Below, in pieces: positions 1-64,000 of a stretch of DNA of 64,000 bases. Within the stretch, counting starts at the first letter, position 1; every line of letters starts with the position of its first letter. Under the pieces are notes generated by a model, which had not been told where the DNA came from, did not search any database, and saw nothing but the letters and a program-made list of their open reading frames with translations. The stretch comes from Blastocatellia bacterium. Lineage in GTDB: Bacteria; Acidobacteriota; Blastocatellia; UBA7656. The translations under genes and the position numbers were made by a program. The stretch lies in contig CAVXWP010000006.1 of the NCBI GenBank assembly GCA_963765495.1, positions 128,001 to 192,000 on the forward strand. Direction: 5' to 3'.

Positions 1-62
1 TGCTCGAGTCTTCACGGTAATCTTTCTCGGCCTATTTGTGTTTTCCCTAAAGAAGACCGGCT

Positions 63-1565
63 TCAATCGTCCATCTTTGCCAATGCGTCAAAGGTCGGTT
101 TCAACGCGGGGTAGAGGCCGCGATAGTTTTGATAGAGTTCGTTGTATGTTCCACTCGCCTGCGTATCGGGCAAGACGCGGCTCTCAACTCGGATAGCCGA
201 CTGGCAGGCCGCATCCGTATCGGGCCATGATTTGTTTGCGACTCCTGCAAGCAGCGCCGCGCCGTAGGCGGCCCCTTCCGTGGTATTGACCGTGACCAGT
301 TCCGTACCCAGAACATCGGCAATAATCTGCTGCCACACCCGGCTTTTCGCTCCACCGCCCGAAACGCGCACCTGCTCTATCTGACCGAGTCCTGCGCCTT
401 GTATCAACTCGAATCCGTCTTTCAATCCGAAGGCTACCCCTTCAAGCACGGCGCGAGTCAGGTGAGCGCGCCTGTGTCTTACGGTCAATCCTACCCACGC
501 GCCTCGCGCAAGAGGATCGGGGTGAGGCGTTCGCTCTCCGCTCAGGTAGGGCAGAAAGAGCAGGCCCTCGCTTCCGGGCGAAACCTCGGCCGTCTCTTCG
601 ACAAGTTCATCAAAAGAGGTTTGCGGAAAGAGCGTGTCGCGATACCATTGCAGGCTTCCGGCTGCGCTCAGCATGACGCCCATGAAATGCCAGCGCCCCG
701 GCACCGCGTGGCAGAAGGCGTGCAATCGCCCTTCGGGTTGGATCAGAGGCGAATCGGTCGCGGCAAATACCACTCCCGAAGTGCCCAGCACCAGAGAGAC
801 TATCCCCGATTGCACAGCGCCCACGCCGACCGCGCCCGCCGCCTGGTCGCCGCCACCGGCTACGACCGGGGTTCCGATCTTGAGTCCCGTTTCTCGGGCG
901 GCATCCATACTCACCTCGCCCGTTATGTCAGGCCCTTCGTAGGTGGGCGGCAGCCACTCGGTGGGTATGTCTAAGGCCGCGAGCAATTCGGGCGACCAGT
1001 CGCGCTTTTTCAGGTCAAACAGCATAGTGCCTGATCCGTCGGCCTTGTCCATAGCCATAGCGCCGGTCAATCGGTATCGAATGTAATCTTTAGGCAACAG
1101 GACGTGGCGCGCTCGATTAAATATTTCCGGTTCGTGTCTCTGCACCCATAAAATCTTTGGAGCCGTGAATCCTGTCAGCGCATCGTTGCCGCTTGTGCGG
1201 ATCAAATTCTCTTTGCCGAAGCGGGCGCGAATCTCATCACACTCAGCGCCGCACCGCTGATCGTTCCAGAGGATGGCGGGCCGCAGGACCTCTCCATTTT
1301 CGTCGAGCAGAACAAGGCCGTGCATCTGCCCGGTCAGACCGATAGCGGCAATCTGTTCGGCAGGTTTGTTGGCCTGGGCGAGCGCCGCGCGGATGCTTGT
1401 GACGGTCGCCTGCCACCAGTCGCCGGGGTTTTGCTCGGACCATAGCGGGCGCGGTGTTGAAAGCGCCAGAGGGGTGGTGGCGCTCATTACGACGCTGCCT
1501 GTTTCATCTATCAGCAACGCCTTTGCTCCTGTGGTGGAAATGTCTATGCCTAGAAGTAAGCTCAT
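63..1565 (-). CDS. xylB: Xylulokinase (FGGY family)
   Basis: 500 aa; GIDISTT N-terminal motif, GLTGQMHGLVLLD, PAILWNDQR, FLPYLSGERTPH and VSGGGAKS motifs typical of XylB. Confidence 0.92.
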   Translation of the reverse strand: MSLLLGIDISTTGAKALLIDETGSVVMSATTPLALSTPRPLWSEQNPGDWWQATVTSIRAALAQANKPAEQIAAIGLTGQMHGLVLLDENGEVLRPAILWNDQRCGAECDEIRARFGKENLIRTSGNDALTGFTAPKILWVQRHEPEIFNRARHVLLPKDYIRYRLTGAMAMDKADGSGTMLFDLKKRDWSPELLAALDIPTEWLPPTYEGPDITGEVSMDAARETGLKIGTPVVAGGGDQAAGAVGVGAVQSGIVSLVLGTSGVVFAATDSPLIQPEGRLHAFCHAVPGRWHFMGVMLSAAGSLQWYRDTLFPQTSFDELVEETAEVSPGSEGLLFLPYLSGERTPHPDPLARGAWVGLTVRHRRAHLTRAVLEGVAFGLKDGFELIQGAGLGQIEQVRVSGGGAKSRVWQQIIADVLGTELVTVNTTEGAAYGAALLAGVANKSWPDTDAACQSAIRVESRVLPDTQASGTYNELYQNYRGLYPALKPTFDALAKMDD

Positions 1566-1727
1566 ATTTCAATCCGGGGAGTTGAGATTTGAGATTTGAG
1601 ATTTGAAATCACGTATCACGCTTGAATAATGCCCTCTCGACAGGAGTCACGCAATAGCGAGAGAAAAGAATTGAAAGGCGACGAGCAAGTATGCGCGCTC
1701 ATTGTGTTGCTGTTATATTCTTGAATT

Positions 1728-2666
1728 ATGGAACAGATAAAATCTTCTGTCGCACCTCTCATTGATATGGTTCGCCCTACGACCATAATAGAGCCTCTGC
1801 GATTGTCGGACAGGCTGGGCGCAAGAGTTACAATCGCAAGCGAGACGTTTCAGCATACGGGAAGCTTCAAGTTTCGCGCTGCCTATAACCTCGCGTCTCA
1901 AGTCTCCGAGCAGATGATAATCACGGCTTCATCGGGCAACTACGGACAGGCGATGGCGTATGCGTGCAGGCTGTTGGGAAAAGCCTGCATAGTCGTCATG
2001 CCCGACAATTCGGCTCAGGTAAAAGTCGATGCCGTGCGAGAGTTTGGCGCTGAGGTTGACCTGATTGACGTAAAGCAAAAGGGCAGGGCCGAGCGGGTGG
2101 CCGAGCTTTCGCGCAAGCACCCGGAGGCTTATGTGGCAAGCGCCTATGACGACCCGCTTGTGATTGCGGGCAATGCAAGCCTCGGCGCGGAGCTTGCCTC
2201 ACTCAATCGCCGTTTCGATTTCGTCATCGCTCCTATTGGCGGCGGCGGTCTCACATCCGGGATCATTCAGGGTTTTCGCGGGGCGGGCAAAGATGTCTCG
2301 GTAATCGGCGCGGAACCCCTGATGGCCAACGACGCGGCGCGCTCGCTCAGGGCCGGTCACATCGTAGCCAACGACATCGAACCTCAAACGATAGCCGATG
2401 GAGCGCGCACCGTGAGCATAGGCCGTCACAACTGGGAGATAATCGGTCGAGGGATAGAGGGCATAATCGAGGTTCCCGAAGAGAATATTAAAGAAGGAAT
2501 GCGGCTGCTGTTTCAATTGGCCAATCTCAAGGCCGAGCCTACGGGGGCGCTCGCCGTCGGCGCGTTGCTTACAGAGTCTGAAAGGTTTCGAGACCTTTCG
2601 GTTTGTTGCGTTGTAAGCGGCGGAAACGTAGACAGGGAAGTCTATCGAAGCATTCTGGCCGGATGA
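1728..2666 (+). CDS. PLP-dependent threonine/serine dehydratase family enzyme
   Basis: FQHTGSFKFRAA (PLP lysine), ASSGNYGQA, PIGGGGL and VSGGN motifs. Confidence 0.88.
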   Translation: MEQIKSSVAPLIDMVRPTTIIEPLRLSDRLGARVTIASETFQHTGSFKFRAAYNLASQVSEQMIITASSGNYGQAMAYACRLLGKACIVVMPDNSAQVKVDAVREFGAEVDLIDVKQKGRAERVAELSRKHPEAYVASAYDDPLVIAGNASLGAELASLNRRFDFVIAPIGGGGLTSGIIQGFRGAGKDVSVIGAEPLMANDAARSLRAGHIVANDIEPQTIADGARTVSIGRHNWEIIGRGIEGIIEVPEENIKEGMRLLFQLANLKAEPTGALAVGALLTESERFRDLSVCCVVSGGNVDREVYRSILAG

Positions 2667-2686
2667 GAGCCGGACCCATTAAGAAT

Positions 2687-2726
2687 AAAAAAAGGCCTGG
2701 CGTGAGAGGAGGAGCATCGCCAGGCC
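2687..2726 (-). terminator. Intrinsic terminator of the 2765-3028 gene
   Basis: 9-bp stem GGCCTGGCG/CGCCAGGCC followed by a T7 run on the minus strand. Confidence 0.75.
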
Positions 2727-2764
2727 AAAGTAAACTCAGTGCGCAGGTTTTAAGGTCGTTAACG

Positions 2765-3028
2765 CTATTTAGGTGCGTTCTTTAGACACTCAGAGTGTTC
2801 TTTTTTAGCCGCCGTCAAGGCTGCTGAACGGTCCTTACCCTTTTTGGTCTTCGCTTCCTTTACAGCCGCCGTATAGTCTTCATTGCATTTCTTCACGGCA
2901 GCAGTGTGTTCAGGGGTGGGCTTCATCTTTTTGGACATTGTCTTTTGCGTAGCCGCCAGCGTCAGAGGCGATGCCAAAAATAGAGCCATTGCGATTGATA
3001 ATGCTGTGTTCGTAATCGTGCGCTTCAT
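2765..3028 (-). CDS. Small secreted Lys/Ala-rich protein with two Cys (PsiF-like)
   Basis: Signal peptide MKRTITNTALSIAMALFLASPLTLA; KKCNE...SECLK; GGAG SD, sigma54-like promoter upstream and terminator downstream. Confidence 0.7.
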   Translation of the reverse strand: MKRTITNTALSIAMALFLASPLTLAATQKTMSKKMKPTPEHTAAVKKCNEDYTAAVKEAKTKKGKDRSAALTAAKKEHSECLKNAPK

Positions 3029-3092
3029 CTTCTACTCCATTCCCAATAAATTCACTCTAGTTGGTACAGGGTTTCTGTACGTGATTGGCAGG

Positions 3093-3108
3093 AGCAAGCA
3101 TCGGACCA
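3093..3108 (-). promoter_or_regulatory. Putative sigma54 -24/-12 promoter
   Basis: Minus strand TGGTCCGATGCTTGCT: GG-N10-GC with TTGC. Confidence 0.5.
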
Positions 3109-3184
3109 AAGGTTTATCTGTTTGTCGGGCGCGTCAAAGCGTTGAAAACTATGGATAAAGCCCGTGAGGCGGGCAAGCGGGGCA

Positions 3185-3223
3185 AAATAAAAGGGCGCTG
3201 ACCTGTGGCAATCTGGTCAGCGC
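3185..3223 (-). terminator. Intrinsic terminator downstream of the 3377-3760 gene
   Basis: Stem GGCGCTGACC/GGTCAGCGCC followed by a T-rich tail on the minus strand. Confidence 0.65.
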
Positions 3224-3244
3224 CTGCAATTCAGCCACACCGGA

Positions 3245-3362
3245 GCGTGATGCGTGATACGTGATGCGTGATGCATTACTTTCAGCGAGGCCGCCTGCTT
3301 TAGATAATTCGCCCGTCAACCGAATCACGGGTCACGGATCACGCATCACATATCGCATCACA
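3245..3362. repeat. Inverted pair of heptamer tandem arrays (GCGTGAT)n...(ATCACGN)n
   Basis: gcgtgat gcgtgat acgtgat gcgtgat ... atcacgg gtcacgg atcacgc atcacat. Confidence 0.85.
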
Positions 3363-3376
3363 GATCGCTTCAGGCA

Positions 3377-3760
3377 TCAGAATATTCTGCGTTTTTCGGT
3401 CCGATTCTTATAAAGCCATATTCCGGTTGCCGCGCCTGCGCCTACTAAAGCGCCGATCACTGCTCCCTTCTTTCCCTTGACGACGCCACCGGTCAAAGCG
3501 CCCGCGCCCGCGCCTATGCCAATGACCGTTGCAGCGCCGGCCGGGCCTTCCATCCATCTGTGCTTGTACTGGTAATTCACTATGCCGGGACCGTCGAAAA
3601 GGGTTATGGCTCTGTCGCCAAATTGGATTCCATTCTTTCCTCTCCTGATATACCTCCCGGAATTCGATTCATCCCTGCGATTCTGCGCCAGGGAAGCGGC
3701 AGGCATCGCGATTGTGAACAGCGTAAGGAGTAAACAGATACAGACCAGCTTTTTTCGCAT
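3377..3760 (-). CDS. Secreted/membrane glycine-zipper protein
   Basis: Signal peptide; GIGAGAGALTGG...GAVIGALVGAGAATG glycine zipper; strong SD. Confidence 0.7.
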   Translation of the reverse strand: MRKKLVCICLLLTLFTIAMPAASLAQNRRDESNSGRYIRRGKNGIQFGDRAITLFDGPGIVNYQYKHRWMEGPAGAATVIGIGAGAGALTGGVVKGKKGAVIGALVGAGAATGIWLYKNRTEKRRIF

Positions 3761-3908
3761 TTCCTTTCCTCCAGATATTTGGTGAGCGGTTCGTGTGTGG
3801 GCCGAAGCCTGGAACGATTTTTTTGCGCTCGGCCATCGGCGGGATGCGCGCCGGGCAGGTTCAGGTTGCCTGTCCCGCCCGACTTTTTTTAGGAAGGGGA
3901 GGTAAAGC

Positions 3909-4661
3909 CTATCTGTTACGGTTTCGCCAGGAGGCTCCGAGATAATCTCTGTTCAAGCGACCTATGAAATCAAGGCTGATCTCTTTCGGGCAAACGGCCT
4001 CGCACGCGCCCGTAACAGAACAATTCCCAAAGCCTTCATCGTCCATAGCCTTGACCATGCCGAGCACGCGGAGGTCTTTTTCGGGCTTGCCTTGCGGCAG
4101 TATGTTCAGGTGCGAGGCCTTTGCCGCCACAAACAGCATTGCCGAGGCGTTCTTGCAGGCGGCAACGCACGCGCCGCAGCCAATACAGGCAGCCGCGTCC
4201 ATAGCCAGGTCGGCATCCACTTTCCCGACGGGGATTGTGTTTGCGTCGGGCGTGCCTCCGGTGGATACGGAGATAAACCCGCCCGCCTGAATCACGCGGT
4301 CAAACGCGCCGCGATTCACTACCAGGTCTTTGATGACGGGAAAGGGTTTTGCCCGCCACGGCTCGATCACCAGCGTATCTCCGTCTTTGAAACTTCGCAT
4401 GTGCAACTGACAGGTAGTCGTAGCGCCAAGCGGGCCGTGCGCCACCCCGTTTATCATCACGCCGCACGTTCCGCATATGCCTTCGCGGCAATCGTGATCA
4501 AAGGCTACGGGGTCTTCGCCGCGTTCGGTCAGCTCTTCATTGACCACGTCGAGCATCTCAAGGAAAGACATTTCCGGTATGATGTTTTTGGCTTTATATT
4601 CTACGAAGCGGCCCGGCGTGCTCGCGTTCTTCTGCCGCCAGATGCGTAAGGTCAGCTCCAT
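3909..4661 (-). CDS. sdhB: Succinate dehydrogenase/fumarate reductase iron-sulfur subunit (operon 1)
   Basis: [21 protein letters not shown] and [12 protein letters not shown] Fe-S motifs. Confidence 0.95.
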
Positions 4662-6574
4662 TATTTATAACTCCTTGTGGACATGTGGACTTCTTCGTAT
4701 TCAAGCGGTTCTTTGTGCAAAACGGGAGGATTATCTACACCCTGATACTCCCACGCGGCGACAAAAGAGAACTCTTCGTCATTGCGTTTGGCCTCACCGT
4801 CCGGCGTTTGATGCTCTTCGCGGAAATGGCCTCCGCAGGACTCGTCCCGCATAAGCGCATCGGTCGCGAGCAGTTCGGCAAATTCCAGGAAGTCTGCCAC
4901 GCGGCCCGCCTGCTCAAGCGCCGGGTTCAGTTCCTTATCCTCGCCCAGGATGTTTACATTCTCCCAGAATTCCTGTCTGAGCGCGGGAATCTGTTTCAGG
5001 ACTTCCTTTAATCCGGCCTCGTTTCGAGCCATCCCGACCTTTTCCCACATCAGTTTGCCAAGCTCGCGGTGAAAATCCGTGACTGTGCGCTTGCCCTTGA
5101 TCGAAAGAAATTTTCTGGTGCGCTCGGCCACCGTATCGGTTACCGCCTTGAATTCAGGATTATCCGCCGAGGGTTTGGGCTGTTTTGCGGATGCGAAGTA
5201 ATCGCCTATCGTGTAGGGCAGGATAAAATAGCCGTCGGCCAGTCCCTGCATCAATGCGCTCGCGCCCAGGCGATTCGCGCCGTGATCTGAAAAATTGGCT
5301 TCGCCTATAACGAAAAGGCCCGGCAGGTTGCTCATCAGATTGTAATCCACCCACAGCCCGCCCATCGTGTAGTGAATCGCCGGATAGATGCGCATAGGTA
5401 CTTTGTAAGCGTCTTCGGCCGTGATGCGTTCATACATTTCAAACAGGTTGCCGTAACGCTCGCGGATCACGTCTTCGCCCAGTCTCTTAATGGCGTCGGC
5501 GAAATCGAGATAGACGCCCCGGCCACCCGGCCCCACTCCCCGGCCTTCGTCGCAGACTTCCTTTGCGGAACGAGATGCGATGTCGCGCGGGGCGAGGTTG
5601 CCAAAGCTCGGATACTTTCTTTCGAGATAATAGTCGCGCTCGGCATCGGGAATCTGATTTGGAGGGCGCGTGTCTCCCTTCTTTTTCGGGACCCAGACGC
5701 GACCGTCGTTGCGAAGCGATTCCGACATCAATGTGAGCTTCGATTGATGATCGCCGCTTACGGGGATGCAGGTCGGGTGAATCTGCGTGTAGCAGGGGTT
5801 GGCAAAAAACGCGCCCTTCTTATATGCGCGATAGGCGGCCGTGACATTGCACCCCTTGGCATTGGTCGAAAGGAAATAGACGTTGCCGTACCCGCCCGTG
5901 GCAAGGACGACGGCATCGCCCGCGTGCGAAGCGATCTCGCCCGTAACGAGGTCGCGTGTGACTATGCCTTTTGCGTGGCCGTCGATGACGACGAGGTCGA
6001 GCATTTCGGTGCGCGGGTACATCTTCACCTTGCCGAGGCCGACCTGTCTTTCCAGCGCCTGATACGCGCCAAGCAATAATTGCTGACCCGTCTGTCCGCG
6101 CGCGTAAAAGGTTCGTGACACCTGCGCGCCGCCAAACGAGCGATTGGCAAGCAATCCGCCGTATTCGCGGGCAAAAGGGACTCCCTGAGCCACGCACTGA
6201 TCTATGATGTTCACGCTGACTTCGGCCAGACGATAGACGTTTGCCTCGCGCGAGCGGAAGTCGCCGCCTTTGATCGTGTCATAGAACAGGCGATAGACGC
6301 TGTCGCCGTCGTTTTGATAATTCTTGGCTGCGTTTATGCCGCCCTGCGCGGCTATCGAGTGCGCGCGCCGTGGGCTGTCTTGAAAGCAGAAGCATTTGAC
6401 GTTGTAGCCGAGTTCGGCAAGCGTGGCCGCGGCCGATGCGCCTGCAAGCCCTGAGCCTACGATTATCACGTCAAACTTGCGTTTGTTAGCCGGATTGACC
6501 AGCTTTATGTTCTGGCGATGCCTGCTCCATTTTTCCTGGACCGGGCCGGAAGGTATCTTGGAATCTAGTGTCAT
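4661..6574 (-). CDS. sdhA: Succinate dehydrogenase/fumarate reductase flavoprotein (operon 1, Bacteroidota/Actinobacteria-like type)
   Basis: [32 protein letters not shown] and [11 protein letters not shown] motifs. Confidence 0.95.
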
Positions 6575-6592
6575 GCTTATACCCGATTCGAG

Positions 6593-7315
6593 TTATTTGA
6601 CCAGCCCCGTCAAGACGGCCAGAGGGATGATCGAATTGCCTATAAAAATAATCAACGCGCTGATCTGGGCAAACCGTTTTATGACCGGCTCCCAGGCTTT
6701 ATTCCTGAGCCCCACGGATTGAAACATGCTCGTGAGCCCGTGACTCAGATGCAGACAAAGCAGCGCCATCGAAACTATGTAAAACGCAGAGACCCAGATG
6801 TTGGAAAATCCCTGAATCACCATGCGGTAAACATCGTGGCGTTCAAGTATAGGATCGGTGGCCGCCGCGCCGGAATTGATCGCCGCGTGAACCGGCTCTT
6901 TTAGCTGTAGGAGAGCCGGGTTGATCACGCCTACGGTGAAGTGCAGCAGATGATAAACGATAAAGACCAGCACGATGAGCCCGCTGATAAAGATGGTGCG
7001 CGAGGCGAAGCTTGCGCCCGAAGGTTTTTTCTCTTCGTACCCGATGGGCCGCGCGGCGCGATTCTCTTTCACAAGCAGGACGGCAGAGATGATGTGAAGC
7101 AAGGCTATGACAAACAATCCGAGTCGCGCCGTCCACAACAACCCCGGTTTCGATTTTAAGAACTCCGCGTAATCGTTTAGCGCCTTGGGGCCGATAAATA
7201 CCTGTAAATTGCCCAGCATGTGCACTACCACGAAGGCAAACAGCAAGAGGCCCGTTATGGCCATGACATACTTCTTCCCAAGGGAAGAACGATAGAGATT
7301 GGTTAGGATATTCAT
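6593..7315 (-). CDS. sdhC: Succinate dehydrogenase cytochrome b subunit (single 5-TM di-haem anchor, operon 1)
   Basis: SSLGKKYVMAITG, HMLGNL, HLLHF and HLSHG haem histidines; first gene of the operon. Confidence 0.92.
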   Translation of the reverse strand: MNILTNLYRSSLGKKYVMAITGLLLFAFVVVHMLGNLQVFIGPKALNDYAEFLKSKPGLLWTARLGLFVIALLHIISAVLLVKENRAARPIGYEEKKPSGASFASRTIFISGLIVLVFIVYHLLHFTVGVINPALLQLKEPVHAAINSGAAATDPILERHDVYRMVIQGFSNIWVSAFYIVSMALLCLHLSHGLTSMFQSVGLRNKAWEPVIKRFAQISALIIFIGNSIIPLAVLTGLVK

Positions 7316-7417
7316 GAACGATCCCTTATAAGCCTGAGTTTGGGCAAACCGGCGACGCCCTGAAAATCAAAGGCCCGATGATGATAAAGCGAAACTGGAC
7401 CGGGCTTGGAATCTCGC

Positions 7418-7447
7418 ACTTTAATGATCCGTACTGGGCTGCGTCAA
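7418..7447 (-). promoter_or_regulatory. Putative sigma70 promoter of sdhCAB operon 1
   Basis: TTGACG-18 bp-TAAAGT on the minus strand. Confidence 0.45.
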
Positions 7448-7876
7448 GTCTCATAATTCACTTTTTCGATCCGGCAACTATCCAAAGCAGTCCCGAACCC
7501 CTCGATATTTAACGATAACTTTCTTCAATGAATAAGTAAAATTCAAAAAAATTATGCGAAACATAAGATCGACTTTATTTGCTCTCTCTCTTCTTCAAAA
7601 ATAGAATGGCCAAATATTACAGACATCATCCTTTGCAGAAAACTCGGTTGCCCCGGAGATACACCCGGGAATCCGGTTCAGGTAAAGAGTCTATTCATAC
7701 AAACCAAAAAGATGTACACTCAATCCGCAGTGCCAATAATGACGGTGGTTTACAAGTGGGGCATCCTGATGCTACCCTCTTCTATGCAAAACGGGCTTGT
7801 GAGGTAAATAACGAAAAGGTCCGACTTGAAGAAGGGCAATCGCGCGGTTTTGTCTTATTATAAAAAGAGGCTCATT

Positions 7877-10231
7877 ATGGCCGCTCATAAGAAAGAAGTA
7901 TCCTCAACCCTCACCACCGAACCTCCCTTGATCCTTCTGGTCAACGATAATCTCTTACAACTCGACGCCATGAAGCTGCTCCTGAATCAGGAAGGGTATA
8001 GTGTGCGCACGGCCGTCAATGCCGAAGAGGCTCAGGATATGTTAAGTCGGATTTCACCGGACCTGATCATAAGCGATGTGGTGATGCCGGGGATGACGGG
8101 CATAGAGCTGTGTCGCCGGATCAAATCAAATCCGGCGCTGGCCGACGTGCCGATATTGCTTGTAACGGGGTTGCGTTACGACGATGCCGGCATAAGCGAA
8201 GGGTTTGAGGCGGGGGCGACCGATTATCTCGAAATTGACGGCCCGATAACGCTCTTTTGCAGGAAGGTTCAAAATCTGGTCAAACAGCGAAGGGAACACC
8301 TCGCTCGAATGCGCGTCGAAGAGTCGCTCAGAGAAAGCGAACAGCGATTCGAATTATTCATGCAGAACCTGCCGGGCGTGGCCTTTATAAAGGATTCCGA
8401 AAGTCGTCTCGTTTATGTAAACAAGACTTTTGAATCCCTGTTCAACCTTACGCGCGACCAGTGGAGCGGCAAATCCGATGATGAGTTATGGTCGCCCGAA
8501 ATCGCGGCGCAGTTTCAAGAATCAGACCGAAGGGTGTTCGAAAGCAATAAGTCTCTGGAAATAGTTGAAACGCTCCCTCACAAGGATGGGCTACATTACT
8601 GGTTGAGCACGAAATTCCCGATTCTGGAAAGCGAAGAAGGCGTAAGCCTCCTGGGCGGCATTTCTATAGACATCACCAATCGCAAACAGGTTGAGGAAGA
8701 GCTTAGAAAGAGCGAGCAGCAGCTTGCGCAGGCGCAGAAGATTGCGCATCTGGGCAGTTGGGACTGGGATTTAGTCACAAAGGAAGTCGGGTGGTCCGAT
8801 GAAGTGTTCTTGCTTCTGGGGTTTCGACCGCAATCGGTCGAAATCAACTATGAATTGATCTCGAAGATCTTCCCTCCTGATGAAATGATATTCGCCCGGC
8901 GGATGGTCGAAAAAATACTAAAAGACCATGAGCCGTTCAGTTATGAATCGAAAATCTCTCGATTGGATGGTCCCGACCTTATACTCCAAATAAGCGGGCA
9001 ACTGGTACGAGACGAGTCGGGCAACCCGGCCCGGCTCCTAGGAACGGTTCAGGACATAACCGAGCGCAAGCAACTGGAAGGGCAGCTGCGGCAGGCGCAA
9101 AAGATGGAGGCGATAGGCCGTCTGGCCGGCGGCATAGCTCACGATTTCAACAACCTGCTGACGGCCATTATCGGCTACAGCCAGCTTGCGCTTACCCGGC
9201 TCGAGCGAAAAGATTTTCCTTACAAAGAGATGGAAGAGATTCAAAAGGCGGGCGAGAGGGCGGCGGCCCTGACAGGCCAGCTTCTCGCATTCAGCCGCAA
9301 GCAGATTCTACAGCCCCGAGTGATTGATCTCAACATAATAGCCTCCGATATGGAGAAGATGATTCGACGGCTGATAGGCGAAGATATCACCGTCATTACA
9401 AATCTCGACCCGACGCCCGGGCGGGTGAGAGTCGATCCCATGCAGATCGAACAGGTGATGATGAATCTTGTGGTCAACGCCAGAGACGCAATGCCCGATG
9501 GCGGCACGATGATAATCGAGACTCAGGTGGTAGACCTTGACGAGGTTTATGCTCGCCATCATCTTGAAGTCAATCCCGGCCGCTACGTTATGCTGGCCGT
9601 CAGCGATACGGGCTGCGGTATGGACGCGGCTACGCTTGCTCGCGTCTTCGAGCCGTTCTTTACTACAAAGGAAAAAGGCAAGGGGACGGGATTGGGGCTT
9701 TCGACCGTTTACGGCATTATCAAGCAGTCGGGCGGCAGCATAATGATCTATAGCGAGCCCGGAAAGGGAAGCACTTTCAAGATATATCTGCCGCAGATAG
9801 ATGCTCCGGTCGAACAGGTGGAAGTTTTGGAGCCGCTGCCTCATCGATCAAGCGGCTCGGAAACCATACTGCTGGTCGAGGATGATGAGACGGTGCGCAC
9901 ACTTACGCGCAGTATTCTTGAGACATCCGGGTACAGCGTGCTCGAAGCTGCGAGCGGTGAGGAGGCCATCGGTATCTGCGATCAGCATTCCTCCTCGATA
10001 GACATGATAATAACCGATGTAGTGATGCCGAAGCTTGGCGGACCCCGGATGATCGAGCAAATAAGAGAGAAATGCCCGAACATGAGGGTGCTCTTTATGT
10101 CGGGATATACCGATAGCGCCTTTGTTCATCACGGGGCGTTTGATCCGGGTACGCCATTTCTTGAGAAGCCATTTACGCCCGTCGCCCTGATCCGAAAAGT
10201 GCGTGAGGTTCTGGATAGAACCTCGGAATAA
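7877..10231 (+). CDS. Hybrid sensor kinase REC-PAS-PAS-HisKA-HATPase-REC (CckA-like), soluble
   Basis: LIISDVVMPGM receiver, PAS/PAC repeats, AGGIAHDFNNLL H-box, PFFTTK/GTGLGL and a C-terminal receiver; start moved to ATG 7877 after GAGG. Confidence 0.92.
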   Translation: MAAHKKEVSSTLTTEPPLILLVNDNLLQLDAMKLLLNQEGYSVRTAVNAEEAQDMLSRISPDLIISDVVMPGMTGIELCRRIKSNPALADVPILLVTGLRYDDAGISEGFEAGATDYLEIDGPITLFCRKVQNLVKQRREHLARMRVEESLRESEQRFELFMQNLPGVAFIKDSESRLVYVNKTFESLFNLTRDQWSGKSDDELWSPEIAAQFQESDRRVFESNKSLEIVETLPHKDGLHYWLSTKFPILESEEGVSLLGGISIDITNRKQVEEELRKSEQQLAQAQKIAHLGSWDWDLVTKEVGWSDEVFLLLGFRPQSVEINYELISKIFPPDEMIFARRMVEKILKDHEPFSYESKISRLDGPDLILQISGQLVRDESGNPARLLGTVQDITERKQLEGQLRQAQKMEAIGRLAGGIAHDFNNLLTAIIGYSQLALTRLERKDFPYKEMEEIQKAGERAAALTGQLLAFSRKQILQPRVIDLNIIASDMEKMIRRLIGEDITVITNLDPTPGRVRVDPMQIEQVMMNLVVNARDAMPDGGTMIIETQVVDLDEVYARHHLEVNPGRYVMLAVSDTGCGMDAATLARVFEPFFTTKEKGKGTGLGLSTVYGIIKQSGGSIMIYSEPGKGSTFKIYLPQIDAPVEQVEVLEPLPHRSSGSETILLVEDDETVRTLTRSILETSGYSVLEAASGEEAIGICDQHSSSIDMIITDVVMPKLGGPRMIEQIREKCPNMRVLFMSGYTDSAFVHHGAFDPGTPFLEKPFTPVALIRKVREVLDRTSE

Positions 10232-10316
10232 CGCTCTCTTCCCAACTATTCATATACCGGCAAGTAAGATGCAGTTCAAATCGGCTCTACTGTAGCCGTA
10301 TCTTTCGGCGAGCGCC

Positions 10317-10332
10317 CGGCATGGGAATTGCT
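10317..10332 (+). promoter_or_regulatory. Putative sigma54 promoter
   Basis: CGGCATGGGAATTGCT fits YGGCAY-N5-TTGCW; 59 bp upstream of ATG 10391. Confidence 0.65.
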
Positions 10333-10390
10333 CGTATTAGATTCTTTATGTACAGCCATAAATATTTTGAGGGGTGAAGAGGGAAAAGCA

Positions 10391-10882
10391 ATGAGCAATG
10401 AAGTGAAAGAGATGACTGATGAAGAGATTCACGGGCGCATTATAGAGCTTGGATTTGGCGGAGATAATCAATGTTTCATGAATTTTTGTGAGAAATTGCG
10501 AGCGGAACTGCCCTCGGGAACCGGCGTCGCCCTGCGCGGCAGCGTGATTACAAACGAGCGATATGCCGACGGGCTGCCGTTTGATGCGGACGGAAAGGGT
10601 ACAAGTGATCTGGATGTAACGCTCATCGGCAAAAAGGCGATGGAGTGTTGGGACAAGGACGAGTTCTATATTCCGGCGCTTCACACAAAGCCTCTGGGCG
10701 ACAAGACGCCGCATATCGCGCCCGCGCTTAATCCGCTCCGCGAACAGTTGCAGCAACTTGCGAAACGCCCGGTAAACTTTCAAGCCACGGCAAACATAAT
10801 CCTGTTCGGGCGAGACGTGTTGTTAAACGAGCCGTATTTTACGATCATCGAGGCGAGCGAAGAGGTAGGTGAAGAGGGGTGA
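10391..10882 (+). CDS. Hypothetical protein with a nucleotidyltransferase-like (Pol beta) GS...DxD motif
   Basis: ALRGSVIT...GTSDLDVTLIG; stop overlaps the next start (GTGA). Confidence 0.6.
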   Translation: MSNEVKEMTDEEIHGRIIELGFGGDNQCFMNFCEKLRAELPSGTGVALRGSVITNERYADGLPFDADGKGTSDLDVTLIGKKAMECWDKDEFYIPALHTKPLGDKTPHIAPALNPLREQLQQLAKRPVNFQATANIILFGRDVLLNEPYFTIIEASEEVGEEG

Positions 10883-11625
10883 CTCTCAGGTTGCTCAGCT
10901 ACAACATAAGGTTTGGAGGACGAGGGCGCGAAGCTCGGCTTACCGAAGTGATACGCAGAGTCGCACCTGATCTTGTCGTATTTCAGGAGGCGATTGACCC
11001 CCGTGTTATCGAAGAACTGGCCACGGCTACAGATTCGCCCTTCTGGGCGGCTCGCCCGGATCATTCCATAGGCTATATCAGTCGAATCGAGATTGCCCGT
11101 CACGAATGGCACTATCCGCGAGAAGCCAGACATTCATTTCTTGAGATCGTGATTGCTGGAAGCGAGGCCCGCGTCTTCGGGCTTCATTTGCGCGCGATGT
11201 TTTCGAAGTGGACCGAACGTCAACGAGCAAGAGAGATACGCGCATTGCTTGAAAGCATCAGGGCGCACGAGGAAGGGTTTCATCTGCTGGCGGGCGATTT
11301 CAACGCGCTTGCGCCCGGAGCCTTGCTTGAGGTCAAGAGAATGCCCGCCTGGATTCGCGCCATGATCTGGATGAGCGGGCGCGAAATCCAGCGAGAGACC
11401 ATACAAACCCTGCTCGATGCCGATTACATAGACAGTCACCGTTTTCTCAACCCGTCAGAAAGCGGTTCGACATTTCCCACCTGGGACCCTCATCTGCGGC
11501 TCGATTACATCTTTGCGCCGGCGCGATTCGCAGACCGCGTAAAATCGTGCCGGGTCATAAACGACCTCGCGGAAGTAAATTTAGCCTCTGATCATTTCCC
11601 GCTTCTTGCAGAGATCGATTTCTGA
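10879..11625 (+). CDS. Endonuclease/exonuclease/phosphatase (EEP) family protein
   Basis: LLSYNI, VVFQEA, AGDFNA, RLDYIF and SDHFP motifs. Confidence 0.9.
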   Translation: MTLRLLSYNIRFGGRGREARLTEVIRRVAPDLVVFQEAIDPRVIEELATATDSPFWAARPDHSIGYISRIEIARHEWHYPREARHSFLEIVIAGSEARVFGLHLRAMFSKWTERQRAREIRALLESIRAHEEGFHLLAGDFNALAPGALLEVKRMPAWIRAMIWMSGREIQRETIQTLLDADYIDSHRFLNPSESGSTFPTWDPHLRLDYIFAPARFADRVKSCRVINDLAEVNLASDHFPLLAEIDF

Positions 11626-11699
11626 CGGATTAACAGGATTTGGATAGATTCGACAAGATTCGCTGTTAATCTTTTGAAATCCTGTCAATCCTGTCAAAA
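11626..11699. repeat. Inverted 9-mer (AACAGGATT-type) intergenic element
   Basis: ggattaacaggatt ... aatcctgtcaatcctgtc; related copies at 16215-16280 and 24807-24881. Confidence 0.75.
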
Positions 11700-11713
11700 C
11701 ATTCGGAGCAGGA

Positions 11714-12457
11714 CTATTTATTGAGCGCCGATAGTCGCGCGGAAAGACGCCCGCCTTCGTGGCAGCTTAAACAGGTGATGCCGCTCGATGCGGCTACCTT
11801 TGGATTCTCTTTCCATTTCTTTGCCACCGGCTCATAAGGAGTTCCGGCGAGCACTTCGATCATCTTGTCCAGATACATCGCAAGTTCTTCCTTGCGCCCG
11901 GTTCGCTCGGCCGATTGCGCAAGCCCGCCTAAAAGCTCACCTCGAATGTGCACGGGGAGGCGATCTAAGAATTTGGACTGCTGTTTCCAGAGCGCCAGAT
12001 ATGAGTCATAAGCCTGTGACCACGCGGAGGCGCGGTATTTCTCGGGCAAGCGGTCGGCGAAGACCGCGAAACTACCTCCGGTGACTGCCGCGACTCCGCC
12101 GCCATCGGGGTCAAGCCGGTGAGCCTCGGCAAAGAGGTCGAGCGCGCGGCGATAAGTCTGTTCGAACTCATCGTTTTGTTTGTTCTCGTAAGCGCGCACC
12201 GCGCGGTAGAGCGTAGCTCCTCCCTGCCAGGTCAGCAGATCGGCCTTTGCGTCGGGCCGTTTTTCCAGAAGCAACTGGATGTTCTTCTCGCCCCTTGTAA
12301 ATTTCTCCATATCATCTGCCAGAAAGCCCGCGAAGATGTCTTCGCGCACAAGCGTGTGAATCGTAAGCCGGGTGTCGGAAATCGGCGGGTCGGGTGACTG
12401 CGCCATCGCCACGGTCACAAACACTATCACGATAAGAAGTTTGCTGAATTTGAGCAT
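11714..12457 (-). CDS. Secreted helical protein with a C-terminal CxxCH (putative c-type haem)
   Basis: Signal peptide; CLSCH near the C-terminus; AGGAG SD. Confidence 0.6.
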   Translation of the reverse strand: MLKFSKLLIVIVFVTVAMAQSPDPPISDTRLTIHTLVREDIFAGFLADDMEKFTRGEKNIQLLLEKRPDAKADLLTWQGGATLYRAVRAYENKQNDEFEQTYRRALDLFAEAHRLDPDGGGVAAVTGGSFAVFADRLPEKYRASAWSQAYDSYLALWKQQSKFLDRLPVHIRGELLGGLAQSAERTGRKEELAMYLDKMIEVLAGTPYEPVAKKWKENPKVAASSGITCLSCHEGGRLSARLSALNK

Positions 12458-12851
12458 AGTTTGCGTCTCCTGAGTTAAAAACAGATTGCCGGTCAGTCTA
12501 ACCCCAATCTGATCTGAGAATCAATAAAGTAGCGTCATCATTGATCTGCTCTCGTGCTTGAGGCTATATGATTACGTCACGACCCGTGGGTTTGTTTCTT
12601 TCAAGTTTGAAATCTCGGATGAGCGTGGATGAGTGCGAGTGTGCTTTGCGTAAGGGCGGGCAACAGGTTCTCGCAAAGCCGCAAAGCCGCAAAGCATTTT
12701 CACGAGATTCAATTGCTCGGATAAATCGCTCGGCGGGCTTTTCGGATAAGCGCGTTGAAAGGCACCCGCCCTTTTGTTATCTTGAGTGGGCGACTCTGCT
12801 GGTCGTAAATATCGGAAACCTGCTCGCGCGATCTTTCAGGAGACTACTCTT

Positions 12852-13517
12852 ATGGCTATAAATTTTTCGGGCCATTTTGTGTTGCGCAAACTTCACCAGC
12901 TAACCGGAGTCTTGCCGCTCGGAATATTTCTCATCGAACACCTCTATACAAACTCGAAGGCGCTCGGGTCAATCGCGGCGGGTAAATCCGGCGAGCAGTT
13001 GTACAACCAATCCGTGGCCGATCTGCAATCAATTCCTTATATCATCTTCGTGGAAATACTGGGCATATTCGTGCCGCTCATCTATCACGCGGTCTACGGA
13101 CTTGTAATCACTTACGAAGGCCGCCCAAACGTAGGCGCTTACGGATACGGGCGCAACTGGATGTACTTCCTCCAGCGAGTGACGGGCGTGATACTGTTTG
13201 TCTTTATCACCTTTCACGTATTGAATTTCAGATTCGGACTTATCCCCAGACTGAATACCATTTCAGTCGCAGAGCACCCGGACATGGCCTACAGCATCGT
13301 GAGGGGCGAATTCTTTGATCCGGTGATACTGACCATCTACATTATAGGCATCACCTCGACCACTTATCATTTCGCCAACGGGCTGTGGTTATTTCTGGTT
13401 GACTGGGGCGTGGCCGTAGGCCAGCGCGCGCAACGATTGATCGGATATGCCTGCGCTGCAATAGGCGTGGCGCTCACTTTCGCAGGCATAAATGCGGCGC
13501 TCGCATTCATTCGGTAA
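12852..13517 (+). CDS. sdhC: Succinate dehydrogenase cytochrome b558 subunit (operon 2, Bacillus-like)
   Basis: LRKLHQLTG, EHLYTNS, YHAVYG, NWMYFLQRVTG and YHFANGLW, as in Bacillus SdhC; start after CAGGAG. Confidence 0.92.
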   Translation: MAINFSGHFVLRKLHQLTGVLPLGIFLIEHLYTNSKALGSIAAGKSGEQLYNQSVADLQSIPYIIFVEILGIFVPLIYHAVYGLVITYEGRPNVGAYGYGRNWMYFLQRVTGVILFVFITFHVLNFRFGLIPRLNTISVAEHPDMAYSIVRGEFFDPVILTIYIIGITSTTYHFANGLWLFLVDWGVAVGQRAQRLIGYACAAIGVALTFAGINAALAFIR

Positions 13518-13538
13518 TGGATAAAGACAGGTGGGAAG

Positions 13539-15440
13539 ATGGCAAAAGGTGAATTGAGAATCGCGGTCGTCGGAGGTGGACTTGCCGGGCTTATGACCGT
13601 CATCAAGATAGCCGAGCTTGGTCACAAGGTTGATCTGTTCTCGCTCGTCCCCGTCAGGCGGTCGCATTCGGTCTGCGCGCAGGGCGGCATCAACGGCGCG
13701 GTCAATACAAAAGGCGAAGGCGATTCTCCGTGGATTCATTTCGATGACACGATCTATGGCGGCGATTTTCTGGCAAATCAACCTCCCGTAAAAGCCATGT
13801 GCGAAATGGCTCCGGCAATCATCTATATGTTTGACCGCATGGGCGTGCCTTTCTCGCGCACGATGGAAGGGTTACTCGATTTCCGCAGATTCGGCGGAAC
13901 GAAATTCAATCGAACCGCCTTTGCGGGCGCATCGACCGGACAGCAATTGCTGTACGCGCTCGATGAACAGGTGCGCCGATACGAAGTTCAGGGGCTGGTG
14001 ACGAAGTACGAATGGTGGGAATTTTTGTCCGCGGTCCTCGACGATAATCAGGTATGCCGGGGGCTTACGGCGATGAACCTGCGCACGCTCGAAACAGCCT
14101 CTTTCGCCGCCGACGCGATAGTGATGGCCACGGGCGGTATAGGCTCGATCTTCGGCAAATCTACAAACTCAGTTATATGCACGGGGTCGGCTCAATCGGC
14201 CCTGTATCAGCAGGGCGTCAAGTACGCAAACGGCGAATTTATACAGGTGCATCCGACCGCGATACCGGGCGAAGACAAACTCCGATTGATGTCGGAATCG
14301 GCTCGCGGCGAAGGCGGGCGCGTGTGGGTTCCGCGCATTCAGGGCGACGAGCGCGAACCAAGATCGATTCCCGAATCCGAGCGATGGTATTTTCTGGAAG
14401 AGAAGTATCCCGGCTACGGCAATCTTGTGCCGCGCGACATCGCCACCCGCGAAATATTTCAGGTCTGCCTGGACGGGTACGGCATACGCGGGGGCCGAAT
14501 GGTCTATCTCGACCTGACGCACATCCCTACGGAAACGCTCGACCGCAAACTCGGAGCGATACTTGAAATCTACGAGAAATTCGTAGGCGTGGACCCTCGC
14601 TCAAACCCTATGATGATCTTCCCCGGGATGCACTACACGATGGGCGGCATCTGGGTTGATTACGATCAGATGACAAACGTACCGGGAGTATTCGCCGTGG
14701 GCGAATGCGACTACACGATTCACGGCGCGAATCGGCTGGGCGCAAATTCGCTGGTCAGTTGCGTGTACGCAGGCGTTGTGGCAGGGCCTGCCGTGGTCAG
14801 ATACGCCGAAGGAAACGGACGAGGTGAAACCTTAAACGGGCTGCACGAAAGCGAGGCCCATCGGCAGGCCGCGATCAATCAGGAACTGATGAACCGGCGG
14901 GGAGGCGAGAACGCTTATCTGCTGCACGAAGAGATGGGGCAGTGGATGACTGAAAACGTCACAGTCATTCGCTTCAATGACAGACTCGAACAGACGGACG
15001 CAAAACTACAGGAATTGATCGAGCGGTTCGATAATATAGACTTAAACGAGAATATTTACTGGGCCACGCAGGCGCTGCCGCACGCGCGCGAGCTTTACAA
15101 TATGCTGCATCTGGCTCGCGCAATCACGCGGGGGGCGCTTGGTCGCAACGAGTCTCGCGGCGCTCACTACAAGCCGGATTTCCCCGAGCGCAACGATGCG
15201 GAATTCTTAAAGACAACCATCGCAACCTTCACCGCAGAAGGGCCGGAACTCAGTTACGAGCCGGTGGATATTTCGCTCCTCCCTCCGCGAGCGCGGACAT
15301 ACGGCGAAGCAAAACAGGGGCCTGCGGTCTCTTCGGAGCAGGTCGCGCCAAATGATTTGCAGATCGAGCTTAAATACGAGCAGGAGCGCGAAGGGCGCGA
15401 GCATCCATTCGAGGACGCAAGCAAAAACGTCGAATCATAA
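13539..15440 (+). CDS. sdhA: Succinate dehydrogenase flavoprotein (operon 2, Bacillus-like)
   Basis: GGGLAG, RRSHSVCAQGGING, QVHPTAIPGEDKLRLMSESARGEGG and [11 protein letters not shown]. Confidence 0.95.
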   Translation: MAKGELRIAVVGGGLAGLMTVIKIAELGHKVDLFSLVPVRRSHSVCAQGGINGAVNTKGEGDSPWIHFDDTIYGGDFLANQPPVKAMCEMAPAIIYMFDRMGVPFSRTMEGLLDFRRFGGTKFNRTAFAGASTGQQLLYALDEQVRRYEVQGLVTKYEWWEFLSAVLDDNQVCRGLTAMNLRTLETASFAADAIVMATGGIGSIFGKSTNSVICTGSAQSALYQQGVKYANGEFIQVHPTAIPGEDKLRLMSESARGEGGRVWVPRIQGDEREPRSIPESERWYFLEEKYPGYGNLVPRDIATREIFQVCLDGYGIRGGRMVYLDLTHIPTETLDRKLGAILEIYEKFVGVDPRSNPMMIFPGMHYTMGGIWVDYDQMTNVPGVFAVGECDYTIHGANRLGANSLVSCVYAGVVAGPAVVRYAEGNGRGETLNGLHESEAHRQAAINQELMNRRGGENAYLLHEEMGQWMTENVTVIRFNDRLEQTDAKLQELIERFDNIDLNENIYWATQALPHARELYNMLHLARAITRGALGRNESRGAHYKPDFPERNDAEFLKTTIATFTAEGPELSYEPVDISLLPPRARTYGEAKQGPAVSSEQVAPNDLQIELKYEQEREGREHPFEDASKNVES

Positions 15441-15449
15441 GAGGAGAGT

Positions 15450-16196
15450 ATGGCAGGCACAATCAGGCTGAAGATCAGGCGACAGGACGGCGCAGGGACC
15501 GAGAGTTACTGGGAAGAGTTCGACGCTCCTTACCGCAGAGGCGTAAATGTACTGACCTGTTTGATGGACATTCAAAAGAATCCTGTGAATGCTCGTGGGC
15601 AAAAGACTACGGCTGTGGTGTGGGACTCGAACTGTCTGGAAGAGGTTTGCGGCGCGTGCTCTATGCTGATCAACGGGCGCGCAAGGCAAGGGTGTACGGC
15701 GCTCGTGGACCAACTGGATACCCCCATCACGCTTGAGCCCATGACTAAATTTCCAGTCATCCGCGATTTGATAGTTGACCGCTCCGTGATGTTTGAAAAC
15801 CTCAAGAAGGTGCACGCTTGGATAGACATAGACGGCACTTATGAACTGGGACCGGGGCCGCGCGTGGCACCCGAAACACAGGCGGCGCGTTACGACATGT
15901 CGCGCTGCATGACTTGCGGCGTGTGTCTGGAGGTCTGCCCGCAGGTCAACCCGCACTCGAAATTCATAGGTCCCGCGGCGCTCAATCAGGTGCGTCTGTT
16001 CAACGAGCACCCGACGGGCGAGATGCACAAAGACGCAAGATTGAATGCCATCATGCAGCCGGGCGGCATCACCGATTGCGGCAACGCGCAAAATTGCGTC
16101 AAGGCCTGTCCGAAAGAGATACCTCTGACCGATTCTATCGCCTACCTTTACCGCGAGACGACCTGGCACGGGTTGTTTGGCTGGCTCAAAAAATGA
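15450..16196 (+). CDS. sdhB: Succinate dehydrogenase iron-sulfur subunit (operon 2, Bacillus-like)
   Basis: NCLEEVCGAC, CMTCGVCLEVCP and CGNAQNCVKACP. Confidence 0.95.
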   Translation: MAGTIRLKIRRQDGAGTESYWEEFDAPYRRGVNVLTCLMDIQKNPVNARGQKTTAVVWDSNCLEEVCGACSMLINGRARQGCTALVDQLDTPITLEPMTKFPVIRDLIVDRSVMFENLKKVHAWIDIDGTYELGPGPRVAPETQAARYDMSRCMTCGVCLEVCPQVNPHSKFIGPAALNQVRLFNEHPTGEMHKDARLNAIMQPGGITDCGNAQNCVKACPKEIPLTDSIAYLYRETTWHGLFGWLKK

Positions 16197-16214
16197 TAAG
16201 CGACCAGTTTTTTT

Positions 16215-16280
16215 GACAGGATTAACAGGATTTTTAAGGATTTAACCCTGTTCTCTTTTAGTCTTGGTAATTCTGTCAAA
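16215..16280. repeat. Inverted 9-mer intergenic element between convergent genes
   Basis: tgacaggattaacaggatt ... aattctgtca. Confidence 0.65.
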
Positions 16281-16292
16281 GTCTTTTTCGAT

Positions 16293-16649
16293 TCAGATAC
16301 GGCCGAGTCTGCGGGCCAGTCCTCTGGCTATCCCTATTATGTGTTCCTGCGCTTCGAGCGGACGGTTTCCGATAGGCGTTTCCAGATAGCCGGGTTCCGC
16401 CATCAGCCCCACGCGCACATTGCCTGCCTCTTCGATCAGGACAATATCGCCTGCCTCGCCCGCCGTGCCTTCGGAAAAGAGTATGATGTCGCCTATGATC
16501 AACCCTTTTTCCGGCCAGCCGTGATTTATCATCACGCACTCGTAATCCCCTTCGGGTACGTGAAGCAATTGCTTGAACACATCGCCCTCGCCTACGCTGA
16601 TTTTCACCCGCGCTCTGTTGCCGTCCGCCGTAGTCTCTTCGTTTTCCAT
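16293..16649 (-). CDS. Small protein resembling a LexA/S24 C-terminal domain
   Basis: GLIIGDIILF...GDIVLIE...HIIGIARG pattern; no HTH and no clear catalytic Ser/Lys. Confidence 0.45.
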   Translation of the reverse strand: MENEETTADGNRARVKISVGEGDVFKQLLHVPEGDYECVMINHGWPEKGLIIGDIILFSEGTAGEAGDIVLIEEAGNVRVGLMAEPGYLETPIGNRPLEAQEHIIGIARGLARRLGRI

Positions 16650-16807
16650 ATCGAATCAATCATCCTTTGATAAAAAGATAGCATACCGAAGACCGCTCGC
16701 AATAATTGAATCCTGCGCGGCAAGGCGTGTCAATCTCCGAGCATTTCCCGCGCTAATTTTTAACGCAGATTTTAAACGTGACAGGTGCGCGCCGATTACC
16801 GAAAGCA

Positions 16808-16823
16808 TGGCATTCGATTTGCC
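16808..16823 (+). promoter_or_regulatory. Putative sigma54 promoter of the yihY-like gene
   Basis: TGGCATTCGATTTGCC, GG-N10-GC. Confidence 0.65.
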
Positions 16824-16878
16824 CCTCTTTATAGTTAAGAGTGAATATTGAATCGATATGGAACGATCCGGGTGAGTT

Positions 16879-17763
16879 ATGAGCAACCGCGTGTTTGGAG
16901 GGCTTACACTAAAAGAACTGGCAAAAAGAACCTGGCACGAGCTTAATGACGACAGCGCTTTCGGCAGGGCCGCCGAACTTGCCTATTATTTCGTGCTGGC
17001 GCTCTTTCCCATGCTGATTTTCCTGACCAGCCTTGTAGGGTTAATGCCCGAAATTCAACAGAACATTCTGAGCGCGGTCGCAAGAGTCGCCCCCAGAGAG
17101 GCCATGAGACTGGTGAGAGATTTTCTGGCCGACGTGGTCGAAAATCGCAGCACCAGTTTGATCTCAATCGGCATACTCGGCACGCTCTGGGCGGCTTCGA
17201 CAGGCGTGGTGGCCGTGATGGATACGCTCAATGCGGCTTACGAAGCGGAGGAGGGACGCCCCTTCTGGAAGACGCGACTTGTAGCGATGGGATTGACCAT
17301 AGCGATGACGATACTTGTCGTAGGCGGAACGGCGCTGCTGATATTCGCGCGAAAGCTCAGTGCCTGGGTCGGGATTCACCTCGGGCTGGGAACCACCTTC
17401 ACCGTCTTCTCAAGCCTGTTGGGCTACATCGTAGGGCTGATCGAGTTATTCATAGGGCTTGAGATACTCTATTACTTCGGTCCTAATGTCAAAAAGCGAT
17501 GGCGATGGTTTTCGCCCGGCGCCGTTTTCGCCGCCGCCGGTGTCATCGCAGTATCGTTGTTGCTTTCCCTCTATCTGCGGTTCGCTCCCAGTTATAGCGC
17601 GACCTACGGGAGTCTGGGCGCTGTGGTTATCCTTATGCTGTGGCTGTACCTTGTGGGGCTGGTATTGATAACCGGCGGAGAGATTGATTCCGAGATCAGG
17701 CTTGCGCTGGGCAAACCGACTATAGAGAAAGAACAACCAGTCGAGCACAAACAGGCGGCCTGA
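16879..17763 (+). CDS. YihY/BrkB family inner membrane protein
   Basis: AAELAYYFVLALFP, YYFGP, PGAVFA and YSATYGSLGAVVILMLWLY. Confidence 0.9.
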   Translation: MSNRVFGGLTLKELAKRTWHELNDDSAFGRAAELAYYFVLALFPMLIFLTSLVGLMPEIQQNILSAVARVAPREAMRLVRDFLADVVENRSTSLISIGILGTLWAASTGVVAVMDTLNAAYEAEEGRPFWKTRLVAMGLTIAMTILVVGGTALLIFARKLSAWVGIHLGLGTTFTVFSSLLGYIVGLIELFIGLEILYYFGPNVKKRWRWFSPGAVFAAAGVIAVSLLLSLYLRFAPSYSATYGSLGAVVILMLWLYLVGLVLITGGEIDSEIRLALGKPTIEKEQPVEHKQAA

Positions 17764-17811
17764 TGGTTATCAGCAGGCATTCCAGAGATTCCCTTTTATC
17801 TCTCATCCTTT

Positions 17812-18504
17812 CTATGTCGTTTCAGCCAGCAGGTGGTTTTCGACGAAACTGAAATGGCCGCCCCGGCCTACGATGATGTGGTCTATCACGCGGATGTCTA
17901 TGGTGCGGGCCACCTCGACTATTGAGCGAGTCAGCCGCTTGTCTTCGGGCGAGGGGTCGGTGTGTCCGCTCGGATGGTTGTGAACCAGGATCAACCCGGC
18001 CGCGTGAAAGCGAAGCGCCGCTTCGATGATTCGGCGCGGATAAATGACCGCCCGGTCTACTGTGCCTTCCTGTATGATCTCGCTTTCGATGACCTCGTTT
18101 TTGACGTTCAGATAGATCACCATGAAGACTTCGTGTGTGAGACCGGCTATCTTCAGCCGCGCAAAATCGAGCACCGATTGCGGAGATGAGAGAACATCTT
18201 TTCTTTGCATCCCTTCGGCCAGGTATGCGCCGCACATCTCTTTGACCAGACGAATGAGGACGGCAGAAGTGGGGCCGAGTTCGGGAAATGTTTCAAGCTC
18301 GGTCTGGGTGGCATCCAGCACCGCGGCAAGCGAGCCAAATCGCTTGAGCATCTCTTTGGCGGCGGGCTTTACATCTTTTCTCGGTATGGCGTAAGTCAGA
18401 AGCAATTCCAGCAACTCATAATCGTGCAGCCCTTCGGCTCCCGCTCTTTGAAACCGCTCCCTCAGGCGTTTTCTGTGGTCCGCGTAATGTGGCTTTTCTT
18501 CCAT
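17812..18504 (-). CDS. radC: RadC family JAB-domain protein
   Basis: HRKRLRERF, DYELLELLL and HNHPSG...SPED...DHIIVG JAMM motif. Confidence 0.93.
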   Translation of the reverse strand: MEEKPHYADHRKRLRERFQRAGAEGLHDYELLELLLTYAIPRKDVKPAAKEMLKRFGSLAAVLDATQTELETFPELGPTSAVLIRLVKEMCGAYLAEGMQRKDVLSSPQSVLDFARLKIAGLTHEVFMVIYLNVKNEVIESEIIQEGTVDRAVIYPRRIIEAALRFHAAGLILVHNHPSGHTDPSPEDKRLTRSIVEVARTIDIRVIDHIIVGRGGHFSFVENHLLAETT

Positions 18505-18528
18505 CTTGCAAGTGTACCTTCGGTTTCT

Positions 18529-20340
18529 TTAGCGCAGGGGCCAGACAAGCGGCAGTAGCAGCATCACGACCAGAAAGAGCAGTATCGTCATGGGGAAACC
18601 TATCTTTACATAGTCGCGAAAGCGATAGCCCCCGGGTCCCATAACGAGTATGTTCACCGGATGCCCGAGCGGCGTGAGGAAGGCCATAGATGTAGCAAGG
18701 GCGACTGCCATCGCAAGCGAGCGGGGATCGGTGCCCATGCGCTGGGCCGCGCCGATTGCCACGGGTGCGACTATAGCGGCGACAGCCGCTCCATTCATCG
18801 CCTGCGACAAGAGAGTCGTCAGGATAAAAAAACCGGCAAGCATCGCAAGAGGCCCGACGCCGCCCAGTGTGTTTATCAAACCTTTTGCCATAAGAGAGGC
18901 GGCTCCGGTCTTTGACATGGCGATGCCCATCGGCAACATCCCGGCGATCAGAAAGACGCTTTTCCAGTCAATCGCTCCGTAGGCATCATCGACCGAAAGC
19001 ACGCGAACGAGCATCATCAAAAGCGCCCCGCCCAGCATGATCTCTCCTATCAGAGATGAATGCAGGGCCGCAAAAAACAGGGTCGTCACCATGATGAGCA
19101 TCGCGAGCCACCCCTTGCCCAGTTCCAGCGAGGTCTCCTTTTCGTCATGAGAGAGCACGATAAGATCAGACTCTTCGCGCAGGACGGCTAGTCGCTCGCG
19201 CGGCCCCTGCAACAGGAGGGCGTCGCCAAACTGGAGCGGCAGTTCGGTGAGTTTGGAATAAACCTGCTCGCCCGCGCGCCAGATTGCAAGCACCGTCATG
19301 CCGTACTTCAATCGAAAATGCGCGCCTCGAAGGGTCTGGCCTATCAGGCGGGAGCGAGGCGAGAGCATAGCTTCGGCAACGACGATGGTCTGGCTTTCCA
19401 GATCGCGCTCGCGCCAGTCACGACCGGGCAATATTTCAAGATAAGGCTCGACATCACGCCGCTTGAAATCCTTCAGGTTGCCTTCGAATATAAGTATGTC
19501 TCCCTCGTTTAAGATGGATTCGGGCGAGGGCGAAAACCTCACGCTCCCGTTGCGCTCTATTGCGACCACGTTCAGCCCGTATGCCTCGCGTAGCGTGCTT
19601 TCGGCAAGCGGCCTGCCGCTCAGATAAGACCCTTCCGGCACTCGCGCTCGAAACAATCGCTCGCTCATGCGATACACATCAACCAGATCGCCGTCGCCTC
19701 GACTCATGGCGTGCAGGCTCTCTTCGGCCGACTGCGCGGGCAAAAGCCGCCTGCCCCACAATGCCATGTAGACAATTCCGACTATCACGAGCGGCAGTCC
19801 CACGGGCGCGAAATCCTGAAGAGCGAAGCCTTCAAGCCCGTTGTCCCTGAGCAGAGAGCTTACGACTATATTGGTAGTCGTAAGCAGGGTCGCCATGCCG
19901 CCCAGAATCGTGGCAAAGGCCAGAGGCATAAGCAAACGCGAAGGCTTGACCCCGGCCTTGTGAGCCGCGCCCGAAACCGCAGGCAACAGGACCGACGCGG
20001 CGGCGATGTTGTTCATAAACAGCGAGAGAAAAGAACCTGCCACCATCACAACTACCACGAGCCGCCGCTCGCTCTTTCCGGCTACCTTGAGCAAAATATT
20101 GCCCACTTTTTCTGTGACACCCGTGCGTTGCAGCCCCTCGGCAAGTATGAAGATTGCCGCGATAGTGATTACCGCCGAGCGGGAAAACCCGGAGAAAGCC
20201 TCCTGAGTCGTAAGCACGCCGGTAATGCCGAGCGCGAAGACTACGAGAAAGGCGACGAGGTCGGCGCGCAGCCGGTCGCTCAAAAACAGCGCCATCGCCA
20301 GCCCAAGGACGACAAGAGTGATTATTAGAGGATTCCCCAT
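18529..20340 (-). CDS. SLC13/CitMHS transporter with TrkA-C domains
   Basis: FMNN, ATILGGMATLLTTTNI, two RCK_C domains and FLTPLGHPVNILVMGPGGY. Confidence 0.9.
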   Translation of the reverse strand: MGNPLIITLVVLGLAMALFLSDRLRADLVAFLVVFALGITGVLTTQEAFSGFSRSAVITIAAIFILAEGLQRTGVTEKVGNILLKVAGKSERRLVVVVMVAGSFLSLFMNNIAAASVLLPAVSGAAHKAGVKPSRLLMPLAFATILGGMATLLTTTNIVVSSLLRDNGLEGFALQDFAPVGLPLVIVGIVYMALWGRRLLPAQSAEESLHAMSRGDGDLVDVYRMSERLFRARVPEGSYLSGRPLAESTLREAYGLNVVAIERNGSVRFSPSPESILNEGDILIFEGNLKDFKRRDVEPYLEILPGRDWRERDLESQTIVVAEAMLSPRSRLIGQTLRGAHFRLKYGMTVLAIWRAGEQVYSKLTELPLQFGDALLLQGPRERLAVLREESDLIVLSHDEKETSLELGKGWLAMLIMVTTLFFAALHSSLIGEIMLGGALLMMLVRVLSVDDAYGAIDWKSVFLIAGMLPMGIAMSKTGAASLMAKGLINTLGGVGPLAMLAGFFILTTLLSQAMNGAAVAAIVAPVAIGAAQRMGTDPRSLAMAVALATSMAFLTPLGHPVNILVMGPGGYRFRDYVKIGFPMTILLFLVVMLLLPLVWPLR

Positions 20341-20490
20341 CACAAGCGGTCAAGCACCTTGCGGTAAAAGAATTATGAGACGACTGATCTCTGCCGCAAC
20401 CGTACCTCGCAAGTGACCGGGTGTCAAGTAACTGGCTAATTCAAGGCCGGTCAGGCTACCATATATTTACTTGCGCGAGCCGGGAAAACG

Positions 20491-21198
20491 ATGGGAGAAC
20501 GAATCACAAATACAGACGAGGTCGAAGAGATAGCCATATCGTTTGAGCGCGCGGCGCTTCGCGCCTACTGGGTTGAAATAGTCTTTGCTCTTGCCCTTGG
20601 TCTTTACGCCGTGCTTGCGGTGCTCGCTCACCGTTATGCTTATTTCAGATGGGATCTTGCGCTTGCCCGAAGCATTCAATCGGTGACGCTGCCGGGGTTT
20701 TACACCTTGATGGTCTGGGTATCCGCGCTCGGAAGCGGCTGGCTTTCTGTGGCGCTCGTTGTGGGCGCGGGCCTGTTTCTGATAGCAGCGCGATTGCGGC
20801 TGGAAGGCTTTATATGCATGGCAAGCGCAGGCCTGGGCGCTCTCATGAATTCAGGGCTGAAGTTATTGAGCGCCAGACCGCGACCCGATCAACTGCTTGT
20901 GCACGTGGTGACGAGCTACGATACCGACAGCTTCCCTTCGGGCCACGTGACTTTCTTTATAAGTTTTTTTGGATTTCTTTTCTTTCTTGCTTATGTGTTG
21001 CTCAGGCGCGGCCCGCTTCGGCGTGCGGCGCTCGCGCTGCTTGGCCTGGCTGTTGCGCTTGTTGGAGTCTCGCGCGTGTATCTGGGCGCGCACTGGCCAA
21101 GCGATGTAGCAGGGTCTTATCTTGCGGGCGGAATGTGGCTGCTATTGATGATAGAAATATACCGGCGACTGAAATCGAACGAGATTCGTGATTCGTGA
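20491..21198 (+). CDS. PAP2 family membrane phosphatase
   Basis: K...RPRP, SFPSGH and SRVYLGAHWPSDV. Confidence 0.92.
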   Translation: MGERITNTDEVEEIAISFERAALRAYWVEIVFALALGLYAVLAVLAHRYAYFRWDLALARSIQSVTLPGFYTLMVWVSALGSGWLSVALVVGAGLFLIAARLRLEGFICMASAGLGALMNSGLKLLSARPRPDQLLVHVVTSYDTDSFPSGHVTFFISFFGFLFFLAYVLLRRGPLRRAALALLGLAVALVGVSRVYLGAHWPSDVAGSYLAGGMWLLLMIEIYRRLKSNEIRDS

Positions 21199-21281
21199 TT
21201 CGTGATCCGTGACCATTAAACATTCTGCTTATGAATAAGGTCATCTGTTTGAAATCACGGATCACGAATCACGAATCTCGT
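21184..21281. repeat. Inverted heptamer arrays (TCGTGAT)n...(ATCACGA)n
   Basis: ttcgtgattcgtgattcgtgatccgtga ... aatcacggatcacgaatcacgaatc. Confidence 0.85.
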
Positions 21282-21373
21282 GACAGGGGCATTTGCTTGC
21301 CAATGCATAAGGCAATTGGTAGTATCACCACAAAATCAATCTTGCGAGAATTGTCGTAAACGGAGGACGAGCC

Positions 21374-23074
21374 ATGACTCGATTGAAGGAATTTCAAGGC
21401 ATCGAAGGCGCGGATTTCTTCGAGCTTGATCGAGGGTTTCAAACCATACTCGGCGGACTCCTTCCAGGACATGAAAAAGACTCCATATTTTTGTCCCTGC
21501 ACGAATGCGCGCGTCTCGTTTCAGGACCGTGGAACGATCTGGCCCGCGAGGGTAGCCGCGCTGAAAACCTGCCGAAGATCATCAAATATGATCGTGTGGG
21601 TAATCGAGTTGAGCGCGTTGATTTCGGGCCATACGCTCGCCGGTTGCGCCGCGAGGTCGCGGAGTTTGGCCTCCTCACAAACCGTCAAAGCGAACTCCAT
21701 AAATTCGCAATCATCTATCTGCTCTCTCATAACGGCGAAGCGTCGCTCACCTGCGGGATCAGTTGCACCGATGGATTGATTCGCGCTATCGAAGCCTGCG
21801 GCTCCGAATTTTTGCGCGAAACCTACCTGCCGCGCCTTCGCTCGATTGAGACCCCGTTTGCCGGAGCGCAGTTTGTAACCGAGCAATCGGGCGGCTCGGA
21901 TGTAGGCGCTATCGAAGCCGAGGCCGAAGTCGGCGACGACGGGTGGAAAATTACGGGCGAGAAATGGTTCTGCTCAAACCCGGATGAGTTCTATCTTGTG
22001 GCGGCGCGAGTCGCTCGCTCTGAGCCGGGCACAAAGGGGGTTGCGGTCTTTCACGTGCCGCGAGTCCTGCCCGACGGGTCGTTGAATTCGATCTCGTTTA
22101 AGAGGCTAAAGAACAAGCTTGGCACGCAGTCGCTGCCCACGGCAGAGATTGATTTCGAAGGCGCTACCGGATACCCGATTGGCGATACGGGTAAAGGGTT
22201 CAAGACGCTGATGAATTATGTTATCAATGCCTCGCGCGTCCATAACTCGACAGGCTCCTGCGGGCTTTTGCATCGAGCCTTCCTTGAAGCGCGCAACTAT
22301 GCCCGCCAGCGCGAAGCCTTTGGCGGCGCGCTTATCACTTACCCCCTGATTCAGGAAACGCTTGTCGCGCTTCTGGAAAAATCCTGGCGTTACCGCTTGC
22401 TGACCTTCAAGCTCATCGCGCTTATTGATGAGCACGGAATCGCCCCCCGCGACGCGGATCAGATGATGTGGCAGCGATTCCTTTTGAATCTGGCCAAGTA
22501 CCGCACTGCCGCTACGCTCGCGCGCTCGATACAGGAAGCGATAATGGTGCTCGGGGCAAACGGCATAGTGGAAGATTTCACGATCCTGCCCCGGCTGCTC
22601 AGAGACGCTTTGATACTGGAAACATGGGAAGGTCCACATAATACGCTCTGCCTGCAAATCATGCGAGACGCGGCGCGCTCAGAACTTCCCGGCCGCTGGG
22701 TGGCAGAGATCCAGGCGGCGCTCGAAGCCTGGCCACAGGACTTTCTTTCATTCACTCGAGCAGGTTTCGAGCAGGTTTTTAATCAGACAAAAGAACTCTT
22801 CACCCACGAGCGAATACAAAATACCGCCTGGGCATCAACGCACGCGCGGCGAGTCGTGGACCGGCTCGGCGCTTTGCTTGAGATAGCCTGGATGGCTAAC
22901 CTGGCCGCGCGCCATTCAAATGATGCGACCGCTGCTTTGTTGACCTCGGTGGCCGGATATAATTTGCTGCCGCTCGAAAACGCGTTCGAGCATCCGGCGC
23001 TCGGCGTGCTCGCGCGCGACGGGGTTTCTCTGATCGAAGAACAGGCTATTCAATCCGACGTAAACAGGTTGTAA
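21374..23074 (+). CDS. Acyl-CoA dehydrogenase family protein (AidB-like)
   Basis: QFVTEQSGGSDV, GEKWFCS, RLKNKLGTQSLPTAEI and ETWEGPHN. Confidence 0.88.
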   Translation: MTRLKEFQGIEGADFFELDRGFQTILGGLLPGHEKDSIFLSLHECARLVSGPWNDLAREGSRAENLPKIIKYDRVGNRVERVDFGPYARRLRREVAEFGLLTNRQSELHKFAIIYLLSHNGEASLTCGISCTDGLIRAIEACGSEFLRETYLPRLRSIETPFAGAQFVTEQSGGSDVGAIEAEAEVGDDGWKITGEKWFCSNPDEFYLVAARVARSEPGTKGVAVFHVPRVLPDGSLNSISFKRLKNKLGTQSLPTAEIDFEGATGYPIGDTGKGFKTLMNYVINASRVHNSTGSCGLLHRAFLEARNYARQREAFGGALITYPLIQETLVALLEKSWRYRLLTFKLIALIDEHGIAPRDADQMMWQRFLLNLAKYRTAATLARSIQEAIMVLGANGIVEDFTILPRLLRDALILETWEGPHNTLCLQIMRDAARSELPGRWVAEIQAALEAWPQDFLSFTRAGFEQVFNQTKELFTHERIQNTAWASTHARRVVDRLGALLEIAWMANLAARHSNDATAALLTSVAGYNLLPLENAFEHPALGVLARDGVSLIEEQAIQSDVNRL

Positions 23075-23321
23075 TCGGTATCGCACAGGGCGCGACGACG
23101 ACGAGTCGCCTCTCTTTCCTCTCGTTCGCCTGCGCGTCTTTCTTCGTTCTGTCAGTAAAGGCTCATTTCACTCAAACAAGATTGCAGACCGGGTAAGCCC
23201 GAGCGGGCACCCGCAATATTTGCCACTCGTTCGGCGTCTCTCTAGTTGAGAGCAAAATAACACTCGCAACCCAATATAGACAGGCACGGCTCGTCCGGGC
23301 CGGTGCCGGATAGGAGAAGAC

Positions 23322-24752
23322 ATGATTAGCATTGACACGCTCAATACGATGATTGCCGTGGTAGTCGTGATTCTTGTTTTAAGCCTGATTGTTCAGACAT
23401 TACAGGGGTTGATTAAGAAGCTTTTTAAGCTGAAATCGCAACAGATCGAATCGTCGCTGATAGACCTTTTTGAAAATGCGCTCAACGCCTCCGAAAGCGA
23501 TATACCAAAACGGTATGAGAGCCTCCTTGCGCGTTTCAGGATAATGAGATGGCTATATGCGAAGGTCATGAGAAGAGAGCATCCGTCTGTTCAACTCGAC
23601 CCCAGGGTCCAGGCGCTATATCAGGAGGTGACGAAAAAGTTCAAGCAGGTAGGCCGCGTAGCCGTAACCGGCAAACCGGATTATGAATCCATAGCCAGAA
23701 ACGATTTGCTCAAGGTCATGGACAGGCTTCCAATCAAGACGCTGTTTCCTGAGTTTGCGACCAAAATTCAAACGGCCTGCGATCAGATCAGGTCGCTTGA
23801 AGCTGATCTGAAAAAGATACAGGACGAAGGATTGGCCGTTCACCTCAGCGAAACATCGGCCATCAAGTTTAGCGCCATGCGCGAAGCCGTCGCGCCGCTT
23901 CTCAACGATACCGGTTCGTTGCTGGCCGGAGGTGCAGTCAACCCGGAATCAATCGCCGCAGACATATTCAACCTGCGCGAGATCAAATTCACTGATATCC
24001 TGAAGATCCTCAATGACGTTCAGGCCAGTGCCGAACAAGACCTCAACGCGGCCAGACAAGGCGGCGATCAAATCAAGATCGACGGTCTTGGCGCTCTGGT
24101 AGAGGCGCTAAAGCGGGTGAACGATGCGCTCATCAAATTCAGGGTAGAAGTGGCCTCGGCGATCACGCCCCTGCGCGACAAACTGCTAAAGGTGAGAACC
24201 GAAGTCTCAACATGGTACGACACCGTGATGCAGAGCTTCGAAGAACGATACAGCCGCAGCATGAAGACTTACGCTGTGATACTCAGTTTTTTGGTGGTTG
24301 TCTTTTTCAACGCCAACTTCTTTAACATCTACTCAAGCATTGCCGGAAACGCGATGTTGCAGGCTCAACTTGCAGAGTTGGGGCAGACCATAAATAGCCA
24401 GGCCGCCAATCAGGGAAATCAACCGGCCACGCAACCGAACCAGGCGCAGGCAGATCAGTCATTCGCTCAGTTGAAAGAGCAGATGGATCAATACGCGAAC
24501 CTGGGATTTAAGCCGCTCACCCTGCAACAGGCAAGCGTCTGGTGGCACGCATGGACGCTCAGCACATACCAGCTAAAGCAGGACGGGCGGGTGCTGCTCG
24601 GGTGGCTGGTTATGACGCTATTGCTCAGCATAGGCGCGCCCTTCTGGCAGGATACCCTGGAGTCGCTGTTTGGCGTCAAGAACCTGATACGCAAGAAAGG
24701 CGACATAAGAAAGGTCGAAGAACAAAGCGGCGAAGGGATGACTAAATCTTAA
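23322..24752 (+). CDS. Hypothetical membrane protein with a coiled-coil middle
   Basis: N-terminal TM, WYDTVMQSFEERY, two further TMs and a C-terminal GW...SIGAPFW motif; AGGAG SD. Confidence 0.7.
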   Translation: MISIDTLNTMIAVVVVILVLSLIVQTLQGLIKKLFKLKSQQIESSLIDLFENALNASESDIPKRYESLLARFRIMRWLYAKVMRREHPSVQLDPRVQALYQEVTKKFKQVGRVAVTGKPDYESIARNDLLKVMDRLPIKTLFPEFATKIQTACDQIRSLEADLKKIQDEGLAVHLSETSAIKFSAMREAVAPLLNDTGSLLAGGAVNPESIAADIFNLREIKFTDILKILNDVQASAEQDLNAARQGGDQIKIDGLGALVEALKRVNDALIKFRVEVASAITPLRDKLLKVRTEVSTWYDTVMQSFEERYSRSMKTYAVILSFLVVVFFNANFFNIYSSIAGNAMLQAQLAELGQTINSQAANQGNQPATQPNQAQADQSFAQLKEQMDQYANLGFKPLTLQQASVWWHAWTLSTYQLKQDGRVLLGWLVMTLLLSIGAPFWQDTLESLFGVKNLIRKKGDIRKVEEQSGEGMTKS

Positions 24753-24806
24753 ATCATTACCGCAAGAGATTGGAACGGATGAAAGGGTGTGAAGAGCTGA
24801 TTTTTT

Positions 24807-24881
24807 TAGACAGGATTAAGGATTAACAGGATTTCTCCAGGCATCATTCAACAATCTTGTTAATCTTGTTAATCCTGTCTG
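24807..24881. repeat. Inverted 9-mer intergenic element
   Basis: agacaggattaaggattaacaggatt ... aatcttgttaatcttgttaatcctgtct. Confidence 0.75.
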
Positions 24882-24942
24882 ATTTTTTCGCTCTTCACGC
24901 ACACTTTCATTTGCACAAAGCTCTTGCGGTCTGATTTACCAG

Positions 24943-25098
24943 CAGGGCTATTGCAAAGTAGCTTGACATGTATGGTAGGGGCAGGGCTTGTCCCTGCCCG
25001 GATCGCCCGAAGGGCGATGACTGTCATCGCGCTTACGCGCGATTCGGGCAGCCACAAGGGCTGCCCCTACATTTTTGCTCGACTTTGCAATAGCCCTG
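24943..25098. mobile_element. 156-bp MITE with 17-bp TIRs, a 10-bp TSD and an internal REP doublet
   Basis: TIR CAGGGCTATTGCAAAGT (24943-24959) and its perfect reverse complement (25082-25098); GATTTACCAG duplicated at 24933-24942 and 25099-25108. Confidence 0.9.
24975..25070. repeat. GTAG-type REP pair in inverted orientation (REPIN-like)
   Basis: GTAGGGGCAGGGCTTGTCCCTGCCC and, on the minus strand, GTAGGGGCAGCCCTTGTGGCTGCCC. Confidence 0.8.
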
Positions 25099-25270
25099 GA
25101 TTTACCAGCCCTGTGCTTGCAAAAAACTTCGGTTTCCTTAAGACTTTAAGTATGTGGAGCTTTATAAGAAAAGATTCCAGTGACTGCCGGATGCCGGTCT
25201 TTCATCCCTGAACACCGCGAACGTCCATTCGCCCCGGCTCGGCACGAGCACAAACATTAAGGGGGAACGG

Positions 25271-25792
25271 ATGCTCAATTTTATCAAGAAACTCTTGCCT
25301 GACCCGGAGCAATTGCGCAGGGATTTGCAGCAGGGCGATGGTGGCGACCTCTTTAGGCGACGCGCCATCATAGGTTTGTCGCTATTTGGCATGGCCAACA
25401 TGGCGGCGGTCACTCTGTTGCAAAACGGCATGGTGAAACGTCTGCCGGAGTTGCCGCTCGATAGCTTCGATGCAAGGAAGGTCAACTTATCGCTGACTGC
25501 CTATCAATTTGGCGCGCCCGACGGCACGCTCGGGCTGGCGAGCCTCGCTCTCAACCTGCCGCTTGCGGCATTTGGCGGCTCTCATAGAGCGAACGAACAA
25601 TCGATGGTTCCGATTCTTGCGGCGGCCAAGGCTGCGCTCGATGCGGCTGCTGCGGGCTGGTTCTTCTACCACATGCCAGCGAAAGAGAAAGCCTGGTGTA
25701 GTTACTGCATTGCGGGCGCTGCGACAAATTTTGCGATCCTTGCGCTCGCGTGGCCGGAGGCGCGCAAGGCATTGAAATTGCTGAAAGAATAA
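25271..25792 (+). CDS. Vitamin K epoxide reductase (VKOR)-like membrane protein
   Basis: TM helices, S.AY.FG.PD motif and WCSYC CxxC near the C-terminus. Confidence 0.75.
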   Translation: MLNFIKKLLPDPEQLRRDLQQGDGGDLFRRRAIIGLSLFGMANMAAVTLLQNGMVKRLPELPLDSFDARKVNLSLTAYQFGAPDGTLGLASLALNLPLAAFGGSHRANEQSMVPILAAAKAALDAAAAGWFFYHMPAKEKAWCSYCIAGAATNFAILALAWPEARKALKLLKE

Positions 25793-25878
25793 GAGGGCGC
25801 AGATGGCCTGAAAACTTACGGCCATCAACCCTGTCGAGACCTTGTGAGACAGATCGAACAGATTTAACGGGGGGAATT

Positions 25879-26451
25879 ATGTTGTTTATACGCAAAAAAC
25901 GGGAAGTAAATGTCTGGAAGGGGCTGGCCGCCGGACTCGTCGCCGGGCTTGTGTCCAGTTATGCAATGAACGGGTTTCAGGCTCTCTGGAGCAAGCTGTC
26001 TGAAAACGGCAACGATTCCGAGGATCAGAAATCTTCAAAGCGAGAAGCAAAAAGCGAAGGAGCAAAAAACAAAGGAGCAAAGAGCGAAGAAGAGAGCGAA
26101 GACGCTACGGTGAAGACGGCCTCAGCCATATCTGAAAACGTCTTTGATCACAGATTGACAAAGAGCGAAAAGAAGGTAGCCGGTCCGGCGGTTCACTATT
26201 CATTCGGGACGGCGATGGGCGGATTTTACGGCGCGATGGCCGAGTTTGTGCCTGCTTTTACGACGGGGGCGGGCGCTCCGTTTGGCGCGGCCGTATGGGC
26301 TGCGGCGGATGAGGTGGCGCTGCCCGCACTGGGGTTGACGAAATCTCCAACCGAGTATCCGATCTCTAATCACGCGTACGCGCTCGCTTCACACATAGTT
26401 TATGGTGTGACGACTGATGCCGTACGCCGTCTCGTGCGCAGGGCGCTCTGA
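25879..26451 (+). CDS. DUF1440-like membrane protein
   Basis: GLAAGLVAG, VHYSFG, ADEVALPALGL and HIVYG. Confidence 0.75.
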   Translation: MLFIRKKREVNVWKGLAAGLVAGLVSSYAMNGFQALWSKLSENGNDSEDQKSSKREAKSEGAKNKGAKSEEESEDATVKTASAISENVFDHRLTKSEKKVAGPAVHYSFGTAMGGFYGAMAEFVPAFTTGAGAPFGAAVWAAADEVALPALGLTKSPTEYPISNHAYALASHIVYGVTTDAVRRLVRRAL

Positions 26452-26649
26452 TGACAGGGGCCGATTGTCTGCTTGTGAAGAAGAGATTGAATCGAGATGA
26501 GCAGGATCAGGGTAATAACAACCGAGTGAGGGGAAGCGGATCGGGCTAATTTGCGCCGATCCGCAAAAACACGCATGCGCGCATATGTCTCATCCCGTCC
26601 ATCTGCGGGCTATTGCCTGTTATGCTGATTCAACTGCACAGAAACACTT

Positions 26650-28974
26650 ATGACTGAAAGCCTCAGAAACTCTCTCGTACGTCTGCGTCCGGGCAATGAT
26701 GTTCTTTGCGTCAGCCAGAGCCGCACGGTCTTTGTCACCGAACGCGATGGCTTTATCGACGACGGAGAAGACCATGGATTGTTCGTGCATCAAACCCGTC
26801 TCCTTTCCAGGTATCGCTATCTGATAGACGGGAATCCGCCTCAGCCGGTCGCGCTTTCGAACGTCGAGCAGCATTCGTGGCTCGGGTATTACATAGCCTT
26901 GCCGCCCAAAATCGAATTGATGGAGGAGGATGAAGGCAGCGGTCAGATGAAGGCCGTTTCGGAACAGACGCTCGAATTGCGAGTCTCTCGCCTGGTTGGC
27001 GAGGGCGTCCACGAAGACATAGACCTGACCAACTTCAGCAGGCAGCCGACAACATTTCGGCTCGAAGTTGAAGCGGACGCGGATTTCCGGGACCAGATCG
27101 AAACAGGAGGCGAACGAAAACAGCACGGCACAATCACGCGGGCGTGGAAGAGCGCAGATATTGGCGTGTGGGAACTCGCCTTCGATTATGAAGCGGAGCA
27201 TCATTACAGTCATCAAGGAAACGAGGGCGTAGAGCGAATTCATCGTGGCCTCACGCTTCGCATAGAGCATGCCGATACGGTTCCTTTATACGAAAACGGG
27301 CGACTCAGCTTTCGCATACATCTTCCTCCGCTAGGCAGGTGGCATACCTGTATCAAGCTGATTCCCTTCATCGACGGCAAATTCATGCCGCCGCTTTACG
27401 GATGCCACGCCTTTGGCGGCACGCATAACGAGTATGACAGGCGTCGTAATATCTTCCTCGACGAAGCGACCATCTTTTCTACGCCCGCAAGCAACACGCT
27501 CGCAGGCGTTGTGATTGGCGCGCTCGAACAGGGGAAACGCGACCTGGCGGCGCTCCGGCTCTATGATCTCGATGTAGCGGAGCGCGAATGGATAATGGCG
27601 GCCGGGCTTCCGATCTATATCGCGCTCTTTGGCAGAGATGTGCTGACCGCTTCATGGCAATCGTCTACCGTGGGCACAGAGATGATGCGAGGCGCGCTCA
27701 GGGAGCTTGCCCTGTGGCAGGGTGATGAAATCAATGACTGGCGCGACGAGCAACCGGGTCGCATGCTCCACGAGGCGCATACCGGCCCGCTCGCCGTGCT
27801 GAATTACAATCCTCGCCGCCGCTACTATGGCTCGAATACTTCGGCATCCTTTTATCCCGTAGCCGTTTCGGAACTGTGGCACTGGACGGGCGACCGGGAT
27901 TTGATAGGCCCGCTAATCGAACCCGCGCTCAAGGCGCTTCGCTGGCTGGACGAATACGGTGATATCGACGGCGATGGTTTCTCCGAGTACAAGACGCGCT
28001 CCGAGCAGGGCGTCAAGCATCAGGGGTGGAAAGACTCGCCCGATGCCATAGTGTATGAAGACGGGCGACAGGTCGAACCGCCTCTGGGCACTTGCGAGGA
28101 GCAGGCATTCAAGTACGGGGCAAAATTCCGAATGTCGGAAGTCCTCTGGTGGATGGGCGACAGGGACGAGGCCCTACGGCTCTACAGAGAGGCCGCCGAA
28201 CTCAAGAAGCGATTCAACGAAACGTTCTGGATGGAAGATGAAGGATTCTTTGCAATGGGGCTTGACTGTGAAAACCGGCAGATCAAATCGATAGGCTCGA
28301 ATCCCGGCCATTGCCTGGCAGCAGCCATCGTGGACGAGTCGCTTGTCGAGAAGACGGCCGACCGATTGATGAAAGAAGACCTGTTTACAGGGTGGGGAAT
28401 AAGGACGCTCTCATCCAGACATCCGGCATTCAATCCATACAGCTATCACAGGGGTTCGGTGTGGCCGGTCGAGCAGGGGACGTTCGCGCTCGGATTTGCT
28501 CGGTATGGTCTGTATGAGCATCTGGAAAAGATATGCCGGGCGCAGTTTGAGGCCGCTGCCCTGTTTGATTTTCTCCGCCTGCCGGAACTCTTCAGCGGCC
28601 ATCAAAGAGACCGCGAGCATCCGTTCCCGGCCTTCTATCCGCAGGCCAACTCTCCACAGGCATGGTCGGCCTCGACGGTCTTCTGCCTGCTGCAAGCAAT
28701 GTTGAGCCTCTACCCTTACGCGCCGTTGAATATGCTGCTGGTCGATCCCCGCCTGCCGGAATGGCTGCCTGAGATCACGCTTCGCAATCTGCGGGTCGGA
28801 GATGCGGTCACAACTATTCGTTTCTATCGCAAGGAAGAGGGAACGAGCGATTACGAAATTTTAGACAAGCGCGGGTCGTTGCACGTACTCAGGCAACCAA
28901 GCCCGTGGTCATTGACGGCGAGCTTTGCCGAGCGCGCACGCGATGCGCTCGCAAGCCTGCTGCCGGGGAGATGA
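26650..28974 (+). CDS. Glycogen debranching / amylo-alpha-1,6-glucosidase-like protein
   Basis: ALFGRDVL, EQPGRMLHE, QGWKDS, YHRGSVWP and RLPELFSG. Confidence 0.88.
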   Translation: MTESLRNSLVRLRPGNDVLCVSQSRTVFVTERDGFIDDGEDHGLFVHQTRLLSRYRYLIDGNPPQPVALSNVEQHSWLGYYIALPPKIELMEEDEGSGQMKAVSEQTLELRVSRLVGEGVHEDIDLTNFSRQPTTFRLEVEADADFRDQIETGGERKQHGTITRAWKSADIGVWELAFDYEAEHHYSHQGNEGVERIHRGLTLRIEHADTVPLYENGRLSFRIHLPPLGRWHTCIKLIPFIDGKFMPPLYGCHAFGGTHNEYDRRRNIFLDEATIFSTPASNTLAGVVIGALEQGKRDLAALRLYDLDVAEREWIMAAGLPIYIALFGRDVLTASWQSSTVGTEMMRGALRELALWQGDEINDWRDEQPGRMLHEAHTGPLAVLNYNPRRRYYGSNTSASFYPVAVSELWHWTGDRDLIGPLIEPALKALRWLDEYGDIDGDGFSEYKTRSEQGVKHQGWKDSPDAIVYEDGRQVEPPLGTCEEQAFKYGAKFRMSEVLWWMGDRDEALRLYREAAELKKRFNETFWMEDEGFFAMGLDCENRQIKSIGSNPGHCLAAAIVDESLVEKTADRLMKEDLFTGWGIRTLSSRHPAFNPYSYHRGSVWPVEQGTFALGFARYGLYEHLEKICRAQFEAAALFDFLRLPELFSGHQRDREHPFPAFYPQANSPQAWSASTVFCLLQAMLSLYPYAPLNMLLVDPRLPEWLPEITLRNLRVGDAVTTIRFYRKEEGTSDYEILDKRGSLHVLRQPSPWSLTASFAERARDALASLLPGR

Positions 28975-29024
28975 AAATTGTAAACGTCAACTCATAACAA
29001 TTCATAAAGGGAGGGAAATGGAAC

Positions 29025-30077
29025 ATGAACTATTCAGATAAATCAGAAGTGGTTGTCGTAACCGGAGCGTCCGCAGGAGTCGGACGCGCAACGGTGAGGG
29101 CATTTGCAAAAGAGGGAGCCCGCATTGGGCTCGTCGCGCGCGGGCGCGAGGGTCTGGAAGGTGCGCGCAGGGAAGTCGAAGAGCTTGGAGGCAAGGCGCT
29201 CGTACTGCCTACTGACGTATCGGACGCCGCTCAGGTAGAGGCCGCCGCCCAGATGGTCGAAGAAGAATTCGGCCCAATCGACACGTGGGTCAACAATGCT
29301 ATGGTGTCGGTCTTTTCGCCTATAAAAGAGATGACCGCCGAGGAATTTAAACGCGTAACTGATGTTACGTATCTGGGCGTAGTCTATGGGACGCTCTCCG
29401 CCTTGCGGCGCATGCTCCCGCGCGACCGGGGGGTGATCATTCAGGTAGGCTCTGCGCTCGCCTATCGGGGCATACCACTGCAAGCGGCCTATTGCGGCGC
29501 AAAGCACGCCATTCAGGGGTTCGTCGATTCGTTGCGCACGGAGTTGCTTCACGACAACAGCCGGGTGAGAGTGACTATGGTGCAGATGCCCGCGCTCAAC
29601 ACGCCGCAATTCGGATGGGTCAAGTCGCGCCTCCCCAACAAGGCTCAGCCGGTCCCGCCTATTTTTCAGCCGGAAGTCGCAGCCGAAGCCATTCTTTATG
29701 CCGCTCATAATGACCGGCGCGAAATGTATATAGGCGTGCCCACGGTGAAGGCAGTCGTAGGCAACAAGATTGCGCCGGGATTTGCCGATCATGTGCTTGC
29801 AAGAAACGGCTATGAGTCTCAGCAAACCGACGAGCCGGAAGACCCGAACCGCCCCGATAATCTGTGGGAGCCGGTTCCGGGCGATCACGGGGCGCACGGC
29901 GATTTCGACACGCGAGCGCGCGAATGGAGTCCGCAACTCTGGGCCAGCACCCATCGCAATTTGCTGGCACTTGCAGGCGCGGGGCTTGCGGGTGCGGCTC
30001 TTGCAGTTTTCAAGAGTCTGAACGGCAACGGCAGGAAGAAAGGATTCGAACGCCTGCTCTCTTCGATCACAGGTTAA
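29025..30077 (+). CDS. SDR family oxidoreductase
   Basis: TGASAGVG, NNA and YCGAK (YxxxK). Confidence 0.92.
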   Translation: MNYSDKSEVVVVTGASAGVGRATVRAFAKEGARIGLVARGREGLEGARREVEELGGKALVLPTDVSDAAQVEAAAQMVEEEFGPIDTWVNNAMVSVFSPIKEMTAEEFKRVTDVTYLGVVYGTLSALRRMLPRDRGVIIQVGSALAYRGIPLQAAYCGAKHAIQGFVDSLRTELLHDNSRVRVTMVQMPALNTPQFGWVKSRLPNKAQPVPPIFQPEVAAEAILYAAHNDRREMYIGVPTVKAVVGNKIAPGFADHVLARNGYESQQTDEPEDPNRPDNLWEPVPGDHGAHGDFDTRAREWSPQLWASTHRNLLALAGAGLAGAALAVFKSLNGNGRKKGFERLLSSITG

Positions 30078-30102
30078 ACGGCAAATTACCGTCCTCATTT
30101 TC

Positions 30103-30118
30103 TGGCACACCGATTGAA
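30103..30118 (+). promoter_or_regulatory. Possible sigma54 promoter (-12 variant) of the rhodanese gene
   Basis: TGGCACACCGATTGAA: canonical -24 box, GA instead of GC at -12. Confidence 0.4.
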
Positions 30119-30216
30119 CTATATTAACCGTTCGGTCTGACGCCGAAAGACTGACTCGTTTCAGTGCGAGAAAGGGTCTGGAAGGCGCTCAGACTGTTCG
30201 GAAGGAGTATAGAAAC

Positions 30217-30594
30217 ATGACGGCGATCATTTCCAGAGATGAACTGAAAGAGAAGATAGACCGACGAGACAATTTTATTCTCGTCGAGACGCTTCCCGCG
30301 CAAACATACTTTCACGCGCACTTGCCCGGAGCGATAAATCTGCCTCCCGACAGGGTAAAGGAACTGGCTACGCAGGTTTTGCCCGACAAAGACGCCGAGA
30401 TCATAGTCTATTGCGCGAGTCCTAGCTGACACGCTTCGGAAAACGCCGCCCGTGAACTGGCGGATATGGGCTACCGAAACGTAAAGGATTATGCAGGAGG
30501 CAAGCAGGATTGGATAGATGCGGGGCTGCCGCTCGAAAGCCATCATCAACACGCTCACCACGCGAAGAGCAAAGAACAGAGAGCAAAGGGCTAA
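30217..30594 (+). CDS. Rhodanese-domain protein with in-frame UGA (probable selenoprotein, 125 aa)
   Basis: HLPGAINLP...IIVYCASPS-UGA(30427-30429)-HASENAARELADMGYRNVKDYAGGKQDWIDAGLP completes the rhodanese fold in the same frame; stop TAA at 30592-30594. Confidence 0.82.
30446..30463 (+). promoter_or_regulatory. Candidate bacterial SECIS hairpin
   Basis: CCGCC-CGTGAACT-GGCGG; loop begins 22 nt after UGA with G at loop position 2. Confidence 0.5.
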
Positions 30595-30670
30595 GAGCAG
30601 AAAGTTGTGTGTTCTTGGCCCTTACCATCTTGCCCTTAGCCCTTGTGCTTTGCCCTGAAAAGGAGACCTT

Positions 30671-31570
30671 ATGGCCTTCACGGAAGAGAATACCGTTGTC
30701 GTTAAAGACAAGATAGAGGAAGTAGAGCCTGAGACTACCCCCAAGCCCGCAAGCGAAGGCCCTGCTGTCGGCACGCGATTTACGGCCGATGAGATTTACG
30801 AGAACGTGCGTGTGGCCGCCGAAGAAGAGTTGCGGCGTCCGGCGGCGGCGCTATTCTGGTCAGCCATCGCGGCGGGTTTGATAATCGGTTTTAGCTTTTT
30901 TGCCGGAGCATATCTGGCCATGCTCGTGCCAGAGCATCTGGCGCACGCGGCGGCGGCCGCAGGTTATCCGCTCGGATTTATATTTGTGGTGCTGGCTCGC
31001 AATCAGCTTTTTACCGAAAACACACTTGAGCCGATAATACCTCTGCTCAATAAGCCCACGTGGAAAACCGTGCGGCAGTTGCTCTCATTGTGGGCAGTCG
31101 TGCTGGTAGGAAATCTGATCGGCGCTCTTATATTCGCCTGGGTTGCGGCGCGCACGCCGATGGTTGGTCCCGACCTCCGGCGCGCTCTTGAGCATCTGGC
31201 CGAGAGCGCAACATCGGGAGGCTTTATGGATACGGCTTATCGGTCCATCTTTGCGGGATGGTTGATAGCCCTTATGGCGTGGCTTGTTGCGTCTACGCGA
31301 TCGACAGGCGCGCAGGTTCTCCTGATATGGCTCACGACCGCCTCCATTTCCGCCTTCGGATTCCGGCATTCGATAGCCGGTTCGGTGGAAGCGTTTTTCA
31401 GAACGATAACCGGAACCGCCGCGTGGGGCGATATGATATTCGGGTTTCTGATACCGGCTGTGATCGGCAACATAATCGGCGGCGTGATCCTGGTCGCCCT
31501 GCTCAATCACGGACAGGTCCACGCCGGGCGCGCGGCAAAAGTTCTTGCGGGAACCTACGAGGACAATTGA
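30671..31570 (+). CDS. Formate/nitrite transporter (FNT, YfdC-like)
   Basis: GYPLGFIFVVL, QLFTENT, GNLIGA, HSIAGS and GNIIGG. Confidence 0.88.
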   Translation: MAFTEENTVVVKDKIEEVEPETTPKPASEGPAVGTRFTADEIYENVRVAAEEELRRPAAALFWSAIAAGLIIGFSFFAGAYLAMLVPEHLAHAAAAAGYPLGFIFVVLARNQLFTENTLEPIIPLLNKPTWKTVRQLLSLWAVVLVGNLIGALIFAWVAARTPMVGPDLRRALEHLAESATSGGFMDTAYRSIFAGWLIALMAWLVASTRSTGAQVLLIWLTTASISAFGFRHSIAGSVEAFFRTITGTAAWGDMIFGFLIPAVIGNIIGGVILVALLNHGQVHAGRAAKVLAGTYEDN

Positions 31571-31621
31571 TTCTGATGCGTGATACGCATCGCGTATCAC
31601 GCATCACTCTTCACGCATAAT

Positions 31622-32314
31622 CTATTTTTGACCCGAAGGGATACGGCTCGCGTGCGCGGCTACGATTTGCCAGCGCCCGTCTCGCTTGAGCCATACGTAA
31701 GTCAGACGGTATTCTCCGCTTGCATCCTGCCCGCGAAATGTCGCCTTGCCCGTTTCGCGCAGAGTCGTGATAGCCGTATCTGCGAAGACGCGAGTCTTTA
31801 CATCACTGTATTGGAATTTTTCTGCCTTAAAATCCGGGAGGGCGGCCAGCAATTCGGGTTTCGTGAAGACAAGCCCGTCGGCGCTGGTCTCGGAAAAATC
31901 ATCTGCCAGGATGCGGTCAATGATCTTCCCGTCTTGTTGTCTTGTGGCCGTGGCCAGTTCGTCAAGCGTCGCGGCCAGTTCTTTTTCGACCGCGCCTGTG
32001 CCTGATTCAACTTCGCCTGACGACGTTGAAGGGGTCGATCCTTCCTTCTCTTCGGCCTTGTCAGATTTGTACTCGGCCAGCCATTCGACATCAATCACAT
32101 CGGCCTTGCGCCTCTGCTTTTCGTGGATCAGCCATTGCCCGCGCTCGTTCCACGGCGCTCCGCCCATAGGATCAACGTGGCAGAAAGAGCAATCCTTTGC
32201 CCCAAATTTTCGTGCCTTCACAAGAAATGCCGGATAGCCCAACCCCTCGGTTGCAAGCGCCGCAATCACCGTCGCCAGGAAAATTAGAGCGAAAAAAACT
32301 TTTACTTGCTTCAA
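31622..32314 (-). CDS. Secreted protein: N-terminal CxxCH module plus DUF4440/NTF2-like domain
   Basis: Signal peptide, YPAF...DCSFCH, Ser-rich linker and a C-terminal LADDF...TYVWLKRDGRWQIVAAHAS; TTG start. Confidence 0.7.
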   Translation of the reverse strand: MKQVKVFFALIFLATVIAALATEGLGYPAFLVKARKFGAKDCSFCHVDPMGGAPWNERGQWLIHEKQRRKADVIDVEWLAEYKSDKAEEKEGSTPSTSSGEVESGTGAVEKELAATLDELATATRQQDGKIIDRILADDFSETSADGLVFTKPELLAALPDFKAEKFQYSDVKTRVFADTAITTLRETGKATFRGQDASGEYRLTYVWLKRDGRWQIVAAHASRIPSGQK

Positions 32315-32413
32315 TTCTTTTCTCCTGTGATGTATAGAGGTTTAACAAAGGCAAGATACTATACACTTAACGCGAGCGGCAAGCGGGGCAGAAAGCAGGG
32401 CTGCCGGGGTGGG

Positions 32414-32782
32414 TTAGATGGTAAATTCGGTTTCGAGCGAGAGCTGTGTTTTGCGCAGTTCAAAGCGGGCGCGGCCCACATTGCCGTTTGGCGCCACGGC
32501 CAGCAGCAGGAAATAATCCGGCGTAATCGGGCGCAACAGAAACGTCATGCGGTCTGTGACCAGAATCATTTCGCGGAGGTCGCCCAGTTCCGTATCCGAA
32601 GATATGTGCATGCTCCGGCGCAGGAGCGTGGTGAATTCCGTTGCGATTATATCTATATCGAGCATCGGGTCTGAGTCGAGTACGTATCGCTCAATCGGGA
32701 TGCCGTCTATGCCCAGTATTATTGCCGCTTCACATCCTTCAATCCGGTCGGCTATCTGTATCAGCGCATCGATGAAGCTCAA
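32414..32782 (-). CDS. Roadblock/LC7 (MglB-like) protein
   Basis: AAIILGIDGIPIE...GNVGRARFELRK; GGAGG SD plus TTG start; directly downstream of pilQ. Confidence 0.8.
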   Translation of the reverse strand: MSFIDALIQIADRIEGCEAAIILGIDGIPIERYVLDSDPMLDIDIIATEFTTLLRRSMHISSDTELGDLREMILVTDRMTFLLRPITPDYFLLLAVAPNGNVGRARFELRKTQLSLETEFTI

Positions 32783-32799
32783 GGGATTACCTCCAAAAA

Positions 32800-32907
32800 C
32801 AGTAGGCAGTATGCAGTCAGCAGTATGCAGTCAGCAAGAAACAGCAGGCGGTTGACAGGAAGCAGTTGAGAAAACTGCCTGCTGCCTACCGCCTGCTGCA
32901 TACTACT
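32800..32907. repeat. Inverted heptamer arrays (GCAGTAN)n...(CTGCCTN)n
   Basis: cagtaggcagtatgcagtcagcagtatgcagtcagc ... ctgcctgctgcctaccgcctgctgcatactact. Confidence 0.7.
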
Positions 32908-35825
32908 TATTGGCCGCCTTTTGCGACATTGACCTGGCCCTGAGTCTGGGCGGGCTGGTTCTTCTTCGGAGCCGGGACGGCAGCGGCTCTCTGCTGGCCG
33001 CCCGTCTTCGGTGCACCGCGCTCGACCGAAGAACGTTGCGTCGAGGGGACCACATATCCGTCGCTTCTGACTATGCGCGGGGTGATGAAAAAGAGTATCT
33101 CATCAAACTCGCGCCTTGTGGATCTGCGTTTGAACAACTCCCCGATCAGAGGAAGGCTTGACACGCCGGGCGTGCGGTTTTCCGTATGGCCTTCGGTATC
33201 GATGTTGATACCTCCCATCACGGTGGTTCCTCCGTCGGCCACCCGCACGATTGATTCGGCCGACTGCGTATTGATGCCCGGTGTTCCGTTGTTGAACGAG
33301 TTTGCCAGGTTGAAGTTCACGGTGTTGTTTTCAGCAACAACGTGCATCAGGACCTCGCCGGTCTCTTCGATTATCTGCGGGGTGATCTCAAGCCTGAGAG
33401 CCGCCGTCACAAACGTGGTTGTAACGGTATTATTCGAGACGGTCTGAACGGGTATCTGCACGCCGTTGACAATCTCTGCGGTCTGATTGTCCTGCGCGGT
33501 GATGCGCGGGCTTGCGACGGTTCGAATCTGGCCCTTGGTTTCAGATGCCGACAGCGCCATCGAGATTATGCCCGTGCCGATAACGCCTGTCGTGAGGCTG
33601 AGCACGCTGTTGGCCGTAGCGCGAAGCGCGTCAGAGGCCAGCGGCCCTATCAGATTTGGCCCAAGTCCTGTGCTTGATGTGCCACTGCCCGAACCGCTGC
33701 CCGAACCGCTGCCCGAACCGCTGCCCGAACCACTGCCCGAACTGCTGCCCGAACCGCCGCTCGACAGCCCGCCACCCGGATTGAATTGCTGGGGCGAGGT
33801 CTCGAATAAGCCTGCGCCGCCGCGATTGGTGTTGGCCGCAGCGCCTGCAATCTCCGAGCCGATGTCGCGCAGGAAGTTGCGGTTGGCGATGATTATGCGC
33901 GCTTCGATCTCTACCTGAGGCTCGGGTTGATCGAGCTTGTCGATGATCTCTTCAATCGCATCCAGGTACTCAGGCAGATCGGTTACGATCAGGCTGTTTG
34001 TGCGCGAATCCATCTCGATTCGCCCGCGCGGGCTCAATCGTTTTTCGGCTATCGAAAGCATAGTGCCCTGAGCACCGCCCGCGCCTGAACTGCTGCCTCC
34101 ACCTCCGCCCCGGCCAGAACCGCCGCTGCCGGTAGCGCCGAGCGATCCGACTGCGCGCGCGTATTTGAGGTGCAATATTCTGGTCTCAAGCGGAACCTTC
34201 TTCTCTTGCTCTTCTTTTATGGCGCGCTGCTGTTCCTGCTCTTCTTTGACCGCCGCCAGGGTGGCTATCCTGATGATCAATCCGTTGCTTTCGCAGACAG
34301 CGCCGAGTCTGTTTGCGCGCAAAACCGATTCCATGACCTGATTCCAGGGTATGTCGGTTACTCGTATGTCAACCGGAACCGCTCCGACAGACTTGTCTAC
34401 TATAAAGTTCACTCCGTACTGCTGAGAGATAAATCGCAGCATATCGCGTATGTCCACGCCTGCGCGCAGATCGAAACTGATCAGACCCCCGACATAATTC
34501 GAATCGCAAAACGCCAGTTCGGAGCGAGATGCTGAGGATTGAACCTGCGAGTCGGGTTGCTGACGCTGATTGGCCATGCTGGATTTCGCCGTCTGAGGCT
34601 TCTGAACATCGGGCGCTTTCGGTGTGTAGGAAGCGACGACGTTTTGCACTATGGTCTCTTTCGCCTGATCGGTTGCCGTGGAATTTTGCGAATGAGAGGT
34701 CGGCGGCTGGACCGACGGATGCGATGCAGGCTTCGCGGTATCTGCCTTTGCAGTATCTGCCTTTGCAGTATCTGCCTTTGCAGTATCTGCCTTTGCGGCT
34801 TTGGCCCTGTCATCGGAATCCTTATCGACGCGCTCGCCCGCCACCTTGACCTCCGGTTTCTCGGTGGTCGCAGTCACTTCGCGATTATGCGCGGTCTGGG
34901 ATGCCGACGGGTTAACACGCGGCGAGTCCTTTCCTACCGTGATGACGAGCGAAGCCCCCTGACGCTCAACCCTGTAGGGAACTCTTGATTTCAGGTCGAG
35001 CACGACGCGCACAACATTCGGGTTGGGCTGGCCCACACGCACGCGAGACACCATTGACGAGCTTACTGCCAGAGACTGGTTCCCCTGGGGATTGCTGACG
35101 CCCATGACATCGACGACCACACGCGAGGGATTATCGAGTGTGAAGTCTTTGTATTGCGCGTTGCCGTCGGTTTCGACCACAACTCGAAGTCCGCCCTCGG
35201 TCACCTCGGGTTTTATTGCTTCGACGAGGGTGGCGGGTCCGAGCGTGGACGGGCGCGGCTGCGCTCGCTCGGGCTGGTGGGCAGAACTCCTCGCGCTCAC
35301 CGGCACGGGATGAACATAGACGCCGGGCTGATTGGCTCCCTGTGATCGCGCTTCGGGGGCTTGTGTCTTGGAACTCGCCTCTGCCCTCTGCGTTTCGGGA
35401 TAAAGTTCTATGATGAGGTTGTTGCCGTCGAGCCTGGAACGGTCGCGAACATCGGCTCGCACCGGAACCTCTATTCTCGTGCTCACGCTACCGCTTTCGC
35501 CGCTCGCGCGGCTCTTGCGAACCATTACCGAACCGACGAGCGCGCTATTGATAGCGTACTCAGGCGCAAGCTTCGAGCCTTCGCTGCCCGGCAGATCAAC
35601 GATAAGCAGCCGATCTGACGGCCGGAGCACGGTGTAGAGAGGTGGCGCGTTGGATTCGATCACAATGCGCGTAAGCGCACCATCGGTCTCGTGCTTGAGC
35701 GACACTAAAGTGAACGCCTGGTTATTAGCCCTCGACCCACCTCTCGCACTCGGCCTTGCAAACACCAGAACATTGCTCATGAGCGCGAGCAGCGCCAATG
35801 ATGCGATAAGCCTCCTAGCAAACAT
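32907..35825 (-). CDS. pilQ: Type IV pilus secretin with two AMIN domains
   Basis: AMIN motifs (NPSRVVVD, RVVLDL), DIPWNQVM N0, LKYARA, QVEIEARI and EILFFITPRIV; last gene of pilMNOPQ. Confidence 0.92.
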   Translation of the reverse strand: MFARRLIASLALLALMSNVLVFARPSARGGSRANNQAFTLVSLKHETDGALTRIVIESNAPPLYTVLRPSDRLLIVDLPGSEGSKLAPEYAINSALVGSVMVRKSRASGESGSVSTRIEVPVRADVRDRSRLDGNNLIIELYPETQRAEASSKTQAPEARSQGANQPGVYVHPVPVSARSSAHQPERAQPRPSTLGPATLVEAIKPEVTEGGLRVVVETDGNAQYKDFTLDNPSRVVVDVMGVSNPQGNQSLAVSSSMVSRVRVGQPNPNVVRVVLDLKSRVPYRVERQGASLVITVGKDSPRVNPSASQTAHNREVTATTEKPEVKVAGERVDKDSDDRAKAAKADTAKADTAKADTAKADTAKPASHPSVQPPTSHSQNSTATDQAKETIVQNVVASYTPKAPDVQKPQTAKSSMANQRQQPDSQVQSSASRSELAFCDSNYVGGLISFDLRAGVDIRDMLRFISQQYGVNFIVDKSVGAVPVDIRVTDIPWNQVMESVLRANRLGAVCESNGLIIRIATLAAVKEEQEQQRAIKEEQEKKVPLETRILHLKYARAVGSLGATGSGGSGRGGGGGSSSGAGGAQGTMLSIAEKRLSPRGRIEMDSRTNSLIVTDLPEYLDAIEEIIDKLDQPEPQVEIEARIIIANRNFLRDIGSEIAGAAANTNRGGAGLFETSPQQFNPGGGLSSGGSGSSSGSGSGSGSGSGSGSGSGSGTSSTGLGPNLIGPLASDALRATANSVLSLTTGVIGTGIISMALSASETKGQIRTVASPRITAQDNQTAEIVNGVQIPVQTVSNNTVTTTFVTAALRLEITPQIIEETGEVLMHVVAENNTVNFNLANSFNNGTPGINTQSAESIVRVADGGTTVMGGINIDTEGHTENRTPGVSSLPLIGELFKRRSTRREFDEILFFITPRIVRSDGYVVPSTQRSSVERGAPKTGGQQRAAAVPAPKKNQPAQTQGQVNVAKGGQ

Positions 35826-35849
35826 AATATTAATCTCCCCTCTCTAATT

Positions 35850-35941
35850 GCGTGATCCGTAATCTGTGATTCGTGATTCGTGAAGCTTGCAATCAACCTG
35901 TGATAAGGGCGCGTGTTTTACACTCACGCATCACGAATCAT
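35850..35941. repeat. Inverted heptamer arrays within the pil operon
   Basis: gcgtgatccgtaatctgtgattcgtgattcgtga ... ctcacgcatcacgaatca. Confidence 0.75.
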
Positions 35942-35943
35942 AA

Positions 35944-36630
35944 TTATTTCGACGTGCCAGGTGCTTTACCTACCACGCGCTCCTGTGGGGACTGCTTGCC
36001 GTTATTTTCAACATAGGATATTTCCCGAAACAGGACTTTCGCTCCACCAGTATCGCCCTCTTCGGTCTCTATTCGCAACACTTCTCCGTTGTAGCAGGGC
36101 GTGCCTCGGCGCACAAAGAACATTGTGCCTGTAGGCTGGGCCTTCACAAAGGCCCCGGTCCCGTGTTCATCGCGGAATACGCCTGTGACTTCAAGCTCAC
36201 TGACCAGGTATTGCCCAACGGGGTTCGGTTCGGGCAGATCGCGCGAGCGTGCCACTTCAATCTTTTGCCGAAACTCTGTCCGGCGCTGGTCGAGCGAAGG
36301 AAACCCAACCTCGCGCGGCCCCTTCGGTTTGCCGTCCTTTGCGCGCGGCTTGACGGCTTTCTTGAAAGGATCGCGCCCGCTCGGCTTGTAAGGTTTGATC
36401 GTATCGGCGTTTGGGCCGACATCTTCCTTGCGCTGAACATTGGGCGGCTGCGACTGCGGTTGAGCAGATGTTGGCTGTTCGGTGGACTGGGCCGACGCGC
36501 TTGTGGCAGCGACGACGAGGATCGTCAGGATTGCGAGCGCCAGGGCAAAGAAGTTCATCCTGTATATCCTGTCAGTATCGGGTTGACGGTCAAGCGCGAT
36601 TGAAACGGTCTGGTTCGATCTCTTTTTCAT
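35944..36630 (-). CDS. pilP: Type IV pilus assembly PilP-like protein
   Basis: YKPSGRDPF motif and a C-terminal LEVTGVF...AFVK beta domain; lies between pilO and pilQ. Confidence 0.7.
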   Translation of the reverse strand: MKKRSNQTVSIALDRQPDTDRIYRMNFFALALAILTILVVAATSASAQSTEQPTSAQPQSQPPNVQRKEDVGPNADTIKPYKPSGRDPFKKAVKPRAKDGKPKGPREVGFPSLDQRRTEFRQKIEVARSRDLPEPNPVGQYLVSELEVTGVFRDEHGTGAFVKAQPTGTMFFVRRGTPCYNGEVLRIETEEGDTGGAKVLFREISYVENNGKQSPQERVVGKAPGTSK

Positions 36631-36666
36631 AGCTCCACTCCACTATTTAGTTCACTATTAGTCCCG

Positions 36667-37356
36667 CTATTTAGGCTGGCCGGTCGGCGGCGCTCCTCCG
36701 GGCTGGCCCGGCGGCGGCATAGGTTTCTTGGCGGTCAGCTTTTCCAGATTTTCCGGGGCAATAAAGTATGCTGTGACAACGAAGGCGGCATTTATCGAGC
36801 GGCCAAACTCCTGTGCGTTGTCTTCGGCCTGTTTGATGTCAACCTCGGTCACGCTGACGATGCGCGTATAAAACCCGAGCCGCGAGAAGAACTGCCCGAG
36901 ATTGTCGTAAGACCCCGTGATCTCAACCTGTATGGGCTGAGCGGTGTAGAAGTCTTGCGGCGACGATTTCATTTGAGCAAACCGCCTTACCTCTAACTTC
37001 TGCTCTCGCATGAAGTCTTTTATGTTGTCGTATACGCGCGATATTTCGACCTGATCGGGCAGCAAATCCTGAAGGCGATCAATCTCCTCGCGTTTCTCCT
37101 TGAGCGTCTGCTCGGTGGCGGCGAGGTTTTGCCTTATGATGTTGCCCTGAGCGTTCTTTGCCTTGAGCCCTTCGGCCTGTTCTCTGATCTTGACCGTATC
37201 CGAGCGCGTATCGCTGTAAAGCAAGGCATCGGCGGCAAAGATCAGCAATCCCACAAGGGCGAGCAGCAGGGCCATCTGCGTATACCACGGCATACGGCTG
37301 AAGAAACTCCCCTGCTCTTCGGCCCCTTTCGCAATACTGGTCATCGAAGCTGCCAT
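36667..37356 (-). CDS. pilO: Type IV pilus assembly protein PilO
   Basis: N-terminal TM, coiled coil, LLPDQVEI and PIQVEITGSYDNLGQFF. Confidence 0.9.
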   Translation of the reverse strand: MAASMTSIAKGAEEQGSFFSRMPWYTQMALLLALVGLLIFAADALLYSDTRSDTVKIREQAEGLKAKNAQGNIIRQNLAATEQTLKEKREEIDRLQDLLPDQVEISRVYDNIKDFMREQKLEVRRFAQMKSSPQDFYTAQPIQVEITGSYDNLGQFFSRLGFYTRIVSVTEVDIKQAEDNAQEFGRSINAAFVVTAYFIAPENLEKLTAKKPMPPPGQPGGAPPTGQPK

Positions 37357-37377
37357 AACTCGTCTCCTTCATCCGCC

Positions 37378-38049
37378 CTACGAGGCCGCGGGCTTTCCTT
37401 CCGGTTTCGTCTCGCCTTCGGCGCGAGGTTTGTTATAATCGCAGACGATTGTGAACTGAAACATTCGCATTCCTTCCTCAGCGGCGTCCTTCTTCTCTGC
37501 GGCTTTTTCAGGGACCTCTTCGGGTTTCAAGTCTCTGCCCTCTACTGAAAGCGAAAGGTTCGTAAACAGTCCGTTTGAAAACTCAAGCTGGCGCGCGAAA
37601 TCGGCGATAACCTGCTGGCTGAGCGATGTGCCGACGATCTGCAAACTCGTGCCCTTCTGAGCTATAGAGATGAGGCGAAAATCGGCCTGCCCGCCCGGCA
37701 TGCGTTCGTTGATCGCCGATAGCATTGCCACGGGGCCTTTCTGCTCGGCGCGCAGTTGTTTTATCACCTTTATGCGCTCTTCGACCTGTTTCAACTCGGC
37801 CTCCAGCTCATCCTTGCGCTTTATGTCGGCTTCGAGCTTTGCGGCCTCGACCTGCTCGCTGTCGAGTTCTTCCTGAGCCGCCGCGTGCGCGTTATTTGTC
37901 CAGAGGTGATCTACGCCTATGGCGATCAGGAATATCACCAGCGCGCTTGCCAGCATGAAGAGTTGCTGTCCGCGTCGGGCGACCACTTTGGTCTTCTGGA
38001 TTGATACGCGTTGTTCGGCGGTGCCTTCTAGTAAATTGACCCTGATCAT
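37378..38049 (-). CDS. pilN: Type IV pilus assembly protein PilN
   Basis: MIRVNLL PilM-binding motif, TM and coiled coil. Confidence 0.88.
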   Translation of the reverse strand: MIRVNLLEGTAEQRVSIQKTKVVARRGQQLFMLASALVIFLIAIGVDHLWTNNAHAAAQEELDSEQVEAAKLEADIKRKDELEAELKQVEERIKVIKQLRAEQKGPVAMLSAINERMPGGQADFRLISIAQKGTSLQIVGTSLSQQVIADFARQLEFSNGLFTNLSLSVEGRDLKPEEVPEKAAEKKDAAEEGMRMFQFTIVCDYNKPRAEGETKPEGKPAAS

Positions 38050-39110
38050 TTCATCTCCTCCGCCACTCGAACTGCCAGCCCCACGGCCACGGCCATGTTC
38101 GGTGAAAGCTCTCTCAAATACTCTTCATCAATCCTCTTCGCGTCGAATCGAATCGAGCGGAAGGCATCGAATCGCTCTACGGGTATCTGGAAGTGATCCG
38201 ACAGATAATCGGTCAGGTGCGAGACCTTCGACGAGCCGCCCGCAATCAGCATCTTGTCTATCGAAGGCGAATCAACGGCAGTCGAGCGGAAGAAATCGAG
38301 CGTGCGTTGAATCTCGAGCCCGAGCATCTCAGAGACGGAACTGATGGCAGGCTCGGCCTGGTCAAGCATCACATCGGCTTCAAAGGTCGCGCCTCGCTTG
38401 AGTGCCTCGGCCTGCTCAAAGGTCAGATCGAGTTCCTTTTGCAGGAGGTCGGTGTACTGGTTGCCGCCCGCCGATATGTCGCGGGTGAAGATCGAAGTGG
38501 CCCCGCGCACTACGTTGATCGTCATAACGGAAGCGCCTATGTCGAGAAGGGCGACCGTCTGAGAAGGCATCGGCATATAGTTGACTTCGTACGCATTTTG
38601 CAGCGCGAAAGCGTCAACGTCGACGATGACGGGTTGTTTGCCCGCCTGCGAGATTACCTGTGTGAACTGCGCTATCTTGTCTCGCTTGCAGGCAACCAGG
38701 AGCACATCCATGCTCTGGCCGGTCTGATCGTATCCGACAATTTCGTGATAGAGGTTCACATCGTTTATGTCGAAGGGGATATACTGCTCTGCTTCCCAGT
38801 GTATCTGTTCGTCGAGTTCTTCTTCGGCCATGGCCGGCAGAGTTATCTTCTTGACTATGACTGCGTGACCGGAAAGCGAGGTGGCTACGAGATTTGTCTT
38901 TAGCCCGTGCTCGTTCCAGATGCGATTAATGCTGTCGCTGACGTGATTTAGGTCTATGATATGGCCGTCAACTATAGTGTCTGATTGCAAATTCAGATGC
39001 GCGATATGTACAAGCTCGAACCCGCCGCGTCCCGGCCTGAGTTCTACGGCCTTGAGCGCGCTCGATCCTATATCAAGCCCGACGATGCTCTTGTTCTTTT
39101 TTGCAAACAT
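38046..39110 (-). CDS. pilM: Type IV pilus assembly protein PilM
   Basis: VGLDIGSSALKAVEL, EAEQYIPF, LDIGA and AGGSS actin-like fold. Confidence 0.94.
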   Translation of the reverse strand: MFAKKNKSIVGLDIGSSALKAVELRPGRGGFELVHIAHLNLQSDTIVDGHIIDLNHVSDSINRIWNEHGLKTNLVATSLSGHAVIVKKITLPAMAEEELDEQIHWEAEQYIPFDINDVNLYHEIVGYDQTGQSMDVLLVACKRDKIAQFTQVISQAGKQPVIVDVDAFALQNAYEVNYMPMPSQTVALLDIGASVMTINVVRGATSIFTRDISAGGNQYTDLLQKELDLTFEQAEALKRGATFEADVMLDQAEPAISSVSEMLGLEIQRTLDFFRSTAVDSPSIDKMLIAGGSSKVSHLTDYLSDHFQIPVERFDAFRSIRFDAKRIDEEYLRELSPNMAVAVGLAVRVAEEMK

Positions 39111-39396
39111 ATGCCCCCCGGGAAGGTCTACGGATTTGTGATCTCAGATAACCGATTCGAAATGTTGGGGGATGAGGGGATAAATCGAAAATCCAAAATC
39201 TAAAGTCCAAATTCTAAGCCGAACAATAGGGGCAGCGCTAACAAGGGGGACAAGCCGTGAAGGAGGGGCGATCTCAGATTTCGGATTCAAGCGATGACTT
39301 GAAGACTGCTGATGACAATGAGATCAGCCCAAAATCCGTTTTCGGTCTTCACTAGCAAGATCAAATATCAAAATGGCTCTTGTGCCACCGGAGCCA

Positions 39397-39425
39397 TTTC
39401 TACCATCCCCCCCCATGTGTGTCAA
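39397..39425 (-). promoter_or_regulatory. Putative sigma70 promoter of pilMNOPQ with G8 in the spacer
   Basis: TTGACA-cacatGGGGGGGGatgg(17)-TAGAAA with an extended TG. Confidence 0.55.
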
Positions 39426-39504
39426 CACTATTTTTTTGAAAGATGTTTCCACTTTGCCATCGCCCGGTTTAACGTGGGCCGGGATTGTCTGTCGGCCTGC
39501 CGGA

Positions 39505-39533
39505 TTGACTCGCGGTGAGGCATAACATAAAAT
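39505..39533 (+). promoter_or_regulatory. Putative sigma70 promoter of secA
   Basis: TTGACT-17 bp-TAAAAT. Confidence 0.65.
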
Positions 39534-39748
39534 TCTTATTTGGTATCGTCATTTGATTTGAAGGCTGATAGTGAGCGAGCCTCTATCGTAAATCGTATGA
39601 CCTATTGTGAGCCTGTTGTCAGAGGCGCTTGCTTTCGAATATGCGCGCCCCCTGTCAGCAGGCTGAATGATTTATGATCCGAGCCACGGCTTTTCTGTCG
39701 CAGCGCCGCTGAAGGGTTGCGACACGAGGCCTGAATTTAGAGAAGAAT

Positions 39749-42616
<2,868 letters not shown>

Positions 42617-42726
42617 CCGGGTGAGCGGACGCGGAGACCAGACAGCCACTCGTTCTCCGCGTCCACTCACTAAAGCGAATTGCGCAAGGGTTTAGACACG
42701 CGCTTTGCACAAATCCCAACCTCATC

Positions 42727-43233
42727 CTAAAAAGGAGACGGATCAATCCCGCTCACCTCGCTCGCAGAAGGCACGTAGAGCACCTCGGTTCGCCCGCTCA
42801 GCCGGTTGAATATCTCAAGCGTCACTATGACCCGGTCGGGCGGCACTCCGGCTACGGGCAGTATTGTAACCACAGGGCGTATCTGCTTCCTCAACTCGGA
42901 GCGAGACAACACGTCCCTCGCTTCAAGGTCGAGCCACGCTCCATGTCCTGCCATCAATTCCACCTCCCGCGCGATTTCATTCCCTGCGCGGTCGTATAGA
43001 GGAATCCCGTCGGCGTCCACAAATCCAAGTCTCACCCTGAAAGGCACTGGCTGAATTCCTTTTACAGCATTGATGCGGGCGATCTGGCCGATTGAGATGC
43101 CGATCAGGCCGAAACGGGGCACGGGGTTAGCGGGCGGCGTGCCCTGCATGCGTGCCGATCTGGTTGAGGCGAAGAGTGCGATGAGGATTGAAATGCCTGC
43201 GAGAGCTATGAAAGTTCTCTTGCGTGTGAACAT
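42727..43233 (-). CDS. Secreted ~168-aa hypothetical protein (fibre partner 1; paralogue of 52635-53138)
   Basis: Signal peptide, predicted beta-rich; AAGGAG SD; directly downstream of fibre gene 1. Confidence 0.7.
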   Translation of the reverse strand: MFTRKRTFIALAGISILIALFASTRSARMQGTPPANPVPRFGLIGISIGQIARINAVKGIQPVPFRVRLGFVDADGIPLYDRAGNEIAREVELMAGHGAWLDLEARDVLSRSELRKQIRPVVTILPVAGVPPDRVIVTLEIFNRLSGRTEVLYVPSASEVSGIDPSPF

Positions 43234-43328
43234 AAAGCGAACTCCTTTCTTTGATTGAATGATTGATGTCGCAGCCTGCTGTGACAGGCCGTAAAACCGC
43301 CCTCTTCTCGCATCGAAGGCGGGAAGAG

Positions 43329-45089
43329 CTATTGGCGGCGAAGCTGTTCTTCAATCCGTCGCAGCCGCGCCTCCTGTTCAGCAAGCCTCTGCTTCAACCG
43401 GTCATTTTCAGCCTTCAAATCCTTGATGGCTTGCAGCATCAGAAAAGGCAGCTTGTTGTAGCGGACCACCTTAAAACCCTGCTCATCGTCGGCCACAAGA
43501 TCGGGCATCACCTTCTCTACCTCCTGAGCTACGAGGCCGAACGAGCGAGAGGAGCCAAGGTGCTGGTCGGGATACTCATCGCTTTTCCAGTAGAAGTAAA
43601 CCGGCTGTAGGCGGACAAGCGAGTCGAGCGTGAAAGGGAAGGGGGTGATGTTGCGTTTTAAGCGGATGTCTGAGGAGCAGGTGCCGGCGATGACAGTAGA
43701 GTCGCGGTCTCTGACGCAGCCTGTCGTGCCTGTGCCTACGCGAATGTTGCCTGAAACGTCGAGCCTGTCAAGGGGAGCGGTCAGGCCGATGCCTACGCGG
43801 GTATTTGCTGTAGCACCGTTGACGCCGCTGATGGAGCCGAGGACGATGCTGTCGTTTGCGGTCACAAATGCGCGGGCTCCGATGGCGGTGGCGTTTGTGA
43901 GATTTGTTGATCCGACATCTGCATCAAAGCCAATGATGGTGTTATCGCTGCCAGTTGTGTTACCCCCGCCAGCCCCCTGCCCAAAGAAGGCATTCTCATT
44001 GCCCGTGAAGTTATTAATGCCGGCAGCGCGCCCGAAGAAGGCATTCTCATTGCCCGTGAAGTTATTAATGCCGGCAGCGCGCCCGAAGAAGGCATTCTCA
44101 TTGCCCGTGAAGTTATTTCTGCCAGCAAAGCGCCCGAAGAAGGAATTATCGCGGCCTGTCGAGTTCGTGAAGCCAGCCGATTCCCCGAAGAAGGAGTTAT
44201 TGTCACCCGTCGTATTACCCGAGCCAGCCCCGACGCCGAAGAAGGAGTTGAAACCTCCCATTGTATTAATCAGCCCTGCTGCTGCCCCGAAGAATGAGTT
44301 GAAGGTACCCTCTGTATTGTGCAAGCCTGCCGACTCCCCAAAGAAGGAATTCCCCCCTCCCGTTGTGTTGGACGCTCCTGCAAGCCCTCCCGCAAAGAGG
44401 TTACTACTTCCCGCAATGCTCAACACACGGCTTCCTCCGATGTTGTACTGCGTCAAAGCATTCATCGTGTTTGCCGAAACCGTTCCCCCTGCTGTCCCGT
44501 TCCCCGATATGTTGAAGTTGCTGGCCGCCTGCTGCGCGCTCGTGTTCTGGATGTAGTTGCCGCTCCCCGAAGGCACGCTCCCCGGTGGAATCTCTCCGAC
44601 TATCTTGCTGCCTGCAACGGTGTTTATTTGCGTGTCCTGCACACACGCGACACAGCTAGGGCTGAGAGCATCGGCAGATGTGGAAGTGAGACTGCGGATA
44701 GCGTATGGAGTGGATGTGATCTGTTGGCGCGGGCTTAGAAGGGTGAAGGCCCCTGTGCTTGCCCCTGGCCTCACGCCAATCTCAAGGAAGCGGTCGGCCC
44801 CTGTGAAGACAGATGCTGAGAAGTCGAGAAGCACAGAGAAGGAGCCGTCGGTGACAGTCACATCATCGAGTGTGATGGTAGTGCCAATCTGAGAGGTGGA
44901 AGAGAGCATATCGAAGAGCTTGAACTGGAAGTCGAACAGACCATTGGCCGGAGAGCCGGAATCATCCAATCTCCCCTGGTAGGTGAAGGCGGAAGTCTGA
45001 GCCAGCGCCGGGCCCGAGGAAGCAAGCCACAGCAATGAAGTCGCAATCAAAGCAAACAAGCGCGGGCGAGAGAGAAGATTTCTTGACAC
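43329..45089 (-). CDS. Secreted fibre protein 1: AFTYQG N-domain, 17-aa N/G/F repeats, peptidase S74 chaperone
   Basis: Signal peptide (GTG 45089 after AGGAGG); NxFFGxxAG repeats; SSDIRLKRNI, GLVAQEVE and a terminal coiled coil. Confidence 0.85.
   Translation of the reverse strand: MSRNLLSRPRLFALIATSLLWLASSGPALAQTSAFTYQGRLDDSGSPANGLFDFQFKLFDMLSSTSQIGTTITLDDVTVTDGSFSVLLDFSASVFTGADRFLEIGVRPGASTGAFTLLSPRQQITSTPYAIRSLTSTSADALSPSCVACVQDTQINTVAGSKIVGEIPPGSVPSGSGNYIQNTSAQQAASNFNISGNGTAGGTVSANTMNALTQYNIGGSRVLSIAGSSNLFAGGLAGASNTTGGGNSFFGESAGLHNTEGTFNSFFGAAAGLINTMGGFNSFFGVGAGSGNTTGDNNSFFGESAGFTNSTGRDNSFFGRFAGRNNFTGNENAFFGRAAGINNFTGNENAFFGRAAGINNFTGNENAFFGQGAGGGNTTGSDNTIIGFDADVGSTNLTNATAIGARAFVTANDSIVLGSISGVNGATANTRVGIGLTAPLDRLDVSGNIRVGTGTTGCVRDRDSTVIAGTCSSDIRLKRNITPFPFTLDSLVRLQPVYFYWKSDEYPDQHLGSSRSFGLVAQEVEKVMPDLVADDEQGFKVVRYNKLPFLMLQAIKDLKAENDRLKQRLAEQEARLRRIEEQLRRQ
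43984..44117. repeat. Perfect 51-bp intragenic tandem repeat (~2.6 copies)
   Basis: Units start at 43984, 44035 and 44086; they encode NNFTGNENAFFGRAAGI. Confidence 0.9.
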
Positions 45090-45233
45090 GATAGACCTCC
45101 TGAGCGGGTAGCCGTGCAAAATAGAAACCGATCAAAGGAAGCGAGGAAGAGAGAAAACAACAAGCCACGGCACGGGATCGAATTCAGTGCGTCGGATACG
45201 GCAAGAGGTTAGCTCGAAATGCGCTCCGTTTAC

Positions 45234-45249
45234 AGAGCATATTTATGCG
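45234..45249 (-). promoter_or_regulatory. Palindromic operator upstream of fibre gene 1
   Basis: AGAGCATATTTATGCG; 14/16 identical to 46079-46094. Confidence 0.65.
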
Positions 45250-45370
45250 TTTTTTTGAAAGTAAAATGAGACGCGGAGACACGGAGACACGGAGACACGG
45301 AGACGCGGCCAAAGAGAGGTCGTGCGTCCAACTACCCCCCGGCCCCCGGCCCCTGCCCCCCGGCCCCCGC

Positions 45371-46030
45371 CTAGATGAGCCCGCTTCGGATGGCTTTGCT
45401 TACGGCCTCAGACTTGGAATGGACGTGGAGTTTTTCATAGACGGTGCGGATGTAGTTGCGCACCGTGTTGACGCTTATCTTCATCTGGCCCGCCGCGCCC
45501 TGATAGCTAAAGCCATCGGCCAGCAGTTTGAGCAATCGCACTTCCTGCGCCGTCAGGTGCTCGTCTATCTTTTTGTGCGGACCTATGCTCTGAAAGAGCC
45601 GGACGACTTTTCTGGCTATCTCAGGCGACATCGGGGCGCCGCCATCATAGACCTCTCTTATATATTCGAGCAGGCGGGCGGGCGGAGTCTTCTTCAATAG
45701 ATAGCCGCTCGCCCCGTTGCATATAGACTCGAAGACCCTGTCCTGTTCGTCGTAAACCGTGAGCATCAGGACTTGCATGTCGCGAAACTTCTCTTTGAAG
45801 ACCGCGACGCCGTCAGACCCCTGTATACCGGGCAGGTGAATGTCCAGCAACAGCACGTCGGGCAGGTCGAACTTAATCAGCCGCAGGGCCTCTTCGACCG
45901 AGCTAAAAGTGCGGACGCAACGATAACCGGCCGTTGCATTTATCAAGACGGCCAGCCCCTCGCGCAGCGAACGGTCATCCTCGACTATCCCAACGCTGAT
46001 CGTTTTATCATCGACCTTCACCTGAATCAC
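45371..46030 (-). CDS. NarL/LuxR family response regulator
   Basis: VEDD, LLDIHLPG, GASGYLLK and HTH ISVNTVRNYIRTVYEKLHVHSK. Confidence 0.93.
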   Translation of the reverse strand: MIQVKVDDKTISVGIVEDDRSLREGLAVLINATAGYRCVRTFSSVEEALRLIKFDLPDVLLLDIHLPGIQGSDGVAVFKEKFRDMQVLMLTVYDEQDRVFESICNGASGYLLKKTPPARLLEYIREVYDGGAPMSPEIARKVVRLFQSIGPHKKIDEHLTAQEVRLLKLLADGFSYQGAAGQMKISVNTVRNYIRTVYEKLHVHSKSEAVSKAIRSGLI

Positions 46031-46078
46031 CGCTCCCCTCCCGGCCCCCGATACTATAGCGCGACGCGCCTGCTCACA

Positions 46079-46094
46079 AGAGCATAGATATGCG
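46079..46094 (-). promoter_or_regulatory. Palindromic operator upstream of the response regulator (autoregulation)
   Basis: AGAGCATAGATATGCG, with TATAGT -10 about 21 bp downstream on the minus strand. Confidence 0.65.
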
Positions 46095-46110
46095 CCCCTT
46101 TGCGCGATTG

Positions 46111-49100
46111 CTATGGAAATCTCCTGAGCGGGAAGGTGAATCTGATATGCGTCCCTCGTCCGGGCGCTGACGAGATGTCAATATCTCCGCCGATTTCAGC
46201 CGCCCGCTTCCGCATATTTACGAGTCCGTTTCCTCCGAGAGAGGTTGTGGAAAGCGCTTCCGCATCGAACCCACACCCGTCATCGCTTATCTCTGCCATC
46301 AATCGATGATCCATAATCGCAAGGCTTAGCCGAGCCAGATTGCACCCCGAATGACGAGCTACATTGTTGAGGGCTTCCTTGAGGATCAGAAACAGGTGAC
46401 GGCGCACTTCGGGGGCAAGCTTTATGTTTTCCAGACCGGGCGGCAGGTTTAGCTCCCATTCTATTTGCTTCGCTTCGAGCACATCCGAGGCGAAGCGCCT
46501 TACTCTTTGCGCAACGTCTTTGAGGCTGTCCTTGCGAGGGTCTATCGACCACACGATGTCGCTCATCGAATCGACAAGGCCGCGAGCCGAGTCGGCGACC
46601 TCCGTAAGCGTACCGGCTATCTCTTTGCGCCCGGGTTCGATCTGTTGTTTTGCGACTTCGCTGAGTATGGCTATCCTCGAAAGGCTTGCTCCTATGTCGT
46701 CGTGCAGGTCTGTGGCTATGCGCGTGCGCACACGTTCGAGTTCGAGCAGCCGTGCTACCCTGTAGCGTTCAAATAGAAATATGAGCAACCCTGCAAACAT
46801 CGCAACAATCGCAATAAACCACCACCGCTGCCATACAGGGCTGAGGATTGTGAAAGAGATCTGTGCGGGCGCGGGGCTTCGGGTGCCGTCTGAAGTTATA
46901 GCCTCTACGAGAAAGCGATACCTGCCCGGCGACAGGCGCAGGTTTACGGTTCGCTGAGGGGTGGGCGCGCTCCAGTCGCGGTCAAGCCCTTCGATTTTGT
47001 AGCGATATGTGAGCGCCCCGCCAGAAGCAAAACTCAGACCGAAGAAGTCTATCTGTATTTGATTTCGGTTCGAGTCCAATTCCGGGCCTTCGACAAGGCT
47101 TTCGCCAAAGACGGAGAGCGGATAGTCGACTCCGGCGATCTGCAACCGGCTTATAAAGACGGGCGGCGGCGTTGTAAGCCGTTCAGGTCCGGGTGTGATT
47201 CGTGAGAGTCCATGAAATGTGCCGAACCACACACGACCCTGATGGTCCCCAAAAACGGAATATAGGGTTTCTGCCGAGAGGCCATCGGCAATCGTGTAGT
47301 GGATGATCCGGCCCGTTTTCGGGTCGAAGCGATCTACGCCGTTTATGGTGTCGACGTAAATGCGCCCCTGAAGATCTTCGGTCAATTTCCCGACTATATT
47401 GCTCGATAGGCCATCCTGCGTTCGATACGTTTTGAAATCCGGTCGCTCCGCTTCTGGCTCATTCACGCGGCACAATCCGCCACGTCCGCTTGTGACCGAA
47501 ACCCAGAGCCTGCCTGAGCGGTCGAGGTGTATAGCCCTGACCTCTCCGTCTGGAAGGCCGTCTCTTGAGGTAAAGATCGTGAAGCGCCCTTCGCGGTAGC
47601 GCGCCATTCCGCTATCGCGAAACCCTATCCAGAGGCTTCCACCAGAGTCCTCGCAAAGGGCTGTGACCGTATTGAGCGTAGGCAGTCCATCACGGTCGGA
47701 GTAGCGATGGAAGCGCCCTGTCGCCCGCTCCCACCGCGTCAGCACTCCGCGCCCGGGAGCGAATGTAGCTATCCAGATATCACCCCGCGAGTCCTCAAAC
47801 AACTGCGTTACATCATTGCCCGCCAGACCGTCGCGCGTTGTAAAGACCGCAAGCGGGCGGGCGCTTGCGAGTTCTTCGAATCTGTTGACTTTCGGAAAGC
47901 GATATAGCCCTTCACGGGTCGCCACCCACCACTCTCCCTTATGGTCCTTTATCACTCCGTGATTGGGGGCGAAGTCGGCATCATTGATGTGTCCGGGCAG
48001 GTTGAACCGTACAGATGTAATCCTCTCTCCAACGAGGCGGTGTAATCGCCACCCCGCGCCCAAAAAGTAGAGATGCCCGGTATGGTCTTCGAATATATTG
48101 GTAATCATATTCGCTTCCAGCCCGTCGGTTTCCGTATAAGTGATGAATCCGCTTCTGATTATTTTGACGACCCCTTTGTGTAAAATGGCTATCCATATGT
48201 TTCCGTTTACGTCCTCGGCAAGTCCTCCGGCAATCTCCCCGACCTCTGGCGCTATGGTGTATGTGCGAAACCTGCGGCCGTCGAACTCTATCAGTCCCTT
48301 CTTCCTGCTGGTCATGTATATTCGCCCGTCTGAGAACTGGCTTACGGTCTTCGCGCTGCTATTTGCGTCACTGGTTATTGAAAGCCACACGGCCTCGCCC
48401 CGTTCTGCGGGCAAGCCGACATCGGGTTGATGGGGATCATAGATCGCGTCGCTTTCAACAAGACTGCGCCAGAGGGTGTGGTCCGTCAGCCCGGCTTCTG
48501 CGGTCTGTAAGGGGTTGACCACGAGCAATCCCGCTTCGTGATCGACCCACAACCGCTCCTGCCCGTCTATCAGGAGCGAGTAGACCACATCCGTTCCTTT
48601 CGATGTCGGCCTGACCCTGTAGTGAAGCATGCGGGCGTCACCTGAGCGCCGCACAAGCCCATACTTCGTCCCTATCCACAGGCTGCCTTCGGCGTCTTCG
48701 ATAATCGTCCACACCTGAACAAGCGAGTCGGGGTGCGAGGGAAAGCCTAGCCCGACTGCGAGGAAGAAAGCGCCCGGGCCTCTATCGCTCAGCACAAACA
48801 GGCCGCCATCGGTCCCGGCCCATATCCGCCCGCTGCGGTCTTCATATAAAACGTTTACGCGGTTGCCTGCCCCTGTATCCCCGATCCTGTAGACGGTAAA
48901 GAGTTTCCCGGCTTTATCCTGCAATTGACCGGGGGGATAGGGTTTGCCTGTGGGAGAGTAATTGAATCGGCAGACGCCTGAGCCGTTGGTTGCGGTCCAG
49001 TAATTGCCGTCGCGGGTTTCGAGGAAATCGTTAAAGATAGGAAATGCCAATCCCTCATCCAGCCCGAGGGTGAAGAAATTCTGGCCGTCAAACCGGCTCA

Positions 49101-49323
49101 ACCCGTTGGAGGTGCAGAACCACAAAAACCCCAGCGAATCACAAACTATGCGATTGACGCGGTTGTGCGCCAGCCCTTCGTTTGCGGTGTAATGGCGTAT
49201 GGGTAACCGCTCGGCGAGCGAGATCTGCGGGACCGCAGCAAACAAACAAATCAGCAAAAGCGCGCAGGATAGTGTAATACAGCTGCGGAAAAGGCTATTT
49301 CTCTCTGGTCTTGTAGAACTCAT
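46111..49323 (-). CDS. Sensor histidine kinase: Reg_prop beta-propellers, Y_Y_Y, TM, HisKA_3, HATPase
   Basis: Repeated D..G.(L/I)W.GT motifs, YRYKIEG, PVWQRWWF, RIATDLHDDIGA and DDGCGF. Confidence 0.93.
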   Translation of the reverse strand: MSSTRPERNSLFRSCITLSCALLLICLFAAVPQISLAERLPIRHYTANEGLAHNRVNRIVCDSLGFLWFCTSNGLSRFDGQNFFTLGLDEGLAFPIFNDFLETRDGNYWTATNGSGVCRFNYSPTGKPYPPGQLQDKAGKLFTVYRIGDTGAGNRVNVLYEDRSGRIWAGTDGGLFVLSDRGPGAFFLAVGLGFPSHPDSLVQVWTIIEDAEGSLWIGTKYGLVRRSGDARMLHYRVRPTSKGTDVVYSLLIDGQERLWVDHEAGLLVVNPLQTAEAGLTDHTLWRSLVESDAIYDPHQPDVGLPAERGEAVWLSITSDANSSAKTVSQFSDGRIYMTSRKKGLIEFDGRRFRTYTIAPEVGEIAGGLAEDVNGNIWIAILHKGVVKIIRSGFITYTETDGLEANMITNIFEDHTGHLYFLGAGWRLHRLVGERITSVRFNLPGHINDADFAPNHGVIKDHKGEWWVATREGLYRFPKVNRFEELASARPLAVFTTRDGLAGNDVTQLFEDSRGDIWIATFAPGRGVLTRWERATGRFHRYSDRDGLPTLNTVTALCEDSGGSLWIGFRDSGMARYREGRFTIFTSRDGLPDGEVRAIHLDRSGRLWVSVTSGRGGLCRVNEPEAERPDFKTYRTQDGLSSNIVGKLTEDLQGRIYVDTINGVDRFDPKTGRIIHYTIADGLSAETLYSVFGDHQGRVWFGTFHGLSRITPGPERLTTPPPVFISRLQIAGVDYPLSVFGESLVEGPELDSNRNQIQIDFFGLSFASGGALTYRYKIEGLDRDWSAPTPQRTVNLRLSPGRYRFLVEAITSDGTRSPAPAQISFTILSPVWQRWWFIAIVAMFAGLLIFLFERYRVARLLELERVRTRIATDLHDDIGASLSRIAILSEVAKQQIEPGRKEIAGTLTEVADSARGLVDSMSDIVWSIDPRKDSLKDVAQRVRRFASDVLEAKQIEWELNLPPGLENIKLAPEVRRHLFLILKEALNNVARHSGCNLARLSLAIMDHRLMAEISDDGCGFDAEALSTTSLGGNGLVNMRKRAAEIGGDIDISSAPGRGTHIRFTFPLRRFP

Positions 49324-49589
49324 AGACCCTGTAGGAAGAGATGAAGCAATATCTTTACAGATTTATCAGGGGCATTCAAATCTAAGGGAAATTCTTCGCC
49401 TACCTGCATACTGAACGCATGCGCGGGCCTGCGCCTCTCTCAAAGACCGAAAGCCGCTAATATCGCGGAGCTTTTTCATAAGGCAAAGACTCTCTTTCTA
49501 CTATCTCGGCATCGCGCCGATTGACCTGCGTCCCAGGTTTGCCATAATATAGCCCACTCACCAATTCTTCTTAAGAAGGGTATAACGCG

Positions 49590-49868
49590 ATGGCAGAAGC
49601 CGACACGCTCGACATCAAATCGAGAGAGATACAAGCCCCGACAAAACAGACCGGCCAGTATCGCCCGCTGCTAGCCGGACAGACCGTCTGCACCGTCAAG
49701 GATGAAAAGGGCAACAATTGCGCGGGCCACGTCAAGCAATGGCTGACGGCCCCGGCGGAGGTCGAAGCGCAGGCCGCCGACGGAAACACCATTCACCGCT
49801 GCCAGCGGTGCTACACGATTTATGAGGGACCGCCTCAACAGTATCTGCACCCGAGCGTCAAGAAATGA
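49590..49868 (+). CDS. Small putative metal-binding protein
   Basis: 92 aa with C-x9-C..H and HRCQRC; AAGGG SD; TTGACC/CATAAT-like promoter at ~49521-49548. Confidence 0.55.
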   Translation: MAEADTLDIKSREIQAPTKQTGQYRPLLAGQTVCTVKDEKGNNCAGHVKQWLTAPAEVEAQAADGNTIHRCQRCYTIYEGPPQQYLHPSVKK

Positions 49869-49903
49869 CCCGGCATCTGTGCAGAGAAAGCAGGACACCC
49901 GTA

Positions 49904-50923
49904 ATGAAAATCAAAGTAAATCTGTTGATGGCGACCGCCTTTATCACGGCGCTTTTGATTCCAGCCATCCGGGCTTATTCGCAGGAACCGACCGCAAAGA
50001 AGGTCGCGGGTAATCGAAAGGAGGCAAGGTCTGTCATGCTCAAAGACGACTATAAGGATGTAAACGGCGTGCGGCTCCATTACGTCACGGCAGGTGACGG
50101 AAAGCTCATAATGTTTGTTCACGGCTTTCCAGAATTCTGGTACGAGTGGAAAAACCAGTTGAATGAATTTGGGCGCGACTACCTGGCGGTAGCCCCGGAT
50201 ATGCGTGGGTACAATCTGTCGTCAAAACCCGAAGGCGTAGACCAGTATCAGGTCAAATACCTGATCGAGGATTTGCGGGCGCTGGCCGAATCTCTCGGCC
50301 ACAAGAAATTCATCCTCGTAGCCCACGACTGGGGCGGAGCAATCGCGTGGGGCTTTGCGATTGCTCACCCTGAATACCTTGAAAAACTCATAATCATCAA
50401 CGCGCCGCACCCGGCGATCTTTCAGCGCGAGATACGCGACAACCCTGCGCAACAAAAAGCGAGCCAGTACATGCTGATGTTTCGCAGCGCGCAGGCCGAG
50501 CAGATCCTTTCGGCCAACAACTATGCCGCGCTTGTCGGGGCCGTGCTCGGCGAAGGCTTGAAACAGGGGCACTTCACCGAAGAGGACCGCAAGGCATACA
50601 TCGAAGCGTGGTCTCAGCCGGGCGCGCTCACAGGCGGTTTGAATTATTACCGCGCCGCGCGCATCGGCCCTCCGACGACTGATGAGGAAAAGCAAGGGCC
50701 GGGTTTTGCCGGGCCGCTACAATCATTTGAAGTAAAGGTACCCACGCTTGTCATCTGGGGCGAGAAGGACACGGCGCTGCTTACGGGCAACCTCGAAGGG
50801 CTCGATAAATACGTCCCCGATCTGACGATAAAACGCATCCCCGACGGCACACACTGGGTCGTACACGAAAAGCCCGAGCTTGTGAACTCTTACATAAGGG
50901 AATTCATTGAGGGTAAGCGATAA
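49904..50923 (+). CDS. Alpha/beta hydrolase (epoxide hydrolase-like) with signal peptide
   Basis: HGFPE, DMRGYN, AHDWGG nucleophile, LNYYRA and GTHW. Confidence 0.9.
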   Translation: MKIKVNLLMATAFITALLIPAIRAYSQEPTAKKVAGNRKEARSVMLKDDYKDVNGVRLHYVTAGDGKLIMFVHGFPEFWYEWKNQLNEFGRDYLAVAPDMRGYNLSSKPEGVDQYQVKYLIEDLRALAESLGHKKFILVAHDWGGAIAWGFAIAHPEYLEKLIIINAPHPAIFQREIRDNPAQQKASQYMLMFRSAQAEQILSANNYAALVGAVLGEGLKQGHFTEEDRKAYIEAWSQPGALTGGLNYYRAARIGPPTTDEEKQGPGFAGPLQSFEVKVPTLVIWGEKDTALLTGNLEGLDKYVPDLTIKRIPDGTHWVVHEKPELVNSYIREFIEGKR

Positions 50924-52577
50924 GGCCCGCCGTGTGATTCGTGATTGAAGGCTGGTTGAGAATCGCCTCCCTGCACATATCTGCGTCCGGGTGATCAGAG
51001 CAGACGATCTTCTTCAGGTTGAAGATGAGAAGCTGTTGTTGCTCGATCCGGGCCTGCTGCTGATTGATGGCATTGATGAGCGCGACCGTGATGCGGTCGT
51101 ACTTGACCCCCTCGATTTCGCCTTTATCGTTGTGAGTCACAAGCAGCGGCTCAACTCGCGCTACATCTTCTGCCGCAAGACCGAGGTCGCGCGTTCCATC
51201 CTGTTTCCACGTAAAGCTAATTGGTCGCAATAGCCTGATGATCTCTAATCCGCCCGGGAAAGGCTGCACTTCGGTCTTGTAGCGCAGGCTTGATGAGCAG
51301 GTGGAAATTTGATTCGAGGAATTGCGACATAGTGAAGTGCTGCCCGCCGCGCCGAGACCCGGAATCACCACGACATCGGAAGTAGTGCCAAGCACGATTG
51401 TGTTTGAGGTTGATACCCTCGCGCCGTAGCCGATGGCGGTCGAGTGGTTTACGCCTGAGAGGCTGACTACCGTATTTGAGCCGAGCAGGGTGTTTTGGTT
51501 CCCGATAGCGTTGAGTGGGCCAAAGCCCGTCCTCGCGCCGATAAACGTGTTTGATGAACCCGTCGAGCCGTTGCCGCCAGCCTGAATTCCAAAGAAGGAG
51601 TTGTCAGTGCCTGTCGTATTGCCCAGACCTGCGTCTTCTCCGAAGAAAGAGTTGCAGCAGCCCGTCGTGTTTGTAGCGCCTACGTGCCATCCGAAGAAGG
51701 CGTTGCCTCCGCCCGTTGTGTTGGCATTTCCGGCCTCCCATCCGAAGAAGGAGTTGAGAGCGCCTGACGTATTACTTGTGCCCGAATCCTTTCCGAAGAA
51801 GGCATTCTCAGTTCCGGTCGTGAGGCTCGCGCCCGCGCCGAGTCCGGCGAACAGATTCCCCGTACCCGGCGCGGCGAGCACCCGACTGCCTCCGATGTCG
51901 TACTGCGTCTGCGCGTTGACGATACCGGGCGAGAGTGAGCCGCCTACGCTGAGATTGCCGCCGATTGTCCCGTTGCCTGAGATGTTGAAATTGGTTGCGG
52001 CTTGCTGGCTGGTGCTGTTCTGTATGTAATTCGCGCTGCCCGAGGTCGGCGGCCTTGCATCCGATAGCCGGGCATCGGTCGTCACAACGTACTGGCTTGC
52101 CGCAATTCCTCCTAGCTGTGCCGCATTCGCCGCATTCGCCGCATTCGTCGCCGTGTCTGCCGATGTGGCAATCGTGCTCCGCACGGCGTAAGGCGCAGAC
52201 GACAAAGGCTGGCGAGGTGAAAGTACAGTAAATGCGTCAGGGCTGCCCGCTGGCCGTACACCTATCTCAAGAAATCGCGGGGCACCGCTAAACACACTTG
52301 CTCCGAAATCAAGCTGAACGGTGAATGCGCCGTTTGTCACCTGCACCGCAAGGCTGGTGATCGTAGCTCCAACCTGGTTGCCTGTGACAAAGTCCGTTGA
52401 GTCGAACAGCTTGAACTGCATATCGTAGCTGCCGTTTGCGGGGGTGCCTGAGTTAGTCAGACTGCCCTGATAGGCGAATGCCGCGCCTTGCGCAAACGCC
52501 GAGCGGGACGCGAGAAAACATATGAGCGTCAGTAACGATAGGATTGAAGTGCAGCGCTTGAACGATATTTTCAACAT
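50904..52577 (-). CDS. Secreted fibre protein 2: AFAYQG N-domain, N/G/F repeats, peptidase S74 chaperone
   Basis: Signal peptide; paralogous to 43329-45089 (RFLEIGVRP, LSPRQ, NYIQN, NFNISGNGT); SSSLRYK and GLAAEDV. Confidence 0.85.
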   Translation of the reverse strand: MLKISFKRCTSILSLLTLICFLASRSAFAQGAAFAYQGSLTNSGTPANGSYDMQFKLFDSTDFVTGNQVGATITSLAVQVTNGAFTVQLDFGASVFSGAPRFLEIGVRPAGSPDAFTVLSPRQPLSSAPYAVRSTIATSADTATNAANAANAAQLGGIAASQYVVTTDARLSDARPPTSGSANYIQNSTSQQAATNFNISGNGTIGGNLSVGGSLSPGIVNAQTQYDIGGSRVLAAPGTGNLFAGLGAGASLTTGTENAFFGKDSGTSNTSGALNSFFGWEAGNANTTGGGNAFFGWHVGATNTTGCCNSFFGEDAGLGNTTGTDNSFFGIQAGGNGSTGSSNTFIGARTGFGPLNAIGNQNTLLGSNTVVSLSGVNHSTAIGYGARVSTSNTIVLGTTSDVVVIPGLGAAGSTSLCRNSSNQISTCSSSLRYKTEVQPFPGGLEIIRLLRPISFTWKQDGTRDLGLAAEDVARVEPLLVTHNDKGEIEGVKYDRITVALINAINQQQARIEQQQLLIFNLKKIVCSDHPDADMCREAILNQPSITNHTAGLIAYPQ

Positions 52578-52634
52578 CGCCGGTATCTCCTCGAAAGCTT
52601 CGAACCATTTGTCCGGGTCTGTGCGATAGATCGG

Positions 52635-53138
52635 CTAGCCGACTAATATCCCGATGATTGAGATAACTACGTAAAGGATTTGGCCGGTAGCATCGGCCAA
52701 CACCTCGCTTGTAATCCACAGACTTCGCAAGTCTTCCCGCCTGACGGCCAACTCCGTGCGCAGCAGCATGCTGCGCTCTCTGCCGCCTAACTGGTTGCGG
52801 CTGACTTCGAAAGAACACATATGATCCGGTTCAAGGATCAGCGGCTCTTCGGCCTGTTTCACTATCGTCCCGTCGGCACCAACAAAACTGGGCTGCACAC
52901 TGATCCTGCGCGTGCCAACATTAGTCAGCGTCGTGCGCAGGCTCTGGCCGAAGACAAGGCTCGTAGAGCCTAACGGGAGGCTGATTCCCTGTCTTTCGTC
53001 GCCACTTGCTGCTTCGACCACCGAAGCTACCGAGGCAGCGACGAGTGATGCTCCGGCAACTTTCAGGAAGCTCCTTCTGTTGTCCGTTTGTACCTTTGTT
53101 GATCCGTTCTGATTGAGGTCAATACTGCTGATTTTCAT
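52635..53138 (-). CDS. Tat-exported ~167-aa hypothetical protein (fibre partner 2)
   Basis: NRRSFLK twin-arginine signal; similar to 42727-43233; directly upstream of fibre gene 2. Confidence 0.72.
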   Translation of the reverse strand: MKISSIDLNQNGSTKVQTDNRRSFLKVAGASLVAASVASVVEAASGDERQGISLPLGSTSLVFGQSLRTTLTNVGTRRISVQPSFVGADGTIVKQAEEPLILEPDHMCSFEVSRNQLGGRERSMLLRTELAVRREDLRSLWITSEVLADATGQILYVVISIIGILVG

Positions 53139-53190
53139 AACAAATTCCTTCCTTTCTTTGAATTGATGATCACTCGCTTGCTACAACTCA

Positions 53191-53222
53191 TAAGGCGGGA
53201 ATCAGATGAGAAAGTGCTAACA
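53191..53222 (-). promoter_or_regulatory. Putative ECF-sigma promoter of the partner2-fibre2 operon
   Basis: TGTTAGCACTTTCTCATCTGATTCCCGCCTTA; 27/32 identical to 53946-53977. Confidence 0.7.
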
Positions 53223-53343
53223 GATTTGCGAAGGATCGGCTTTCGGGAATTCTCGATTCTGCGGTTGTATCTTTAGGCAGATGCAACACTGGATAGTAGA
53301 AAACAGATATGCTATTCTGGGTGCCCTCACAGAAGGGGGAACG

Positions 53344-53928
53344 GTGACCGCACCCTCGCAGAGAGAGATCACGGAACTGCTTGTGGCCTGGGGCAACGGA
53401 GACCAGGCTGCGCTGGAAAAGCTTACCCCGCTGGTTTACTCTGAACTCCATCGTCTGGCCCGCCACTACATGAAAGGAGAGCGTCCCGGCCATACGCTCC
53501 AAACCTCTGCGCTGGTCAACGAGGCTTACTTACGATTAATAGATTGGAAGAGTGCGCGCTGGCAGAACCGTGCGCACTTCTTTGCCGTCTCGGCTCAGCT
53601 TATGCGCCGTATCCTTGTGGATTTCGCCCGCTCTCGCGATTACGCCAAAAGGGGTGGTGGGGCGCGTAAGGTTTCGCTTGATGAAGCTACGGTAATATCG
53701 GGCGAGCGAGGCGCTGATCTTGTGGCTCTCGACGATGCTCTCAATGCTCTTGCGCGGCTTAACGCGAGACAGAGCCAGGTTGTGGAACTCCGGTTCTTTG
53801 GCGGGCTGAGCCTTGAAGAGATCGCCGAGGTGCTCAAGGTATCTGTCGGCACAGTCAGGCGCGATTGGAGCCTGGCCCGCGCGTGGCTCTTCAGACAATT
53901 GAGCATGAATCAGGAGAGCAGCGAGTGA
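53344..53928 (+). CDS. ECF sigma factor of the Ser/Thr-kinase-associated (TIGR02999-like) type
   Basis: ITELLVAW, VYSELHRLA, HTLQTSALVNEAYLRL, MRRILVDFAR and RDWSLARAWL; GTG start after AGGGGG. Confidence 0.92.
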   Translation: MTAPSQREITELLVAWGNGDQAALEKLTPLVYSELHRLARHYMKGERPGHTLQTSALVNEAYLRLIDWKSARWQNRAHFFAVSAQLMRRILVDFARSRDYAKRGGGARKVSLDEATVISGERGADLVALDDALNALARLNARQSQVVELRFFGGLSLEEIAEVLKVSVGTVRRDWSLARAWLFRQLSMNQESSE

Positions 53929-53945
53929 AAAAAATCTTTTTTCGT

Positions 53946-53977
53946 TGTTAGCAGTTTCGCGCCTGATTCGCGCCTTA
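53946..53977 (+). promoter_or_regulatory. Putative ECF-sigma promoter of the kinase-AAA operon
   Basis: TGTTAGCAGTTTCGCGCCTGATTCGCGCCTTA. Confidence 0.7.
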
Positions 53978-54061
53978 CCCGATGAGGTATGCTATCGGGC
54001 CGCAGACGCCCGGTCTGTTCGCTTAACTTGACTGATAAGCCATCGCCAGATGGACCTTTAT

Positions 54062-56322
54062 ATGACACCTGATCGCTATCGACAAATAGGTGATATTTAT
54101 CTCGCCGCGCTGGAAGTCGCCCTCCCTCGCCGCGCGGCCTTTCTTGAGGAAATCTGCGCCGGAGATGATGAGCTTCGCAAAGAAGTGGAATCGCTGTTGG
54201 CTTCCGACGTTGAGGCAGGAGATTTTATTTCCTCTTCCGCGCTCGAACTCATAGCCGGGGAACTGGCAAAAGAGCAGGAGACAATGCTTGCGGGCAAGAG
54301 ATTCAGCCATTACCTTATCGATTCGCTGATTGGCGCGGGTGGAATGGCGGAGGTCTATCTTGCCGAAGATGTAAGGCTTCCGCGCAAAGTGGCGCTGAAA
54401 CTGCTCCCCGCTGCCTTCACTCGGGATGACGACCGCGCGCGCCGCTTCGAGCAGGAGGCTCGCACCGTTTCCGCGCTCAACCATCCGAATATAGTCACGA
54501 TCTACGAGATAGGTCGTTTCAACGGGCGGCAATATATCGCCTCCGAACTTGTAGAAGGCCGTACATTGCGCGACCAGATGGCAGCCGGAATGACGCTCCG
54601 GGAATCGCTCGACGTAGCGATTCAGGTGGCAAGCGCGTTGGCGGCGGCGCACAGGGCGGGCATCTTTCACCGCGACATAAAGCCGGAAAACATAATGTTA
54701 CGCCTCGACGGTTACGTTAAGGTTCTCGACTTCGGCCTGGCCAAACTGGCCGATGGGCGGCAGCAAGCGGGCGGCGATCAAGGGGGGGACAGGAGCCGGA
54801 TGCGAAGAGGGTCAGCACCGCCGCCGGCATGGTTTTGGGCACGGCAGGGTATATGTCGCCCGAATAGGCGCGCGGGCAGAAGGTAGACGGACGCACGGAC
54901 ATTTTCAGCCTCGGGGTCGTGATGTATGAAATGATCTCCGGGCGTTCTCCGTTTGTCGCCCCCACGCTGGCCGATACCATCGTTTCGATCCTCTCAAAAG
55001 AGGTGGCTCCGCTTTCGGCACCCGACATCCCCGCCGCGCTCGGGCGGATAGTCGGAAAGGCGCTCGTAAAATCTCGCGAAGATCGCTACCAGACAAGCGA
55101 GGAGTTGCTGATTGATCTGAAGAAGCTCAATCTGGAGCTTGAGCTTATTTCGAAGATGAGAGGCGGCGACCCGGCTCGTCTTCGCTCCGATGTTGATCGG
55201 ATTGAAACCGGGAGATTCACCGAAAGATTTACAACGCCGCTCGATGAGGATGATACCCCCGCTCACTGGCCCACACCCACTTCGGCCTCGACCACTTTGA
55301 CACAGATGCTTGAGCCGGTCGGCGGCGCGGTACCGCTCGATTCCGGTTTTTACATCCTCCGACCCACCGACGAGAAGTTTCGCACAGCCATCGCGCGACA
55401 GGACAGCATCGTGCTGGTCAAGGGTGCGCGGCAGGTTGGAAAGACCTCGTTGCTTGCGCGCGGTCTGCAACAGGCCCGCAAGTCGGGAGCAAGGGTAGTG
55501 CTGACGGATTTGCAAAACATCTCGGCGGATTCGCTCTCGTCTGTAGAAAAGCTTCTTTTTACTTTTGCCGACTGCTTTGCCGATCAACTCGATCTCGACC
55601 TTGCGCCCTCCGACATATGGAAATCCAGTCGCAGCCCCGTGACAAATTTCGAGCAATACCTTCGGCGCGGGGCTCTGCTCAAGGTGATGGACCCGATTGT
55701 CTGGGGACTCGATGAAGTTGACCGCCTATTTACCTGCGCCTTTGGGAGCGAAGTATTCGGGCTGTTTAGGTCCTGGCATAACAAGAGAGCTTTAGACCCC
55801 GAGGGACCATGGCGCAGACTCACGCTTGCAATCGCCTACGCGACCGAGGCGCATCTGTTTATAACCGATCTCAATCAATCGCCCTTCAATGTAGGCACAC
55901 GGCTCCTGCTTGAGGATTTCTCATTCGAGCAGGTGGATGAACTCAATACCCGTTACGGGTCGCCCTTAAAAGAGAGGGCCGAGGTGGCGCGTTACTTTCG
56001 CCTTCTGAGCGGGCATCCATACCTCGTGCGGCGAGGGTTTTACGAGATGGTTTCCAACAGCCTCGACCTGACGGGGCTGGAAGCCCGGGCCGATCACGAC
56101 GAGGGGCCGTTTGGCGATCACCTTCGCCGCATGCTGTTTTCGCTCTCGCAGGACAGCGAGTTGTTTGAAGTCGTGCGCGGCCTGCTCGGAGGAAAGCCCT
56201 GCCCCACGCCCGAGAGCTTCTACCGCTTGAGAAGCGCGGGGCTTGTCCTCGGAGATTTTGCGCGAGATGCGAGACTGCGCTGCCAGTTGTACGCGACTTA
56301 CTTCGAGAGGCACATGCTATGA
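54062..56322 (+). pseudogene. Disrupted Hanks Ser/Thr kinase fused to an AAA_35-like P-loop ATPase
   Basis: Frame 1 carries [20 protein letters not shown] and DFG. After G7 (54782-54788) the kinase continues in another frame as [16 protein letters not shown](54865)[16 protein letters not shown]. The C-terminal part has GARQVGKT (Walker A) and LDEVD (Walker B). Confidence 0.82.
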
Positions 56323-58244
56323 ACGCGATTGAGATGCGTTATGACAGCCCCTTCTATGTTACGGGCGGGACGCTTGCGCGAGACGCTCTCTGCTATGTCA
56401 CGCGCCAGGCCGACCGTCTCGTTTATGAGAGCCTGCATAAGGGCCGCTTCTGTTACGTGCTGACAGCGCGCCAGATGGGTAAGTCTTCGCTTATGGTGCG
56501 GGCGGCCTCGCGTCTGCGCGATGAAGATGTAGGTGTAGCGGTGCTCGATCTTACGGCTATAGGCCAGAACCTCACGGCCGAGCAGTGGTATGGAGGGCTG
56601 CTCACACAGATGGCCCAGCATCTCAATCTCGAAGACGAACTCGAAGAGTTTTGGGATGACCACACGGCGCTTGGTCCGCTCCATCGCTGGATGCAGGCGG
56701 TGCGTTCCGTAGTGCTGCTGCATTATACGGGCCGGGTTGTGATCTTTATAGACGAGATAGATGCCGTGCGCAGTCTGCCTTTTCCCACAGACGAGTTCTT
56801 TGCTGGCATAAGAGAGTTTTACAATCACCGGGTCGAAGACCCTAAGCTTGAGCGATTGAGCCTCTGTCTGCTCGGGGTCGCCGCGCCGTCGGATCTGATC
56901 AAAGATACACGGATGACTCCGTTCAACATCGGGCAGAGGATCGAACTGCGCGACTTTACAGAAGCGGAGGCGCAGGTGCTGGCCAGCGGGCTGGGAAGAG
57001 ATGAGCAGCAAGAGGCGGTCTTGCTCAAAAGGATACTCTACTGGACGGGCGGGCACCCCTACCTGACGCAGAGGTTGTGCCAGGCGGTGGCCGAAGAGGG
57101 CGGGTCGGGCAGCGTCGAAGAAGTGGATCGTTTGTGCGGAGAGCTTTTTTTTGCGCGTCGGGCACAGGAGCAGGACGACAACCTGCTCTTTGTAAGAGAG
57201 CGAATACTCAGAAGCGAGATAGACCTGAGCGGGCTGCTCGGCCTCTACGGGCAGGTGCTCAGGGGAAAGAGGATCGAGGAGGACGAGACCAACCCGTTTG
57301 TCACGATTCTGAAATTATCGGGGATTACGCGCGCCGAAGATGGGCGGCTGCGGGTGAGGAATCGAATCTACAAGCGGGTATTCGATAAAGCGTGGGTCGC
57401 CGCGAACATGCCTGATGCCGAGATGAGGCGTCAGCGAGCCGCATACAGAAAAGGTCTGTTTCGGGCCGCGGCTATAGCTACGGTGATCCTGCTTGCGATG
57501 GCCAGTCTCGCTTCTGTTGCCGTCCGGCAACGCAATTTTGCAAGGGCGGCGGAAGAGGCGAATCGCTGGCAACTCTACGCCGCGCATATGAACCTGGCGG
57601 CGCGCGACTGGCAGGACTCTAACATCGAGCACATGCGCGAGCTTTTAGATCTGCAAGTGGCGGAGCCGGGGCACGCCGACCTCCGCGGGTTTGACTGGTA
57701 CCTCCTCTGGGCTTTAGCTCACCCCGAAAGCGAAACGAAACGTGTCGAGAGAAATTTCTGGGGGATCACGTTTTCGCCGGACCTGAAGTGGTTTGCCGAG
57801 GACGATAGAACGGTGGTCCAGATTCGGAACCTGGCTACCGGCAGCCAATTGAACTCTTTCAACTCCGATGGGCTGCAAGGCATGGCGGTGTTCTCGCCCG
57901 ATGGAAAACTCCTGGCAGCCGACAGCCTCGACCACTCAATAAGGCTCCGGGAGATCTCGACTGGGCGGGAGCTTCAACGACTGAAGGGCCACACAGACCT
58001 TGTCTTGGATCTGGCTTTTTCGGCTGACGGCAAAACACTGGCATCCGCCAGCAAAGATCGCACAGCCCGTGTATGGGAAGTGGCGACAGGGAGATTGCTC
58101 GTGACGCTCAAGGGTCACACGGGTCCCGTCAAGTCCGTGGCCTTTTCGCCTGACGGCAATACCCTGATCTCTGCGGCCCGTGACGGGCAATTGATCATCT
58201 GGCGCGCCGCTACCGAGCAGGAGGTAGAATCTCGCGATAGGTGA
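56319..58244 (+). CDS. AAA_35-like ATPase, TM, short WD40 array
   Basis: [33 protein letters not shown] and about four FS(P/A)DG WD40 repeats; ATGA overlap with the upstream gene. Confidence 0.88.
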
Positions 58245-58322
58245 CCGCGCGCTCCACGATCAGGCAAACTTAAAACATCCGCTCTAACCGTCGCAGCGCC
58301 TCTTGTGTTGACGTAACAAGCA

Positions 58323-58360
58323 GGCTCGCCGAAGAGACTTTATCGGCGAGCCATTCTTTC
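58323..58360 (+). terminator. Possible terminator hairpin after the AAA-WD40 gene
   Basis: GGCTCGCCGA/TCGGCGAGCC stem followed by ATTCTTT. Confidence 0.45.
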
Positions 58361-58508
58361 CTCGACCACATAGTCTCAATCGAAGGCCGGACTCGTTTTG
58401 AAATATCCCTGTGAGTGTGATATATCGGCAGGGTCAGGCTTGATTGTCTGTTTGAACACACACACATCAGAGTTGTTTTTTGACCGTCACCGAAAGGAGG
58501 ACCAAGAA

Positions 58509-60383
58509 ATGCGCGCGCCTTCAAGAGCTAAAACCAGTCTCGTCGCTTTCCTTGTTCTTGCGGCAATCCTCACATTCCCGCCAAATCTTTTCGCCCAGCG
58601 AACTGCCAAGCCGGTGCTTCACGGAAAGCACTGGGTAGCGATTACCGGCAAGCCGCTTGCCGCGACCGCAGGTGCCATGACGTTTCAAAAGGGCGGCAAT
58701 GCCGTTGACGCGGCCTGCGCGATGATCGCCGCTACTTCTACGATGTGGGATGTCCTCAGTTGGGGCGGCGAAACGCAGGCGCTCATCTATAACCCTCACA
58801 CGAAAAAAGTTATAGGAATAAACGCGCTTGGTGTGGCTCCCACGGGGGCAACGGTCGAGTTCTTCAAGAAAAAAGAGATGAAGTATCCGCCCGAATACGG
58901 GCCGCTCGCGGCGGTGACGCCCGGCACGCCCGGCGGCATACTGACGATGCTCGCGGAGTACGGCAAGCTCTCTCTGGCCGAGGTCTTAGCCCCCGCGATA
59001 GAACTGGCCGACGGCTACCCCATCGAAGCCGAAACCGCCAACAGCATCGAGCGCGAAAAAGCGAGAATCAAGCAGTGGCCTTACTCGCGGCAGGTGATGC
59101 TTACGCATCCGGGCGAAAAGCGCGAAGCGCCCGAAGCGGGAGAGATTTTTCGCCAGCCCGATCTTGCGGCCACCCTGCGAAAACTCGTCGAAGCCGAACA
59201 GCAGGCGCTCAAGGCGGGCAAGAATAGAAAAGAGGCCATCTATGCCGCCTACGACAGATTCTATCGGGGCGACATCGCCCGCGAACTTGCCCGCAGCGTT
59301 CAGGAGCAGGGCGGTCTTATCACTACCGAAGACCTCGACAAATGGAAAGTTCATATCGAAGAACCGGTCAAGACCAATTACCGAGGCGTAGATGTCTACA
59401 AACTGACGACGTGGGTGCAGGGGCCCGTGCTTCTTCAGACGCTCAATATACTTGAGAATTTCGATCTCAAATCTATGGGCTATAATAGCGCCCGCTACAT
59501 CCACACGCTTTATCAGGCGATGAATCTGGCGTTTGCCGATAGAGACTTTTACTACGGCGACCCCTATTTCCCGCCCGCCGAGCCGATAAAAGGATTGCTC
59601 TCGAAAGATTACGCGCGCACTCGCCTCAAGCTTATAAACGAAGACCACAACGACCCGGAGATCGGACCCGGGGACCCTTATCCGTTTCAGGGCGAGAAAA
59701 ACCCTTATCTGGAACTCCTGAAAAAGAGGAGCGAAAAAAACCGGCCCGCGCACTCCGAAGATAATCCGCAATCGCTCGCCAATTTTGAAAAGAGCTTTTA
59801 CGCGGGAACCACTTCTGTCGAAGCAGCGGATGCGGAAGGCTGGGTGGTTTCGGTCACTCCAAGCGGAGGCTGGGTCCCGGGAGTGATCGCCGGGCACACA
59901 GGCGTAGGTCTGAGCCAGCGAATGCAGAGTTTTGTCCTCGATGAAAACGAAGACCCTTTCAACGTGGTGGAACCGGGCAAACGCCCGCGAGCCACGCTTA
60001 CGCCGAGTCTCGCGCTCAAGGACGGGGAGCCGTTTTTGAGCTTCGCCGTTCAGGGCGGCGACAGTCAGGATCAGAATCTGCTTCAGTTCTTCTTGAATGT
60101 AGTCGAGTTTGGAATGAATGTTCAGGAAGCGGTAGAGGCGGCCAACATAAACAGCTTTCAGATGCAAAGCTCGTTTGGCGATCACGAATCGAGACCCGGA
60201 AGATTGCTCTTGAGCGAAACGGTGCCGCCGTGGGTGCGAAAGGAATTGAGAGAAAAAGGATATGATCTGGTCTTTGGCTCTCGCACGTCGGGACCGATCA
60301 ATGCCATCTATCTGGATCGCAAACACGGGACCATGTGGGGCGGGTCGAGCAATAACGGCGAGGATTACGGCATCGCGTGGTAG
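58509..60383 (+). CDS. ggt: Gamma-glutamyltransferase family protein (exported)
   Basis: GGNAVDAA, VTPGTPGG, TTSV (N-terminal nucleophile Thr), PGKRP and GGD; AGGAGG SD. Confidence 0.88.
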   Translation: MRAPSRAKTSLVAFLVLAAILTFPPNLFAQRTAKPVLHGKHWVAITGKPLAATAGAMTFQKGGNAVDAACAMIAATSTMWDVLSWGGETQALIYNPHTKKVIGINALGVAPTGATVEFFKKKEMKYPPEYGPLAAVTPGTPGGILTMLAEYGKLSLAEVLAPAIELADGYPIEAETANSIEREKARIKQWPYSRQVMLTHPGEKREAPEAGEIFRQPDLAATLRKLVEAEQQALKAGKNRKEAIYAAYDRFYRGDIARELARSVQEQGGLITTEDLDKWKVHIEEPVKTNYRGVDVYKLTTWVQGPVLLQTLNILENFDLKSMGYNSARYIHTLYQAMNLAFADRDFYYGDPYFPPAEPIKGLLSKDYARTRLKLINEDHNDPEIGPGDPYPFQGEKNPYLELLKKRSEKNRPAHSEDNPQSLANFEKSFYAGTTSVEAADAEGWVVSVTPSGGWVPGVIAGHTGVGLSQRMQSFVLDENEDPFNVVEPGKRPRATLTPSLALKDGEPFLSFAVQGGDSQDQNLLQFFLNVVEFGMNVQEAVEAANINSFQMQSSFGDHESRPGRLLLSETVPPWVRKELREKGYDLVFGSRTSGPINAIYLDRKHGTMWGGSSNNGEDYGIAW

Positions 60384-60390
60384 CGCGCAA

Positions 60391-60522
60391 TGATGCGTGA
60401 TGCGTGATGCGTGAAGAGTGATCCGTGATGCGTGATGCGTGACTATCAGGCAGTTGGCCGTTAATTGACAATTGCCTGTTTCACGCTTCACGAATCACGG
60501 ATCACGGATCACCCAGAATCAC
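60391..60522. repeat. Inverted heptamer arrays between convergent genes
   Basis: gatgcgtgatgcgtgatgcgtga...gatgcgtgatgcgtga ... tcacgcttcacgaatcacggatcacggatcac. Confidence 0.88.
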
Positions 60523-62003
60523 AAAATGCGATTCGGATCGCTCGTATCGGGTAGCTCCCCGTGATAGCCGAAAAGTTTTTGCAACACCCACACAAAGGCG
60601 CGCGATTGCTTGCGAATGTACCCCTGGTCTGCCGCTCGCCGGTTGCCCAGAACATAAGTCGGATAAGGGTGAATAGTGTCGGCGATCTTCCTTAAGCTGA
60701 TGCCGTTTCGCATGGCCAGGGCGTATTCGCCGATCATCTCGCCCGCGCTCGCTCCAAGTATGGTGACTCCGAAAATCCTGCCGCTGAACTTTTTCGCAAA
60801 GACTTTTATCCACCCTAAGATTTCGTTTTCGGTAATCGCCCGATCTATCTTTGAAAACGGAAATCTGTAGACTTCATACGAAATCCCCTTTCGCTTCAAC
60901 TCGTCTTCGCCCATCCCCACGTGCGCAAGCTCCGGGTCAGTGTAGGTGCACCACGTTATATGTCTGGAGTCGAGCGAAATCGGAAAGTGCAGCAGCGCGT
61001 TGCTCACGGCGGTCTTTGCCATGTGTTCGGCAAAATGGGTGAACTGAAATCTGCCCGCGACGTCTCCAGAGGCATAGATGTTTTTTGCCGACGTGCGGCA
61101 ATGATCGTCAACCGTTACCCCGCGCTTATCGTGATCGACCCCGGCTGCTTCCAGATTCAGACTGCCGACATCCGGCTTGCGGCCCGCTGAAATCAACACG
61201 GCATCCCCGTGTATCACGGATCGTTTGGCGGTCTTCTGATTTTCTATGGTGACGCTCAAGCCGCCGTTCTCTTTTTTAAGCTCCACGACTTTCGATTGCA
61301 AGAGGTATTGAATCCCTTCCGATGCCAGATGCTCTTTCAAAATGCCTGTAAGTTCCGAATCATCTTTTGGCAGGATTTTATCGGCCGTGTCTACGACTGA
61401 GACATCCGAGCCAAATCGCCGAAATGCCTGTGACATCTCGGTGCCGATGGGGCCGGAGCCGACTACGATCAGTTTTTTTGGAAGACGGGTTATGGAAAAG
61501 ATCGTTTCGTTTGTTAAATAATCGACCTCCTCGATGCTGTCAATCGGCGGAATTAGGGGGCTACTGCCGGTTGCGATGACAGAATATCTCGACGTGAGTT
61601 TTGAGTTTTTACCGTTTTCATCCGTAAGCTCTACGGTGTGCCGGTCCAGAAACCGCGCGCGGGCCGAGATGACTTTCACGCCGAGATTTTCGAATATCTC
61701 AGGCGCGTCGGCCTCCTTGTAAACGTGCTGCTGAACGCGGTGTATGTGCTCCATCACTCCGGCGAAATCGAATTCCGGCTGCCGGTTTTGTAATCCGTAT
61801 TTTGCCGCCGCGTTGAAATAATGGGCGACCTTTGCGGCTTTGAGGAGCGTCTTGCTCGGCACGCAGCCGTACCACGTGCAGTCGCCCCCCAATCGTTTGG
61901 GTTCGATCAGAGCGGTCTTCGCGCCGAAAGAAGCCGACATCCCGGAAGCCGTAAGCCCTGCCGCGCCTCCGCCGAGCACTACCATGTCGAAATCATATTT
62001 CAT
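60519..62003 (-). CDS. Pyridine nucleotide-disulfide oxidoreductase (Lpd/MerA-like)
   Basis: GGGAAG, GGDCTWYGCVPSK, GSGPIG, YTDPE and HPYPT. Confidence 0.88.
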   Translation of the reverse strand: MKYDFDMVVLGGGAAGLTASGMSASFGAKTALIEPKRLGGDCTWYGCVPSKTLLKAAKVAHYFNAAAKYGLQNRQPEFDFAGVMEHIHRVQQHVYKEADAPEIFENLGVKVISARARFLDRHTVELTDENGKNSKLTSRYSVIATGSSPLIPPIDSIEEVDYLTNETIFSITRLPKKLIVVGSGPIGTEMSQAFRRFGSDVSVVDTADKILPKDDSELTGILKEHLASEGIQYLLQSKVVELKKENGGLSVTIENQKTAKRSVIHGDAVLISAGRKPDVGSLNLEAAGVDHDKRGVTVDDHCRTSAKNIYASGDVAGRFQFTHFAEHMAKTAVSNALLHFPISLDSRHITWCTYTDPELAHVGMGEDELKRKGISYEVYRFPFSKIDRAITENEILGWIKVFAKKFSGRIFGVTILGASAGEMIGEYALAMRNGISLRKIADTIHPYPTYVLGNRRAADQGYIRKQSRAFVWVLQKLFGYHGELPDTSDPNRIL

Positions 62004-62158
62004 AGATTTTATCCGCCATCTTCTCGGGTTTGCCGATGAGCCGTATAGTAATACCGCGCGACTTCAAGTGAAAGGCTCCGTTTTAGAAAACCAGTGATTG
62101 CCTGTTGAGAGGGCATTGCGTTGCAGGGCCATTAAATTCTCAGGAAAAACTTAGCGAG

Positions 62159-62227
62159 CTTTGCGCCTTTGCGTCTTGCGAAGCAACAGGTAGTTTCAAA
62201 GACGCAAAGGCGCAAAGTACGCAAAGA
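62159..62227. repeat. Inverted 8-mer (CGCAAAGN) intergenic element
   Basis: ctttgcgcctttgcgtcttgcg ... gacgcaaaggcgcaaagtacgcaaag; the same unit occurs at 12672-12696. Confidence 0.7.
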
Positions 62228-62349
62228 GGTTTCATAAAGCAAGCTGTAGTTTTCTGAGAATTGAACGACTCCGGCGCGGGTTGTTGCCAAAGTTTGCGAG
62301 TATGTGATAACCATGAGCTTCCAGACACAAGAGTAGAGGTAAAGGCATT

Positions 62350-63030
62350 ATGGCTGAAATGTATGAAATTCCAAAGCAGCCGGATCGCGCCTATCTGAAG
62401 GCGCTGCTATCCGACCGCAATCAATACCCGGACAGAGTCGCTCGCATAGACGAGCAGTTGCGCAAGGCATTCGAGCGCAGGGTAGCGATACTTGTGCTCG
62501 ATATGTGCGGGTTTTCGCGGCTGACCATCGAATACGGCATCATCCATTATCTGGCGATGATACATCAGATGGAAGAGACCGCAACGCCTGCCGTGATCGG
62601 CAACGGCGGGCAGGTCATCAAACAGGAGGCCGACAATCTGTTTGCCATCTTCGATGACCCGGCTCACGCCCTCGAATCCGCGCTCGACATCTTTCGCGGA
62701 TTTGAAGCCGTCAACAAAGTGGTCCCGGATGCCCGCGACATTTACGGCAGCATAGGCATAGGCTTTGGCAACTCGCTCATAATCGGCGACGAAGACCTGT
62801 ACGGCTCGGAGATGAATCTGGCTTCAAAGCTCGGCGAAGACCTGGCCGAAAAGATGGAAATACTTTTGACCGAGGCAGCCTATAACGAATTGCCTTCGGG
62901 CGTCTACGCGTGCGATGCGACCAGTTTTTCCATCAGCGGCCTCGACCTTCATTGCTATCGTTTCAAAGAGAGGCTCTTCAAAAAAAATCAAACCGGCCAG
63001 TTACATCAGGAGGATTTATCGCATGGTTAA
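62350..63030 (+). CDS. Stand-alone class III adenylate/guanylate cyclase domain protein
   Basis: LVLDMCGFS (Asp1), KQEADN (Asp2), IGIGFG and GSEMNLASKL. Confidence 0.8.
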   Translation: MAEMYEIPKQPDRAYLKALLSDRNQYPDRVARIDEQLRKAFERRVAILVLDMCGFSRLTIEYGIIHYLAMIHQMEETATPAVIGNGGQVIKQEADNLFAIFDDPAHALESALDIFRGFEAVNKVVPDARDIYGSIGIGFGNSLIIGDEDLYGSEMNLASKLGEDLAEKMEILLTEAAYNELPSGVYACDATSFSISGLDLHCYRFKERLFKKNQTGQLHQEDLSHG

Positions 63031-63898
63031 GATGAGCAGGCGCGATACGATTTTAGGTCTTGGGGCAGCGGCGATTGGGACATTATTCCTGCCGAAAATG
63101 GGCGGAGCTGCCCGTCTCGAACGAGTAGTCAAAAACGGGCGACTCAAGCAATCGGTATCGTGGTGGCCTTATCAGAGCCATTTCAAGCTGCCGGACTTTT
63201 GCAAGGCCGTCGCCGATATGGGGCTGACGGCGATTGATCTGCTTTCGGAAAACGAATGGCCTGTGTTGCGCGAGCACGGGCTGATCTGTTCGATGGGATA
63301 CCCCGCCGAAGGTGCAAAGATACCCGACGGCCTGAACAAGAAAGCCAATCACGACATCATAATTAAGGGGCTTGAGACAAGCATCCCTCGCGCGGCGAAA
63401 ATGGGAGTGCCAAACCTGATAGCCTTCTTTGGCAATCGCTTCGGCATCAGTGACGCCGAGGCGATTGATAACTGTGTGGCCGGGTTGAATCGCGTAAAGA
63501 AGATGGCCGAAGATCACGGCGTGACGGTGTGTGTGGAACTGCTAAACAGCAAGGTCGATCATAAGGATTATCAGGGCGATCACACTCCATTCGGGGTGCA
63601 GGTGATAAAGGCCGTGGCATCGCCGAAAGTGAAACTGCTTTACGACATCTATCACATGCAGATAATGGAAGGCGATGTCATACGCACCATCCGCGACAAT
63701 CACGAGTACATAGCTCATTACCACACGGGCGGCGTTCCCGGTCGCCACGAAATAGACGAGACGCAGGAACTCTACTGGCCTGCCGTCTGTAGAGCCATCG
63801 TAGAGACGGGTTTCAAGGGCTATCTCGCGCACGAATTCGTGCCCACACGCGACCCGCTCACATCGCTAAAACAGGCCGTTGCGCTTTGCGATGTTTAG
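63023..63898 (+). CDS. Hydroxypyruvate isomerase-like TIM barrel protein with Tat signal
   Basis: SRRDTILG Tat motif; ELLN, LYDIYHMQIMEGD and GVPGRHE; ATG 63023 after AGGAGG. Confidence 0.88.
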   Translation: MVKMSRRDTILGLGAAAIGTLFLPKMGGAARLERVVKNGRLKQSVSWWPYQSHFKLPDFCKAVADMGLTAIDLLSENEWPVLREHGLICSMGYPAEGAKIPDGLNKKANHDIIIKGLETSIPRAAKMGVPNLIAFFGNRFGISDAEAIDNCVAGLNRVKKMAEDHGVTVCVELLNSKVDHKDYQGDHTPFGVQVIKAVASPKVKLLYDIYHMQIMEGDVIRTIRDNHEYIAHYHTGGVPGRHEIDETQELYWPAVCRAIVETGFKGYLAHEFVPTRDPLTSLKQAVALCDV

Positions 63899-63906
63899 TA
63901 CGTAAC

Positions 63907-63997
63907 GCGTGATGCGTGATTCGTGATTTAGCAGGCTTGCAAGTTGTCTTTACCAGGCAAGTTCCTCGACAGTCACGCATCACGAATCACGCATCAC
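63907..63997. repeat. Inverted heptamer arrays
   Basis: gcgtgatgcgtgattcgtgat ... gtcacgcatcacgaatcacgcatcac. Confidence 0.85.
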
Positions 63998-64000
63998 TAT

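Follow-up and report, generated by a model that had tools for sequence, protein, structure and literature searches.

A rhodanese reading frame in the 64,000-nt stretch of DNA analyzed here (the window) is interrupted by a single TGA, and we asked whether this codon ends a short protein or is read as selenocysteine (Sec). We conclude, with a probability of roughly 0.9, that this is a selenoprotein gene encoding a single-domain rhodanese with a C-x4-U-x2-S loop; decoding of the UGA at 30427 as Sec is, taken by itself, slightly surer still. A preliminary description made from the letters of this DNA had proposed Sec71, and the proposal is now carried by the conservation of the TGA in 80/80 related loci, by Cys at the same column in 72/120 homologs, by a covarying SECIS hairpin, by truncated database proteins, and by the Sec site of a known form of rhodanese selenoprotein (form 1).

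The rhodanese frame and its TGA

The frame that opens at ATG 30217 (+ strand) runs for 70 codons to TGA 30427–30429 and then for 54 more to TAA 30592–30594, giving 125 codons with one in-frame TGA in the context YCASPS*HAS (...EIIVYCASPS*HASENAARELADMGYRNVKDYAGGKQDWIDAGLPLESHHQHAHHAKSKEQRAKG*). The preliminary description had held that the ORF stops at 70 aa while the frame continues through the TGA into a rhodanese C terminus and a His-rich tail, and all of this is borne out. The ORF called with translation table 11 at 30217 is 70 aa long. The Pfam Rhodanese family (PF00581) matches the read-through protein at residues 7–101, across the TGA (60 bits, profile positions 2–101 of 102). This score against a gathering cutoff of 22.2, together with the rhodanese fold and the loop Cys, places the protein in PF00581, and the 70-aa piece alone covers just profile positions 2–70 (70/102 positions). 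An HxH motif is present in the tail of 72 of the 81 genes compared below and forms the last residues in 50 of them. The start codon is backed by a ribosome-binding site and by the 70-aa database pieces, and the protein has no apparent signal peptide. Promoter and terminator prediction at the gene gave no usable call. Coordinates are collected in Table 1.

Table 1. Features of the rhodanese locus (positions in the window)
Feature	Position	Strand	Remarks
Shine-Dalgarno-like AAGGAG	30202..30207	+	9 nt 5' of the ATG; read from the sequence
Gene for a single-domain rhodanese of 125 aa (TGA as Sec)	30217..30594	+	Pfam, AlphaFold2, Foldseek
Cys66 (TGC), opens the active-site loop	30412..30414	+	Cys in 81/81 TGA genes
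In-frame TGA, predicted Sec71 (C-x4-U-x2-S loop)	30427..30429	+	TGA in 80/80 related loci
Bacterial SECIS-type hairpin	30446..30463	+	stem of 5 bp (most relatives: 6 bp); loop CGUGAACU
His-rich tail HHQHAHH	30541..30561	+	C-terminal HxH kept in relatives
Long imperfect palindrome, overlaps the gene end	30562..30653	.	encodes the non-conserved extension KSKEQRAKG

The palindrome consists of inverted repeats and folds better than expected (z −3.33; an equally good fold in one of 200 shuffles). It is built of short purine-rich units, and one 17-nt arm has no second match in the 64-kb window at up to three mismatches.

Conservation of the TGA in related genomes

A scan of GTDB genomes matched at least 605 stretches, of which at least 482 were confirmed, and we kept the best 80 loci. 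All are from metagenome-assembled genomes (MAGs), with three genomes contributing two loci each. Going by their titles, 76 belong to Acidobacteriota (38 of them under the name Pyrinomonadaceae), two to Gemmatimonadota, and one each to Chthoniobacterales and Actinomycetota. These relatives point to an acidobacterial origin of the window. Although the tblastn ranking penalizes a stop, column 71 is TGA and column 66 is Cys in every one of these best 80 loci, at 60%–76% identity. When the window is included (81 genes), the frame stays open for at least 37 codons past the TGA in all cases and ends after exactly 41 residues past the Sec position in 50; UxxS is found at the Sec site in all 81. Mean pairwise identity among these genes is 0.80 downstream from the TGA versus 0.72 upstream. 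The in-frame TGA is thus conserved with the frame continuing, as in a selenoprotein gene, and the conserved TGA, open frame and higher downstream identity together exclude a chance nonsense mutation.

Homologous proteins

Searching with the read-through protein returned 1722 related proteins. Among the best 120 of these, column 71 holds Cys in 72, Ser in 27, Trp in 14, Pro in three, Arg in two, and Leu in one, the window's own truncated entry making up the rest. Cys at the column of the TGA, expected among homologs of a selenoprotein, is therefore the commonest residue in the matches listed, in line with the earlier remark that homologs often read YCxxxxC. Positions 66 and 71 covary in the 120 listed homologs (C/C 68, S/S 26, C/W 13). 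A profile search against 50%-identity representatives gave 26802 matches at an E-value of 0.001, with C/C in 52 of the 68 short proteins examined, and a search for longer forms gave 10 matches among 355 candidates, with Cys at the column in all five displayed. A well-supported clade of close homologs (e.g., P0041, P0051, P0059; 26 of the 120 listed matches) has Ser at both loop positions; this form thus lacks Cys and may be non-catalytic. The protein tree was built quickly, from 111 columns, and is too coarse to tell whether Sec arose once.

The 70-aa piece used as query returned 1314 relatives, and the best 120 of these, 119 besides the window's own, all end exactly at YCxxxx; two of them carry NCBI names, as rhodanese-like proteins of Pyrinomonadaceae. 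Standard annotation has indeed split this gene, as the preliminary description had anticipated: the database copies listed either stop short after 70 aa or have Trp instead, so that no fewer than 119 other sequence clusters appear to be mis-annotated. A U residue was absent from every stored protein sequence that we inspected.

A SECIS hairpin supported by covariation

The stem CCGCC (30446–30450)/GGCGG (30459–30463) closes an 8-nt loop (CGTGAACT) that has G at its second position, followed by U. The loop is separated from the UGA by 21 nt and starts at +22, exactly where the preliminary description had placed it. The hairpin (loop of 8, stem of 5, CGU, spacing of 21, −9.0 kcal/mol) falls within the bSECIS criteria given in the legend to Figure 2 of PMC13188914: a loop of 3–9 nt, a stem of 4–16 bp, a spacing of 16–37 nt, G[G/U] at the loop start, and a minimum free energy (MFE) of at most −7.5. 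The MFE is −7.5 or lower in 80 of the 81 genes. Taken alone, the hairpin is ordinary (z −0.65; 41 of 200 shuffles fold equally well), with z ranging from −0.65 to +0.37 over five folding spans, and a loose SECIS filter is passed by 361 of the 2165 TGA triplets in the window. The hairpin signal is significant only across relatives and not in the window alone.

Over the 81 genes, the consensus is a 6-bp stem with a CG(U/G) loop, 21 nt past the UGA; the stem in the window is one pair shorter. The prediction for the window also contains a longer lower stem, which the consensus of the relatives does not show. RNAalifold, run unprompted on the ungapped 81-row alignment, returned one helix, pairing columns 19–24 with 33–38. 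In this stem, 98.8% of cells are paired and 11 are compensatory, a level reached by 0/500 shuffles, with the shuffle tests inflated by the relatedness of the 81 genes; slid registers of the alignment pair just 17%–75%. Columns 21 and 36 read C-G in 61 genes, U-G in 11, U-A in nine, and C-A in none, and on a tree from which the SECIS was left out the U-A state takes six changes, only two of them forced by the starred branches.

Codon choice points in the same direction. Ala78 is encoded by GCC in 79/81 genes, and Arg79 by CGT (75) or CGG (six) in all 81, versus 54 of 144 Arg codons elsewhere. This choice at Arg79 reproduces the G[G/U] loop consensus of PMC13188914. The SECIS signature is present in 79/81 genes, whereas 2000 synonymous resamplings gave it in 7.4 genes on average and in 17 at most. 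Cys-coded homologs from plasmids paired at only two to four of six positions in the SECIS register in five of six loci (the sixth had no motif match and was left out), and the SECIS signature is missing from these five, but they are a weak control because they are 41%–51% identical and have a different protein sequence at the hairpin.

Sec machinery and gene neighborhood

Neither sel genes nor tRNA-Sec were found in the 64-kb window, which is part of a genome, using ARAGORN, Rfam, and a motif scan for SelA, SelB, and SelD; ARAGORN found no tRNA and Rfam no match there at all. Sec machinery genes need not be linked to a selenoprotein gene. The flanks of the 80 related loci amount to 1.14 Mb and contain selA at L021 (492 bits vs. 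a cutoff of 268) and a canonical tRNA-Sec at L038 (65 bits vs. 47), both in genomes other than that of the window. Neither was detected in the flanks of the remaining 78 loci, and SelB and SelD motifs were found in none of the 80 flanks, so that co-occurrence with Sec machinery was seen at 2/80 loci only. The motif scan, which looked for SelA, SelB, SelD, SenB, and MnmH in the window and the 80 loci, detected only SelA at L021 and SenB at L002, and it is insensitive because it missed SenB at L003 and L005.

Several neighbors recur among the 80 loci. A senA–senB pair, both genes above cutoff, lies directly downstream from the rhodanese in three Blastocatellia/Pyrinomonadaceae MAGs (L002:10343–12694, L003:10345–12707, L005:6449–8797), followed at L003 by a permease with weak similarity to SaoE. 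An ArsM-like methyltransferase is directly downstream in eight loci, with both of the two scanned falling below cutoffs; at L038, it is accompanied by an arsenosugar-type cluster. In seven loci, the main gene is directly followed by a second single-domain rhodanese whose CxU loop includes an in-frame TGA, with a hairpin beyond it (L023:10426–10758, also L040, L043, L052, L072, L073, and L078). This second rhodanese scores 97 bits with the rhodanese_LYCAU model (cutoff of 115), and the two genes are probably a tandem pair of selenoproteins. Near the tRNA-Sec and the arsenosugar-type cluster of L038, an AhpD-like ORF (12158–12553, − strand) stops at a TGA in a CxxU context, with the frame running on for ∼96 codons; it is a probable AhpD-like selenoprotein. 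A scan of flank ORFs for Cys/TGA pairs gave three matches in apparently spurious frames and none in the window.

In the window, the rhodanese gene is flanked by an SDR gene upstream and a gene for a formate/nitrite-family transporter downstream. They belong to a co-directional run (25271–31570, + strand) that reads VKOR-like protein, DUF1440 protein, glycogen-debranching-type enzyme, SDR, rhodanese, transporter. A DUF1440-like gene is present in seven of the 80 related loci. Since the neighborhoods of the 80 loci are mostly variable, they constrain function weakly.

Alternative readings of the TGA

The gene could be a nonsense pseudogene, or encode a genuine 70-aa protein ending at the TGA: database proteins do end at that residue, and TGA is the normal stop of many window genes. 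However, TGA is the internal stop in 81/81 genes, with no TAA or TAG among them, whereas the same genes terminate with TGA in 37 cases, TAA in 26, and TAG in 18. The half downstream from the TGA is also the better conserved one, and a 70-aa piece would be left without the last third of the fold, which makes this reading extremely improbable. We give next to no credence to UGA being read as Trp (code 4), as in the 14 database homologs with Trp at column 71 among the best 120, even though these include most of the closest. Rows with Trp are scattered among TGA rows on the quick tree (13 changes for 14 rows, with 143 of 500 shuffles as low), and two of the Trp proteins match TGA loci closely (P0019 and L064 at 98% identity, P0014 and L074 at 93%), from which we infer that the Trp proteins are likely products of a TGA misread as Trp. 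Thirteen of the 14 sit on contigs shorter than 1.9 kb, and gene callers can choose code 4 on short contigs. Among the 81 genes, moreover, 37 use TGA to terminate, and none has TGG at column 71.

A suppressor-type tRNA (selC* tRNA-Cys or an allo-tRNA) might instead insert Cys or Ser, which are the natural residues at column 71. An opal-reading selC* tRNA-Cys has been described, as have possible nonsense-suppressor allo-tRNAs in Acidobacteria (PMC5389517), yet the passages of that paper on selC* place it in anaerobic Firmicutes, Thermodesulfobacteria, Nitrospirae, and Proteobacteria and not in Acidobacteria. With a canonical tRNA-Sec and selA on related loci, and a hairpin that fits the Sec consensus, we consider this very unlikely. 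There is a small chance, somewhat greater than for a suppressor tRNA, that the family is one of genuine selenoproteins while the copy in the genome of the window is silent, having been acquired by transfer or having outlived the Sec machinery. The variable neighborhood, the copies in other phyla (four of the best 80 loci), the shortened stem, the tail altered by the palindrome, and the lack of sel genes in the window fit such a history, but the gene retains an intact frame, Cys66, ribosome-binding site, and SECIS core. Overall, the hidden selenoprotein gene is real and well supported.

Relation to known rhodaneses and selenoproteins

Rhodanese-like selenoproteins have been reported before, as the preliminary description stated. 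Table 1 of PMC13188914 gives five forms (UxxS, UxxG, CxU, UxxG, and UxxxxU), and the form 1 representative, WP_010941598.1 (PF00581, UxxS), reads YCGGVTUVLS in the deep-Sep supplement (PMC12013277). Compared by eye rather than by alignment, this sequence and YCASPSUHAS of the window share a YC-x4-U-x2-S site with Sec at the same position, and the Sec site itself is therefore already known. The representative and six other form 1 sequences from the supplement are ∼250 to 480 aa long and carry additional rhodanese-like sequence as well as a leader or extension at the N terminus; the window protein has no such multi-domain architecture with a leader, and its subfamily consists of one leaderless domain of 112–125 aa with an HxH tail, mostly in Acidobacteriota. 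At its Sec site, the protein works as form 1 does; its architecture and host range differ. The subfamily also has E-T-L-P where the consensus of PspE-type rhodaneses is D-x-R.

This stand-alone, single-domain subfamily of Acidobacteriota appears to be undescribed. BSepDB may already hold members under form 1, because, according to its description (PMC13326102), 64,762 genomes, including that of L001, were searched with known representatives. Our literature search found no paper on selenocysteine in Pyrinomonadaceae, a rhodanese CxxxxC disulfide, or the locus tag GSU0930, and a search for Acidobacteria with selenocysteine, selenoprotein, or rhodanese returned only PMC1794560.

No NCBIfam model (June 2026) reaches its cutoff for the window protein or for three relatives. 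The best match is TsoB (NF045694; rhodanese/DsbD fusion-like, UxxxxU, form 5), at 55 bits over profile positions 45–171 of 572, and the five-residue spacing is common to TsoB and the window loop. This score is far from the cutoff of 805, and the window protein lacks the DsbD-like part and has a single Sec, the first of the two positions being Cys; with the three relatives scoring 45–46 bits, none of these proteins belongs to TsoB. The rhodanese_LYCAU family (NF041203; CxU, form 3) is likewise a single-domain rhodanese selenoprotein, but the window protein scores 52 bits against its cutoff of 115, and Sec lies two residues past the Cys in that family versus five here.

Fold and proposed mechanism

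An AlphaFold2 model with Cys in place of Sec has a rhodanese fold (mean pLDDT 84, pTM 0.75), with the loop at residues 66–72 between a strand (61–65) and a helix (73–83). The top Foldseek matches are rhodanese domains, the best being 6mxv and Bacillus halodurans BH2092 (PDB 3nhv, 3o3w). BH2092 is a solved single rhodanese domain whose YC-x4-C loop has the same length (TM ∼0.77); it differs in being Cys-only and ∼30% identical, and its PDB entries give no function. The single-domain thiosulfate sulfurtransferases PspE and GlpE share the fold and the position of the catalytic Cys, but their loop is two residues shorter, without a second Cys or Sec, and the window protein is below the curated cutoffs. 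In alignments, Cys66 falls on the loop Cys of both PspE (2jtq) and BH2092 (3o3w/3nhv). In canonical rhodaneses, the loop Cys is the persulfide position, and Cys66 therefore occupies that position. Judging from the sequence, Cys66 and Sec71 may form a functional pair within one loop.

We propose that SelB with Sec-tRNA would bind the SECIS hairpin 21 nt downstream, and UGA 30427 would be recoded as Sec to yield the 125-aa single-domain rhodanese. Cys66, at the position canonical for rhodaneses, would then accept sulfane sulfur or selenium, Sec71 would resolve the Cys66 adduct through a Cys–Sec selenenylsulfide, and a thioredoxin-type partner would re-reduce it, in a sulfur- or selenium-handling role that may be arsenic-linked. 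We give this scheme of uptake, resolution, and re-reduction even odds. Re-reduction by a thioredoxin-type partner is consistent with the existence of Cys homologs fused to ResA-like redoxin domains (P0242, P0245) and with the TsoB fusion.

A more speculative reading, which we consider possible but unlikely, casts the stand-alone CxxxxU rhodanese as a protein dedicated to carrying selenium in the cytoplasm of soil Acidobacteriota. Selenium held on its Cys/Sec loop would pass to SelD or SenA/SenB; the SenA and SenB genes that adjoin the rhodanese in 3/80 loci encode selenoneine enzymes. The in vivo selenium donor is described as incompletely elucidated in PMC13188914. If the carrier reading were true, this protein would be a testable candidate for that donor and a very common unannotated selenoprotein of soils.

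The gene, which is common in soil Acidobacteria, would add a widespread selenoprotein to the Acidobacteriota, for which a small selenoproteome is on record: three families with four proteins in Table 2 of PMC1794560, and three selenoprotein genes in Occallatibacter (PMC12013277). It presents a known Sec site on just one domain and exists naturally in Sec, Cys, and Ser forms, and so offers a simple model for studying the role of a second Cys or Sec in a rhodanese loop.

Elsewhere in the window, a pyridine nucleotide-disulfide oxidoreductase gene (60519–62003, − strand) scores below all curated cutoffs listed (best PRK06370-type, 480 vs. 620), and L038 carries a gene resembling it. The window also holds what we take, from N-terminal sequences, to be two separate succinate dehydrogenase/fumarate reductase-like operons (3909–7315, − strand; 12786–16196, + strand).

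What the first reader, a model, noticed from the sequence alone, without database searches (positions are those of the whole stretch)
42727..58244. Duplicated 'S74 fibre + secreted partner' effector cassette wired to two different sensory systems
Seen: two paralogous signal-peptide fibre genes (43329-45089, 50904-52577) share an N-terminal AF(T/A)YQG...LDF...RFLEIGVRP...LSPRQ...PYA domain, N/G/F-rich repeats and an S74 chaperone. Each abuts a ~167-aa exported protein, and the gene order is swapped between cassettes. Cassette 1 lies beside a propeller HK/NarL pair. Cassette 2 is divergent from ECF sigma/kinase-AAA/AAA-WD40. Each cassette shares a cis-motif with its own regulator locus (see separate findings). 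Known: S74 domains are autocleaving chaperones that trimerise phage tailspikes and fibres. Inference: an inducible, non-phage trimeric surface or secreted fibre plus partner, deployed on sensing an outside cue (adhesion, predation, phage decoy or biofilm). I know of no described system with this layout.
Basis: partly seen in the sequence, partly recalled or inferred. Interest (0 to 1): 0.88.

Follow-up and report, generated by a model that had tools for sequence, protein, structure and literature searches.

The report
Sensor-linked secreted fibre gene cassettes
A soil Acidobacterium carries two copies of a recurring gene module made of an envelope sensor with its regulator, a small exported protein of an unnamed family, and secreted phage-like fibres, which looks like a switchable set of surface fibres and has not been described in the papers I could search.

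Summary
Two paralogous signal-peptide fibres with S74 chaperone domains (43% identity) each abut a ~167-aa exported protein, in swapped order. One pair follows a Reg_prop histidine kinase and NarL regulator. The other is divergent from an ECF sigma factor, a kinase-AAA gene and an AAA-WD40 gene.

The two small proteins are distant homologues with one beta-sandwich fold. Their family has no Pfam model and at least 3043 cluster representatives.

Two corrections apply. The genome has five such fibres, and three lack a partner. In 25 related loci the small protein is tied to a signalling gene in 22 (ECF/kinase 9, HK/RR 8, TPR-CHAT 4, wHTH-TPR 1). S74 fibres lie within 3 kb in only 7.

A 32-nt ECF-type promoter motif occurs only twice in the 7.3-Mb genome, before partner 2 and before the kinase. 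This ties cassette 2 to its sigma factor.

The fibres are built like Bdellovibrio MAT fibres.

Best reading: sensor-controlled operons for secreted trimeric fibres, with the small protein acting as an accessory of the sensor. Its role is inferred, not shown. The module is a new variant of known kinds.

The parts
42727..43233 (-). Partner 1: 168-aa exported beta-sandwich protein with a Sec-type signal peptide; member of an unnamed family
   Evidence: Translation. No Pfam or NCBIfam hit. AF2 model has pLDDT 79.8 with the core above 90. Family alignment A3. 3043 representatives at E<=1e-3.
43329..45089 (-). Fibre 1: signal peptide, conserved N-domain (about residues 40-205), 17-aa repeats, and an S74 chaperone with SDIRLK
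   Evidence: The ORF runs on to a TTG at 45119. The GTG at 45089 has AGGAGG 7 nt upstream.
45233..45252 (-). Block AAACGCATAAATATGCTCTG upstream of fibre 1, holding the inverted repeat GCATA..TATGC. It is conserved at the same place in the orthologous locus L080. Candidate regulator site or promoter part.
   Evidence: window against L080; weaker in L071. Single site in the window.
45267..45304 (-). 8-nt tandem repeat GTCTCCGT (four and a half copies) between the regulator gene and fibre 1
   Evidence: family D6. Function unknown.
45371..46030 (-). NarL-type response regulator (Response_reg + GerE)
   Evidence: Relatives 50-86% identical sit upstream of partner genes in 8 loci.
46111..49323 (-). 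Histidine kinase: signal/TM, periplasmic Reg_prop propellers with Y_Y_Y, TM, HisKA_3 and HATPase_c
   Evidence: TM segments at 14-32 and 834-852.
50904..52577 (-). Fibre 2: same architecture as fibre 1; the S74 motif reads SSLRYK
52635..53138 (-). Partner 2: 167-aa homologue of partner 1 with a twin-arginine signal (NRRSFLK) and a hydrophobic C-terminal tail
   Evidence: The TAT_signal Pfam model is weakly hit by 6 of 32 family members. Hydrophobic tail at 146-164.
53191..53222 (-). ECF-type bipartite promoter-like motif, copy 1 (TGTTAGCA..TTTC..CTGATTC.CGCCTTA), facing partner 2
53281..53928 (+). ECF sigma factor (TIGR02999, 227.7 bits against a cut-off of 126.15) with QTSA at residues 74-77 in region 2.2
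   Evidence: Hallmark described in PMC13147305 (passages read).
53946..53977 (+). ECF-type motif, copy 2, 18 nt after the sigma gene and facing the kinase gene
   Evidence: It is absent from the short sigma-kinase gaps of 6 relatives.
54050..56322 (+). Ser/Thr kinase fused to AAA_35. In this assembly it is split into 54050-54886 and 54919-56322.
   Evidence: A contig of run X1 carries an extra G behind 54781 and C instead of T at 54865, so it has neither lesion.
56319..58244 (+). AAA_35, TM segment (384-402), WD40 propeller protein
49865..50923 (+). Alpha/beta hydrolase convergent with fibre 2; a neighbour whose link to the cassette is not shown
   Evidence: Unrelated hydrolase-like genes lie between partner and fibres in L065 and L066.

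Best explanation
The region holds two copies of a module that recurs in Pyrinomonadaceae-like Acidobacteria. The module has three parts:
- an envelope sensor with its transcription factor;
- a small exported beta-sandwich protein of a large unnamed family;
- secreted fibres.

In cassette 1 the sensor is a Reg_prop/Y_Y_Y histidine kinase with a NarL-type regulator. In cassette 2 it is an ECF43-like sigma factor with a Ser/Thr kinase-AAA_35 protein and an AAA_35-TM-WD40 protein.

Proposed working:
- The sensor detects an outside or envelope cue, and its regulator turns on the adjacent partner-fibre operon.
- For cassette 2 this goes through a bipartite ECF-type promoter found before partner 2 and again before the kinase, which would give positive feedback.
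- The fibres leave the cytoplasm by Sec. They trimerise with the help of the C-terminal S74 domain, which then cuts itself off.
- They carry a variable distal part on a constant N-terminal domain, like Bdellovibrio MAT adhesin fibres.
- The small protein belongs to the sensor side rather than to the fibre. I take it to be an extracytoplasmic accessory of the signalling module, a co-sensor or a feedback element induced with the operon.

Shown: gene content, homology, recurrence of the layout, and the two-site motif. Inferred: regulation, secretion route, trimerisation and cleavage, adhesin role, and the partner's role.
For: Recurrence. Of 25 partner loci outside the window that have context, 22 have a signalling gene next to them:
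- ECF sigma within 3 kb, usually divergent and with the kinase: 9.
- Kinase/regulator of the window's kind upstream on the same strand: 8.
- TPR-CHAT divergent: 4.
- wHTH-TM-TPR: 1.
Such regulators are rare. This genome has 9 TIGR02999 sigma factors and 6 Y_Y_Y kinases in 7.3 Mb.

Fibres as cargo.
- S74 fibres lie within 3 kb in 7 of the 25 loci, in arrays of 1 to 5.
- A second, Gly-rich fibre-like family is present in 6 loci.
- 13 of 15 partner-positive genomes of the order have S74 hits, against 17 of 43 partner-negative ones.

Regulatory wiring.
- The 32-nt motif has 2 sites in the window, with 0 expected.
- These are the only 2 sites in the genome at up to 6 substitutions.
- A CGCCT(T/A) box in a similar context is seen by eye in 8 of 10 sigma-cargo intergenic regions.
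- The sigma factor has QTSA where ECF43 members have QTTA.
- The block upstream of fibre 1 is conserved in the orthologous locus.

Fibre anatomy.
- S74 hits lie over the cut-off, and the Ser...Lys motif is kept.
- Phage tail-fibre PHROGs match only from about residue 150-180 onward.
- The N-domain is shared by 2589 proteins, mostly from Acidobacteria.
- Nearly invariant columns cluster in the N-domain and in S74.
- The MAT layout is described in PMC10769870.

Sensor topology. The kinases, wHTH proteins and the AAA_35-WD40 protein have a TM segment followed by TPR, PD40 or WD40 domains. An exported protein could therefore meet them.
Against: - No expression data exist for any part.
- The census starts from partner hits, and the genomes are kin, so the loci are not independent.
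- TPR-CHAT neighbours mostly lack a TM segment, which does not fit an extracytoplasmic co-sensor.
- The sensor ectodomains differ (propeller, TPR, PD40, WD40) while the partner fold is constant, which argues against one common binding mode.
- The partner fold is a generic beta-sandwich with no clear PDB relative. The best match is Z 7.6 and 8.8, within the range the tool calls common.
- The second motif copy is specific to this genome.
- I found no motif shared between cassette 1 and the upstream region of its kinase.
- Homology of the fibre N-domain to the MAT N-domain could not be tested.
- In a sample of 301 genomes across the phylum, only 6 had a partner match, 3 of them from this family. 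The module may therefore be narrow.
Confidence: 0.58

Rival explanations
1. The small protein is a dedicated structural partner of the fibre. It would be the anchor, adaptor or assembly factor that holds the constant N-terminal domain at the envelope. The regulators are only the switch.
For: - Both window fibres abut a partner, with gaps of 95 and 57 nt.
- 7 of 25 related loci have S74 fibres within 3 kb of the partner, always on the same strand.
- S74-rich genomes are mostly partner-positive: 7 of the 9 genomes with five or more S74 matches.
- The MAT paper states that the invariant N-domain presumably binds a still unidentified surface element (PMC10769870, passage read).
Against: - 18 of 25 partner loci have no S74 fibre within 3 kb.
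- Only about 20 of the 131 S74 matches in the order lie in the partner-linked clusters I saw.
- 3 of the 5 fibres in this genome have no partner nearby.
- G019 and G044 have a partner but no S74 hit, at 96 and 98% completeness.
- One partner serves arrays of up to five different fibres.
Confidence: 0.15
2. The small protein is simply the most conserved regulated cargo. It would be a secreted or membrane-tethered lectin- or adhesin-like beta-sandwich with its own outward function, not part of signalling and not bound to the fibre.
For: - The best structural neighbours include carbohydrate-binding modules, a fimbrial lectin domain, GOLD domains and TNF/C1q-like heads.
- The family occurs as 1, 2 or 4 tandem copies, as binding modules often do.
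- It sits where first-line regulon members of ECF and two-component systems usually sit.
- The ECF-type motif lies directly before partner 2.
Against: - Structural matches are weak: Z below 9, and no Foldseek hit at E<=1e-3.
- A cargo would not be expected to stay next to four unrelated kinds of signalling gene while every other cargo gene varies.
Confidence: 0.2
3. There is no functional unit. The fibres are prophage leftovers and the adjacency to small ORFs and regulators is coincidence or local duplication.
For: - S74 domains and the beta-helix part match phage tail-fibre families.
- One of the three other paralogues lies beside an integrase.
Against: - No phage genes flank either cassette.
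- The fibres carry signal peptides and a non-phage N-domain.
- The partner has no PHROG hit and no close relative in viral contigs.
- The same layout recurs in several genera with 35-86% protein identity.
- The motif pair is unique in the genome.
Confidence: 0.03

Closest known systems
MAT (mosaic adhesive trimer) fibres of Bdellovibrio bacteriovorus, S74 subgroup (PMC10769870; passages read)
   Same: Both are chromosomal, non-phage and multi-copy. The layout is a signal peptide, then a conserved beta-rich N-domain of about 130 aa, a long trimeric beta-helical shaft, and a C-terminal autoproteolytic S74 chaperone with SDxxxK. The distal part varies.
   Different: - The window's fibres are shorter (557-586 aa against about 1000).
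- The host is an Acidobacterium not known as a predator (recalled).
- Homology of the N-domains is untested.
- The passages I read mention no linked regulator or small partner gene, and 'operon' does not occur in the main text. Supplements could not be opened.
Phage tailspike and tail-fibre S74 intramolecular chaperones (endosialidase type; Pfam PF13884)
   Same: The S74 domain scores over the Pfam cut-off in both fibres. PHROG tail-fibre families match the shaft and S74. The only PDB sequence match at a meaningful E-value is a phage long tail fibre distal subunit, 6f45 at E 4.8e-5.
   Different: There is no virion context. The fibres have a Sec signal peptide and a bacterial N-domain with no phage match. 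They are under cellular sensor genes.
ECF43-type sigma factors activated by Hanks kinases (EcfP/PknT, EcfK/PknS; PMC13147305 and PMC7826278, passages read)
   Same: The sigma factor is next to a Ser/Thr kinase. No anti-sigma gene was seen. The region 2.2 motif is QTSA where the group has QTTA.
   Different: - Group assignment was not computed.
- The kinase here is fused to AAA_35 rather than to a TM receptor domain, while relatives have TM-TPR or TM-PD40.
- The target would be a partner-fibre operon rather than a T6SS or polymyxin resistance genes.
Small periplasmic accessories encoded beside their sensor, such as CpxP with CpxRA or ToxS with ToxR (recalled, not tested)
   Same: A small exported protein is encoded next to, often divergent from, its signalling genes and is probably induced by them.
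   Different: There is no sequence or fold relation. The partner family sits beside four different signalling architectures. No binding or feedback has been shown.

Membership tests
Peptidase_S74 (intramolecular chaperone of endosialidase type) | Match to PF13884 over the curated cut-off | tested here: met
   46.5 bits (fibre 1) and 30.0 bits (fibre 2) against a cut-off of 22. All 5 genome hits lie in the 5 fibre paralogues.
Peptidase_S74 (intramolecular chaperone of endosialidase type) | Catalytic Ser...Lys motif SDxxxK (as given in PMC10769870) | tested here: met
   Fibre 1 reads SDIRLK. Fibre 2 reads SSLRYK, with Ser and Lys kept and Asp replaced by Ser.
Peptidase_S74 (intramolecular chaperone of endosialidase type) | Trimerisation-dependent self-cleavage | not testable with these tools
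   Needs expression of the protein and a Ser-to-Ala control.
MAT fibres (Bdellovibrio) | Signal peptide followed at once by a conserved beta-rich N-domain of about 130 aa | tested here: inconclusive
   A signal peptide and a conserved N-domain are present. No MAT N-domain sequence or structure was at hand, so homology is untested.
MAT fibres (Bdellovibrio) | Trimeric beta-helical shaft with a variable tip | tested here: inconclusive
   17-aa repeats and tail-fibre PHROG matches fit this feature. No trimer model was made.
MAT fibres (Bdellovibrio) | Display on the cell surface and a role in cell-cell recognition | not testable with these tools
   Needs localisation and binding experiments.
ECF43-like sigma factor / Hanks kinase pair | ECF sigma factor encoded beside a Ser/Thr kinase, without an anti-sigma factor | tested here: met
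   TIGR02999 at 227.7 bits followed by Pkinase. The same pairing occurs in 6 related loci. No anti-sigma domain was found among the neighbours scanned.
ECF43-like sigma factor / Hanks kinase pair | Uncharged QTTA-type motif with a conserved Thr in region 2.2 | tested here: met
   QTSA at residues 74-77, against the motif described in PMC13147305.
ECF43-like sigma factor / Hanks kinase pair | Placement in group ECF43 by the published classifier | not tested
   No ECF group models were available.
NarL-type two-component system with a Reg_prop sensor | HisKA_3 kinase with periplasmic Reg_prop/Y_Y_Y, plus a Response_reg-GerE regulator | tested here: met
   TM segments.
Prophage or phage tail module | Flanking virion, lysis or integration genes | tested here: not met
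   Neighbours are SecA, a two-component system, a hydrolase and sigma/kinase genes. The partner has no PHROG hit.
Known anti-phage defence systems (PADLOC) | Match of the fibre or partner to a defence-system model | tested here: inconclusive
   0 families for both fibres and both partners. The kinase matches only generic kinase models.
Any Pfam family for the partner | Match at or near a curated cut-off | tested here: not met
   0 hits for P0003 and P0004 at E<=0.01. Among 32 family members at E<=1 there are only the TAT_signal (6), weak Mfa_like_2 (4) and weak DUF4232 (2).

The most novel reading that the evidence does not exclude
The unnamed beta-sandwich family is a new kind of exported signalling accessory. 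It has been adopted by four unrelated sensor architectures: histidine kinase/NarL, ECF sigma/Hanks kinase, wHTH-TM-TPR and TPR-CHAT. In soil Acidobacteria it gates expandable arsenals of MAT-like fibres, up to 32 S74 genes in one genome. That would be a cell-cell recognition or attack system of the type so far known only from the predator Bdellovibrio.
Probability: 0.2. Interest if true: 0.85.

Novelty: new variant of a known kind. Interest (0 to 1): 0.62.

Why it matters
- Non-phage S74 fibres have one studied example, in a bacterial predator. Here the same building plan is common in an abundant, poorly studied soil lineage, and it comes with its likely switches attached.
- That gives a direct handle for finding when such fibres are made: a sigma factor with a two-site promoter motif, and a regulator with a conserved upstream block.
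- It also brings out a protein family of at least 3043 clusters that has no name and no Pfam model, yet has a striking habit of sitting next to signalling genes.
- If the small protein proves to be a co-sensor or feedback element, it would add a new accessory class to bacterial envelope signalling.

Tried and rejected
- **Complex prediction.** Fibre N-domain (residues 40-165 of A5) with the partner (36-160 of A3) gave 'no answer', score 0.00. This is no evidence either way. The queue was full for 13 earlier hand-ins.
- **RNA evidence.** No RNA holder is listed.
- **Broken kinase.** The reading 'broken kinase, so cassette 2 is dead' came. I dropped it after a contig of run X1 showed neither lesion. 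That is one contig at depth 3.7, so either an assembly error or a strain variant remains open.
- **Motif shared by fibre-1 upstream and kinase upstream.** Only low-complexity 12-mers with 2 mismatches were found, and the conserved block has a single site.
- **Fold assignment of the partner.** Foldseek against the PDB gave 0 hits at E<=1e-3. VIA-wide gave a best Z of 7.6 and 8.8, in the range the tool calls common.
- **PADLOC.** Nothing for the fibres or partners.
- **Viral contigs.** No partner-1 relative was found with A2. A3 was unusable there.
- **Simple promoter and terminator scan.** Fewer sites than in shuffles.
- **Cluster look-up of 10 family representatives.** All are 'hypothetical protein' or unnamed, with no taxa given.
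- **PDB by sequence for fibre 1.** Only the S74 part matched.

Full report
**What is in the sequence**

On the minus strand the ORF list gives fibre 1 (43329-45119), partner 1 (42727-43233), fibre 2 (50904-52577) and partner 2 (52635-53138). It has AGGAGG 7 nt upstream, and the public collection holds a 586-aa form.

The fibres are 43% identical over 555 alignment columns, E 3e-116. Both pass the Pfam cut-off for Peptidase_S74. The S74 Ser...Lys motif reads SDIRLK in fibre 1 and SSLRYK in fibre 2. The N/G/F-rich repeats have a 17-residue unit, seen as a 51-nt DNA period.

Pfam and NCBIfam confirm the neighbours:
- a Reg_prop/Y_Y_Y/HisKA_3 kinase (46111-49323) and a Response_reg-GerE regulator (45371-46030) upstream of fibre 1 on the same strand;
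- divergent from partner 2, a TIGR02999 ECF sigma factor (53281-53928), a kinase, AAA_35, and AAA_35-WD40.

No phage genes flank either cassette. SecA lies on one side and a gamma-glutamyltranspeptidase on the other.

**The two partners are homologues**

BLASTP alone is weak, E 0.008. Other evidence supports homology:
- Each partner has a small set of close relatives, 6 and 9 other proteins. The two family profiles match at 76.8% probability, E 2.1e-5.
- Three ORFs in other genomes are hit by both partners.
- A joint alignment of 32 sequences is coherent across the whole mature domain, with G-x-x-G-Q, D-x-D-G, P-G and a T-L-E-V...G-x-T end.
- The AF2 models (pLDDT 79.8 and 75.7, cores above 90) show the same order of eight strands.
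- In an exhaustive structural search both have 1nc7_A as best match (Z 7.6 and 8.8), and they share most of their next matches.

Those Z values are in the range the tool calls common, and Foldseek found nothing at E<=1e-3. The fold is therefore a generic beta-sandwich that assigns no function.

A profile search of 1.84 billion representatives found 3043 proteins at E<=1e-3 and 1682 at E<=1e-10, with 1, 2 or 4 tandem copies. None of the members tested has a Pfam family. Every source name I saw was 'hypothetical protein', apart from one protein named for its fused WD40-like repeats.

Partner 1 has a Sec-type signal. Partner 2 and its close relatives have a twin-arginine motif and a hydrophobic C-terminal tail. 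In the model part of that tail is the last strand, so whether it is a membrane anchor is open.

**The picture is wider than a duplicated pair**

The genome has five fibre paralogues, which account for all five of its S74 hits. The other three have no small exported neighbour of this family. Partner 1 has one more paralogue, on another contig. It lies beside a beta-propeller gene and divergent from a TPR-CHAT gene, not beside a fibre. Partner 2 has none.

In the order, 15 of 58 genomes have partner-1 relatives, and 30 of 58 have S74 hits, 131 matches in all and up to 32 in one genome.

**What sits next to the partner elsewhere**

I fetched wider context for the partner loci. I then mapped the window's proteins and a family HMM on them. 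One near-duplicate (L059) and one truncated locus (L057) were dropped.

Of the 25 loci outside the window:
- 9 have the same kind of ECF sigma factor within 3 kb, usually divergent and followed by a Ser/Thr kinase;
- 8 have the same kind of kinase and regulator upstream on the same strand;
- 4 are divergent from TPR-CHAT;
- 1 is next to a wHTH-TM-TPR protein, as are four two-domain partners seen only with 1.5-kb flanks;
- 3 show no regulator, all on short contigs or close to contig ends.

S74 fibres lie within 3 kb in 7 of the 25, as arrays of one to five genes. A second, Gly-rich fibre-like family lies nearby in 6. A 340-aa Cys-rich family, peptidases (C25, M23) and hydrolase-like genes also recur.

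The closest relative has kinase, regulator (86% identical), five fibres and then partner 1. Another genome has the ECF gene divergent from partner followed by four fibres, the layout of cassette 2. Both gene orders, fibre first or partner first, occur.

This genome has only 9 such sigma factors and 6 such kinases in 7.3 Mb, so chance adjacency is not a serious option. The loci come from related genomes, however, and are not independent. The census is also conditioned on finding the partner.

**Wiring**

A 32-nt motif, TGTTAGCA.TTTC....CTGATTC.CGCCTTA, lies at 53191-53222(-), facing partner 2. It lies again at 53946-53977(+), 18 nt after the sigma gene and facing the kinase.
- It has 2 sites in the window against 0 expected, and no further site in the whole genome at up to 6 substitutions.
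- The GTTAGC and CGCC parts are 18 nt apart, the geometry of ECF promoters (my reading).
- A CGCCT(T/A) box in a similar context can be seen by eye in 8 of 10 sigma-cargo intergenic regions from other loci. I made no chance estimate for that.
- The second copy is special to this genome. Six relatives have short sigma-kinase gaps without it.
- The sigma factor has QTSA at residues 74-77. ECF43 members have the uncharged QTTA motif whose Thr is phosphorylated by the neighbouring Hanks kinase (PMC13147305, passages read; kinase association also in PMC7826278, passages read).

For cassette 1 the block AAACGCATAAATATGCTCTG is conserved at the same place in the orthologous locus but is a single site in the window. 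It holds an inverted repeat, GCATA..TATGC. I found no motif shared with the region upstream of the kinase.

**The kinase**

In the assembly the kinase reading frame breaks near a run of seven G (54782-54788), and a TAG replaces the Gln codon of the SPEQ motif at 54865-54867. A 155-nt contig of a public soil metagenome run has an extra G there and a C at 54865, so it carries neither lesion (depth 3.7, one contig). Two independent differences that both restore the frame are unlikely to be noise.

Relatives carry kinase-TM-TPR or kinase-TM-PD40 instead. The downstream AAA_35-WD40 protein has a TM segment between its two parts.

**Comparison with what is known**

The fibres match the published plan of Bdellovibrio MAT fibres: a signal peptide, an invariant beta-rich N-domain of about 130 aa, a trimeric shaft, and an S74 end with SDxxxK. 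That paper reports 13 S74-type and 8 other copies per genome (PMC10769870, passages read).

Here the N-domain is shared by 2589 proteins, mostly named from Acidobacteria. It has no phage match, while the shaft and S74 match tail-fibre PHROGs.

Four literature searches found no description of the module, the partner family or Acidobacterial S74 fibres. The library lacks most subscription papers.

**Reading**

The data fit sensor-controlled operons for secreted, self-processing trimeric fibres. The small protein is tied to the signalling gene rather than to the fibre. Three facts speak against a dedicated fibre partner:
- 18 of 25 partner loci lack an S74 fibre within 3 kb;
- most fibres lack a partner;
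- two partner-positive genomes, at 96 and 98% completeness, have no S74 hit.

Genome-level co-occurrence is still high: 13 of 15 partner-positive genomes have S74 hits, against 17 of 43 partner-negative ones. Fibres are therefore a favoured cargo.

I take the partner to be an extracytoplasmic accessory of the sensor. The sensors expose TPR, PD40, WD40 or Reg_prop domains beyond a TM segment. TPR-CHAT proteins mostly lack a TM segment, and the variety of ectodomains weakens this reading. The partner's role remains the least certain part of the interpretation.

Noticed in passing
window 54770-54870: In the assembly the kinase gene carries a frameshift at a run of seven G and a TAG in the SPEQ motif. 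A contig of public run X1 has an extra G behind 54781 and C at 54865, so the intact gene exists in that sample.
   Followed up: yes
window 45267-45304 and 45332-45369: Between the regulator gene and fibre 1 lie four and a half tandem copies of GTCTCCGT and two G-rich 17-mers (CTRCCCCCCGGCCCCCG on the plus strand). They are not conserved in the orthologous locus L080.
   Followed up: partly
window 43243-43263 and 53150-53170; L054 about 1540-1590: The leaders of both partner genes share an A-rich stretch ending in AAAGAAAGGA just before the start codon. Partner 1 and its relative in L054 also share a hairpin (GGCCTGTC..ACAGGC) upstream of it, despite only 53% protein identity.
   Followed up: no
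G047 contig C13 (L080, L053): One relative has 32 S74 matches, with twelve on a single contig in two arrays. This is a fibre gene expansion larger than the 21 MAT genes reported for Bdellovibrio.
   Followed up: partly
L055:4224-5807, L071:8676-10385, L075:8647-10215, L073:8681-9484: A second secreted fibre-like family recurs beside partner genes. It has an ITKW...VGIGT N-terminal part, Gly-rich repeats and a conserved FKIDHPLDP...YLYH C-terminal domain. It has no Pfam or PHROG hit.
   Followed up: partly
L067:8686-9705, L069:6706-7770, L070:6719-7744, L072:8638-9657: A 340-aa exported family (76-88% identical across genomes) ends in Cys-rich CGDGVCE...CPGDCPP repeats. It sits between the regulator and the partner in three kinase-regulator loci.
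   Followed up: no
L067:209-3484 and L073:1922-5362: Large Peptidase_C25 (gingipain-type) proteins with Ig and BACON domains follow the fibre arrays in two genomes.
   Followed up: no
L078:7696-8424: A protein lies between a TPR-CHAT gene and four fibres. It has the same twin-arginine signal and hydrophobic IIGILIGLLLP tail as the partner-2 family, but a middle part that the family profile does not match.
   Followed up: no
window 49590-49868: A 92-aa ORF with two CxxC-like pairs lies divergent from the histidine kinase and overlaps the start of the alpha/beta hydrolase gene by 4 nt. It was not examined further.
   Followed up: no
window 38046-39110: A PilM type IV pilus assembly gene lies about 3.6 kb beyond partner 1, on the far side of SecA. 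The MAT paper mentions a possible interplay of fibres and type IV pili, but no link is shown here.
   Followed up: no
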